DNA from: Azolla caroliniana
Taxonomy: Eukaryota; Plantae; Polypodiophyta
Length of the DNA stretch: 64,000 nucleotides
Direction: 5' to 3'
Assembly: GCA_043228905.1 (NCBI GenBank)
Contig: JBHGNT010000011.1
Coordinates: forward strand, 19,158,001 to 19,222,000
The position numbers and the translations under genes are program-made. A model generated the notes under the pieces. The model searched no databases, was not told the origin of the DNA, and saw nothing but the letters and a program-made list of their open reading frames with translations. Positions 1 to 64,000 of the stretch are shown piece by piece (the first letter of the stretch is position 1; every line of letters begins with the position of its first letter).

Positions 1-1990
1 TGTCCTCAAATGTCAAATATGAGCAATTGGACCAAAAGTGAAACATTTTCAGCATAGCATGTGTGGAATTGAAAAATTGTCAATGTTCAAAATGAATTAT
101 TAACATATGTTGCAATTAAGAGTGCAGAGTCGAGCCTGAGCCGAATCACCAAACCATTTATAAATAGTTTAATGGCTCGGTTTAGGCTTGAACCGAGCCA
201 TTGCCGATTCCAAGATGGAGAGACCAGTGCACAAAGAAGAGGAAGAAGAAACTAATAGAGATACTTGGGAGGAAAGCTTGTGTGGTGAGCCATGAGAGGT
301 ATCAGTTACGTCAAGTCATGTGAGTGAGCAAGGAATCCATTGAATATTCCAAAACCCTTAGTCTCCTTCTTAACCTATTGCTTAGTATATTTATTAAACT
401 GTTTTTTTGTAGAGAGGTATTTAGGTAAATATCAAAAAGCTTCATAGGAGTATAATAGTATTTCGGTAAACTTTTGAATATGTCATGGAAACATGATGGC
501 ATGCCTCGAGGTATCTATATTATTCTTTCTCATGGAAATTGTCATATAAGAGAGGAGAAAAATAGGCAATTATGTGAGCCAATAAGGCATCATATTCACC
601 TTTTATGTTGTCCTTTCACTTCACATGGTCTCTTAAAATCCATAGGATATTGATTGAGATTCAAAGGTCATATGTTATCTATGGTTGTTTTTCAATCCTC
701 GTTGTAATTAATATTACTCTATTTGTGAAAAATATAAAAAAGTCATTGTGTGCTTAGTCATCGTTGAGCTACCATCATTTATCGTCGCCATTGGTAAGTC
801 ATGCCTTAGATTGGGTAACTTTGAATCCATTATCATCCCATGAAGATCGCGGTGTGTTGCTATGTGATCTCCAAGTCATAAAGCCATTTGTTGTAATGGG
901 CCTCAAGGATTCGAGGGGATGAGAGAGATATTTTGCTAACATCCTCAGAGTTCAAATATGATTGATCAATGGGACCAAACATGAAAATATTTCATGCAGA
1001 GTGTGGTGTTGAGTAATGATTTTGTCGATGTTGACGACTTTTATTTAGAAACATTGTAATTGAGAGTGCACATTGTGATTACGGGAAAAAGTGTGTTGGC
1101 ATTGGACAAGGTTGACAATGCGTGGAAAGTAATCACAATCATGTTGGGTGAAACATTGTTTAAACATGGGGTGCTCATAGAATGTTGCAATTAAAAGTAC
1201 ACATTTTATCGTGATATGAATGTGTAAGGATTGGACAATATGACAATGTATGCAAAGCAATCTTGAATGTGATCATTGCAACATTTCATAAAAGTGTGGA
1301 TAAGCCAAAACACAAGGCAATGAAACTAGAAAAGAAAACGAGGCTGAAAAATAAAAGAAAATAAATACATACTAGTTGAGCTTGTCACATGGAAGGCGTG
1401 GGCTATGCTTCAACTAGTTAACGGGGAGACCATTGCACAAGAAGAAGAAGAATATGCAAATGCAAATACTTGGAAGGAAGCTTATGTGTGGAGAGGTATG
1501 AGCTACATTGAGTCATATGAGTGAGCAAGGTTTCCATTGAATCTTCACAAACCCCTCGTGCAACTTCTTGACCTATTATTTGGGTGTGGTTATCCATCCA
1601 TGCTTTTGTATTTTGTAGGAGGGTATTCAAGCAATATCCAAAAACCTCCACAGGAATATTTGGGTAAATTTTGAAAATATCATGGAAATTCATTAGCACA
1701 CTCAAAAGAAGAAGAGAGAAAGTGGGTGGTGTTATGCCTTACCGTGGAAGGAGACGAGAAAATGAGAAAAATATGAGTTGCTAAAGTGCCATATTTGCAT
1801 TTTTGTACATAGTATCTCAAAGTCTACAATATATCTAAGGCGATCCCAATATTATATGTTACACATGTTCTCTTTTCCTTTCCATAAATAATGCAAGTCT
1901 ATTTATGAAATAAAAAAGTTATTATGTGTTTTGTCAAGTTGTAATTTCAATTATTGACGAGTTACCATCATTGGCATCCCCATGATTAAT
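1..1990. repeat. Degenerate duplicated ~1.1-1.2 kb unit of an unclassified repeat family
   Basis: Collinear shared blocks: AGTCATGTGAGTGAGCAAGGAATCCATTGAATATTCC (~314-350) vs AGTCATATGAGTGAGCAAGGTTTCCATTGAATCTTCA (~1511-1547). The TGTTGCAATTAAGAGTGCA-like motif occurs at ~108, ~1183, ~3715 and ~38578. Confidence 0.55.
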
Positions 1991-2008
1991 TCATGTATTA
2001 CATGGAAT

Positions 2009-2243
2009 CATAGTATGAACCATACGTACCATATGTGCATTCGCATTCACGAATGTTTCAATCATTCGCATAAGAAAAACACCCTCAAAGAATGATAAAT
2101 ACCATACTTTTGGATTAACTATTTATTATGAGGTAAATAAGCCTAAAAATGGGGGAAAAAAAACACAAGAATGTATTCTCATTCGTTTTCCAACGTAGGA
2201 AAACGAATGGTATGCTAGACGAATACGAATTTTACGTACTATG
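2009..2243. mobile_element. hAT-type MITE (235 bp)
   Basis: Termini CATAGTATG...CGTACTATG; perfect 8-bp TSD CATGGAAT (2001-2008 and 2244-2251); subterminal ATTCG/CGAAT motifs. Confidence 0.85.
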
Positions 2244-3930
2244 CATGGAATAATGTCATTGCATCTTTATATTGACTTATGTTGATTCCATTGTTGCCCT
2301 TAGTTATGGCTTGGTTTGGTTTAGTTTCTTTACCTTAAAACCAACCCTAATTTAATTAAGCCATTTATATGTAAATAGAAATCAAACAAACCATTTATTA
2401 ATTCCAAACCTTTTAAAATAAAGGTAAACTAAATTGGAAAGTGATTGTGGGCCATGCAAATTCCTAAAAAAGTTATATTGTTTAGATGCTTGTTGGTACA
2501 TTATGGGAACCATGTGAAGTCATGGATGTGAGGGCATCACCATGATTTAAAATGTAATAGTTGTGGTTTTCACATTGAATCAGTTCACCATGTCGTATGG
2601 ATATGTCCTACTGCTAGAGTAGTTTGGAAAAGTGTGTTGAGAATTCTATACCATGTTTGTGGTAAACAAATGTATACGTGGGGTGGGGTTTTAGAGATGG
2701 AGAAGGTTTGCTGAAGAAAAACAGAATTATGAAAAGGAGTGTGTTGATTTTCTTCTCCTCTCTGATGGAAGACAAGTATTAGATGTCTCATATGCTACAA
2801 CAATCTCTTGTTTGGTAGAGGACAATGTTTGGTCTACAATATCTACTTTAGTAATTTGGGTATCGTGGAAGGGAAGATGCAAATGTGTATTTCAGAAAGT
2901 TGAATAGAATGCGGCTGAGCTAGATAAAGAGATATGGTTGATGCTTCTGCACACTCTAATATGTCAATATGAGGCAATAACTAGTGAGCTTGATGTTGTG
3001 TTCTGTAAACAACAACATTTTAGAGAGATGTGGACAAAGGTATCTTCACTTGTTCTAGGGAGAGAGTAAAGTGGAGATATACTCCACCAATATGGCTTTT
3101 TCCGGCCCCCATTATGGAATGATCCCGATTTTAGATGTGTAAATACAAATTCGAAGGTATCTGAATGAGGGCTTTTGCTATTCAACATGTTGGTTGATGT
3201 GGGTATGGTGGTTGTGTTTTCATATATGAGTTCTTTGTAGCCTTTAGACATCTTTCCATTAATACCAAAGGTGATCTTAACCCCCACCCCACCCCACAAA
3301 AAAAGGTAAACCAAACTGTTTAACGAAAAGTTGAAACCCAAACCAAACCATTTAATCATATATTTAAATAAAACCATTTAAGTCACATTAATTGAATAAT
3401 TCAATAAATAATAATTAGAAAACTATTAATTCAATTATGAAACCATTAGGGAATTGAAATATAGTTAACCATAAACCATTAAGCAGAACCCCTAAATCAT
3501 TAAACCATGGCTTCACAATTCAATTTGGTTTGAGTTAAAACTAGACACATAGTTAGTCGCCCTATCAAGGTCATGTCGTCTCGTTGCATGGTCATTGTGT
3601 CCTAATCAATCTATTGTTGTGCCCCTAAAGCATTATATAATATATATATATATATGTATATGTAGTATGTGTGCATTTGAGTATTGGCTCTTAATGTCCA
3701 GGATTACCAACAAATGTTGGAATTAAGAGTGCACTTTATGATAGTGAGACAGATGTATATATGGCATGGACATGGTTGAGAAAGTGTGGAAAACAATCTT
3801 GAATGTGGATGATGGAATAATCTATAAAATTGTGATGCTCATACCAACAAACTGGTCTATGGCAAAATATCCATAGTCAACAACTATCCTTTCTTCAACC
3901 CTAAGTCCCATATGGCTTTTGGTCACAATC

Positions 3931-4385
3931 TATTAGAGACATGAACTAATGTAAGCATAAAATAAGGATAGAGGATAGATCAAGATAGAAAGAAGAGAGA
4001 GAAAGAAGGGTGCGGATCCACCCGACCACCCTCGAGCGAAGGGATCGAGACGGACTCGAGCCTCGATCAGCATCCAATACCACCGTCGCGGCGCCGAGTC
4101 GTACATGGTGCTGGCGCTCTCGCTACAAGAGTTGACCCACCACAAGACAAAGTCTCAACGTAGTCAACCAGATGATGAAATGAGGGTAGCTAGGCCTCTT
4201 ATTTATAGCGATACCCAAGGCCCCCAGGCAAGTTCACACTTGGCCTAATGGGTTGTCTCAATCTCGAGGATTAAAAGTAACCCTCCCCTTCTTTAAACTC
4301 TCGTTTAACCCTCACACTTATCCACGTGTATATAATACTACAATAAATTCTCACCACGGGATATTATATGGTCATGCCCGTAACA
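3931..4385 (-). mobile_element. Probable solo LTR (~455 bp)
   Basis: Ends TATTA (decayed TGTTA)...TAACA; near-TSD CAATC/CCATC; minus-strand TATA CTATAAATAAG at 4198-4208; GC-rich core. Confidence 0.5.
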
Positions 4386-5663
4386 CCATCACTGAGCCAT
4401 TGTAACGTGTTGGGAGGGTGTTCAAAGGAAGAAACACAACTCGACTACCAACTGAGGAAAGAAGCTCAAAGTGGCACGAGGACACTACATCAACAAAAGG
4501 CAGTGTTATTGTTGATTGTAGGCGAGGCCTTGTCAATACCATGTAACTTGGATAATTACCATTAGTTTAACCAGTCTACCCTCATTACCATTGTTGCAAA
4601 CACTCCTCAAAATCACCATTGTGGTTATTTTGTAATAATATTGCAAACCATTTCGAGAAATGGTTTACTGTGAAGCTTTGTTTTGAACTTAATCCATCTT
4701 TATTGTGTTAATTGGGTGTGATTAACCATAATTATCTTCTTAACCATTTGAGTGATTCATAATGAGGAATAGAGAATGAGGGGATGAATCGTGGGGTCTC
4801 GAAGTTACATGCATGTGTGTGAAATGTGAGTGGAACCACTGAGGACTTGAACTAGAGATGATGGGTTGCCTCAAGTTGTTACTTTTGGACGTTGTAATAG
4901 TTTTGCTTCGGCTCTTTTGTGTGCGTGAAGATGCATGAATGGTGCCCATGAATCTATATACTTTGGAAGCAGGTATTCGTAAGTGTGGGCTAGGTAAGTT
5001 AGAGTATTTATGAAATTTCCCTGTAATTAATATACATTAAAAATTCATCTAGGTTGGTTAAATCTACATGGAGGATCCTATGAACGATGATGGCCCAGGT
5101 AGCTATGACAGTAGGAGATCTCGTGAATTGCTTCCCGATGTTCAACTTGTTGCAAGGTTGATGGTCAACTTCAGTTATCAAAGCAAGAAGAAGTATAGAC
5201 GTGACAGGAGATCCACTTATTACAACAATTTTCTTTAATCATACCGGTTTTAGGTCTTTGGCCGAATCACCAATAGTTGAGGCACTTGCTACAAGGTCGA
5301 TTGCAAGCAAAAATTGGCCCTATTGAAGATGTGCAATTTCTTGGAAGAGGCTATTCCATGTCGAGTTTCAAGATGGGGCATCTGTCCGAGTATTACTTAC
5401 TCTGAAATTTGTTGATATACGAAGAGCATGGGTTAAATTTGAGCAATGGAAGCATGGTTTTGTCCCCATGAAAGAGACCCAACATGATTTTGTAGTTTTA
5501 ATTGCAAGCTTTCCGGGATTGTCTAAGGAATGTCATCAACTATTGCATCAATTAGGGGGTTTAGTTATAGTTGTCTTAGATGCTTATATACATAAAAAAG
5601 ATGGACAATGATTATGAATACCAACAATAAAATTATTATGTACTAGAGGAAAACATTGTCAGT

Positions 5664-5743
5664 GAGAGTGCAACCTTTGCTACATAATTTGTTAGTTAAG
5701 AGAGTGCAACCTTTGCTACATAATTTGTTAGTTAAGAGAGTGC
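5664..5743. repeat. 36-bp tandem duplication (2.2 copies)
   Basis: GAGAGTGCAACCTTTGCTACATAATTTGTTAGTTAA x2, exact. Confidence 0.95.
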
Positions 5744-6472
5744 CAAAACTAGAATCTAAATTCTATAAACAACCGTTGATTTGGAATTCATGGTTGACTG
5801 ACCAGAGGGGACACATGTTGGGAAGGCTTACTAGATGTGCATGGGCAGAATTAGATGGTGAACCAACACAATCTATAGGTGCGCGGACAACATTTCTGTC
5901 TAAACCTATAGACCAACAAGTGCTAATGTTTAGTAATATAAGGGGTGGATAGATAATGTATTCTACAATACAAAACGCTCTTTCAAATAGTCAGATGCAA
6001 ATTGGATCTGCCACATAGAAGTGGATAGGTTTATTTACTCTATTTGATGTTTTGATTGGAGTAAAAGCCTCTATTGGGGAACAAGAGTGTATGATTTTTT
6101 ATGTACATGATGATGGTAGGTTAATCTTCACACTTAAGGAAACTAATTTGTTTAGATAAAGAGGTGAGGGCGATTGCAAATAATGGATCAAATTGGGGCT
6201 TAGATCCAGATCCACGAGATGTGAATTCTTTTTGGAGGATTTGGATTATGGGAAGGAGACCAATATCTAGATTATCTTGAGATCCCAGAGATCTGTATTA
6301 GAAGGTGTGGGTTCAAGATCAAATAAAATATGTGCCTTTTTTCAATATTCTGTGAAGATTGGTAGGAAAATATTAGGTGCTAGATCATGGAAAGAACTGA
6401 CTGCAAATGTCTTTTGGAGACAAAATGGACTTTCTCCACAACATCTCAAACAATTTTGGAAATGGTTGGGGC

Positions 6473-7118
6473 CATAGATTGACATATTCGCATTCGTCGG
6501 GTTTCCCATTTGAATGCAAACGAATACGAATACGAATATGTGGTCAAGTATTCGTTTAACTAAAACAAAAAACAAAAAAACTTTGTCTTTTTTAATTTTC
6601 TAGGATAAAAAAAAGGAACTTAGACAATAAATAGGGATAATAAAAGAGGGACTTGGGGATTTGTCATTACTAAATTTTTATAATAAATGTATAACTTATA
6701 AATTATAAGTATTTATTTTATTTTTAATAAATAAAATAAAAGCTCATTAATTTCTCACTTTTTATTCCCTCAAAATTTATGGATATTTTTATTTTGACAT
6801 TAAAAATAGTACTTCAAACTAATCATATATTCAAAGTTTATACTAATCATATTTGTATAGTAAATATAAAAATATTCGTTTTTTAAAAATTGATTAATTA
6901 AAATAAGTTTCATAAACTCTCTTGACACTATAATCTATTAATGAATAATTGTTCTTTTTTTGGTAAAATAAATTTATTTAAATAAATAATTAAATATTTT
7001 ATATCTATTTTGCAAAACGAATGGGTTTTTAATATTCTTAGGGCCATTTCATATTCTCGAATATAGAGAATATTGCGCATGGAGAATATCACGAATATCA
7101 CGCATCTGTCAATCTATG
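6473..7118. mobile_element. Non-autonomous hAT element (646 bp)
   Basis: TIR CATAGATTGACA...TGTCAATCTATG (12 bp perfect); 8-bp TSD GTTGGGGC/GTTGTGGC (1 mismatch); subterminal CGAATA repeats; AT-rich interior. Confidence 0.85.
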
Positions 7119-7269
7119 GTTGTGGCATATAAAAATGAATAAAAAAATTGTTTGTTTTCATTGGCTCATGCTATTGTGATGAGACATGGTTTGATGGAAA
7201 AAAATTTGATATCGTCAAATCCACAAATGGAGACTGATAAACCTCAAATATGACAATTGGTATGAAGTA

Positions 7270-7543
7270 GGGAAAAGTACCAAGATACCCCTAGAGGTTC
7301 ATCTATTTACCAGAATGCCCCTGGAAGTTCCAAATTTACCAAACTACCCCTATGTCCAAAAAATTACACTTTATAAAGTAATTATACACTCAAATCTTTG
7401 GTAAATAGGGCTTGTAGATTTGAGTATATAATTACTTTATAAAGTGTAATTTGTTGGACATAGGGGTAGTTTGGTAATTTTGGAACTTCCAGGGGCATTT
7501 TGGTACATAAATGAACTTCCAGGGGTATCCTGGTACTTTTCCC
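7270..7543. mobile_element. Foldback/Mutator-like MITE (274 bp)
   Basis: 128-bp inverted arms (7270-7397 and 7416-7543) beginning GGGAAAAGTACC, 18-nt spacer; degenerate 9-bp TSD TATGAAGTA/TAAGAAATA. Confidence 0.85.
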
Positions 7544-9270
7544 TAAGAAATATTGCAATTTGGTATATTTGGAAGGCTCAATGTTTGAACGTATTTCAAA
7601 ATGTGACTAAAAGACCGGCCCAACTAATTTATGGGATTTGGATAGAGATTGTGCATAATCTCATAGGTTTGTTGGATAGAATAAAAGGTAATATGCAACA
7701 AGCGGAGCTTAAGCGATTGGAGTTTCATGTCATTTGGGACATAAGTATATTTTATAAAAGTTTTTTTGATAAGGCAGAGTTATTTTACTTTGCACCAAAG
7801 TATTTATTTAAGCTAATGGTTAGAATTTAGAAAAAAGGGGATCAATGGTATATCTTGTATGTATAGCCTTATGGCGTTTTCTAATACTAATGTAGTATCT
7901 TTTTTTTGGAAAAAAAATAAAACCTTATATTTGTATATGTGTGTTTTACATGTTTGTTTATAAACATGTATATGTGTAATATATATGACATGTAGTTTTT
8001 GATACACTAAGTGTATAGGTTTCAAGGTGTTCTTAATATGCATGTATATGTGTGTAGATAATTTGTTTTTATAGTGTATGTTTGTGGACGAGTACATGTA
8101 GGTATAAGTGTTGAAATGGGTGTGGGTATAAATTTTATAATATTTTGTAATTGCGTAAGTGTGTACATGTGCAAGTATATTTCAAATGTATCTCTCTATA
8201 AATACTTGATAAACGTTATGTGTTTTTGTTTGTGTATAAGGAGTGGGTAAGTTTACGTTTGTGACAATTGTGTTTTTATGAAGGAAATGTATATTGTATC
8301 AAGTTAAAATTATGTAATAGTGAGTAGGACAAGTATTTGGGGAATTTAGGTTTATCCCCTCTAAAGTTACGGGTAGAGTTTATAGCTAAACCAAACCGAT
8401 CCTTGAACCGGTTTAGGCTAAATCAATTTGGCCTAAACTGGTTTGTGAATCGGTAGTATGAAAAAACCCAAAAACACCACAACCACTTCCTCATACTCTT
8501 CCTCTCCTCCTCATATTTTTTTAGAAAACTTTTGAATCCCACAAGTATAATGTATTTTATTAATCATTATTTTTGAACCATAAATTTCTCTAACCCCCCA
8601 ATTATATTGTGCTCCCCATCCTTATATAGTGATGGGAGAGGCTTAGCGATCCATGCTTTTTCTAACCTCATGCATTTTTTCTATCAAGTATAGCATTGCT
8701 AGATGTGCTTGTGTAGCTTTTTTTCTATCATGCATTTTCTTCTAACTAACTTTTTCCTAGAAAATATGCATGAAATAAAGTTTCTATGTGGGATATCTAC
8801 TTTTTTAACACTCATGTTTTAATATAATTGTAAGGCTTTAAATTATTAACATGGAGGTATAGGGTTCGGATATTGCTCTATGCATGTAATATATATTTAA
8901 AAAATAAAATTCTTCATATTTATTCAATCAATTATTTTATACGTTTTTCACGTAGTGTACGAACTACACTACAACACTCGCCCCCTCCGAACCCGCACAT
9001 CCTTCGGTATGTGCCGAAGTTGCCAATGCTTGTTACTCTCCTTGATCCGTAGCACCTTCTGTTTCTCCCCCCGTGTCGACTTTGTCTCTCTATTTTGAGC
9101 ACATCCATTCCTTGCACCCGAACCATTGTTGTCATATGATCCATCATATTCTTCGTTCACTCTTTGCATTGCCATGACCGTTTGTCATGGATCCTTGTGC
9201 TCTTCTTGAGCTTAACCTTTTATGTCTCGTGCATGTGCTACCTTTATTCCGACTGTCTCCTTGGTCAAGG

Positions 9271-9309
9271 AAAAATTTGGACCATTTCTTGATTTGTGCG
9301 TGTCATCCT
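9271..9309 (-). pseudogene. U6: U6 snRNA 3'-terminal fragment (39 nt)
   Basis: Reverse complement AGGATGACACGCACAAATCAAGAAATGGTCCAAATTTTT matches the plant U6 3' end as recalled, with one mismatch; the 5' part and promoter are absent. Confidence 0.85.
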
Positions 9310-11556
9310 CTCCTCATAACTCCCAACCCCTTGGCCTTACCAGTTGACCATCAATGAGTCCAAATTCAACTCCAAGTCCCACCTCTACGATTGGTCAGTT
9401 GACATCCACGAATCCCATGCCTCCCACCACCAAACCACGAGCCTCGAGGCTATGGCGACCTCTCACTCTCTGTGATCCAACCTTCTGCAAATTTGACATG
9501 CTCCCCCCCACTCCCATCCTCCTCATCTTCCTTTGTAGATTGTTACCGCTCGACCATCGACCACCTCCAATATAGCGAGCTCACGACGAGAGGGTTGATA
9601 TAACCCTTTTTAGACCTCAATATGTCCATTCTCGGTTGCTATTGCCCATCCCTCAACCACCTTCAGGTCGAGCTCGTTGCATCCTAGGTCCAATTCAAGA
9701 GAGAATTTGGAACTAAAATTTCACCTATATGTACAGAAACAACGTATCTATATAACAACAAGAAGGAGGTGCTATAGGCTCCCTCTCCCTCTCTGTTCCT
9801 CTCTCCCATCACTCAACAATTTGTTGCCTATGGCTTCTTGTCACTAAGTCTCACTTTGGTCTTCCACTTAAACAAAGGGTATTCCTATGGAGATGCCTAT
9901 TTGGTGTGCTCCCGACTGGGTCGAATCTTCAAAAGAGATTGGTAGCCTCACCGCATTATGCAAGATGTGGTGGATGATTGGAAACGGTCCCACACTTATT
10001 ATGGAATTGCTCATTCACTACAACATTTGTACAATGACTAAGTGCATCTCTTTATCACAGATTTCCTCGCCGAAGGTTTGGTAAACACTTTTGGCTATCT
10101 AGCTTCTAACTTCTAACTTTCTAATAACAACATAAACACAACAAGTTGACCTAGATATCCAAGCTCATACCCCATTTCATGATAACATAGGAGGCTACAA
10201 ATAGATTTATTATGGGAACTTATGAGGCAATACCACTTCTGTTAGAAATTTGTGTGGAGTTTAATTCAACACACTTCCAAATGAAGTTTGAAATGACTTC
10301 CTTGACAAAAAGGATGAGTTTTGACGAACTTTGTGCGGAGAGGGAGAAAATGGAGCCCAATCAATCAATCATTCTCTCTAAAACAATAAGCAAAATAGAT
10401 GGTATGAGCCTTGAGGTTACATATATTGGACCAAAACCCTCCACAATAGTTGTGAAGACGGTGATAAGATGACCGATGAAAAAAGGCATGAAGAAGTTCA
10501 CCAATTGGTTATAAAATCTCAATGTACAATAATTTCTCATCTCTAGACAATGTCCAAATTCCAAACATGCTTGTACGATGACGTTCAAAGATTCAAAGAT
10601 GGGTTCGCAAATGCCCACATAAGTGGTTATGAACCATGATGGAGAATGAACCTAATGATCTCCAATGTTCATGGCAAATGCCCATTGTTCCATCGACACA
10701 TGATAAAGTTTTGTAAAAAGCGTAAACCATTTGGGATGTATGACACTAAGAACATGCATGGCGACGTGATGGGAGATTTAGACAACAACTTGACATAGAA
10801 GGCACCAAGTCACCTCCTAGAAGGCCACAAATGACCTTATCACAATAACAATCATCACCTCGTATCACGACTCTCCTCATGAAGCATACAAATGAGTCAT
10901 AGGTCAATGGGTCAAGGGACCAAGGGGGGTCCACAATATATAGGTAATGGGACCTTTAATAGAAGGACACTATGCGAGATAAAAAACTATTTGTTGCATA
11001 TGTTTCGAGTGTAAGACAATGAGATGTAAAGTGTCTAAGGCACACTGCTACCCGATAGGTCTTGCAAGGGCCAATTGAGAGTTGGTCACATGTTCATAAA
11101 ACTCTCATCAACACTTGGATATGGTTTTCGGAAAGACATCGCGAGAATGCTCAAGCTTTCTTCATTCTTCCGAAATATCTTGAAGGCTTCGTTATTTCTC
11201 CCCATTGTAAACCTTTACATACGAGTTGATTTGCGCAATCATTCTCTCATTTTTTTTGGCATTTGCTTCCTTTGAAGTCGTCCTTAGAATGTTGATGGTC
11301 TCACTTTTTTATACCCACACCCCCAAGGGGCGTCGAGTGAAAAAAACATTTGGCCCCAATGCTCCCCCCTCGTGAGGGAAGGTGCAATGCAACACATGTT
11401 CGTCCACGGAGCTACCTACTTCTGATGCTATGCTATCAAGTATGCGGTGATGGGGTTGGACGTCAATTGTCGTGATTGGGAGGGGTATCACATATAATTT
11501 CTCAAGCATGGTGGGAGGGGTATATGTGTATTTCCCCTAAAATTGTTCACAAATAC

Positions 11557-11850
11557 GTACACACGTACATGTACACATACACATACACCTATACGCACAC
11601 ATACATACATAGACATAGACATAGACATAAACATAGACATAGACATAGATCCATATAGACATAGACCCATATAGACATAAACATAGACATATTAACATAG
11701 ACCTATGTAGACATAGACATAGACATACCCACATAGACATACACAAACCGACTTACACATACTCACATACCACATACATACATACATACATATATATGTA
11801 TGTATATACATATACATATGCACATACTTATACATACATACACATACACA
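11557..11850. repeat. Compound (CATAGA)n/(CATA)n microsatellite upstream of ALY
   Basis: Directly visible simple repeats. Confidence 0.95.
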
Positions 11851-12191
11851 GGGAAGAAAGCAGAGCTTCTCTTTGATTTCTAGGGTTTCAGAAACTGCAG
11901 ATCGACGCGCAGAATCTTCTTGCTCCCGTCTTTCTTCTTTCTGCCTCACGTCTCGCCTCAGCTCCCTCCATTCTCGCCAGATCTGCAGGCAGCGTGATCT
12001 TCCTTCCTATCCATACTCATCTGCATCCTCATCTTCATCACCATCACCATCGATCCAATCCTCCACCGTCTCTACCTACTATAACAACAGAAGAAGACTC
12101 ATCTCTTCTACAGATTCCCGCCGCCCTGTGCATCATCCGTTTTTGCCCCCTTCCGTCTCTTTTCTGCAGCCACTCCCTGTCGATCTTCGCC

Positions 12192-15100
12192 ATGAATTTG
12201 GACATGCCGCTCGACGACCTCATCAAGATCAACAAGCAGAGAGACGGAGGAGCAGGCGGAAGAAGAGGTCGTGGCCGGGGACGAGGCCGAGGCCGCGGTC
12301 GCGGCGGCCTTTCGTCTTCTTCTGCTGCTGCTGCCGCAGGAGGAGGTCGTGGTGATGGTCTCCGTTCCTCTGCTTCTGCTTCAGAGATTCTTCTGAGCAA
12401 CGGATCAGAGAGGAGGAGGACAGGAGCTTTCCTTCGTCCCAGGCGCTCTTCGGCATTCCAAGTCGCAAAGGCAAGCCCACCGAAGCAACCAAAAAAAGAT
12501 CAAAACAAATACACGCACATGATAAATTTTTGTTTTTCAAAGCATTAAAAACATACTGTTTTGTCTGAGAAGGGAAAAGGATCAGTCTTTCGTTTAGGGT
12601 TTTTTTATTTCTTTCTTACCTTCTTCTCTAAGGTGTCACTGTGGCGAGAGGAAGAGGGTACATCAAAAAATCTGTCGACAGTAATACATGGTAATATCTT
12701 TGAGAAGCAAAGAGTGTGACTATATTTTGGTATCTCCCTCATAGCCATGGTGATAAAAACACATATTCTGAAAAGAAGAAGTAAAGTAAACTGTTTCCTA
12801 AACGAACAAGATAAGTTTTGGGTTCTTCACGTTCGTCCTTTGAGAACTATGGGACAAGAGACGATGCTGAACATCGGGACCGTTTTTGTTTTGAGAAAAA
12901 GAAAACTGAACAGGAGAAGAAAAAAGGAGCGCATAACAACAGATCTGTTGAAAGCTGTTCATGTTTAGAAGAACTACATTCATTAGGTTCATTTTTGATA
13001 GTCATGGCAATGAAGAAGGGCAAAAACATAATAACTTGTTTATTTTCAGAAGCTTTAAACTTCTTCTTTGAGGGTCATTGGGAAAGATGATGAGATTGTG
13101 CAAAAAACATTCAATATTTTTTGGCTTGTTTGAGAAACAAAATGGACAGCCTTTAGGTTTTGATTTGTGCTAGAAAAGTCTACTTCAACCATGGGATTGT
13201 GTGTTTGGGAAGCAGAAGAACAGCCTTTAGGTTTTTGCTTTGTGCTAGAAAAGTCTACTTCAATCATGGAATTGTGTGTTTGGGAAGCAGAAGAACAGTT
13301 ATAGTGCTCTCTGTTGAGAGAACCGTGGTTGAATGTTTCCGAGCTCTCATATATCAACTAAGGCAAGGGAAAAAGGAGGTACAGGTATAAGAGTAGATAT
13401 CTCAAACTTGCCTCTCCTGAGCTTAAACATTTGCTCATTTGAGAAGAATAAGGACAGTATTTATGGAGATTTTTTAATCCATCCGTGGAGGATTGTGCTA
13501 TGTATCTTATGGTATTTAGGCTACTTCTCTTGTTGTTGTAGCACAAGGCACCTAAATGCAATTAGAGGAAACAACATAGACAAAGAACTGCTTTCACAGG
13601 ATATATAAACACTGAAGGACAGTTTCTGAATGATTTTTTTTATGGGACAAACATGGCCGATCTACCTAAGATCTCTCTGCTTATTTATGGTTTTGTATGT
13701 TGTTAATGCACAAACAAAGGCTTGTTTGTGACGGATGGGGAGGAGCAAACTGCTTCATTTTTGATGCACGAAAGAATGAGAGAGGGAGAGAGGGAGAGAA
13801 TGAGAGAGATCGATAACAGGAAAGTCTTCTGTTAATGCTGACGCGTGTATAAAAATGGCCAGCCTTTTGTGTCTCGTCGACCTGTGGGATGGACCAGAGC
13901 TTTTCTTGAAGAAGCAGCCAGCAGTGCCCTTGGAGTTGAAACCAGCACCAAGCTTTTCATATCTAATCTTGACTATGGGGTCTCCAATGAAGATATCAAG
14001 GTCAGTCTTGATTTGTTTTGGTCCTTTGATGTCCCATAGGTAGGGCATAGTGCTGTTATAACAATTTATTTTTCCCAAGGAAGTTAAAGACCTTTTTTTA
14101 TAAATCCAAAATCGTTCCAAATCAAACTCACTGTCTTAGAAGCTCTAAAGAGTTTTAGAATTTTGTTACCTTTGAAACCCAGAAATTGGAGATAATTGGC
14201 AGCTGAAACTGATAGTAATAATTTGTGCTGGCCTTGAATTATAATAATGATTGAAAATGGTCAAGGTATCTTTCTTAGTTTTATTATGTTTACCAATATC
14301 AGCATATTTTATTGCAGGAGCTTTTCTCTGAGATGGGTGAACTGAAGCATTTCAGCATACACTATGACAGGAGTGGCCGATCTATTGTATGGATTTACTT
14401 TCTCCTATATAAGTGTGCATCGCAGGGTGTCTGTCAAGTCTTTTTTTTTGTGTATTTAAAGGCTAAATATTTTAACTTTTCCTAATAAATTATGAACAAC
14501 TGATTGTGTTAGGGAGTCTTTTGTGTATTTTAAAGCTAACCTTTGAAGGTGTCCCAATCAATAGGGTACAGCTGATATTGTGTTTGCGAGAAAGGCTGAT
14601 GCTCTTGCAGCAATGAAGAGATACAACAATGTACAATTGGATGGTAAACCTATGAAGATTGAGCTCATTGGAACCAACATTTTACCTCCACCAGGCAGAG
14701 CAGTGTATGCTCATGCTCCAGTTGGGAGAGGTCGACCACGGTCAACCACAAGGTATACATAAGATATATTGAGGTTTGCCATGATGCTCCTGGTTTTTCA
14801 CATGGTTAGAAGTGCCCCTGATATTTTCAAACTTCCTGAACACTGTTATTTTTTTGAATTCAAGTATCTCAGACATTTTCTCTACACTTTCTCTCTCAAT
14901 ATCTCTAGTTAGATAAATTGGACAAATTCTCTTTTTTTTGAGGTGGGGGGGGGGGGGGAGAATTTGGAAAGAACTGAAAAGGTATTTTGCTGATATATGG
15001 GTTCTTGTTGTTGAGGAATGTAGTCCAATGATGTTTTTTTGTGAGGATGCTGAAAATTCGATACTGTGTTTATATATATACAGGGGGCGTGGTCGAGGTT

Positions 15101-15231
15101 CTGGTCTTAAACGTGGACGAGGCCGCGGAAGAGGGCGACGTTCCACTGGAGATGACAAGAGGGTACCAACTGCAGAGGACTTAGATGTAGATTTGGAAAA
15201 ATATCATAAAGATGCGATGCAAACCTCTTAA
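12192..15231 (+). CDS. ALY: THO complex subunit 4 / ALY-REF mRNA export adaptor (~273 aa)
   Basis: Exons 12192-12470, 13863-14000, 14318-14386, 14565-14752 and 15084-15231 join in frame. N-terminal REF motif [12 protein letters not shown] repeats, RRM ([21 protein letters not shown]...YDRSGRS.GTA...[17 protein letters not shown]), C-terminal motif [13 protein letters not shown]. Confidence 0.95.
13146..13298. repeat. 74-bp tandem duplication in ALY intron 1
   Basis: ACAGCCTTTAGGTTTT...GGGAAGCAGAAGA x2. Confidence 0.9.
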
Positions 15232-15934
15232 GGTTTTCAAGTTTGTATGCTGTGATGAAATCAGTCTGGAGGTTATCACAGCTCAAAACGATGGATTTCT
15301 GTTTTAACTTGTATCAACTCCTTCTGCATATTCTTGCTTAGGGGTTAGCTTCTCTGATATTGTATGATGATGACAGATGTTAAAATTAGTTTTTTGATAG
15401 GGTTTTCATTTTAATGTTCCTCAGAAGTTGCTCTGTAGACGATTTCTTTTAACATGTCAACACTACAATGCCTGAAGTCCTAAAAATTCTTTGATTGGGT
15501 GTTGCACCCTATTGAGAGATGATTTCTATTGAAAAGCTCAGACGATTTACATCAGATTTTGCATCGTCAATTTGCCAAACAGAAAATGGTGTGGTAGCCA
15601 CAAAGTTCAAGCAGAAAGTCATGGATTTTGCCGAAAGTGCAACTTGTATGGATTGTCCTCTGACGAAGATAGTTGTGATAGCAGTAGGAAAATACTTACA
15701 CCAGATGCCGACGTTATTCTAGGGATCTACACAAAAGATACAGTTTCTACCAAATGTCTACCTCACGCTAAATCAGTGGTCAAGAATGTCTCAGTGAATG
15801 ACTAAAGTTCAGTTATTTCGTTGGTCCTTATGCATAGAAAGCCAGAGATTGGTATTTTCTGGACATGTAGCACTTTCATTAAATATCTGGTTAGCTGATT
15901 TTGTTCTGCTTAAATTTTGTACCATTCCATTACT

Positions 15935-16324
15935 TTTTTTTATGTTATCTTGGTCCTGCTTTGGTAATGGTTATGATCAATATTTTGTCACTCAATCATT
16001 AAACAGTTGTATTTCTTTACTCCATTTTTGATCTGATTCTACTCCATTTTTTTATGTTATCTTGGTCCTGCTTTGGTAATGGTTATGATCAATATTTTGT
16101 CACTCAATCATTAAACAGTTGTATTTCTTTACTCCATTTTTGATCTGATTCTACTCCATTTTTTAATGTTATCTTGGTCCTGCTTTGGTAATGGTTATGA
16201 TCAATATTTTGTCACTCAATCATTAAACAGTTGTATTTCTTTACTCCATTTTTGATCTGATTCTACTCCATTTTTTAATGTTATCTTGGTCCTGCTTTGG
16301 TAATGGTTATGATCAATATTTTGT
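15935..16324. repeat. 112-bp tandem repeat, ~3.4 near-identical copies
   Basis: ATGTTATCTTGGTCCTGCTTTGG at 15942, 16054, 16166 and 16278. Confidence 0.95.
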
Positions 16325-17526
16325 TATTTATTGAGACTGGTGGATTGCAGGCTCTACTCAATAATTTGCAGTTGTAATTTCATAAGCCTTTTCCAAATAC
16401 TGCCTAGTTTTTTGAAGATAAACAGAAGTGAAAATCTTACGAGTTTTTATTTTTGATGTCTCATGCTAAAGCAGGTACACCTGCTAAAACAGTATCTTGG
16501 TACACCTGTGTTATCACTAGAGTAGTTTAATGAATCATGTAACCCTTTCTTGTGGTCTATTATTTGTGATCTGTATCATGCTGTTTTATTGAAGTCTTGA
16601 AGTGGTGAATGCTTTGCCCATTGATGTGATCAAGCGAAACATATTTGTGAGGTTCTCAATTCAGTGATTTGTGAGGTAGATACATCTTTAAATTGCCCAA
16701 ACCACACATCACCCACATGTCAACTTTGATTGCATCCTTCCAATTGACCATATAATCAATAAATCGAATGCTCCTTGGTTGAATCAGATCTAATTCTTTA
16801 CTACCCTAGCCATGATTCTTAGAGCCAGGGACTTTTAAACCAAGTATTGCTTGCTCTTGTTAGCTCCAATTGAATCCTCCCAATTACATATATGCTCAAT
16901 ATTCATCCAAATTCTAGCCATATTCTTCCAGTTTGGGTAGACAAATTTCTTTCACAATCCAAATACTGTATCCTCTATTTGCAGTCTTCCACATCATCTT
17001 GTCACACATTACATAAATAGACTAAGCAGCAAGCTTCTTACCTCACCCCCCTCTGCAGCTCTAACCTGGTTTGGAACATGGACATGCAAGAAGATTTGAT
17101 TGTGGGTAGGTTTTGTGGTGAAAGCAAAAGTAGTGGATAAGAACTTGGAAGTGAACCACTAAAAGAATCCTTACAACTAAACACTTCCCTAGCATACACC
17201 AAATTTACAAATGCCTATTCTATAACATATCACAGATTTTAAAAAGGTATTATTTTTGTTTTTAATTGATTCTTCTTTGCAAAAGAATTAATTGAGTAAT
17301 TAGTCTATTGAAAGATGTATCGGCAAAATCCAGACGACATTATTCCAATACCCATAGTTCATCCATGCCTATAAATGAATCCTATTATGAATAGATTCAG
17401 CCATGAAGCTTACTCTTCAATCTCTGTCGAAATCCATAACTAACACTGCTATTAAAAAGAAAATGGAACCACCAATCATATTTAAAGTGAACTTGTCGGA
17501 TATAACAGAAACACGAATCAGCGTAA

Positions 17527-17696
17527 TTTCCCCTGAAAACAGAATATCATTACAACAGTGTATTTATTATCAATATCCTCACCAATTTCCTGATCAAACA
17601 TATACATTATCTTTCCCCTGAAAACAGAATATCATTACAACAGTATATTTATTATCAATATTCTCACCAATTTCCTTATCAAACATATACATTATC
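17527..17696. repeat. 85-bp tandem duplication
   Basis: TTTCCCCTGAAAACAGAATATCATTACAACAG at 17527 and 17612. Confidence 0.9.
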
Positions 17697-18526
17697 AAGG
17701 TGGATACGCTTTTCCAGTACCTCCTTTGTAAACAAGAAATTATGCTAATACCCTCATGAGCGATTTGTTGTCTATGATATGATGAGTTTGAAACACCAAT
17801 ACAATGCTATTCAGGTTGATGCTATTTTCCCACTTTAGCAGTAAATTTGAATTTCATGTTATAGAGTTATAGCAACTGCCCACCCCCAGTCTGATAGTCT
17901 AGACTCTAGACTCTAAATAAGAGCAACCTCCTAACTGCTCTACCACAGATACCAAAGAGAAAGCTAGCATTTTTGGTGTGATTTGAGTAAAGGATAAAAA
18001 ATATCCACGTTAAACCACGATCACATTTCAGCTCTACATTTCATCTTCCTGGAAGTGGCTTCTGTTATATGCAGTGTTTGTTCTGTAGAAACAAGTCATT
18101 CTTGAAGCCTCTTTTCTTTTTTCTTTTGTTTGTGTTACCATATCAATAAGCTAATCGAGTTATTACCAATTAAACTACTACTTAACCGACCCAGCACTTA
18201 GAAAACATGATTTCCTACTCATTGGAAATGTAATTGCGTCACAAGTTTGCAACAGAACAGTTTTAAATTTTAGATCGCAGCAAAGCATACACTTCAGGTA
18301 TTATTATATAAGATGGCCAAGGAATTCTACAGTGATTAGTTAAATTAAGAACTAATCAACAATCAATCACATAATAACAATTATCAACAAAACATGACAA
18401 ACTATTCCAAGGCTCATGTCAAGTTTCCAATAAAACTAATGGCAGTCAATATATCACACCAATAAATGTATCTATATAAGTCTCATGGATACAATGCCAA
18501 AAACATAAACGTACAACTGTCAAGAA

Positions 18527-21500
18527 TTAATAATCACGCCCCAAAAACTCTAGGAGCTCCCTGTCATCATCTGTTTTCTCTTCGGTAACTTTTTGCTTCT
18601 TCTTTTTGAATAATCTTGATCGGAACATTATAGGCTTCCCTAACTTTCTTGGTATCGGAGCCTAGATGAAGGGAAATAGAAAATTGTTGATGTCTGTGCC
18701 AGAATTAACTACAAAAAGTATATTATACTGAGTGCTTTCTTTCACACCAATAAAATGCATTCAATATCATTACACGTGCGTATATGACTTAATAGCATCA
18801 AATATTCCATAATCTCTAATCACTCCAACAAACTCCAGAAGAGAAAGACTGGGCGAATAGACAAGGTTCAGTGGTAACCTATATAAACATGGCTTTAAAA
18901 GAGATCCAATATGATTTCCATCTAGATAGAATTCCATGTATTCTTAGATTGTTAGACCACATTATTATTCCAGTGTGGCAAAATGGATCTCTTCAATAAT
19001 TAAAGAAAATTTGATGTTTCTAATGATTAGATACCATATTGACACATCAGATTGCTTACATGTGCTCTTTCTAAGCTTCTTTCAGCCCTCTTTTCTTGCT
19101 CCACACGTTGTTTTTCCATCTTCTCCTCTCGTAATGCAAGCCGTCTTTGTTTCTCTCTAGCCTTTTCCGTCTGCTCGATAAAGTCACTGGGCACACCTTC
19201 TAAAGCTGCAATACTTTCCTCTAGCTTACCCTATTATTAATCACAATTAAAAATGCCTATTCAGTTTTTGGGAACGCAATTACACATTCATCAAACTCAG
19301 ACAAGCATTTCCCATGCATGAAGAAGTGATAACTCGAAAACTGTCTAAGATACAAGGTTATACCGGAGTCATTTAGTTGAGGGTATGAACACTATCAGAG
19401 CATAGCAAAACGGAACTGAGCATAAATATCAGCTGGTCCAAGATGGAGAGGGATTATAGCTAGAGAAATATAGGGTAAATTTACACTACCAAAGAAGTCC
19501 ATGTGAATGAGTACAGATATTGTCAATCACTTACATGCACAGGGAAGACAATATCCTATATCCACCATATTGGAACATGTGAATCACACAAAATTTCAAT
19601 GACTTTTCCAGAGTCTGGGTGAGTGAACTCAGCAATGAAGTAGTCTAACAATAAGTAAAAGAAAGACCTGGTAAAAATGTATTCAGTACATACAAATGGT
19701 CTGTTACAAAACGTATACAATAATATAAGTATATTGCCAAAATTATAGAAATATTATTTAAAGATCTATCATATATTGTCAATCTACTTAAAGCATATTG
19801 GAACCCACCTCAATGCTTGTTAGCCTTTGCAATGTTCCTAGTGAAGAATCATCCTCCAACCCACATCTTCTATATATTTCGGAAACTTTTTCTGAAATCT
19901 CCTCAAAGGACACATCATGTTTTTTGTCAATCATATTCACATTTGGTTTGTTTTGTAAATTATTCTCCCGTTCTTCTTCCATCTTTATGGACTCATTGAT
20001 TGTCTGGTTATTTTTCCACAGTCAGGGCAAGCGTGGGGCATAGAAATCATATAATCATTTGAAGATTCAAAAACTTGGTGACTGCATTTATCTAGAAAAG
20101 GACATCACATTTATTCACATCGAATATGGTACCTCCAATTGTGAACGAAGATTTGATATCTTTGTTTCATTTGTCAATTTAGTTTCGCTAAATTTTGTTT
20201 TAAGGTCTTCTAGACTGGTTTCCATGTCTTGGTGCTCTTGCATCAGGAGGAGATTTTTCTCTTCCAGGCCCCTAAATATCTCAAGTAGCTGCAATAATAG
20301 TTGTTATAATATTCAACCAATATAAAAAGGATAAAGAAGTTTAAATATTACCATCTGAATGAAAACAAATCATCATACTGAAACAACCATGCACATAGCT
20401 TATTCTATCAGAGAATCAAAGAAATAAGCAGAAATATATATGGCCAATAAGAAAAGGTAATCCAAAATTAAGACACATGGAGGCTGCTCTGCAAGGATGC
20501 CTTCATACATATGCCACTTAAATGAAGTGAATCAGAGGGTCAATTCATTCCCCACCTGAGTAGGAGTCTGGAAATACATTTTCTCCATGGCATCTGCCTC
20601 CATATCTCCTTCGCGAACTGCATCATTTGTTCCATACAAACAATTAACTTATAAAGCTATGGTACTTATAATAGTAATATTCCAGTTTTGTATGAGCATA
20701 TTTATAACAGATTCTCGTAGTACATAACATCAAAGCAAAAATCTAAAATGTCACAACTATTACCTTCTTTTGTAGCAGCATCTGCAGCTTCCAATTTCTC
20801 TTTGTTTGCCTGATTATTCTCATTTTGAAATCTATTATTTGCATCTAGCCATTCCTTTGGAGTAAGACTCAAAATAAAATCTTTGTATTTTTTGCATTCA
20901 TCCAGTTGTTCTTGGAACTGATATCATTAGGAAAACGAAAGCACTTAATCCAAACATGCTAATCTATGATGCAGCATTATTCAGGTTCTTCTGGTGACTC
21001 TCGTATCAGTCACATCAGGCTTCATAAAAAAATGATCAACTTTTTAACTGAACTAACCTTGTTAAGATCCTTCTTCATTGTTGCCATATGAACATTTAAC
21101 CTCTTTATCTCTGCAAGCTGCAAATAATTAAAAGTTTCTTTAAACGATTGATTTTCTATCCATGAAACCTTAGGTATATAAAACTCACAATTCTACCTTC
21201 TCTTGCTTCAATTTTGTGTGGTATTCAGCCTTTTTTATTGCTTCTTGCACCTACTTCTACAAGGATCATGTTACTTAAGCTTAACATGAAAAGAAAACGA
21301 AATGATGTGACGGCATATTAAAAGATTCAGAAAAAAATTAACAATTAAAAATCAAAAAAGAAATTACTAGATGACATTTTAGATATTCCAAGATTCTTTC
21401 TCAAGGATAAGATTAAGAAACTACATTGCCATCTTGAATTCTAAGCTCCTCTGAAAATAAAATTTTCTTAGTCATCCAAAACAATGAATTCTATTGATTG

Positions 21501-24453
21501 AATCACCAGTATAGTGTCCTTGTCATTTTCATAGTGTAGCAAGTCTTGGTATTCGATAAATGATTCATGCATCAAACTTTGCAAGCAATAATATCGAATA
21601 TGACAATGCATAAAACAATAATGCTGATGCTTGAATCCTTGAAATTTAGCCGCCAATATCATGCAAGAAATGTGATTTTCTTCCTTTCTTAAAAATCAGC
21701 CATGGCTCATTTTTCTAACATGTCAACCCTACTCAACTTGGCATAACCATGCATTTCGTATTCCTACCTCTTGGTGCTGGGGAACCCTGATTGCACCATC
21801 AAAAAGAGATTGAGCTGAAATTAGCTTTCGCCTACAAATGAATTAGGGAGGTAGTGGTCATGAAGTTCTGAAACTGAATTACGAAGGCAATGAAAATTTA
21901 ACATCAGTTGGTACAAACATTCGTTTTCTACTTTCAGGGCATTCACATCAAAATGGTTTCTCAAATACAACACTTTATGTCTAAAAAAGTGACCTCGATT
22001 TCCTCACATTGTTATGGGTGTTTCCTTGTATAAATTCAATAAAAGTCAGGAGTTACAAAAGAAAAGTGTTGTTTAAGCATGACTAGCATGATGCCAGCTG
22101 ATCTAATATTTTCAGCTTCCCACAGACACGAAGTATGTAAGAACCTTTTCCAGGATAAGTTCTGATTTCTTATGAAGTAGAATGAAAAAAGTGTTTTCCA
22201 AATGCATCAACTTTATTTTGTATTTTTTAAGGGAAGTTTATGATGAGTTTCCAGAACCAAATACAGCACCAAATTGTCTTCAAAATTACTGTTTCGGTTA
22301 AGTTCATTAATCAAGCAGCAAAGATTTTTATTCGATTGGGCAAGTAGACATTTCAGGTTTTAAACATGTAAATCAGACACATTGGATCCACCTTTTCATC
22401 ATTTTGCTTCAGGAATGCTTCAAACTGTGCAATATCTTCTGCCAGCATTGCTTCACTTTTTCTTAAAGCCTGACAAAAGAAGCTCTTACATTTTTGCTAT
22501 GATTGAAGATTAAATTACAAAAAACAAGCCTCTAATGAAATTTCATTAACTAAAGCCTGGCAAATAAAGTTCTTACATTTTAGCTATGATACAAGTTTAA
22601 ATTAACAAACACAAGTTTCTCTGATGAAAATGCAGTAACTCTTTTCTTGAACAAGGCTATATTACTGTTTTATGTCTAGAGGTATCATCCAACTAAAAAA
22701 GAAGCCTTCCCTATGTAAAAGAACTTATGCAAGTAATTGTAAAGATAACAAAGCCACATTGGATACTTCATCATTGTGCAGTTGTTACAACAATATAGTT
22801 TTGACACTTGGAGAGTCAATCATCTCAATAAGTGAATAAGTATATTAAAGCAGCCTAGAGGTCGTTTTTTCTAGCACGGAATACAAGATTTTACATTAAT
22901 TTTAAAGATTCAAAAACTAACATTTCCATTGATCACTATGATATTTTAATTGGATAACGAATTATTATTACTTAGATAGTATGCCAACTGTCTAAATTTC
23001 AACAATGGAGTTCAAGATCCCTTCAATCCTACCTCCTCTCTTTGAAAAGATCCTTCTTCAAGTTTCCGAATCTCAGCTCGTTTGTTGTCCAGACTCATTT
23101 GAACTAAAAAAATCTCCCTTTTCTTCGCAATAAATTCTGCCATGTTTTCCTGCATTAAACTCTCGATCACTTTTAACAAACACTAGATGTGAGTTTCTTA
23201 AACAGATAGTCCATAAGAAATATTTCTGATTTTCTCAAAAGGTTTGCTAAATTACTGAAGTGGATGTATTAAAAAGTAGGTTGAGAAAGGGTTTACTTTC
23301 TCTCTGTGATAGTGCTCAGTTGGAAGAATGGTAGCAGCCTTGATTGATTCCATCTCTTTGGCTAGTTGTGCACTAATTGCTGCTAGCTCCTGCGCATAGA
23401 AAGTGGGAAAAGGATCAATAAATCCTACAGCTATGAAAAAACATTATATATTCAGAAAATAAAATGTTAGTTAAATAAAAATGAATGCAAATTTGGTTTT
23501 GGCTTCAGACACTTATATTCTGAAATGAAAGCATTAAAATGTACTCAAATAGTTGCAGGCCACGATGCAATATATATGAAGGCAAATTAGCCATTGCTTA
23601 CAAAAACTCCATTGACCTGTTTATCTATACTATACTGCACATGAATACAAAATATTCCTTAAGCACCAAGCTTCTCAATAAACCATGATTATGTTTCTCC
23701 AGATTAGCCATTGGTAACAAAAGCTCCATAGACCTGTCTATCTATACAATTCTAGACATTGAATACAAAACGTTCCCAAGGACTAAGCTTCTTAGTAAAC
23801 CATGATTACGTCTGTCATTTACCCATGTGTAAGAAAGCAAATTGGTCATTGTGTATAAAAGCTCCATATACCTATTCATTTATACAGTAGTACACAATGG
23901 ATACAAAGTATTTCTAAGCACCAAGCTACTTGAATATTCTTCCATTTCTCAGTTGGGAAATGAGCAAGGGGAACCATTCAATGCAATCTAAAAAATCCTA
24001 AATTCACATTATTATTACATTAACACAGTCACTCGTATACATACAAGAAGAAAGGGTGATACTACATACTTGTTTCAATGATTCAGATGCAACAGTGCCA
24101 GCCATTCTTGATGCGAAGGTAGTCTTCTGAAACACTGGTAGGCTCCTCTCCTTTTTCTTTTGTTCCTTCCATTTCTTCTCAAGACCTCTAATTCTGAATA
24201 TTTCCTCATCATCAGGCATGACAAATGGCCTTTTTCCCCATTCCCTGGAACGAAATTCAGCACAGAACATTTAAGAATCACAGAATGTATAAGATGATGA
24301 AGAATTAAGAAGGTGAAATTAACTGAATAACGTCAAAATTAGCTATGAGTTCCACACATACTCCTGAATTGTTTCTGCTGTCTTGATCACATGAGGAGGG
24401 ATAACACTGTCTGAGCTGTTTGGTTCATATGTTTCAGCACCATGTCCATTTAG
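18527..24453 (-). CDS. CFAP100: Cilia- and flagella-associated protein 100 (CCDC37/FAP100/MIA1, DUF4200), ~513 aa of open frame, 5' end unresolved
   Basis: GT-AG exons in frame: 24453-24362, 24244-24070, 23389-23297, 23149-23033, 22469-22392, 21250-21197, 21117-21058, 20917-20764, 20617-20556, 20288-20133, 20003-19809, 19230-19060, 18661-18527 (TAA). Motifs: PFVMPDDEEIF...KTTFASRM; ENMAEFIAKKREIFLVQMSLDNKRAEIRKLEE; FEAFLKQND; YKDFILSLTPKEW; MYFQTPTQLLEIFRGLEEKNL; GKPIMFRS. First in-frame ATG seen is at 24219. Confidence 0.9.
22465..22640. repeat. ~87-bp diverged tandem duplication containing a CFAP100 splice acceptor
   Basis: AAAGCCTGACAAAAGAAGCTCTTACATTTT vs AAAGCCTGGCAAATAAAGTTCTTACATTTT. 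Confidence 0.8.
23581..23930. repeat. Three diverged ~120-bp tandem units in a CFAP100 intron
   Basis: Recurring ATTAGCCATTG...AAAGCTCCATAGACCTGT...GAATACAAAA...AAGCACCAAGCT. Confidence 0.8.
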
Positions 24454-27400
24454 CTGACCAGATTACTTTTACACCATTAGAGGATTAAGAACCGTCTTTT
24501 TAAGAAATGAGGATGAACAAAAAGAAAAACAACACACAGAAAAGTCCCAAAACCATATAGTTAACCAGAAATATTGTTTCATCAATCAGAATTAAAACTC
24601 GCGAAAATTTAGAATGGCAATAAGGAACCAATAGCCTACAAGCTCCACACGACACAGATAGCCATGAGTATTGTCTTATCATTTAGAATGAAGATATACA
24701 TTCATAAGGAATAGATGAACAGTAGGGAAACAATAGGCTACATGGCCCAATTCAGTCAGGAAACCAGAATTATATCCAATTCAAAATAAAAAAAGGAATC
24801 CAGGCAACTAGCTAGACTTACAGGTGTATGAAAAAGTATGACTGTGTATAGTATAATCAAAGATTATAGATGATCAACAAAATGGAGACTGAAGCTGGGA
24901 AAACTGCCATACAACCTGTGGATCATACTAAGACAAAACTAATTGATTTCAAAAAGCATTGTATACTCTGCCATTGAATAACTCATGGATTAGACAGATC
25001 TTTAAAATGTAACTTATAGCTTGAGCAATAATGTCGGGCATATCATTACAGCTATACTATCAATGGATGCATATACCCCCCATGATCACTCACTCGTCAG
25101 AAACGAGCCGTCAGACTTTAAAGGGATATAGTCCAAAGTTTTTATCTGCTTGACTGCTTTCCAGTGGATCATTTATACACATTTAAGCAATATCAATATC
25201 AAGATGGTTAACACCTTATTCAATATTAATTGAAGAAATCTGGCAAAACAAAGCTTGTTTCTATATTTACTATTTCGGTATAGTAGTAATATATTAGTTC
25301 TATGATTGAACTAGCAATTCTACTGCTTATTGAAACTGGAAAGAAAAAAAACCTTTGCAGATGATGTTGCTTGTGAGGCAAAGCTTCGATGTGACGCCAC
25401 TGTAGATGAGACCTGTCAAGAGAAGAATCTTGTTTATGTACTGAAAATTTATTCTCTCAAAGATTGGAAGGGCGTTACAAATAAAAAACCTTTTATGAAC
25501 GTTCATATACCACTTCAAGTATCTATTAAGTCCAATAAATAGTGAACTTATATATCCAGCATTCAAAATAATAAGCAATCTTTTGTACAAATTTTATGCT
25601 AGATTTCGTGAATTGCTGCCAGGAACAAGATTTTTTCATGAAACGACAATTTCCCCCTGGCCCTACTTTACCACTTGTTTTTAAAGATGTAGGATGCATT
25701 AATATTATACAGAATCATTCCTAATAATATGTCCCGGAGAATTACCACTAACTATCGTCAAACCAAACATACAGGCCTGAACATTATACCAATACTATGC
25801 ACTTTTGAGTTACTAATATATTATGATGGCCAAAATGAAAAAATATCAAATTCCTGTTCAAGAGATCTAAAATCACAAATTAGAACCATAAATTACAAAG
25901 AAAACCAATTACACTGTAAAGTTCAGATGTACATTGCAGGACAATTCCATGCATAGAAGCATGATAACATGCAATGGCATCCTCACTCGCATATTCAACT
26001 ATATTTAAATACAGTATTCGTTCAATTCATGAACCAATACTTTGTGAAGACTTACACGGCTTGAGACAGTATCCAACATATCTCGTTGAATAGTTGTATG
26101 AGTAGCAAACGCCCTTTCAGATATAGATGGATTTCCCATGTCTACAACATTTATCTGGAAAATTCATGTAATAAATCACATAAAACAAGTAAAATAGTTT
26201 AACTTCATAACCTCTACTACTTACTCATATGCTTACACTTTTTATCAAACCCTTTTAGGAAAATGTTATTACTTGCATAAACCTTTGTAGGACCAAACCT
26301 GGAGTTTGAAGTTATAAAGAATATATCAAATAAAAAGAAACCCTTGAAAGAAGAGAACAAAGGGTATACAAATGCCGAATGAGTATGGTGTTAACGTACA
26401 CATAGGAAAGCACCAGGTTCGAACACAAAAGCTATAACTGCAATTTTCACCCCTAGAATATCTATGCAGCTTACATTTGTCAGTTTTTTCTTTAGAATGG
26501 GTGTCTTCCAGCCAAATTTCCCACATCAAATTATTATATGATCATAGGCTGTGTTTCTAAATATTTTTTATCTCCCTAAACTAACCAGATGAATGCCACT
26601 TTCTTTTGTTGAGAGATCATGGCCATCATCATCATCATTGTCATCATTAACATTACCGTGACCATCGTCATCCTCATCCATGTTGATGCCTTAAGACACC
26701 TAACATCTCCATTCATTTAGGTGGAGCATTGTTTTTCATGGATGCAATATAGTCACCACCATATTCGTCATCACAATTCCTATGAAATTAATACACCGTC
26801 ACTGTTGCACCATTAAAAACCTAGTAGATTAATACATTATCGCCACCACCATCCACATTCCCACTATCATCAACATCAACATCAACATTCCTGGGGCATT
26901 AATGCATTACAGGTGGAGTGTTGGCAGACATCACAAGAGCTGCTATGGAAATGGCAGCTCACAAGGAGCCTATATCAACCTGACTGGTGATGACCTTTGA
27001 ATTTTGATACTCGGTGAATAAAAAATACCCTAAATTTTCTATTAAGATAGAAGCAGTCTGATAGAACAATAATTAAGGACAGTAACAGTTTTTTTTTGCA
27101 ACCAACACTGCCTGCCATCGGTATTAGATCAACCATCAGTTTCATTACACAATCACAAAAAAGCAATCTTTTTTCGATGCATGGGGAAATGAATACGCCA
27201 TCACCATCACTGTCATCATCTCTGAAACATTAATATATTATCACCATTATCTCCATCCATCAGGTAGATTATCCCGTGTCCACTCGATAAATAAATTCAT
27301 ATGTTGAACTCGAAAATATCCCATCACACATTTACTGATCTAATGAAATGGAGAAAATGAAAATCAAAAATAAAAAAGAAGGAAATGGCAGGAATCTTTG

Positions 27401-27504
27401 CAGAAGTCTAATTGTAAGGTTCCTGGATGAAGGAAAAGCTGCATAGATTAACAAACACAGAGAGCGGGAGAGAGAGAGAGAGATGAAGAAAGAAATTTCC
27501 ATAC

Positions 27505-27633
27505 CTTTTTACATTCAGAGAAGGGAGATAGATATCAACGGAGGAGGAGGAGGCGAAGGAGCAGTGTGACTGTCATCAAGCGTCCATGCGTTCAACTGTA
27601 ATCCTTCGTTGGTTTTGAAAGGGTGTTTGTTGA

Positions 27634-27677
<44 letters not shown>

Positions 27678-27700
27678 GGGGGGGAGGTTTGCAGAAATTC
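27505..27700 (-). other. Probable non-coding first exon / TSS region of CFAP100 with (CT)n tract
   Basis: Minus-strand donor AAG|GTATGG at 27505/27504; (GA)n at 27638-27674; only short uORFs (ATG GAC GCT TGA, ATG TAA). Confidence 0.5.
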
Positions 27701-28181
27701 CAAACCCTACCCCTCAACACAGAGATTTTCAAGAATTCCAAAATCTGCCCCTCCAAAATTGCTATGTTTTGAAGGTAGTCCATTTGTGAATGTGCATGAA
27801 ACGCCAAAAAAAGAAAGAAAAGGAAGCCTTTCTGGGTACCAGAACACACGAGTTTGTAACGCAATTTATAGGAGCGAACGCTCTCTAACCGTATGGAATC
27901 TCGCACGCCGATAAAATAGTCTTTGTTAACGAGGCTTGTTGCTATTCCATTCTCGATCCCAATTCTATAGAGCAAACTATTTAGTATGCATGATTGATCA
28001 AACTGCCAATATTCGAATGACTCTCTATAATGGGGGGGGGGGGGGGGGGGGGGGGTTAATAGGGCATGTGTTTCGTTATGAGGCCTAAGTTGCTTCCTCA
28101 TTGTGCTTTTTTTTTATCACATAATGTCTTGTTCAGAGAAAACGTTTCTAGAACAAAATTTGCTCTTGGGTGCCTAATTGA

Positions 28182-28639
28182 TTTGGTACAATTTGATCTG
28201 TTGCATGACAATGTTGGGGCGGGTATCTAGGGTTCGAGATGAGGTGGTTGATTCAAATGGACGAGAAGGATTATGTTATATGTTGCTTGTCAAGTTGGCC
28301 AAAAAATATATTTAGTTTATTTTTTGTCTAGAAAAGTTTTTGAGGCAAACATAAATGTAGATTGTTTTGGATGCACAAATAACCTCTCTTATCGTTAATA
28401 TATAAGGTTTGGTACAAATTGATCTGTTGGATGACAATGTAGGGGCGGGTATTTAGGGCTCGAGATGGGGTGGTTGATTGATTCAAATGGACGAGAAGGA
28501 TTATGTTATATGTTGCTTGTCAAGTTGGCCAAAATATATATTTGGTTTATTTTTTGTCTAGAATAGTTTTTGAGGCAAACATAAATTTAGATTATTTTGG
28601 ATGCACAAATAACCTCTCTTATCATTAATATATAAGGTT
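28182..28639. repeat. ~227-bp tandem duplication
   Basis: TTTGGTACAA(T/A)TTGATCTGTTG...ATATATAAGGTT x2. Confidence 0.9.
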
Positions 28640-28642
28640 CTA

Positions 28643-29224
28643 GGGTTTAGGGTTGGAACATCTAAATCCACATGGTCATGGTTTTATAGTGCAGGGCGGC
28701 AGTGTATTCAAATGTGTTGGAGTGGAACCTGGTACAAACTCTAGTTTTTTTGAGGAGATATGGATGTTGGTGGCATGCTTATCGGTCTGGCACATATGAA
28801 CCAGACGATGTTTGTTTGTTTTTCAGCAACGAAAACTCCCAGGCGGCGAGGTGTTGCTAAACATTTGGTTCGAGTTGGTATCTTGGTTAAGCGGACATTA
28901 CAACTCGATTGAAGGGAACTCAGATGTAGCAGTAAGGGCTCGGTCGAAGTTTTTGCTGAAATGGGGTCGTTCTCCTATGATGGTAAATTCAGCGTCAGGG
29001 CCTAAATGGAACTACCAAGCACCGAGATGGTTGTTTCCGCCATTGACTTCCATGAATGGACAGGAGTTGTAAATATGTGGTCACCATGTACAAAGTGTTA
29101 GCGGGATACTTTTGTTGTAAATAGTAGGGTGGGGATTATGTTGTTTTGATTATGGCTGATCTTTGATGTACTTCTTTTGCTAACTAATGGGAAGTAGTGT
29201 TTTTTTTAGAAAAAATAAAAATAC
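28643..29224 (+). mobile_element. 5'-truncated LINE (ORF2 C-terminus and tail)
   Basis: VWHI*TRRCLFVFQQRKLPGGEVLLNIWFELVSWL...WNYQAP; A-rich tail; TSD ATAAGGTTCTA (28632-28642 and 29225-29235). Confidence 0.8.
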
Positions 29225-30368
29225 ATAAGGTTCTAAGTTCTAACCTCTTCAAAGGCATTAACAGACTACAACACTTTTAGTCTTCATTATTCAAGTTCTA
29301 AGGGCTAGCCATGATGTGCTTGCGAGGTAAATCTATTGTCATCTAGTCTAGTATTATAATGCAATTGTATGTTGAGTCTTTGTTATCAACATTGTACGGA
29401 AAATGGTAAGGTTCTCGCTCTTGCTAATTTCAAGTTAATGAGCCCAACTGAGTGGTGAGCTATTCACATTATCAACTCAAGGTTATTTATATCATGTTTT
29501 CATTTCTTGTAAAATACATGACATGATGTCACATGGGTGTATTGAACTCAGAACCTTGCACTCTCCAATGATTTCACACAATGCACATACACCACATACA
29601 TATTGGAAAAAGAAATTTTGGATCCCTTGAATATCACTTAGAAAAGGAGAATATGTGACCACATTTCCTTAATGTATAAAAAATGGCAGAATGTGTTGTT
29701 GTGGAATAATGCCTTACATTTGATGACATTGCACATGATTTCCTAGAATTTGTACAACATTATATACAAGATTTCAAGTACTCCTAATTAGGACAAATCA
29801 TCGACATTGAAACTATGCATTCTATTTGATCGCCTCAACTTGAAGATCCAATGGTGGAATCCAGAAATAAGCTTGAATTTTCATTTTCAACTTACAATTC
29901 TTTCGTTTTGATCTACCATTCTAAAATCCCCTACCATAGATAGTTGGAGAGAGTGCTTTCTAACAATTGATAGGTTCCTTTGGTCATCTTTGGCCCCCAT
30001 GTGGATGCTAACATATCAATATGTTCCACATTATCACATCTCCATAAAGCTTGCTTAATTATTAAAAATCCTAAATATTCACTTTTCCATTGTTTAAAAT
30101 TTTTCATAGATAAAGATTCCGAGAAAATTCAAATGTATGTTATTATGATCTTTTTTGAAAATGTATATTTCCACTTAGCTTTGAAATACCTAGTTCTTTA
30201 TAGAGGTTCTTCTTTTTTATAAAGTTCAAGAAACATTTCCCAAACCTTGTCGATCCCCCATAATGTGTCCAATTATAGTTTATTTACATGGGAACTTGCC
30301 GCCAAGTTCATTCGATCGTTTCTCACTCAAGTCTAAGTAATCATCGATCCTCTTTGCTCACTCATTTG

Positions 30369-30575
30369 GAGGTTTGTACAAAGATCTTTGTTCCAAGAGA
30401 AAACCCTATAATTCCTTCGGTTTTTTGGGTTTGGAAAAGTTCCGATTTTCAGGAACGGGAATCTTATGACATGTTAGGAATAATCTATCAGGGTCATCCA
30501 GGTCTTAGGCATATACCAATGCCTGAAAGCCGGATCGGTTGGCCTTTGCGTAAAGACTATGTTGTACCCATTTTT
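30369..30575 (+). pseudogene. ndhJ: Nuclear plastid DNA (NUPT): ndhJ 3' fragment
   Basis: [38 protein letters not shown]...[14 protein letters not shown] matches the NdhJ C-terminal half; no N-terminus or transit peptide. Confidence 0.92.
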
Positions 30576-30773
30576 TCTGATTTTTTATGGATGATCTGAA
30601 CTTGTTTAAAATTGTGTATAATAGGCAAAGAACCAAACCATTCATTGAGGCCATTGGTTTAACTAGTTGGGATCATAGAACGTAATAAATGTGTTAGTGA
30701 AAGCATTCAAACGTTTGAAAAGGGGAAAATGCGTACTCCTTTTTTGGGGTTTTTTTTCATTTATTGTCATTAC

Positions 30774-31100
30774 AAATCAGCTCACCCTATTGGTAAGTTG
30801 TCATGGGTTCGATTCCCTATTTTCTCATCTCTCTCGTTAGTGTCATGTCATATCAAAATTTTATATTACTGAGATATTACTTTTACTTTCCCTATTATTA
30901 GAAATTAGCTCAACTTAGTGGTAAGTTGTCATGTTACTATAGCCAATGTCTTGGATTCAATTCCTAATTTTCTCATATCCTTTCGTTAATGTCATGTTAT
31001 GGCAAAATTTTATGTTAGTGTCATGTTTCTTTTTTTTCTTTATTTGTTAGTAGAAATTAGCTCACCCTAGTGGTAAGTTGTTATGCTACAATCTACTACT
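30774..31100 (+). mobile_element. Three tandem degenerate tRNA-derived (SINE-like) units
   Basis: A-box-like AGCTCA...AGTGGTAAG at ~30779, ~30907 and ~31059; B-box-like GGTTCGATTCC (~30806) and GGATTCAATTCC (~30953). Confidence 0.6.
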
Positions 31101-31943
31101 GCCTGTGTCATGTTTTCTTCATATTCTCGAATATAAGTTTTATGAGTTTTTGAACGTTTGATTATAATTTATTTTATTATTATTATTTATTAATTTTAAG
31201 GAAGATACACCTTAGTATATTACTTGAAAAGTCTACATAAGAAAAACAGAAGGAGACATTTCATTTCACTTCTTTTTGTAAGATACAAAAGCTAGTACAT
31301 CGGATGATACAGATGGTGTCATATATGAACAAGTTGAACAATACTTACTATCCACTATCCAACATAAACGAAGGTATCCACATTTGATTATAATTTACAA
31401 TGACATATTTTGATTCAATCTCTATAGTTCATACTCATTTCTTTTGTAAAGTTCTAAAGTGAGGAGGATAGAGATGTCTTGATTCTTAAGAAGCATCCCA
31501 AAGGTATGCATGTGATACAATGCAAATATTTGCAACCATACTTACGTTGGTGGTTCTCAATGGATTAGAGTCTACTTATTGGGATTGAGAGTGAATCAAT
31601 ATATAATAGACCATAGTCAATCCAATCCAACTTTGAGATGATTTACCATACACGTTTGCTTGAATCATTCTCAAATGCGAATGCATGTAAGATGCGTATG
31701 GTTCATTCTATGGAACTTGGGATAACACTAAACAATGGTTGACATTTAAAGTATTATCAAGGGTTATTATGTGATGTTATGCCATGTACAAAGGATTAAA
31801 AGACATCATTTTTAATCATGGGGTATGAAACCTTAGCGATGTCTGATTTTACCGGGTGTTGACTTTAATATATAAATGGTCCATCAAGTGCTCATTGCAT
31901 TTGGTCTTTGTTCCGCTATCAAATTTGCACGAAGATTTTTAAA

Positions 31944-32047
31944 TATCTCAAACCTACATTTTTATTTGGTAATATATATATATTCCTCATTCAATAATAA
32001 AATGCATGAATCCAATCATTACCGAATAAAAATGTAGGTTTGAGATA
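31944..32047. repeat. 104-bp hairpin with 30-bp arms
   Basis: TATCTCAAACCTACATTTTTATTTGGTAAT and ATTACCGAATAAAAATGTAGGTTTGAGATA pair with a single G-T; 44-nt loop. Confidence 0.85.
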
Positions 32048-32414
32048 ATATATATATATAAACAAATGCAAGTGCTATACTTAGTTAAGTGTTAAAGTTT
32101 GAAACTGAACATCCAAATATGAAGTGTTTATTATTTGATCAATTGTAAACCATACAATCTCTATATTTTATGTTCAACCTTCTCACGAAGCAAACCATTT
32201 TCTCATTTTCTTTTCAGTATGTCACGTACTCATTCACTTGTATGCAGTAACTTCATCAACTCGAAATGCATAAGGATGGATGTTAAAACTTAAAGGAGGA
32301 TGTCCAGTTTGTGAACATGTTCACATTACACATGCGATACATAAAACATGTCCCTCTCTCTCATTGGAAGATTATTCCAAGAGTCTTGTGGCTTGCCCCT
32401 AAGTTATTGGCATA

Positions 32415-32615
32415 CATTCCTATTATGTATTCTACTATATTCATTAGAGTAGCGTAGCCAGTGGCCACCATTCGGGGAAGAGTTCCCTATATTTATTATA
32501 GTAGTTTAGCCACCACGAGAAAGTTCCCGTGTATTTATTATCATAACTATGCAAACACTTTGGGCAAATTCCACTACATTTATTATAGCATTTTAGCCAC
32601 CACTTGGGGAAGGGA
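32415..32615. repeat. Degenerate ~45-50-bp minisatellite
   Basis: Recurring TTCCC..TATTTATTATA...TTAGCCACCAC units. Confidence 0.7.
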
Positions 32616-34860
32616 TTCCCAAACTTCCAAGGCCTCTCACATGGGTGAAATCACTTATTACATATGCAAACAAATCTTGAGTATGATGTTATAAAAATAT
32701 CATTTGATTCTCAAAAAGTTTTCTTGGTTTCATGGTAACAAAAGTTTTTTTTTCCTTTATGGGAGGATAAACAAATTACACAATTATATGGTCTTACAAT
32801 TCAATCATGCTCACAAGATCTAGTATATTGGGGAGAATCTAAAGGAAAACCTTCCCCTCAATGGTAGGCCTTAGACTTTAGTGGGTGGTGATTTCATGAT
32901 GCTAAAGGACAATTGTTGAGTCATGACGCCTGCATTTTAAACTAATATCTCATGGTTGTATGCCGCTCTTGGCATCATAGATGGGAACATGTTAGTCCAA
33001 GAGATGTACATAAACAAATCAATGTGTATGTACATTCCTTGATTTACACACTTTCCTATATTGAACAAAACCTTTCACATGAGATAGTTTCTTTCATGTG
33101 ACTACTATTATCATTACACATGTTCAAATTGAAGATAATTTGAGAACACGCCATTTTGATACATTTTGCCTAAGAGATGTTTCTATCACGTATTTCGATT
33201 CTAATGTTATGTTGCAAAGACGCCATAATAACCCATATGTTGGCAAATGGAGTCACTTCTAAGAAATAATGTACTAATTCTTGAGGATTCTTAATTCTCA
33301 ATCTCTCGCCAACATATTTATTATTTTAAAATGCTAAGATATCTACATGAACATATATCATAACTTTGCGGGAACAAGTACTAGTATGAACATGTAGCTA
33401 CACCTTATAATAGAACCAAAAGGATGCCATGTTATAATATAATACAACTTTTGAGGTAAAATCAAAAGTGATCCAAACTTCGTCAACAATGGAATGATGA
33501 AGGCTATATGGGATAGGTATGGGCAAGCTTAAATTAATATGCAATAAGAAAACAATAGTTGAAAAACGTCATACCCTATATACAAGTATCTCAAAAATTG
33601 AACCTTTGCAAGCTTTTTGCACATGCAATAAAAAATGGGAGAAAATATTGATAATATCTATGTGCATGGCCACTAGCATCACTACATTCGCATTAGGATA
33701 TGATTAGTAAATGGAGTAGATAGACTTATCACTTGTTTATAGAAGAACGCCTACACATATTTTATTCATGAAATATGCCAATATGTTCGAATAGCACATC
33801 TCTTTGTAACATCCATTTGGCATTGGTTCATTACATATGTGTGAGATATGCAACGGTTCTACAGTTCTTTCTGGAAAGTATGTGTTTAGGTGATTGTTGA
33901 TTTAATGTGCCAAATGATACCCCTCAAATTGCCATTGATATTGAAGTTCAACATTTTCTTGGGTTGTGAATCATCATTGACACTTTATGAATTACTTTTG
34001 TATCTAATAACGCAAAGGTAGGAACTCCTTGAAGTGCATTTGTTTTACGAGTATGTGCACATATACAACCATGTATGTATACATTCATATATCTTATCTC
34101 CATTCCCTTTAACTGCAAGCAAGTACAAATACAAACAACTAGATATTTATAGAAATCATAGATCTCAATGAATGTCATATCATATATGGTTGGATCTATG
34201 AAGTAAATAGTTACACTAGTAGTAGATGACATGTGAAATGGATATATAAAGCTAGCACTTACAAATGGGCGCATGGGCAATATTTATGACATATGCGTGA
34301 AGAAATACATTTTTCGCCACATGCTTTCAAGAATAAAAAAATGACGTTATAGATGACGCGTGAGATGGACCTACAAAAGTAGGAGCATGGGTTAGATTTG
34401 TGACAAATGTATGCATGGAATATATACACATGAGTTGCTAAAGAGAAGGAATTAGATTTATGCACATAAATGCATGGGGCCTAGGTTTTGGTGGAAAGGG
34501 GGAATATGAAGGACATCATGTGCTTACATGATTTTTGATGATTAGGATAAGGTTTGGAGTTCTCACATCACCAATGAGGAAGGATTTGAGGGGCTATATA
34601 AAGGGCACATTAACAAACTATTTGGGGGCATAGAGCGAGGTTTGTAGGAGTGTAGTGAGGTGAGATTAAAGGAAGTCTAAGTGGAGGTTATTACAAGAGG
34701 TTGCATCCAACGGAAACTAAGAAGCAAATGGGATTTGCATTTAAGGGCTTGATTATGAGGTGTTGAGAGCTATTTTGGTCGTTAGGGGATAATAAAGTAG
34801 AATTACGAGAGGTCAAGCATTGAGAAATTAGGAGAAGTGATATTTAAGAAGGTGATTATT

Positions 34861-35022
34861 ATGGGTTTGTACAACAACAAGAACAACACATATCAAGTTT
34901 ATTTGAGACCATTGCCACGGAGGGGCCAAGTAAAGAAGACAATTGTCATGTCATTAGTGCGACAACTCTCTTCCTCTTTTAATCTCCACAAAAAAATGCA
35001 GCCTTCTTCCCCTCCAAATTAA
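34861..35022 (+). CDS. Small protein with PRRGxVK motif, copy 1 (53 aa)
   Basis: MGLYNNKNNTYQVYLRPLPRRGQVKKTIVMSLVRQLSSSFNLHKKMQPSSPPN; TATA CTATATAAAGGG at ~34594; motif shared with two other ORFs in the window. Confidence 0.65.
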   Translation: MGLYNNKNNTYQVYLRPLPRRGQVKKTIVMSLVRQLSSSFNLHKKMQPSSPPN

Positions 35023-36199
35023 ATCATCAACATGAATGATATGTTCACACACTACTAACAATGTAAATAATCATTAATTACCTCATTGTTGATATTAATC
35101 GAGGCATTGAAGTCATGTTTCCTTAGTGGTAAACATAATGGGATCAAAGGTTGAAGCCTTATAAACCAATTTATGCAAATCTTCAGTTGTCATGTATCTC
35201 CCTTTTGCATATCACATCCACTCGTATATGCTTATATATGCGTGTGAGATTATCTAATCCTATGTAAGCATCCTTCTTGTTATATATCTCATCAAGACAA
35301 CAATCAAGTTCTAGCATTAATGTAAATTGATTATCTTTGCCTTGATCAACAATGTCATATAATTATCATTGCTCTTAAAAATACATTAATTTCCAAATGA
35401 TGGAGATATCCAACATGGTTGTGTTGTCTATGCTCTCTCTCTCTCTCTCTCTCTAATGGAGGTATATGGGAATATGGGTGGATGCTTCTGTTTTTGAGCT
35501 CTTGACATATGAATATGACACCTTGCACTCCAAATAATACTAATGTGAGAGCCACATGTACAATTATATGAACATTGAACAATATAATATGCGATCTGAA
35601 TACAACTATCATTGGTGTAACATTCAAATTTAGAGGTGACCTCCCATAGTGATAATAAGGCTAAATATGATCTCATATACTTCCTATTTTTACGATGAAA
35701 GATGCCCAAATTTTCTAGAAGGAAATCATTTGATACATAGATTAGTTAGTAGTCATTAATTATTTTAAAATTCAATTATATTTTGTACTTAATGCCAAAT
35801 TATTCTGTGATAGCTCCAAATTCTTTAAGCCATCGTAATTCACATGCATCAAACGTGTTAAATTTGATCTATCGCTACTTTATGCAAAGAGAAGTTTTAG
35901 TTAAAAAGAACATTACTTCTTTATAGGTCATGCACAACTTTTTATAACTTATTTATATTTATATAAATTAAAGTACTTTGTTTCTTCTACGGGCATGAAA
36001 GAGATGTCATGTGGGATAGTGAATGTAGGTGATGTGTATGAAATGATGACTAGAGACACATGTGAAAGTGTAAGATAAATAAGTGAGATTTCTTATGTAG
36101 ATAGGATAGTCTAGGCAAGGCCTACCTGAGAAGTTCCCACATGCAGTAGAATCAATATGACACGCTCTGTGGGACTGCCCAACGTCCCATCGAATATGG

Positions 36200-36850
36200 C
36201 GGGGGGTTGGCTGCTTGTTGCAATTATGCTAGGTGCAAGGCTCAATCAAGTGGGGAAATATATGTTGGCTATCATGGCAGATTGCAATTGGTAGATACGA
36301 GCATCAGGAGGAGAGGATAACTTTGGTGATAAAAGCACAAGAGGTCTCTTTCTCCTCCAACGACAATGTCCACTCCACTCCTCTTAATGACAAATCTCAA
36401 GAGGTGTTGGAATTGGTCAGCACAATAACTCTTTGGATTTTATGGAAACAACGATGTAGGCGAGTCTTCTCCAACCAAACTGCACATCCAACAAGGTTAC
36501 TGCAAGAGATATGGAGTGAAATTGTAGCCACTCTAAAGAGGCAATATGATGGTCTTAAGGGCGGTTTCGATGGAGTTAAAAGACAACGAATAACCTTCAT
36601 CTAACAATGGTCGTCCTCTCCATTTCTTGAGTCAGTGGGCATCCACATAAGATGGAACTATCGCGTCCCTTCAGGGATTTGTACATAATCGTCTCATTTG
36701 TAAAATTTTATAACTAATGGAAGGAGTTTTATTTTTTTGGAAAAAGAAGAAGAAAAAAGGCTTACTCGAGAAAGGGAATGAGTTTGTGTATATTTTAACT
36801 AATGGAGTATATTCTTGTTTGGAAATAAAATAAATATATAAATAAATAAA
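36200..36850 (+). mobile_element. 5'-truncated LINE fragment followed by a second short LINE tail
   Basis: ELVSTITLWILWKQRCRRVFSNQ...LLQEIWSEIVATL (ORF2 C-terminus); TAACTAATGG...TTTGGAAA tails at 36711 and 36796. Confidence 0.8.
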
Positions 36851-36909
36851 ACTTTTTATTGTGAAAAATGTTTCTTAAAGTATGTATATGGCACTCTTCG
36901 ACTCTTCGA

Positions 36910-37097
36910 GCAAACTTTGCCAGGATCCTAATGCATTGAATACAAGTAATCATAATAACGTTTAATATGTATCACGACATATTAATGAGTGATTCCACAC
37001 TCTTTGGGCAAACATTGCTAGGATCCTAATGCATTGAATACAAGTAATCATAACAACGTTTAATATTTATCACAACATATTAATGAGTGATTCCACC
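36910..37097. repeat. ~99-bp tandem duplication
   Basis: AGGATCCTAATGCATTGAATACAAGTAATCATAA x2. Confidence 0.9.
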
Positions 37098-38629
37098 CAA
37101 ATGATAAAAAATCTGACAAAAAGAATAAATAACATGAAGGATATGCTATAATAATAATTTTGATGATTGAGGCCTAGTTATTTAACAACTAAATTCTAGC
37201 TCATATATATTGTCATTAGTTTAACTATATATAGCTTCTTTGATTGGATGGACGTTTTTCCAATTATTTCAAGTGGCGGTGGTCATGAAAATAGCGCTTG
37301 ACTGATTAGAAAAGTAAAATTCATCAAAACATTTATTTCCCATACCGTAATTTAGAATGATTTTATTGGTAATGGGCTCAAATTTCAATTTGTCCTTACA
37401 TTTCAAGATGTTTTGTCTATGTTTCTTGAGGATATGGCTTCCACACACTAATGTGGATATGGCCTCTAAACAAAAGTGAGAGACCAAGTTAGCTCTGAAT
37501 AAATAAGAATAATACGTGCAAAATTCATCATGACAATGATGTCATATTCAAACAGTTAATCGGTGAACCATGACAACTAGTCACCGACCATAAGAAATGT
37601 GACAATAATGATTAAATGCCACTTTGCTTTCCAATGTAGTCGAAGAAAAGACAATGTATATCATTTTTTGTAAAATGTGTAAAGATTTGGGCAAGCATCC
37701 AATGGCCCTTACCGTATACAATAAGCAAACATGTTAAGTAAGGAAATAAAACAAGACTTGTTCTTTTCAAAACACAATAAAGAAACCGAAGGAATATTTA
37801 TTCTTAAAGGAGATAATCTGCACATGTTCACCCATTGTAGTGAGCCTAGATTACGATCACAAGCCATCCTTTTATCCTTGAAGATTGCTGAATATAGTCA
37901 CATAGGTTGTTTGTCTCTCTTTATGGTAAAGAACTTCATGGAATTAGAATATGTAGATGCGAGAATGATCGTATCCATTGACATAAACTTTGACCATTAA
38001 ATGCAATAAGACAAATACTCAAAAGATACAATAGTTTTGAAGACATGGAATGGAGCACATGTAAACATGTCATTCAGTAATACACATATTCATTGTCAAT
38101 AATCACATTTTCAAGAAGGGTATAGGCACTAGTCATAGCCTGCATACCTTTCCATCGTACAACTCCACCAAGGAGATATTGAAATAAACAAAGGATATAG
38201 ATATGGAAGCACAAACATTACGTTTCCATGCAAAACCAAAGCTTCCAAATGTGATAAGACAATCAAAACACCCATTAAATAGAAACACATAACATACTTT
38301 TATTTGATCGCAAAATAACCTATATTGTATACGTTTACTCAAGATGGATGTTGAAACTTGAAATGCATGACATAAATCACTAAAAGTTGTGAAAAGTAAA
38401 ACTTTTCCAGTTGTCAGCTACATAAAATGATGTTTATACTCAACTAATTATATAAAATAAAATAAAAATCCAAATATGTTAGTTTGATTTTACAAATTTC
38501 GGCCAAAATAATATTTGTTGGTCATGTAATGTGAATGTGAGTAGCGACTCTCCATATTCAAGAACTTTACCAATGAATGTTGCAATCAAGAGTGCACATT
38601 GTGGTTGAGAGAGAGAGAGAGGTGAGGAA

Positions 38630-38696
38630 GTTCGGTTTCGAACCCACAACGCAGTGCTTGTAGTGCTAACAACTTACCACTAACGTAAGGTAATTA
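38630..38696 (-). mobile_element. tRNA-derived SINE-like head between two (GA)n tracts
   Basis: Reverse complement AATTACCTTACGTTAGTGGTAAGTTGTTAGCACTACAAG...GGGTTCGAAACC; same family as 30774-31100. Confidence 0.6.
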
Positions 38697-38706
38697 CAAT
38701 AATAAT

Positions 38707-38741
<35 letters not shown>

Positions 38742-39984
38742 CAATTTAATCGTTTGTTTTGTTTGGGGGTCAAATAGGTAGGAGATATAGTTGAGGGTCA
38801 AAGTTTTTTGGAGTTTGTTGAAGCACGACAATTATTACGCATCCCGCCTAAATATGGTCGTTAAGTGTTTACAAAGGGGTGTAGAATTTGAATCTTGCAA
38901 ATGCATTTAATGTTGGAATAGGCGCCTCTTTTCCTCTATAAAAAAGGGGAGAAGAGGGCTTATTTCGGGAGGACCATTAGGGTTTTGGTTTTACGGGTTT
39001 ACCTTCACTCTCTCTTCTTTTGTGAGAGGGTTGCCATTTTGGTTGTTTGAGGGGGAACATTAGGTTTTGTTTCTTCTTCTTCTTTTGAATCTTCTTCATT
39101 TCTAGGAATTCTGGTCGCCCATATTTTGGAGGTTGTGAGGGCATCGTTAGGATTTTGGTTTTAGGGTTTCATCTTCATCTTCTCTTCTCCTCAACATACT
39201 CAAGGACTTAGGGTTTGGGGGTTTGGCTTCTTCTTCCCCCTTTATTGTCTTAATCAATTAGTTTAGGGTTTCTTCTTCTTGTGAGCATCCAAGGTTTATT
39301 TTTTCGTGTGAGTTTTGCTTCTATTCTTCTTCATACTTGAGAGTTAGGGTTTGGTTTTTGCGTTTTTTTTCGATGGGTTCATCTACTTGGAGGTTTGGTC
39401 GTCTTCTCTATGATGGAGAATGCTACACGTGTTGTAGGATTTGGGATAAGGATGACCTAACTTGCACATCGGTTGTGGAAGGGAGGTCGCAGTGGCATGA
39501 GAGTTACTCTGATTCGAGGCAACATAGATGTCAGAGGTAGTTGGGCTTGGAGGCACCGATCTGATTCTTTTAGCTGTCCTTTCATTTGTGCTCGTATTGG
39601 GTGATCATTTTGTACAAACCATCGAAATCAAGTTATTTAGCCTATCCCTTGTATAAACCCTAAATTTGTAACATAATTCTTGCATATTTTTGTCTACATT
39701 TTCCCCTAATCTCGCATGTACTCTCCTTAATGGCTTGTTAATCGTCATATGGATCATTACACTAATCACATCTCTAAACCCTAAACCTGTCCGACGAGCA
39801 AAAGCTCGACATTCAAAGTAGCAACACTCGACGAGCGCCAAAGCTCATACAACTACATCAAGTTGTTAGCTTTCTCTCTTCTTCCAGGCTCCCTAGTCTA
39901 GGACCCCTGTGGTTTTGCCCGAGTAGCATGCAAGCGTAAAACTTTGCGACAACGGAATCAGACGCCAGTTTTACAAGTGACTAC

Positions 39985-40330
39985 TAATCTTTTGTATCAT
40001 TGCTCCGTTGAATCTCTTAGATGGTTATCATCTAGGGCTAAAGAAGAATGGAAAATACACAAATCTAATCATGAGTGGTGGCAAATCGTAAAACGTAGTT
40101 GGCATTCTAAATTGCCACTTATAGCAAAGGTCCTCATTTGGAGAGTTTTGATTGGGGATTGCCTTTGGGAATAGCTTTAAAGCGTCATGGACTAGCAATG
40201 GGCAATTGCTTCTTTTGCATTGTTCAAATGGAAGATAATTCACATCGTTTTATACATGTTCGATTGCTTGTCAGATTTGGAGTTACATTTCTCAAAATTG
40301 GCAAGTTTTATCATGATGTTATTTGACGCC
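39985..40330 (+). mobile_element. LINE ORF2 zf-RVT fragment (frameshifted)
   Basis: WWQIVKRSWHSKLPLIAKVLIWRVL / GLPLG...CFFCIVQMEDNSHRF. Confidence 0.75.
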
Positions 40331-42559
40331 TAGAGGTTTGCATATTTTACACAAGTTGACCCACTTGCTCAAGCTGGTGATTTTTCTGAATCTCAATTCC
40401 CACCAAAAAGCCCAAATATTTAACAACCATTCCATTAGGGACCCATTGAAAATTAGCATTAGGGCACCAAAGCGGTCATGCGTTTGGACTCATCTAGAAC
40501 CCTCTGCTTTTGTTCCAATTAAATTTCCCTCTTGATTCTTTACAAAATAGCTCAATTCGCCTTTTGGCCTATTGTAAATTAGCTTCATTGCCTTGTAGAT
40601 AGAGCATAGTGTCATCTGCATACATTGAGTCCAACAAATCCTTGTAGGCATGTGGCACAACCAATCTCCTTATTCCTGCATCCGGTCTATTTAAAAAGAA
40701 AGAGAATGCCTCTGAAATAAATAAATAAAGGTAGGGGGCTAACGGGCATCCCTGCCTTACAGACCTGCATAGTGGAATTGGTGGGCCCCGGTGCCCTAAC
40801 ACCAACACCCTACTCAAGCTTCCTTTGTAAAGGTCCAACAGAGCTTATCTCCATTTTGAGGGTAGTTCGAACCTCTCCATGACTTTGTCTAAAAAAGGCC
40901 ATTGTACTCTTTCATATGCCTTCTCAAAGTCAAGCATGAGACATGCAATATGTTGATTGGTTTTCTTTGCCAAGGCAATCACCTCCCAAAAGGTCAACAC
41001 ATTATCAATTATACATCTATTTTCCATTAATCTTGTTTGTCCAACATTAATTAGCGCATGCAAGTGGGCTTTGACCCTCTTGGTCAGAATATTAGCAAAA
41101 ATCTTATAGATTGAGTTGAGCAACGTAATCGGTCTCCATTCCCTCACATTAGTTATTATACCATGTACCTTAGGAATTAGAAATATCAGCCCCTCTTTGA
41201 AATGCTCAAGTAAGCACCCAACATTCCATGCCTCATTTAGACCAACAACCAAGTCAACCTTAATCACTTCCCAAAAAATTTCAAAAAATTCTCTTGATAA
41301 TCTGTCGACGCCTGGACAAGATGTTCTACATATACCCGCCAAAGTGTCTAACACCTCCTCTTCCAAGAGTGGCCTTGCTAAATTAACTTGTGCAACCTCT
41401 GAAATTCTTTGTTGCATTCTCTCCAATACAAGTTTTGCCAGTGAAGGGTGTTCAGGGATATTATAACTAGATGAGAGAAGCCCACTATAGTGAGTTGTGA
41501 CCGCCTCCATGATCTCCGATACATCCTCTGACAGTGAATCATCCTCCTTAATAAGCTTAGGACTGAAGCTACTGTTTGTTCTTGGCTTTTTATACTTAAA
41601 AAATTGTTGGTTCACCTTATCCCCATTTGTGCTCCACCACGTTGTTGAACTCCTAAATAACATATTGTTTCTAGACACAATCAACCGTTGTAGTGTTTCT
41701 TTAGCAGCCTCAAGACCCGATCTAGACCAGTGACACTTGGGATTTTTCTGAAGCATTTTTTGGGCAGCCGCTATCGATCTTCTTAATCTCACTTCTCTTT
41801 CCTTAGTCCTCACAATTCTATTTTTAGTCTCTTCATGCAAATACATTGAAGTTTCAATAATTTTTCTTGGAAGTTTATCAAGTGAACCATAACCAGCTGG
41901 ATTACTTTCCCATATACTCCTTATCTTCCTTCCCACCTCCACATCCTCAAAAAGTTTACTGCTGATCCTTAGGTTACAGTCCCTTTTTTGCCTCATCTGA
42001 TTGACCAACGTAATCTTAACCGACATATGATCAGAGTAAGCCGAACCTGCGATGATTTTAACATTGCTTCCATATTTTTCCAGTTCTGAGCTTATGTATA
42101 TTCTGTCTATGGGAGACATACATAAGCCATTTATATTGCAGCCAGCTCTTGAGAAGCTTAGCGAGGTCCGAGGCTTTTTTAGTACATACCACACATCTTT
42201 CACTCCCATTCTGCCCATCAACAAATCCCATGCAACTAACTGTAACCCCTACATCACCGTATGCATGCCCCCCACCTTGTCCTCTATGTACAAAGTCATG
42301 TTAAAATCCCCTACGAGGATCCACGCATCTGTAATCGGCAGGCCATCGGCCAATTGCCTCCAAAAAAAGGCCTACATCCCTGACGAATTGAACACATACA
42401 CACTTATTATTCCAACGATAGATTGCTACCATTTGACCGTCACATAGATGGCATGTCCCTCCACTATGGTGTCTTGGCCCACAACAACAATATCCAGATT
42501 ATGCGTGATAGATGTACAAACACCCCCTTTTCTACCATGCTCACCCTGAGTTGGGGACC

Positions 42560-42955
42560 TGTTGAGCGGCAAGCTCAAACCGGAGCCGGATCGGCTGAAT
42601 AAGCCGGAGCCGGTAAGCGAGACGGATCGGGCGAAACGGATCGGTATGACGGTGAGCAACCGAACCGGCAAGCAGTGGAGGCCGAGTGCAATCCGTAACC
42701 GGAAGTCCAATTGGAAGCCTAGTATAGGATAGACTACTAGGTAGCTATAGTCTCGTAGTAAGTGTCAGATGCTCGTGTGAGCATTGAAGTACATGGTACT
42801 TCTATCAGTCCCAAGAGGACTTGTATAAATAGTGCTACTTAGCACAGTGTGTATACAGAGTCTATATATAATTTTGAAATTGTGTTCTGCTCTCTCTCTC
42901 TCTCTCTCTTTGTGTTGTTCTCTGTTTTACGCTTCCGCAAACACTTACATTTACA
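42560..42955 (+). repeat. Copia 5' LTR
   Basis: TGTTG...TTACA; TATAAAT at ~42824; followed by the tRNA-iMet PBS. Confidence 0.92.
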
Positions 42956-43049
42956 TGGTATCAGAGCGCGAGGGTTGAGAACCTCTGCTGCAGACATTTA
43001 CTCTTGAGAAGAAAACCCTAACAGGTCGAAAACAGACACAGTAGAAGAC

Positions 43050-46000
43050 ATGGATAGAGGCATGGCCACGTCGCCCCCGGTGGAGAAGCTCGACAGGAGC
43101 AACTACGCATCCTGGTCTTACAAGATGCACCAGTACCTGCTTGGACACGGGTACTGGAGTTATGTCGAAGGAGCGAATGATGCGGCGCCCGACTTGGCAC
43201 ACAAGGACTTCCCGGTATGGGAACAGGCGGCGAGTAGGGTGATGTACTGCTTCGCGTCCAGTGTCGGCGATCAGCTGCTCAGCCACATCCGTGACGCCAA
43301 GACACCGAAGGATGCTTGGGGGAACTTGAAAAAGGTTTTCGCTGCAAGCACCACTGCCCGGAAGCTGCAACTCAGACAGGAGTTGAGCAATGTTCGACAG
43401 AAGAACATGTCCGTGGCAGACTACACGGGCCGGATAAAGGAAATCTGCGACTCACTCGCCTCTATCAATGTTACCGTAGAGGAAGACGAGATGGTGCAGG
43501 TATGTCTCGGAGGCCTGGCGTCCAAGTTTGGAGCGTTCCAGACTGCGGTGTGTACAAGGGAGAATACCCCCTCATTCTTCGACTTACAGTCGATGCTCCT
43601 TGTAGAGGAGAACCACGCCGGTGCATCTACCAATGCATCCCCGGACAGCCGAATGCTATACACGGGAACGGATCGGCTCCGTGGGCGTGGTGGAAGAGGT
43701 GGGTCGGCATGCAATGGAGGCGACCGGCAAGAGCAGGAACGGAGGCACTATGAGCGTGCCGACAGCAGTTCCGGGACTTCCACAAGCAGGGGGAGTCAAG
43801 GCGGTGCCGGAGGCCAACAAGACAAATCCGCTACGGAATTCTGGTACTGTGGCAAAAAAGGCCATAGGGAAAGCGAGTGCTGGAGAAAGCGTGCCGATTC
43901 GGACAAATCCGGATCCGGCAAGACCGGTAAGGATGGCCGACAAAACTCGCACTACGCAAACGGATCAGGAGGATCCGGAACCGGAAAGGCCGGTAAGGGG
44001 CCAGCCTTGGTGATGAATCACAAGGCAAACTCAATGAAGAAGACCACTTCCAAAACGGAGGAAGTATGGTATGTTGATTCCGGCGCGTCGAACCACATGA
44101 CGAGCCACAAAGAGTGGTTCTCCTTTCTGGAGAAACCAGATCAACCAGGAGTAGTCGAAACCGGAGACGACACTCCTCACCCAATCGTGCACGTCGGAGA
44201 AGTCCCTCTAAGCCACGTCGGACAGAAAGGGAAGCTGATGAACGTATTACACGTTCCGACAGTTACGAAGAACCTGGTGTCCGTCGGTCAGATTGTCGAC
44301 TAGGGGATGCAGGTGCGGTTTATGCACCTCGGGTGCTTCATTGAGGATGAGGGCGAAGTCATTGCGCAAGGGCGCAGGGACGGGAGGATGTTTATCCTCA
44401 ACACCAATGACTTTGGCACCGCTCTGTTCACGAAACGACAGAAAGTCGAGTCGGACATCGACCTGTGGCACAAGCGAATAGGCCACGTCAACTACCAGAG
44501 GCTTCAAGACCTGCAAATGAAACAAGTCATTTTCGGTTTGCCAAAGTTCAGCGGCCGGAGAGCTGAAATTTGTGAAGCCTACCAACTTGGGAAGCAACAC
44601 CGGCTTCCATTCCCCACTGAACGGAACCAGAGCCGTAACAAGCTCGATCTCATCCATTCGGATGTGTGGGGACCGGCACAAAGTGTAAGCCTTGGCGGGA
44701 GCCGATACTTCGTCTCCTTCATCGATGACTATACTCGACATACTTGGATCTACCTCATTGAGCGGAAGAGCGAAGTCTTCGATTGTTTCCGGAGCCTCCA
44801 GAAGATGGTGGAACGGGAATCAGAGAGGAAGATCAAATGCCTTCGGTCGGATGGCGGAAAGGAATATTTTTCCGGCCAATTCACTAGTTATCTGCAGCAG
44901 AAGGGAATTCGGCGAGAGTTCAGCTGCAGATACACACCGGAGCAAAACGGTGTGGCTGAAAGGAAGAACCGGACACTCGTCGAAGCGGCAAGGGCAATGC
45001 TGGAGGAAAAGAGCATGCCCCAATTCTATTGGGCGGAGGCGGTCCAGACGGCCGTCTACATACAAAACCGCATTGGTGACAAGGTGTCAGCTCATGAGCT
45101 GTATTTCGGGCGCAAGCCGAACTTAAGACACCTTCGGATATTCGGCAGCATAGCGTATGTGCATGTGCCGGATCAAAAGCGGAGAAAGTTGGATGCAAAA
45201 TCGGAAAAATGCATCCTAGTCGGCAATGCTCAAGAGCAAAAGGGGTATAAGTGCTATAACCCCCGGAAGAAGGAAGTCCGAGTTAGCCGGGATGTCGAGT
45301 TCGATGAATCGGCATCCTGGTACTCCGCACCGACTCCGACTTCCGATCCCGACCCAAGGCCGGAAGATCAGGCCAGTGAGCTTGAATCAGCCCTGGCAAA
45401 GGATGATGAAGCTAGGACTCAAGATGAGAGTCCGGAATCGTTACGGTTGAGTGGACCGAACGAGTGACTGAGTCGGTTGGACCAGTCGGATGAAGAGACG
45501 GCAAGTGGTGGAGACTCTGCCGTGCTCTCCCCGCACAAGGAACCGAGGAAACGGTTCACGCGCAAAGAAAAGGGGAAGAGGAAGATGCCGGAATTCGAAA
45601 TCGGCAACGATGAGTCGGATCGATGCATATCCGACTCCGGAAAGGAGAAAGGCGGGTCTTCGGCAACGAAGATCGAACTGGCCAAGAAGGGCCTCAAATC
45701 AGGTGACGGTGCGTTGCGCCGATCAACCCGTCAGAAGGATCCCGTCATGCGGTACGGGTACAATGAATACATGGTGCATCATTATGCGTACATGACTAAA
45801 GTAACAGAAGTGCGTGAGCCAGAGAGCTACGCAGAAGCGGCAAAGGACGCAAATTGGCGTGCCGCTATGGACGAAGAAATGCGGGCACTCGATGCCAACG
45901 CAACTTGGGACCTAGTTGATCCTCCCCGTCACTGTAAACCGATCGGATGCAAGTGGGTGTACAAGGTCAAGTACAACGCCGACGGTTCTGTTAACCGGTA

Positions 46001-48066
46001 CAAAGCCCGGTTAGTGGCGAAGGGATACGCGCAGACCCACGGAATCGACTACGACGAGACCTTCGCTCCTGTGGCGAAGATGACGACAGTTCGTGTGGTA
46101 CTGGCGGTTGCTGCGGCAAGGGGGTGGCATCTTCACCAGATGGATGTGAAGAACGCCTTCCTTCAAGGAGAGCTTGCAGAAGAAGTCTTTATGACTCAGC
46201 CCCCCGGATTTCAATCGGAGATGAACAAGTCGGCGGTATGCCGACTGAAGAAGTCGCTTTACGGCTTGAAGCAAGCCCCCCGAGCTTGGAACGGGAAGAT
46301 CACGCACCGGTTGCGTAAGCTGGGGTTTGTTGTCTCTAAGTCGGACTCTTCGTTGTTCATCCGGCAAGGCTCTGACGGTCCGGTATGTATACTCTTGTAT
46401 GTGGATGATTTAGTCATCACCGGACCGAGTCTTCCCGAAATCACCCGCGTCAAGTTCCAGTTGTCGAACGCATTCGAAATGAAGGACCTGGGGGACCTTC
46501 ATTATTTTCTTGGGATCGAAGTGATCCTCTCACAACGACATTACGTGTTGAATATGTTGTATAAGTTCGGCATGACGGATTGCCGACCTGTCTCCACACC
46601 TCTAGACCGGAACCAGAAGCTTCGTCCCAACTCTGGACCGGCCTGCAATGAGAAACGGTTCCGACAGGTTGTCGGAAGCCTGGTCTACTTAACCATCACC
46701 CGACCCGACATCAGCTATCCGATCGGCATGGTAAGTCAGTTCATGCAAAAGCCGACCGTGGAGCACCTTCAGTGCGCGCAACGCATATTACAGTATGTCA
46801 GCGGCACTAAGGACCGGGGACTGCTATACCTGCGAGGGATACCCAAAGAGCTTGTCGGTTACACAGGTGCTGACTGGGCCGGCGATGCGTCTGATCGCCG
46901 CTCAACTTCCGGATACATGTTCTCCATAGGTAGCGCGGCCGTTGCGTGGAGCAGCAAGAAGCAGCCCACAATGGCTTTGTCAAGTAGTGAGGCTGAGTAC
47001 CGGGCCGCTACCGTTGCCACTTGTGAAGCCATCTGGCTTCGGTGACTGCTACGAGACTTGCGGATCGAGGTACCGACCTCGATCCCGATTTACCGCAATA
47101 ACATGAGCAGCCTGCAGCTCGCCAGGAACCCTGTGTTCCATGCTCGCACAAAGCACATCGAGGTGCACTACCACTTCGTGCGTGAGCGGTGAAGTTGACC
47201 TACGGTATGTTCATACGGATCGGCAAGTTGCCGACATCTTCACCAAGCCGCTCGGATCGTACAAGTTGCAGCACTTTACCGACATGCTTGGTATTCAGCA
47301 TCTCGACGTGCCACACTTGAGGGGGAGAAGCAAGGGCAAGGGCAAGGTCTCTACCGAAACGGGCAAAGGCAAAAAAACTGTTGAACCCGTCGGTAAGAGG
47401 AGAGCCGGAAGAAGAGGAGACAAGAAGATGAAGGAAGCCGAGTCGACGAAGGAAGTCGACACATCCGAACAGGTCGGAGCAAGCGGCTGTGAAGAAGAGT
47501 TGTGCACTCAGGAAGAGAAGTGCATGCTGCGCGGAGGTCATCACGACGGTACTAACCATGATGCGGAGTCGAATGAAGAATTCGATTTCGGTTCACCAAC
47601 TGAAGAAGCCGAGGGAAGCATGGAGAAGGCCAAGACTCGGAAGTGGTTCGATGTGGTGAGACGCCTGAAGCCGGAAGTCGAATCGGAGTGTACCGATTCG
47701 GACAAGAGCTGGAACGAGTCGGAGACAGCTGACTCGGATCAACAGATGGATCCGGATGAGTCGGATCGACTGAAGGCCAAGGGGACACGGACACAGCGGA
47801 AGTCGATGCCATCGTGGGAGAACCGACGGATCGGCAAGCGCCGGAGTCATAGCAACGTGAGTGTTGAGATGGGCCTATTGAGCAGACATGCCGACCGAGA
47901 GGGTCGAGGCGCGCAGAACCAAAGGGGTCGTGGCAAACGGGACCGGACCGGACGAGGAGCGCGAGCAAGGCGGAGTGACGCCAGGAGAAGTCGGTTGGAA
48001 GAACCGACTGCCACAGAGGTCGACACTACGACCCCACCTCAGGTTGAGCTTGAGGGGGAGTGTTGA
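43050..48066 (+). pseudogene. Copia gag-pol polyprotein, disrupted, with C-terminal extension
   Basis: NYASW (gag), WYVDSGASNHM (PR), LWHKRIGH...HSDVWGP...LRSDGGKEY...QNGVAERKNR (INT), KARLVAKG...YVDDL (RT), ADIFTKPL (RH). In-frame stops at 44301, 45465 and 47043; frameshift at ~47185. Confidence 0.95.
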
Positions 48067-48320
48067 GCGGCAAGCTCAAACCGGAGCCGGATCGGCTGAA
48101 TAAGTCGGAGCCGGTGAGCGAGATGGATCGGGCGAAACGGATCGGTATGACGGTGAGCAACCGAACCGGCAAGCAGTGGAGGCCGAGTGCAATCCGTAAC
48201 CGGAAGTCCAATCGGAAGCCTAGTATAGGATAGACTACTAGGTAGCTATAGTCTCGTAGTAAGTGTCAGATGCTCGTGTGAGCATTGAAGTACATGGTAC
48301 TTCTATCAGTCCCAAGAGGA
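48061..48320 (+). repeat. Copia 3' LTR, truncated to 260 bp
   Basis: Matches 42560-42819 with 4 transitions by eye, then switches to LINE sequence. Confidence 0.95.
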
Positions 48321-51300
48321 TTGCTAATACTCAAGATTCGGTTCACACTCAAATGGTGCTCTTGCAAGAGCAAAATGTCAAGGATCCCCTTAAAGCTCGA
48401 GGATTTGAACTCTTGATAGAAGTTCTTCCTCTCCATTATGCATTTGCTGCCGTCTAGACCATGTATGTTCCATGTGATTAATTTCATGAAATCAATTGTG
48501 AAGTCTCCCAAGAAGGACATAGTCCCTCCCCACGAGTCCATGCCCAAACTCCCTCCCTGATTCTCTCCCATCCTAAAAACATGTCTTTCCTTGTAGCTTC
48601 TTCCATTTCCTCCTCATGGAAGTGTAACACCTCATCGAGGGAGTCTACCAACTCCTCTAGGCATAGTAGTAGTTGCTTTTTAATGCAAGAATGATTGAAA
48701 CTCCCACATATCATTCTAGCATTCATCCACATCACCATCCAATGATCTCCATTCTAGGTGATAGGCAGGTTGTTAAAGTATTTGTGTGCCCTAACTTCTA
48801 TAGAGCTGGAGATCCGTGTCATGTTATTGGTTGAAACCTCTAGGTTTGTTAGATCAAAAGAGATGCCTATAGTAGGCAGCTTGTTTCGTTCAACAATTAC
48901 TACATAAACCCTTAGCCCTAGGGCTTTCCCATGACACAAATCAGTCAGTCTTGTGAGAGCCAGCCGGCTAAACTTATACCCTTGTCAAGCGTGTTCCTTT
49001 CCAGTATTTTTGACCCAACAAATTTAACTGGAACTCTAACATCTGCCTCCATACTTACTTGTCTCAACTCTTGCAACTTCTGAATTTCAAAAGTGATGGA
49101 TAAGCTTTCTTGGCACCTCCTATTGCGTATCCAGTCTTTCATTGCTCTCAATCCAATACTTCCATTTTTGCCAATGGAGGAGGGGGAGCTCATGATAGAT
49201 TCCTGTCTGAGTAATGCACTTTTTAGCAAGACCTCGGGTGTACACGCTATCACCTCTTCAACAATAATTGTCCTTGGATCTTATGTTAGGTCCTCCTCTT
49301 CTTGCAACACTCCAAAACGATTTCACAAATCTACATGAGACGTATCTGTGTTTACTTCTCGTTGCAAACCATTTTTGCATCCCAAAACAAGAGTCCAACC
49401 ATTTGCACCAGTCTTCGTCTTCTCAGCCCCATTGAGGGTACTCGAACTTGTCACCCTTATCGTCTCTTGCTTAGCTAATGGCCTTGTAACCTTCGCCCCC
49501 TTTACATTACTATTGAGATTCCTAGGGCATTCCTTAGCAGTGTGGCCCTTTTTTTTATGATAAAAACATTGGCCAGGTAGTCCTTCATATTCCACTTCCA
49601 CGTTTATCAGTATAGCCTCCACATCATGCACCCTAATTATAGAGGGGAGTGTAGACAAACTTTGCACAAGCACCCTAATCTTAGGGGAGTCTCTGATTAT
49701 GTCTACCATGGTTGCCTTTGAAGGACAAACTGTGCCAATCTTCTCCCCAATATTTTGTATCAAAGGATATAATTGTCGTGGAAGATTAGGAAATACCATA
49801 GATATCACCATGGGATTACCAATTTTCTTAGCCTCATCCATAACATTGAAGTTAGCATGCCACTCCAAACAAAAAGCTCTTCCATATTTGAGCTCCACAC
49901 ATTTCATATCAATAATTTGAGATACATCACTCCCCTCAACCACTTCAATGAGAGAAATTTCGTCCCATATTGACACTCAATTAACTATATATATATATAT
50001 ATATATGCAAAAGTTTCTATACCACGGTCCACTTATACGATTTTGTGCATAGTCCAAAGTATTTAATAAAAGCATCACATCATGTGGATAACAAAAGCAT
50101 AATATTTGCATTCCCAATGGTAACCTCTTAATGCCTTCTTATTTTACAAACTCATTAACCATTTGTATCATTACACCAATGTGTAAGCCAAAGTGTGAGT
50201 GTCCTTGCTTCACGCCAATAATGTTTGTGAACAAAATCTGAAATTCCATATACATATACATATAATGTATACATATACATGTACAAATACGTATGCATCA
50301 TTGCTCATAGATGTATCATGTGACCATATACTCTCACCATCTTAAAAGCTACTCTTATGGCATTATATCATAAGCTTTCTTGAAGTTTACAAGGAATCAA
50401 TATAATAATTTACCATTCAAATGTGTTTCCTCCATTAGGTCTCAAAGGTTGATGAGGTGGCCAATAGTGATTGTAAAGCATGCAGTCTTTTTAATATCTT
50501 CACCGTATGTCATTAGCTTTGTTTCCATTAGAGATACAAATAAATTTGAGATACGAGAATCAACCATGACCGTCCATTAGTTGTGTGCATTATTTATATT
50601 TCCCTCTTTAAGTAAAGGTTTGATCCTATTTGTATTTCTTTATATCACATCGTAGTGCGCAATTGGACTTACAATATATTCAAAGATGTGTTTCTCTCAT
50701 TTATTTGAGCATTTTACTGTTGATACTTTGAAGATATTTGCTTTACAAGTTGCCAATTTGTTTAGTCATATGGATTCATACTCAATTGTAAATAAGGAAA
50801 GGATATGTGAAGGAGAACCATAACTCACAATCGTTCTCATGTTTGATTATTCATATATATTTTTACAAATGATAACATAAGCCCATAAGAGTTAAGTTAC
50901 CATAACTATATGCACATGCTTTATTTTTTCATGAAAAAATATCCTCCATTGGTATTAAAAGTAAAGTGGCCAGAGGCAATATACAAAGTAGCCCATATAT
51001 TAAAAAAAATGTTGTAAAGTAGTGGACGAATGAAGAAAGTACAATGAAACATACCATTCTCTAGATCAGCAAGACGAAGAAGAACACAACATGAGTACTC
51101 CTATGACTTGTTTGTGAATCGTTAAGGAATTCCAAGTGATAGAAACACCATCTTCCAACAACTATATGCACATGTTTTCTCTTAGGTTTGTTAAGATTAT
51201 AGATTAATGTCTATATCAAGAAGAAAATGGGGGCATACATAAACATAAGGAAGTGCATAAATTGAAGAGGCTATAACAAATACATGTTGAAATGCTAGAC

Positions 51301-53356
51301 ATAAATGTGTTTGTGATAAGAATATAAGAAGTATTTGTCTCTTTGGCACTAATGCTAAACCACATGCACATATTTTTTGTGCATACACACCAGTGTAATT
51401 GTTAAAACACGGTCGACCCAAAATACCATGCATTGTTGTCTTCCACTCAAGTTCTCGTAAATATAATTACCCAATACTTATGTTCATTTATTAATTACGG
51501 TGTCATTTTACATAAATACTTTTCTGCATATAGCACTACCTAGTACCATCAATAAAATTGTAAGGAAAACCCACAATAGGAAAGCATTACTTTTATTCAT
51601 CACAAATAATTTCGTTTTGATTCAAGCGCTTAACTTAGATTGGGTATTATAAAAACTCTTTGTAAATTATGTCTTGAGATTAACCACACTAATAATTTGC
51701 TTTTAAGAAAGGCTTAATAAAATGTTCTTTGATATTTATTTTACACAATACGAGGAGTGGAAGTGATAACATTACCCTTTTACATAATGGTTAATAGGAA
51801 GTTGAAGTCTAACGATCACAAATATATATCACAACTTCTTGATAAAGTAACCTTTCCATGGATATTGGAAAGGCATCCATTGTGTCCAAGTTTTTACAAT
51901 CTATAAACATAATATTCATTTTGATATGTACATATACAAATATAAAGGTGTGAAAATTTACATTGTAAAGGGGCAACATACTGATGTTGTTTTGAAGCCA
52001 TTAGCTTTCTTAAATCAATCATTTGTAGGCGTTGAAATTCTCCATTTACTTTGAAATACCAAATCATTGGAGAAAATAAGACAATAACACCAAACACTCA
52101 TGTGCATGAACCTTGGACACAAATAATAATTACAAGAATTTAAATAAATGTAAATTTGCATACCAATTCAAGATTCTAAAGACATAATTACAGATCTCAT
52201 AAAAGTTTAATGATAACACATTTGTATGTGGTCCATCGTACTCTTTATAAAAAGGTTTGGCAATTTCATCATTAGAGATGTTAATCAATCCAATTATTCT
52301 CAAACAATAGCTTAATAGTAGGGTTCTTGTACATTAATGTTGATGTATATTTTAGAGGTGTCATACATCTAATACGTCTATTGATTTTTACATGTTCCTA
52401 ACATTACGAAAATGTCATTGTCATTATTGAAAACATTGATTATAGCTTGGTCAAGGATGACATGCACTCTAGGGGGTATCATATAGGGAATGAAATCCGT
52501 GGCTATGGTGTAGCTTGTGGTTTTTCCTTATGTGGACCTAATTTGGTTTATATGTTGGTGTCGCCACCACACTTATGCTTTACGACTAGCTTTGCGTAAT
52601 CTTTTTTTCTTTATTGAAAAGGAGTGGGTATGTGCAATTATTATTAAAAAGAACAGAAAGGACATACATACAATGTCTACATCTCTAACAATACTTGGAT
52701 AGTCTCAAATTTCATAGAGGAATTTTCAACAAGAATTCTCTACACCATCGATGTCAATTCATAACTTATCATATAAGTTGGGTATGTATGCATGTGTTTC
52801 CCGCCGAATGTTTGAATATGTGACATAATGATGTTACAATTTTTGTAGATGCGTGGATCATAAGTTGATTTGTGCTAAAAAGCCATCATGTTTTCCGTGG
52901 AATGTAAGGCCTCTACCCATATCATGCCAAATGGAACGATGAACTATAGTTAACCTATAAGTTCTTGGAATATGCAACAAGTCTTTGTTGCAAAGGAAAT
53001 GAGATGAACAGTGGCGGTTTATGTAAGATAAATAATAGTATGTGCAATGCTGAGTTGGTGATTATGATAACGTTGATCCATGCATTTTATTGGATAATAA
53101 ACGTTTTCTAAGCACAATGCAAGTTGGCGATGGTTGGTGACATCATTAACACAAATATCATATATGGTAATGTATATAGCATAGACCTTTTTCTTGTGAA
53201 ATGAATATTATATGACAAGGTTACAACATCACCACTTTATTCTTGTATGGAATGTCAAGTCTATATAAGGGCATCTCAAAGAGTGGGATGATGGGAAGAG
53301 TCGGGAAGAACATAAGAGAGAGCCAAGGAGACATCGTAGTAGATAGAAAGAGAAGT

Positions 53357-53593
53357 ATGGAGAATGGTAATGGAACAATAAGCTATGGAGGAGTTAGTAT
53401 TTTAATGGCTAGTAATAATAACAATAGAGCATTGCCAAGAAGAGGGCATGTGAAGAAAGAAATTGCAACAAAGTTTGTGCGTTATTTGAGTGGACGCAAA
53501 ACCTATCCATCCAACTCGAGCAACGAGATGAGATCCTCCACCCCACCCTCCTCGTTATCATCTGAGCCCTCTTATCATTTTCCACCAACTTGA
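53357..53593 (+). CDS. Small protein with PRRGxVK motif, copy 2 (78 aa)
   Basis: MENGNGTISYGGVSILMASNNNNRALPRRGHVKKEIATKFVRYLSGRK...S/P-rich tail; TATA CTATATAAGGG at 53261; purine-rich leader. Confidence 0.7.
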   Translation: MENGNGTISYGGVSILMASNNNNRALPRRGHVKKEIATKFVRYLSGRKTYPSNSSNEMRSSTPPSSLSSEPSYHFPPT

Positions 53594-53656
53594 AGCCTCA
53601 CCAACTACAATTGTATATCCACTCTTACCAACTACACTCAAACCCATTCTTTGACA

Positions 53657-53729
53657 TATACATACATACATACATACTTACATACATACATACATACTTA
53701 CTTACTTACTTACTTACTTACATACATAC
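53657..53729. repeat. (ACAT)n/(ACTT)n microsatellite
   Basis: Directly visible. Confidence 0.9.
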
Positions 53730-56307
53730 GTTGTTTACTTTACAAATAGCATTTGTTACTTGTATGTATACACTCAACCTTAGATTAGACAAAAAGACTC
53801 GAGCTTCGTTGTACAAAATATCATTTAATCCACCCACTAATAACATAGTAGAGAAGCAACATACTATGAATCTATTAATATGCATGCAAAGTCCAATCTC
53901 TAACGTTTCCTCAAAGACTTAGAGCAATGAAAATCCAAAATTTGTACAACTCTTTTCTCCATGGCTCTCGATGTTGCTTTTGGCTTTTATGTGTTTCTCC
54001 TAAGCTCAATGAATAATTGTCTCATTCTTGTACAAAAATCCCAATGGATTGAATTTATAACTCCTATTACTATCATATGAGAGTACAATGGGGATTGGGG
54101 GTATTATTTTGAGGTAATTCATAAACACTTACTTGAGAGATAGGCCCTATTTTACGAAGAAGTCATACAATAACTGGGACAATATAGGGTAGTAGGTATA
54201 TACATATGTGTGTGATTGTGTAGTTAGGTATGCATGTAATATATGCACCATGTAAGGGGCACATAACATTGCACTAATGCATGCTACATAACACTCATTA
54301 TGAATGGTGAAATTTTCATGGGCTCAAATATTTGTGTTTTAGCTTAGTACATTTAGGAAAGGGCATATAGTTGCACTTCTTCATAGGGTTCTACATAATA
54401 AAGTGGACTCACAAGTGTACATAAGTAGGATTGAAAAGGGGTATGTCAGACTCATCATATTCAAAGAATCATGAGACACATATGTAAGGGGGTTGAAATC
54501 CGTCAAGTTTGAACTCTTCATATAATTGCGAATAAGTGTAAAAGAGGGACATGTGAGTATATATACAGCCAAAATGTAGAGAGTTTTATCTTGGGTGTAT
54601 ACATATAGATAATGCCCCTTCACCCAAAGAATGAAACGATTAGGAAACAAAACTGCTCCTTGAGCCTTAACTATCTTTGACTATGTTACATGTTTAAATA
54701 TATGGAGCATGATGGGTAGCCTAACTAGAGAAAGTTCTAGTAGAAGATACAACACTATATACCAATAAAACCCAAATTGGCCCATTTAGAAAAACATCCA
54801 AATGTGTATTAGAAGTATAATAGGCCCATGGTGACCTATATAAACATCTTATAAATTTGACCATAGGTTCCCATTCTTGATATTGATGTTAGTTATACAT
54901 GGATTTACCTCATCTTTGATCGCTATACAAAAGCACCTTAAGAACTATCTATGGTGTTAATTCACTAAAGTTGCAGTTTGTAGGCCTTGTGTCTTTCTTC
55001 AAACTCTTGAATTTGAGGCCTTGGCTACTCTACTCTCACACCCATTATGTGTAGGCCAATGATATGACATGACGAATGTCAAGCTCGAGGTTAGATCGTT
55101 CTTCTAGCATCCAAGCTTGATGGTGATCCTATATTGGCTCTATGGTTGGGAGTCAAATGCATAACTTTACCTTATGTAGGATGGATCCATAAAAGACCGT
55201 GCTTTCCCATTAGTTAGGAAAGTTTTTTATAGAAAATTGATTGTGTGAGAACTACATTACAGAAAACAAAATGTATACATTTGCAAAATTACATGTATTA
55301 CTCTTTATTTGTAGGGTGTCTATGTAGGGCTTTTTGTTTTGAAACATTATTTGGAAGCCTAAGTTTATTTTCGAGAATATAATGTCTAGTAATATTGTGG
55401 TGTCCCTTTCAAATGCACATAATATATATGGTTGCCAACAACCTACAAGGTAATATTTCTAATGGAAAAAATAGAATAGAATTAGGATATTTGTGGTGGA
55501 ATATGAACACCATGTGCATACATTCCCAACAAATGCATCAAATGACCAATGCCGCTAAATATTGGTAAATTAATTATAATACCTTTCTCTGGTCAAGTTA
55601 GTGACAACATCTTTTCATCGTATATTTGTTTACGCACTTGTTCTTTAACCTCATTGTATATGGCTTCCAAACCACAATTCAACAACAAAAATGAGGAGTT
55701 TAATTAAAACTTAACTTCTATACTTAATTAGCTAGCACAATTGATCAAAACTTACATATAGAAAATCATAAAAGGAAACACCACACTTATTGTTAACACC
55801 AACCATGCTCAATACAAAGTGTGGTCTTGAATGATGGGGATATTACAAGGACATTTTTACCTCCTAGTATTTATAGTGTATTGTACCGATTTTGAAAAAT
55901 GTGTTAAAAGTAGTGCATCTAATACAATGATACATGCATAACAAATTTGGAGTATGCTTGAATGAATTCGAGGAGTCAAACCACACATCTTGTTGGTAAT
56001 TGTTGAAACCTCAAAGTTATTCCTTTAAAATCATATTAGTATGCTTGGTTTGGCCTTCACTTTGTAGACAATAGCTTCAAAAGAGCTTGCAAGAAATTCT
56101 AAGCAGTTTGGGCAAGTGTGTCCAAAACTTTGAGATGAACCTTCGCCTAGAAATACCTAAGAGTAATTCTACAAATGATCAAGCATATATGTGATGGAGA
56201 TAAGTCGTTTATGTTTGTGTGTTATATGTATGTGTATGTGAGAAAGAGTTAGGAAGCAAGATTATAGAGCCCTTAAGGGATCCAAAAGAATTTCTCACAA
56301 CAATTTT

Positions 56308-56587
56308 ATTTTATTTTATTTCCAAAAAAAGATACTACATTATTATTATTAGAAAACGCAATAAGGCTAAACATACAAGATATACAACAAATCCCCTATA
56401 TTTTTCTAAATTCTAACCATTGGCTTAAATAAATACTTTGGTGTTGAGTAAAACCACTCCACCTTATCAAGAAGCCGTCTATAAAATATATCTATGTCCT
56501 AGATGGCGTGAAACTCCAAACGCTTAAGCTCCGCTTGGTGCGTATTACCTTTTATACTATCCAACAATTCTCTAAGATTATGCACAA
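56308..56587 (-). mobile_element. 5'-truncated LINE copy of the same family as 7645-7922
   Basis: Reverse complement aligns by eye to 7645-7922; TSD TCTCACAACAATTTT (56293-56307 and 56588-56602). Confidence 0.88.
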
Positions 56588-57427
56588 TCTCACAACAATT
56601 TTTTATGGTCCTAAATCTCAGGTTTGAGGATTTTTAAATCAATTACATTTAGTGGCTTAAATATATCCCATTCAAAATCCATTCATGTTACTTCACTTGG
56701 GCTAGTTGGAACGTGGGTGATAAATATAACATTAACATTGTTTGTGTCATCGTTATAGAAGGGGATCACCATTATTAAAAGATTTTGATGGGTATGTTAA
56801 GGAACTTTAAGCATGATTAAGAGATATTGATAACATGGGGTTGGTGATAAAAGAGATGTGAAGTTATATAAGGATGTTGCTTGCCCTACCTTGACTTACG
56901 CGAATTTCTTTTGCCTTCTTACATGTGATATCACTTGGGATAAAGAAACACCGATAGATTAGTTTTGCCTTAGCCATTGGCTATCATTATATTCATAATA
57001 ATCATCGCAACATAGTAGTTAACAACTTGATCGCTATACTCATGGTAATGGTTAGAACATTTCACATGGTAATTTTTGAAGTATTTCACCTAATTGTCAA
57101 TTGGAAAACATGGATTGTAGGAAAGTGGCAAGCATGCCTCAAGGTTAGGTTGTAAACATGCACAATTTCAATATCCTCAAACATATTTGCTCTTGTTATT
57201 CTTGTATGTGGTAAAAAATCCATCCCTTCTTTCTTTTTTGATTCATTATTGTTTTTGGTTTTAGCCTTGACACTACCTCTCATTAGAGAGCTTGCTAAGT
57301 TTCATAAGCAACATAACCTCTTTCCCCATATTTTGTGACGAGAGAATACCTTAATGTTATATTTGGTGTCCTAGATGGATTGGTCGGCCGTGAATAATAA
57401 TAAATATAATTATACATATTTCTATCT

Positions 57428-57730
57428 TGTCCTTTTTGTTTGTTCTAGATACTCTAACATACACTTTTGTGCATGTCATATACCTCATGGGTTGGTTTTG
57501 ATTTACAGGAGATGACAAATTGTTTGTGAGTGTTTATATAGTAGATATTGCAAAATAGGAAGGTTCACATACGATAACACATGTTTGCCTTTTTTGTTTG
57601 TTTCGGATACTCTAACATACATTTTTGTACATGTCTTATACCTCATGGATTGGTTTTGATCTAGAAGAGATATGGCAAATTGTTCGTGAGTGTTTATATG
57701 GTAGATATAGCAAAATAGGTAAGGTTCACA
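57428..57730. repeat. ~157-bp tandem duplication upstream of the peptide ORF
   Basis: GATACTCTAACATACA...CAAAATAGG..AAGGTTCACA x2. Confidence 0.85.
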
Positions 57731-58067
57731 CACACATAATGATAATATTATGCCAACTTTGATAAATGTGAGTTTGAACCATGTGCAACTTCTCAAGAGA
57801 TCTAGTGAAGAAGTTATAGGGTTCAACAATTAATAAAAAAAAGGGTGTGAGAATTTTAGTGTGTCGAGGAATAAAAAGGAATATTGATTGCTTGTTAAAA
57901 GGTAAGAGAAGTCTCGATAATGGGCATTGTTAATGGGTGCCCACACATATTATTCTCATTTTGGACTTTGAAAAGAATAAGTGTGAGTCACCCTAAAAAG
58001 TGATGATATTGTGAACATATAAATATAAGAACATGTTGGAGTGGGAGTGGGAGAGAGACAAGACTAA

Positions 58068-58250
58068 ATGGGTTCCTTGAAGAGAACTCTAGTGTTTCTT
58101 TTAATTGTCCTCCTCTTTCAACGACTCGTCTATAATGGAGGATCCTTTGTCAATGATTATGCAGGAGATTATATGCCTTCTCATAATGAAGATTTTGGTC
58201 TCTCTCCTCCCCCTCTTCCTAATCCCACTAGACGTCTTCTAGAATACTAG
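58068..58250 (+). CDS. Small secreted peptide precursor (60 aa), DY/Pro-rich type
   Basis: Signal-peptide-like N-terminus MGSLKRTLVFLLIVLLFQ; then NDYAGDYMPSHNEDFGLSPPPLPNPTRRLL; TATA-like TATAAATATAAG at ~58018. Confidence 0.7.
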   Translation: MGSLKRTLVFLLIVLLFQRLVYNGGSFVNDYAGDYMPSHNEDFGLSPPPLPNPTRRLLEY

Positions 58251-59122
58251 CTATTAATTTTTACACATATGTACATAATACACACACACACAGATAGATC
58301 TAACCATGATAATGCTTTCATTTGAACTAATAAATCTAGTTATTTTTCATTATCATCTAGTTCTCCCTACTCATAATTAATCTATGATGTAGTTATGACA
58401 ACCTTGGATCAAATTTGGGCCTCATATGAAATGCCATGCGATCATGTTACTTCTACATTGCAAGATGGATTAAGTTTTAAATAGATGTTACCAAATCTGT
58501 ATCATATGAGCTAGCATTATAAATATCTCAGTGAGAAGATTCCAATTCATCAACAAGCAATCAAATTGGAATTATGTGAAAGTTAAGAAGCTTTCCCAAA
58601 AACCAAAACCTAGAAGTTCCCCGAGAGAAGCACTTTTCGTATTGGTTGAATGGTAAGCACTTTAGAATGATCCAAATTTAGTTCGGTTGATAATCAATAT
58701 TGGTTAGTAAACATGTCCAATGAAACCCTAACTATAGTCTATTATCAATTGGTTCTTATTTATGATCAATATATCATGAACTAACAATGATTAATAAATA
58801 CTTATTGCTACAAGTTGTATTAGTAAATTTTACCAAGTTTTTATTAGTAGTTTTTAAGACTACTAATAAGTTGATGGTGAACCAAAATTTGATGGTGAAC
58901 CAAATTTTCTCTAAGTATGCAAGAATCTCCAAACTATATAGAAAATTTAGAAATTAGCTTAAAGTGTATTGATAGTTTTTTATAGGACTAACTTGATCAT
59001 TGTATGTATCGTATGGTGGTATTGTACATAAATGTGTCTAAGGCCCTATGAATACTAGAAAGTTCATGTTGTAGCGATTGACTTCTATAGACATGTTGTA
59101 CACCTAAGTTACAAGTCATCAT

Positions 59123-59262
59123 TGTAACTAGGCTCAATTTCTAGGACTTGAGCGGAGGGGGATTCCCCGTTCTATGCTTAAGCCTCCTTGTACAGTCTCT
59201 TTGTAATAATCTTACCTAACTAATGGGAAAGTAGCTTCATTTTGGAAAAAAAGAAGAAGAAT
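59123..59262 (+). mobile_element. 140-bp LINE 3'-tail insertion
   Basis: TSD TTACAAGTCATCAT (59109-59122 and 59263-59276); tail motif and A-rich end. Confidence 0.85.
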
Positions 59263-59362
59263 TTACAAGTCATCATACATAAATACTGTTGGTTTTTCAA
59301 ACTGATATCTTTTTCGTTTTTTAATAAACAATTATCATCACATTACAACGATTTTGGAGTTT

Positions 59363-59598
59363 TGGTTATTGTTTAGTTATGTAAGTTGTATGTTTGTTCA
59401 TATTTGCCATCACCCAAGTGAGAAGTAATGTGAATTCTAAGTGGTTATTGTTTAATTATGTAAGTTGCATGTATGTTCATATTTGCCATCACCCAAGTGA
59501 GAAGTAATGTGAATTCTAAGTGGTTATTGTTTAATTATGTAAGTTGTATGTATGTTCATATTTGCCATCACTCAAGTAAGAAGTAATGTGAATTCTAA
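59363..59598. repeat. 79-bp tandem repeat x3
   Basis: TGGTTATTGTTTA at 59363, 59442 and 59521. Confidence 0.95.
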
Positions 59599-59975
59599 CT
59601 GTTAGATTTACAACCATGTGTAAAGCATGTCAACACTTTCATATGGACATGAACACTTTCTTAAACATTCAAGTCGTTCACATTTGAGGACAACATTTGT
59701 CAAAATTGTGAACTACATATGAATCTATAATGGCCTTTAGTATGGTGTCTTGAAACTTATCTTAGAGTTTGAAATTTCTAAATTTGTGGTGGGATTCTAA
59801 ATTTTCTTAAAAGAGGTTGGGAAAACTTAATGGAGTTCAATATTGTTTTTTCTTTTCTAACTTTGTTTTATGGAAGCGGTATAGTGAAGGGATCATCAAT
59901 GTGCAAAATAATCAATAGAAGTATGGAGGAGTATTTAGAAGCTCAAAAGGAAGATCAGGAAACATGACATTACCT

Positions 59976-60017
59976 TTCTTCCTAACTAACGGGCAGGATA
60001 ATTTTTTGGAAAAAAAA
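59976..60017 (+). mobile_element. 42-bp ultra-truncated retroposed tail
   Basis: 17-bp TSD GAAACATGACATTACCT (59959-59975 and 60018-60034). Confidence 0.85.
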
Positions 60018-60689
60018 GAAACATGACATTACCTCTATAATTTAAACTATTTAAGGAGGATCAATGTAAAGAAAATTAGTTTATTTGATGAACAAATGCT
60101 TACTATGAAAATGTAACTCATGCTTCCCTACAAATTCTAGAGTGTGGCAAATCCCCAAATTTATGTTCGTCATGTTTCGATTATAGAAACAAACTCTATG
60201 AACAACTTTGGACCTACATGAATCCTTGATCTCAGAAGCACTTGATCAGTAATGTAAAATTGATGTAACAACTAAACATGACCATCGAGTATTGTAATAC
60301 ATTTTCCCCCAATTTCTTAATGTTGATGAATGAGCTTATGCGGTTACTTGCCCTTTCTAGAGTTTATGCACAATAGTAGTGCCAAACATTCATCCACAAA
60401 TTTTAACCAATTCATGTTAATGTCAAAAACAAATTGGGGATGTGACATATAAGTTAGATTAACCTTCTTACAATAAGGTTAAACCTATGTTTCATGTTAG
60501 CCATTTGAAGAAGAGTATTTCAAGGGATTCTACCACAATGCCTAAACAAATCTCTAAGTTAACAAATATTCAATGCACGCGATATGTTCATTGGCACATT
60601 TAATTGTTACACAATATTGCGTAAGATAAGTTTAGCGGTGTCCATTGGTGTTTATAAATTACGTCTCATATATGTGTTGTTGCATGACA

Positions 60690-60835
60690 TTTATTTTTTT
60701 TATTTTTTTTCCCAAAAAAACACTACTTCGCATTAGTTAGCAAACAAAGTACATCAACGACCAACAAATTTCAGCAAACCTCACTCTGGCCTTCTCGCCA
60801 AAGTGGTCATAGTCCCCACAAATGCCAACAAAATG
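60690..60835 (-). mobile_element. LINE 3'-tail fragment
   Basis: Reverse complement TTGATGTACTTTGTTTGCTAACTAATGCGAAGTAGTGTTTTTTTGGGAAAAAAAA closely resembles the tail at 29163-29220. Confidence 0.75.
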
Positions 60836-61639
60836 GATTATTAACACACTCATAGATCAATTCAAGCAGTATGATACTTTGATATTGAACAATGATTCCT
60901 GATTAGTATCAGAAGTTTCTTGGAGCAAACAAGATCGATAATTTATAAATCAACACAAATTTATGGAAGTGTTGTTCTTATTATTACGAATGGGAATAGT
61001 TCTAAAGCATGATCCCATGCATGCGGTACGTCCATAACACAAACCTGACGATGCATGACCCATTCATTACCATGCTTATGGTACCATCCAAGACACACAT
61101 GACATAGACATTCATCCCATGTGCAACCATGTATTTTCATAATAATAACATTTTCATGGAACATCCCTAAAGCATCCATGAAGTTACATGTGAACATCTA
61201 TATTGTACATTCAATGTCCCACAACATTAATCTTGGCATATTCACACATCTATGGCATACTATGAACATTTATATGCTTGCTTTTCATGGTCAACCATAT
61301 GTTTGTAATCATACCATGGAGTGTGATATTTGCCAATTAATTAAGTGAAACATTGTTGCATTGATCAAATTTGTTGCAAATTTGTATCAATATAGCAGGC
61401 ACAAAAAAAGAAATAATGTGACATAATCAAATCCTTTCAACTATTCTCAATGAATTTCTTTTGATGCTTGTCGTTGAAAGTTTTTGTTGAGTTTTACACA
61501 AAGGTTATACAGATTTCTTGATAGATTGCTTTACGATCAATAGAATGTAATTTTTGTTTTGTTTTAGAATTGTCTTTTATAAGGCAATGCCAAAAAATTT
61601 AACCCCAGTTCTCGAAAGTGAATGCCATTCATTTAGGAG

Positions 61640-62050
61640 CAAAATATAATTGTTTTTTCGATGGGAGTTTCATGCCATCTGGGACAAAGGAATATTTTAT
61701 AAATGGATTTATGATATGGTGGATTGGTTCTACTCTATACCGAAGTATCTATTTAAGCCGACAATTCGAATTGGAAAGTGCCTCATTGCCGAATGGTACG
61801 TTTTTTATGTATAACCTTAGGGCGTTTTATTGATACTAATGTAGTATCTTTTTTAGAAAAGAAATATATAATTGTGTTTTTATAAGTGTTTTTTGGTAAG
61901 GTGGAGTGTTTTTACTCCATACCGACATATTCATTTAAGTTGACAACTATAACTTGAAAAGGGGGAGGCAACTAATATGTATGTAAAGAATTTTCTTGTA
62001 TAGGCTCAGGATGGTTTCTTAATACTAATAGTATCTTTCTAGGGGAAAAA
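61640..62050 (+). mobile_element. Two adjacent truncated LINE 3' ends related to the 7645-7922 family
   Basis: GGTGGA.TG.TT.TACTC.ATACCGA..TAT..ATTTAAG blocks and TACTAAT..GTATCTTT tails at ~61835 and ~62023. Confidence 0.7.
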
Positions 62051-63755
62051 ATGGTTGGATATTTGCTATGATTGGTGAATGAAGAAGGAAACTCATGCAT
62101 GATCTTCACCTGAAAAGAAAGAATCATAAAAACACGTTAGTTATACCATGTTAACGTATTTGGTAGGGCAAGAGCTTATGAACATACATGCAATAATTTT
62201 GTAGACTATATCAATATGTTGCTAATATTATGTTGGACGACATGTTTGCTTTTTTATTATGCCTCTCAATTAAAGTGGAACTTGTCTTTCTACAATTCGT
62301 AGTAAAAATGTGTTGTCTCAACTCAGTTGATCCCTTTGGTCGATAGATGAATCAATTTAGTATTAATTAATACAAAATGCTCGAATATGTTTAGGTTTCT
62401 GAAAGATAGAAGTCACAAAGTCTCTAGTAACATAGAAAAAGTGCATTCCGATGTGAAGAGAATATGTTATCGTGCCGTACAACACTAATACAAGATCTAT
62501 CTGACTTTCACACATTTTGATGCATACTAAAAATATTGCCATTTTCAAGATCTAATATTTGGAATGCCATCATTAAATGATTATGAAAAGGACTTTGTTA
62601 TAATTCCATCAGTATGTTCATTGCTATGTACATTTACATGTTTATGCGATAAAGGATGAAATATCAATCAAGTAAGGGACGCCATTAATAATTAACTATA
62701 GGATTGTTTTGGCAAGGCCCTCATTTATTCTAGACAATAATAACAAGTTTTTATCAATGATTGGTTTGAAAATATTGTACATTCTCAACATAAAAGTTTG
62801 TGTAGGTGATTCCATTACTATCGGAATGGTGAGATTTTCAAAGATTGGGTTATAAGATAAAGAGAGTTACTTTCTGTAGTCCATAAGCTCAGCATAACAT
62901 AATTAGCCTATGAGGTTTAATATAGTGGAATCGAAACATGTCGGGAAATAGGCAATACACGTAAAGTAAAGTGGTATTATTCCCTCGAATTATACAAGCA
63001 ATATATGTTTTGACAGCTTTTCATATGTATTGTGTCCATAGAGTATTTAACAAATTTGATGATGAAATGATGGTAACTCTTCATATTCCAAAAGTCACAA
63101 CATTTGTCACATTTCTATTAAAAATGTTAAATGTTTGAAGGTACTTCTAATAGAGCTGAATGAAGATATGAGGATCAATAAAATGCTAGTAAAGTTGAAG
63201 TAGAAAAAGACGTGGTCAAGAGGTAAATGGGGATTATTGCCCATTATATTGTCACAAGGACAAGGAATATGTAATGTAATAAGTAATAAGACAAGGAGTC
63301 TATACATTATGCCATTACACAATAATGGACTTATTGTCATGGTATTTTATAAAAGGATGGGTTTCCTAACTTCTAATGGTGGATATCATCATGAACTCTC
63401 ATTGTTTGATGAAGCCTTGTTGGTGGGTTCACTCATGGATATGTGGAATAGATTTCAAATACTAGCTCATGTGTGGACAAAATAGCATCTTAATCATCTA
63501 TCAATATCAATGCTTATTGATTGCCAACAAGTGATGGACTTGGTGATAGTTAAGATACATAAGGACAAAGTGTCTATATGAGGGCGAAAAGGCACAACTT
63601 CCGGGACATGTGGCTTTTCTACAAAGTAAATTATAAAAGGTGTTCGACTTCAAAAACAAGAGTTAAGCTATTAGATAGATCTAGAGAGGGTACTACATTA
63701 CTAGAGTGTGAGAATATTAAAGAGGAAGTCACATATACAAGGAAGAGGTTGAGAG

Positions 63756-64000
63756 ATGGAATATAACAAAGTTTCTAAGGAAAACCAAGAAGGGGAGAAA
63801 ATGAACATCATGATGAGATCAGTGACACCAAGGAGAGGGAGTGTGAAGCGAGATGTAGTGGGAAAGCTTATGCGCAATATGTCTTACAATTTGTTGTGTA
63901 TTCCTAGCAAGAGCTCAAGTTCAAGTTCAAATAGTAACCGTGGAAGCTCCTCTTATTCTTCTTCTTCTCCTCTTCTAGATATATCTAATCCTTCTTTTGC
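63756..64000 (+). CDS. Small protein with PRRGxVK motif, copy 3 (runs off the window)
   Basis: MEYNKVSKENQEGEKMNIMMRSVTPRRGSVKRDVVGKLMRNMSY followed by a Ser-rich tail, no stop before 64000; TATA TATAAAAGG at ~63632. Absent from the ORF track because it is incomplete. Confidence 0.7.
   Translation, partial: MEYNKVSKENQEGEKMNIMMRSVTPRRGSVKRDVVGKLMRNMSYNLLCIPSKSSSSSSNSNRGSSSYSSSSPLLDISNPSF

What the first reader, a model, noticed from the sequence alone, without database searches (positions are those of the whole stretch)
34861..64000. Hidden cluster of three diverged microprotein genes sharing a PRRGxVK-helix motif
Seen: three intronless + strand ORFs (34861, 53357, 63756) align as LPRRGQVKKTIVMSLVRQLS / LPRRGHVKKEIATKFVRYLS / TPRRGSVKRDVVGKLMRNMS. 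Hydrophobic positions are spaced like an amphipathic helix. Each has an Asn/charged N-terminus, a Ser/Pro-rich tail, an upstream TATA box and a purine-rich leader. Codons differ (CCA CGG AGG GGC / CCA AGA AGA GGG / CCA AGG AGA GGG) and the flanks do not align. Inference: conservation is at the protein level, so this is an old tandem family spread apart by TE insertions, probably intracellular short-motif regulators. I recall similar PxRGxIK small uncharacterised proteins in seed plants but cannot verify this; function is unknown.
Basis: partly seen in the sequence, partly recalled or inferred. Interest (0 to 1): 0.8.

Follow-up and report, generated by a model that had tools for sequence, protein, structure and literature searches.

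The report
Unnamed land-plant microprotein family, tandem trio
These three tiny genes are real, diverged members of an unnamed protein family found from mosses to grasses and cotton, often in tandem rows, whose one conserved part, a basic Pro-Arg-Arg-Gly arm followed by a short predicted helix, likely docks onto one conserved partner inside the cell and would damp or redirect it.

Summary
The three ORFs are there (53, 78, >=81 aa; the third runs off the window). A profile built without their orthologues ranks them first to third in the window, above 100 of 100 shuffled windows; there is no fourth copy. RNA or presumed-RNA contigs cover A and B, unspliced; C was not tested. The family is land-plant-wide, not only seed-plant: 337 clusters at 50% identity, with members in peat moss, Ginkgo, conifers, monocots and eudicots, labelled hypothetical, no Pfam or PDB match, and no paper on it in four motif searches. 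Tandem rows recur (five copies in a moss). The core P[RK]RGQ[VI]KxxI is near-invariant (dN/dS 0.06-0.10 in moss and grass copies) but A's own constraint is weak (0.55-0.62) and B and C replace the conserved Gln. Not TE-derived, no signal peptide. Likely mechanism (inferred): a disordered protein whose basic arm plus helix folds onto one conserved partner; it resembles kinase pseudosubstrate and 1-5-10 calmodulin-binding segments, but no partner is shown. A recalled link to Arabidopsis At1g32920/ACRE65 stayed inconclusive. The scan's notes held no look-alike on other DNA.

The parts
34595..34602 (+). TATA box of gene A (TATATAAA; a CCAAT word lies 24 nt upstream)
   Evidence: Sequence; kept in orthologous locus L002; contigs of runs X7 and X4 begin at 34640 and 34649 while DNA run X2 goes on upstream (weak hint)
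34640..34860 (+). 5' leader of gene A (about 220 nt, unspliced); two upstream ATGs (34728, 34755) are not kept in orthologues
34861..35022 (+). Gene A, 53 aa, canonical family member (core RPLPRRGQVKKTIVMSLVRQL at 34906-34968)
   Evidence: leave-out HMM E 8.5e-9; score 44.9; orthologues L001, L002 keep length and stop; covered by X4, X7, X15 without joints; AF2 helix 23-44
40845..42248 (-). LINE-type reverse transcriptase fragment between A and B
   Evidence: PF00078 E 2.7e-14
42560..48320 (+). Ty1/copia retrotransposon between A and B; LTRs 42560-42819 and 48061-48320 are 98.5% identical; coding region broken by stop codons
   Evidence: (gag, integrase, RVT_2)
53262..53269 (+). TATA box of gene B (TATATAAG)
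   Evidence: Sequence; contigs of four runs begin at 53304-53342 (weak hint, runs chosen with this gene, no DNA run laid)
53357..53593 (+). Gene B, 78 aa, divergent member (His for the conserved Gln; core 53426-53488); in-frame ATGs at 53252-53291 lie upstream of where the contigs begin
   Evidence: core 5 synonymous / 0 replacement, flanks 6 / 8; E 3.8e-4; score 29.1
63632..63638 (+). TATA-like site of gene C (TATAAAA); a B-like TATA context also at 63572-63585
   Evidence: not tested with reads
63756..64000 (+). Gene C, 5' part (81 aa, runs off the window), most divergent member (Ser for the conserved Gln, Val for Ile; core 63816-63881)
   Evidence: orthologue P0002, 72 of 81 identical, 104 aa; E 5.4; score 19.2 against a null maximum of 17.0 in 100 windows

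Best explanation
The three ORFs are tandem paralogues of an unnamed land-plant family of about 50-110-residue proteins without signal peptide, whose single conserved element, a basic arm R-x-x-P-[RK]-R-G-Q followed by a predicted four-turn helix with a hydrophobic stripe, likely folds onto a groove of one conserved intracellular protein and would block or redirect it. Shown: the genes, the family, its range, the near-invariant arm, purifying selection on the core, tandem rows, no signal peptide or membrane segment, no long homologue. Predicted: helix from the Gln onward with low-confidence flanks. Inferred: the flanks are disordered and only tune stability or location (many tails carry S/T-P sites); the invariance from moss to rice means one conserved partner surface; the proteins act in amount, which tandem copies raise. 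The partner I think likeliest is Ca2+/kinase machinery, because the layout (basic residues three and two places before a non-phosphorylatable residue, then a hydrophobic and a basic residue, running into a 1-5-10 hydrophobic helix) is that of kinase regulatory segments that are both pseudosubstrate and calmodulin site; copy C carries Ser at that place and would be a substrate-type variant. I give about 0.45 to the docking inhibitor/adaptor mechanism and about 0.25 overall to the Ca2+/kinase partner.
For: Column conservation over 203 distinct cores from 196 of 197 proteins: P 99%, R/K 98%, R 100%, G 100%, Q 91%, V/I 100%, K 97%, I 99%; large hydrophobic residues at +13 and +17 in 93%; mean net charge +5.7; everything outside is variable, tails 3-72 aa. 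dN/dS 0.10 in 9 moss cores, 0.06 in 5 grass cores (pooled pairs, not independent). AF2: one helix 23-44, pLDDT 85-90 in residues 21-40, 53-69 elsewhere. 0 of 108 short members have a signal-like N-terminus, 8 of 108 a membrane-like 19-mer, none of the window copies. 58 of 139 tails hold S/T-P, 28 of 139 an SGYxSD-like word. Motif classes over 194 cores: [RK][RK]G[^ST][VIL][RK] 183 against 0.6 shuffled; 1-5-10 spacing 145 against 76 shuffled (class definitions recalled). CDPK autoinhibition by a pseudosubstrate segment: PMC10020633, passages and reference list.
Against: The motif-class tests were chosen after seeing the motif, so their enrichment over shuffles only restates its conservation. 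A conserved Gln is not what pseudosubstrates or calmodulin sites need (established knowledge), and calmodulin sites are usually degenerate, not invariant. Copy C fails the 1-5-10 pattern. No sequence or profile match to any solved kinase or calmodulin target. The helix is not significantly amphipathic in the three window copies. A's orthologues show weak constraint (dN/dS 0.55, 0.62; three changes inside its core across L001 and L002, and Leu18 to Ser just before it). No protein-level evidence that any member is made.
Confidence: 0.45

Rival explanations
1. The core binds nucleic acid or chromatin: the Arg-Gly arm would insert into a minor groove, RNA or the nucleosome acidic patch and the helix would pack on a neighbouring protein.
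For: Invariant P-x-R-G and net charge about +6 to +8 in the window copies; small enough to enter nuclei; AT-hook and arginine-anchor motifs are short and Arg/Gly/Pro-rich (recalled).
Against: The AT-hook core RGRP (recalled) is absent: +4/+5 are Q and V/I; the conserved stripe of large hydrophobic residues points to a protein surface; no Pfam hit of this kind.
Confidence: 0.15
2. The polybasic arm plus helix is a membrane-binding or organelle-targeting element, and the proteins act at an anionic membrane.
For: Basic, acid-poor core with a predicted helix; moss members are Ala/Ser/Arg-rich throughout, like targeting peptides.
Against: Membrane and targeting helices conserve composition, not exact residues, whereas six positions here are 97-100% fixed; hydrophobic moments do not exceed shuffles.
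Confidence: 0.12
3. The proteins are leaderless precursors of a danger-signal peptide (PROPEP/systemin-like): damage would release the conserved 20-mer, which a receptor kinase senses.
For: No signal peptide, one conserved stretch, tandem rows, Arg just before the core in 69%; the unverified lead At1g32920 is wound-induced within minutes (PMC2039767, passage and supplement row).
Against: The conserved stretch is internal, with tails of 3-72 aa, while Peps sit at the C-terminus and differ between plant families (recalled); near-invariance from moss to rice is unusual for such ligands.
Confidence: 0.1
4. The family is real, but one or more of these three copies is losing function (A relaxed, C drifting), so the cluster is a birth-and-death array rather than three specialised proteins.
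For: A: dN/dS 0.55-0.62 and core changes in orthologues; C: 9 of 81 residues differ from its orthologue, three inside the core, and its core ranks in the lowest 1% of the family; no indel in A's coding region is unremarkable (about 1.5 expected at the flanking rate).
Against: A keeps frame, length and P-R-R-G-Q-V-K-K-T-I in two orthologues and is covered by three RNA(?) runs that were not chosen with it; B's core has 5 synonymous and 0 replacement changes against 6 and 8 outside (Fisher p 0.045); C's Ser is kept in P0002 and its core changes are conservative.
Confidence: 0.15
5. The motif is a chance or transposon-derived repeat with no gene behind it.
For: The genes lie among retroelements.
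Against: Chance excluded; the ORFs lie outside the copia element and the self-repeats, carry no TE domain, are covered by transcript-like contigs and have 337 clusters of relatives.
Confidence: 0.01

Closest known systems
Unnamed plant 'hypothetical/uncharacterized' proteins: e.g. rice Q5VS61, Cryptomeria SUGI_0024750/60/70, Ginkgo Gb_14118/14119, Brachypodium BRADI_1g65831/65841, cotton ERO13_A05G164200, Sphagnum jensenii unnamed products; ESM Atlas clusters of 59-77 Streptophyta members without Pfam
   Same: Same core, size, lack of signal peptide and tandem habit.
   Different: The window copies share Lys/Arg at +7 where the family has mostly Ala or aliphatic residues (Lys 4 and Arg 0 of 194 cores), and B and C replace Gln (His 1, Ser 0 of 194). 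No function is on record for any of them in what I could search.
Regulatory (autoinhibitory/calmodulin-binding) segments of CDPK, CCaMK and CaMKII; PKI and PKA-RI pseudosubstrates
   Same: Basic pair, small residue, non-phosphorylatable residue, hydrophobic residue, then a helix with 1-5-10 spacing (pattern counts; the reference motifs are recalled; CDPK pseudosubstrate inhibition per PMC10020633, passages).
   Different: No sequence or profile similarity found; free-standing genes; prolines before the arm and a conserved Gln; binding and inhibition untested.
Plant motif-only small regulators in intronless tandem arrays (VQ proteins, SAURs, DVL/ROT4; recalled)
   Same: Short, intronless, one conserved motif in variable flanks, lineage-specific tandem expansion.
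   Different: No Pfam match to any of them; different motif.
microProteins sensu stricto (LITTLE ZIPPER, miP1a/b; recalled)
   Same: Small single-module proteins that would act by competitive binding.
   Different: No larger multidomain protein carrying this module was found (2 hits among 7993 candidates, both look like read-through or fused gene models; weak evidence).
At1g32920/At1g32928 and tobacco ACRE65 (recalled lead)
   Same: Small unnamed early stress-response genes; At1g32920 is a rapid wound-response gene (PMC2039767) and a CAMTA1-dependent drought-recovery hub (PMC12397292, passage).
   Different: Membership not established: no sequence was available; one primer frame fits helix positions +8..+15 best but no better than 8% of random 8-mers.

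Membership tests
Unnamed P[RK]RGQ[VI]K-helix land-plant family (defined here) | Core P-[RK]-R-G-x-[VI]-K with hydrophobic residues at +9, +10, +13, +14, +17 | tested here: met
   All three copies; leave-out position scores 44.9, 29.1, 19.2 against null maximum 17.0 and next window hit 7.6; columns
Unnamed P[RK]RGQ[VI]K-helix land-plant family (defined here) | Gln at +4 (178 of 194 cores) and Ile at +9 (99%) | tested here: inconclusive
   Met by A; B has His, C has Ser and Val (P0002 has Ile); HMM E-values 8.5e-9, 3.8e-4, 5.4. The reference set was gathered with A-like seeds, so divergent forms are under-sampled
Unnamed P[RK]RGQ[VI]K-helix land-plant family (defined here) | Short, unspliced gene in a same-strand tandem row | tested here: met
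   No joints (A, B); rows of 4 on one contig and 5 with an overlapping locus in moss-like loci; adjacent locus tags in Cryptomeria, Ginkgo, Musa, Brachypodium
microProtein sensu stricto | Module shared with a larger multidomain protein | tested here: inconclusive
   Longer-protein search gave only P0067 (short member with a long extension) and P0068 (member fused to an oxidoreductase model); the tool calls such a blank weak evidence
Secreted peptide precursors (CLE/CEP/PIP type) | N-terminal signal peptide | tested here: not met
   0 of 108 short members with a hydrophobic 10-mer (KD >= 2.0) before the motif (a simple hydropathy test, not SignalP)
PROPEP/Pep-type leaderless precursors | Conserved active peptide at the C-terminus | tested here: not met
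   Core is internal; tails beyond it 3-72 aa, median 27
Ca2+/calmodulin-binding proteins, 1-5-10 class | Hydrophobic anchors at 1, 5, 10 in a basic helix | tested here: met
   145 of 194 cores against 76 shuffled; A and B yes, C no; 1-5-8-14 and 1-8-14 patterns are below shuffle level
Ca2+/calmodulin-binding proteins, 1-5-10 class | Ca2+-dependent binding to calmodulin | not testable with these tools
   Needs a binding assay
IQ-motif proteins | [FILV]Qxxx[RK]Gxxx[RK] | tested here: not met
   0 of 194 cores
PP1-docking proteins (MyPhoNE, RVxF) | RxxQ[VIL][KR]x[YW], or RVxF | tested here: not met
   0 of 194 for each within the core; the first six positions of MyPhoNE fit 169 of 194 but the aromatic residue is missing (motifs recalled)
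Kinase pseudosubstrate inhibitors (PKI, PKA-RI, PKC, CDPK junction) | Basic residues at -3/-2 and a non-phosphorylatable residue at 0 followed by a hydrophobic one | tested here: met
   183 of 194 cores; A and B yes, C has Ser at 0 (pattern chosen after seeing the motif)
Kinase pseudosubstrate inhibitors (PKI, PKA-RI, PKC, CDPK junction) | Competitive inhibition of a kinase | not testable with these tools
   Needs kinase assays
Transposon-derived ORF | Lies in, or matches, a repeat or TE protein | tested here: not met
Known folds | Match to a solved structure | tested here: inconclusive
   A single helix cannot be placed (best Z 3.4, none >= 5)
At1g32920/ACRE65 group | Sequence homology | tested here: inconclusive
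   Only two 25-nt primers were available; best frame p 0.08

The most novel reading that the evidence does not exclude
Land plants have carried, since mosses and vascular plants split, an overlooked family of free-standing kinase-regulatory segments: PKI-like microproteins that inhibit a basophilic or Ca2+-dependent kinase (and may be released by calmodulin), amplified in tandem in every lineage, with this array holding both inhibitor-type copies (Gln, His) and a substrate-type copy (Ser in RRGSV).
Probability: 0.15. Interest if true: 0.85.

Novelty: new variant of a known kind. Interest (0 to 1): 0.5.

Why it matters
A 10-residue motif kept almost unchanged from peat moss to rice and cotton implies a conserved interaction that has not been named in the literature I could search. 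The family has no Pfam model, is often missed or fused by gene callers (23 of 196 retrieved proteins hold two or more cores, most likely merged neighbours), and sits in tandem rows that hide single-gene mutant phenotypes. One pull-down with the core peptide and three point mutants would identify the partner. The natural Gln/His/Ser series in this cluster offers ready-made variants. The genes themselves are ordinary-looking and the family is already in databases as hypothetical proteins, which caps the score.

Tried and rejected
Complex prediction of A (residues 10-46) with a calmodulin and four Ca2+: verdict 'no answer', score 0.02 against a mark of 0.34, alignment not used, controls not folded; the calmodulin was a stand-in from a giant-virus contig (L031, confirmed as calmodulin). 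It says nothing for or against binding. A PP1-like gene was also located (L032) but not folded: one job only, and the PP1 motifs failed. Pfam: no hit above cut-off for the three ORFs, 7 first homologues or 36 aligned members. PDB by sequence: 0 hits with the full profile, one chance hit at E 1.9 with the core; by fold: none, best Z 3.4. ESM Atlas: only unnamed Streptophyta clusters (scores 0.86-0.87 for A are leads only). Upstream ORF in A's leader: both ATGs are ATA in L001 and L002, rejected. Longer B starts (53252-53291): upstream of where four contigs begin, not preferred; absence of cover upstream of A and B is only a weak hint. Fourth copy or pseudogene in the window: none (frameshifted remnants would be missed). 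CAMTA, W-box and G-box words upstream: no clear enrichment. Synteny with the ALYREF-like gene: no moss or grass locus matched it (loci are short). Viral hit L033: motif in an alternative frame among phage tail genes, chance. Prokaryotic genomes were not scanned (searches found no usable pattern). Profile comparison of C with A3 (96%) is circular because A3 holds C's orthologue; not used. ACRE75/ACRE180 (PMC7821246, passages and supplement rows), PmACRE1 (PMC11479228, first part), Os06g0133500 (PMC6888222, passages) and ACRE65 (PMC3095340, passages): no sequence seen, so no link made. The citrus 'AT1G32928' supplement search gave nothing (PMC5705785). No whole genome was held, so copies beyond 64000 and elsewhere could not be counted. 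My notebook's figure of 29 looked-up clusters was a miscount; the calls give 27.

Full report
OBSERVATION. The three reading frames and the quoted cores are in the sequence: A 34861-35022 (53 aa), B 53357-53593 (78 aa), C from 63756 to the window's end without a stop (81 aa). PRRG.VK appears 3 times in six frames against 0 in 120 Markov sequences; of 2 gapped 7-mers shared by three or more of 222 ATG-ORFs it is the only one that is not low-complexity, and 0 of 80 null windows gave such a motif; 0.0015 are expected per window. DNA likeness between the three loci is limited to the cores and a weak 14-nt match at the TATA sites of B and C. Leaders are purine-rich (0.67, 0.78, 0.70 against 0.505), TATA-like words lie 267, 96 and 124 nt before the ATG, but 7-31% of random 260-nt windows hold such a word. 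The window is eukaryotic (spliced ALYREF-like gene, copia and LINE elements); earlier scan notes call the genome a probable fern (not tested by me). No whole genome was held.

TRANSCRIPTION. Runs were found with gene B. Four of them (X15 on record as RNA and from a relative about 94% alike; X4, X7, X10 RNA by guess) cover B from 53304-53342 onward, with no joint; that cover is by choice. Gene A was not used to choose runs, yet X4, X7 and X15 cover it (X4 in one contig 34649-35264; X7 from 34640 to beyond 35420), without joints, while DNA run X2 spans the whole 1.6 kb. Contigs cannot show strand, start or level; that they begin 40-80 nt after the TATA words is a weak hint.

FAMILY. The three-sequence profile found 7 proteins among 111 candidates, the ten-sequence profile 60 among 1492: Sphagnum, Ginkgo, Cryptomeria, Taxus, Carex, Musa, Ensete, Canna, Oryza, wheat and relatives, Brachypodium, Hibiscus, Gossypium. 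48 of the 60 carry a source name; these are hypothetical, uncharacterized, unnamed or a gene id, one with an automatic 'Secreted protein' label. The exhaustive HMMER scan of 1.84 billion representatives gave 337 clusters at E <= 0.001, 150 listed; 127 of the 128 new ones show the motif by pattern. Of 27 clusters looked up, 20 bear a name, all hypothetical/uncharacterized or a gene id, all plants; the other hits were not checked for taxon. No Pfam, PDB or fold match; ESM Atlas neighbours are unnamed Streptophyta clusters. Over 203 distinct cores: R(-3) 69%, P(0) 99%, R/K 98%, R 100%, G 100%, Q 91%, V/I 100%, K 97%, I(+9) 99%, large hydrophobic at +10 76%, +13 93%, +14 72%, +17 93%; median length of 139 single-core proteins up to 115 aa is 74. 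These figures lean on the pattern used to pick cores and on A-like seeds.

TANDEM HABIT. Moss-like loci hold 4 same-strand copies on one 21-kb contig (L005 and L022) and an overlapping locus adds a fifth (L024), spaced 4.7-9 kb. Adjacent locus tags occur in Cryptomeria (3), Ginkgo (2), Musa (2), Brachypodium (2), and 23 of 196 proteins hold two or more cores, which I read as merged neighbours (inference). In the window, a copia element (42560-48320, LTRs 98.5% identical) and a LINE RT fragment fill about 7 of the 18 kb between A and B, with further LINE-like frames that had no Pfam hit; the 10 kb between B and C holds short dispersed and tandem repeats but no TE protein that I could identify. 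Synonymous sites of the cores are saturated for A-B and A-C (0.81, 0.95) and 0.37 for B-C. The three share Lys/Arg at +7, rare elsewhere, which suggests a local expansion in this lineage (inference; no tree was built, the core is too short).

ARE B AND C MEMBERS? With the window's own orthologues left out, an HMM of 194 cores gives A E 8.5e-9, B 3.8e-4 and C only 5.4. A position-score matrix of the same cores gives 44.9, 29.1, 19.2; the next place in the window scores 7.6 and the best score in 100 Markov windows is 17.0 (mean 7.1). So all three pass, C narrowly; B and C lie in the lowest 1% of the family. No fourth copy.

SELECTION. Family cores: dN/dS 0.10 (9 moss) and 0.06 (5 grass), pooled pairs. 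B: differences in two related contigs are 5 synonymous and 0 replacement in the core, 6 and 8 outside (Fisher p 0.045; one site is counted in both contigs); P0001 and P0008 match its core 24 of 24. C: 9 of 81 residues differ from P0002, three conservative changes in the core. Against my reading, A is only mildly constrained: dN/dS 0.55 and 0.62 against L001 and L002, with changes in and just before its helix; coding divergence 5.0-5.7% against 5.2-8.8% in flanks; 0 indels in 159 nt against 20 in about 1960 nt of L002 flank, which is not significant.

STRUCTURE AND MECHANISM. AlphaFold2 with 36 sequences predicts one helix (23-44), confident in residues 21-40 only. No signal peptide in 108 short members; 58 of 139 tails carry S/T-P sites and 28 an SGYxSD-like word. 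I commit to a docking model: a disordered protein whose arm and helix fold on one conserved intracellular partner and block or redirect it (0.45). The likeliest partner class is Ca2+/kinase machinery (0.25 overall): 183 of 194 cores read as a pseudosubstrate and 145 of 194 have 1-5-10 spacing (76 in shuffles), while IQ, MyPhoNE and RVxF patterns fail (definitions recalled, chosen after the fact). CDPKs are held off by such a segment (PMC10020633, passages). C has Ser at the phospho-acceptor place. The conserved Gln is not explained by this model. Rivals: nucleic acid or chromatin binding 0.15, decaying copies 0.15 (not exclusive of the others), membrane binding 0.12, leaderless peptide precursor 0.10.

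LITERATURE. Full-text searches for the motif found nothing on this family: PRRGQIK 0 papers, PRRGQVK 0, six fragments 16 papers, 14 listed, none on plant small proteins by title and abstract start, six further fragments 91 papers, 40 listed, likewise, 51 not seen; a keyword search gave one review, listing only. Subscription papers, figures and preprint supplements are not searched, so a description may exist. From memory I suspected Arabidopsis At1g32920/At1g32928 and tobacco ACRE65. At1g32920 is wound-induced (PMC2039767, passage and supplement rows) and CAMTA1-dependent (PMC12397292, passage); it is listed without function in PMC3410891 and PMC4819186 (passages). The only sequence within reach was a primer pair: one frame places best on helix positions +8..+15 but scores no better than 8% of random 8-mers. 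The link is open; if it holds, the family is an early stress-response family and somewhat less new.

VERDICT. Observation confirmed; interpretation partly supported. Three real, diverged tandem members of an unnamed, Pfam-less, land-plant-wide microprotein family with a near-invariant basic arm and helix; mechanism inferred, partner unknown but directly testable. Novelty: new variant of a known kind (motif-only small plant regulators). Interest 0.5.

Noticed in passing
window 12192-15231 (+): Spliced ALYREF/THO4-like gene: N-terminal [10 protein letters not shown] and RG repeats, RRM pieces at about 13900-14700, C-terminal FoP_duplication domain (PF13865, E 1.5e-6).
   Followed up: partly
window 42560-48320: Young copia element (LTRs 98.5% identical) with stop codons between gag, integrase and RT frames; it appears to sit inside a minus-strand LINE (RT at 40845-42248, LINE-like frames at 48266-49976 without Pfam hit). 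No clear target-site duplication was seen.
   Followed up: partly
window 13127-13298, 15935-16324, 17527-17696, 23586-23808, 28182-28639, 36901-37096, 57427-57733, 59363-59598: Many local tandem duplications of 75-230-nt units in non-coding DNA.
   Followed up: no
window 34593-34607, 53259-53272, 63572-63585: All three genes have a similar TATA context, CTATAT[A/G]A(A)GGGC, possibly a remnant of the duplicated promoter; in C it carries a G and a second TATAAAA follows at 63632.
   Followed up: partly
window 34728-34766: 12-codon upstream ORF in the leader of gene A; its ATGs are not kept in L001 or L002.
   Followed up: yes
proteins P0005-P0196 (tails): 28 of 139 single-core members end in a TP..SGYxS[DE]-like word, and a grass subgroup ends in RRV[VA]P[RG]G; both look like phosphorylation or degradation signals.
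   Followed up: no
L031:759-1208 (+); L032:451-1407 (-): An intronless, near-canonical calmodulin gene and a PP1-like phosphatase gene on two giant-virus contigs.
   Followed up: partly
P0068: A Hibiscus cannabinus gene model joins a family member to a zinc-binding oxidoreductase; probably an annotation merge of neighbours.
   Followed up: no
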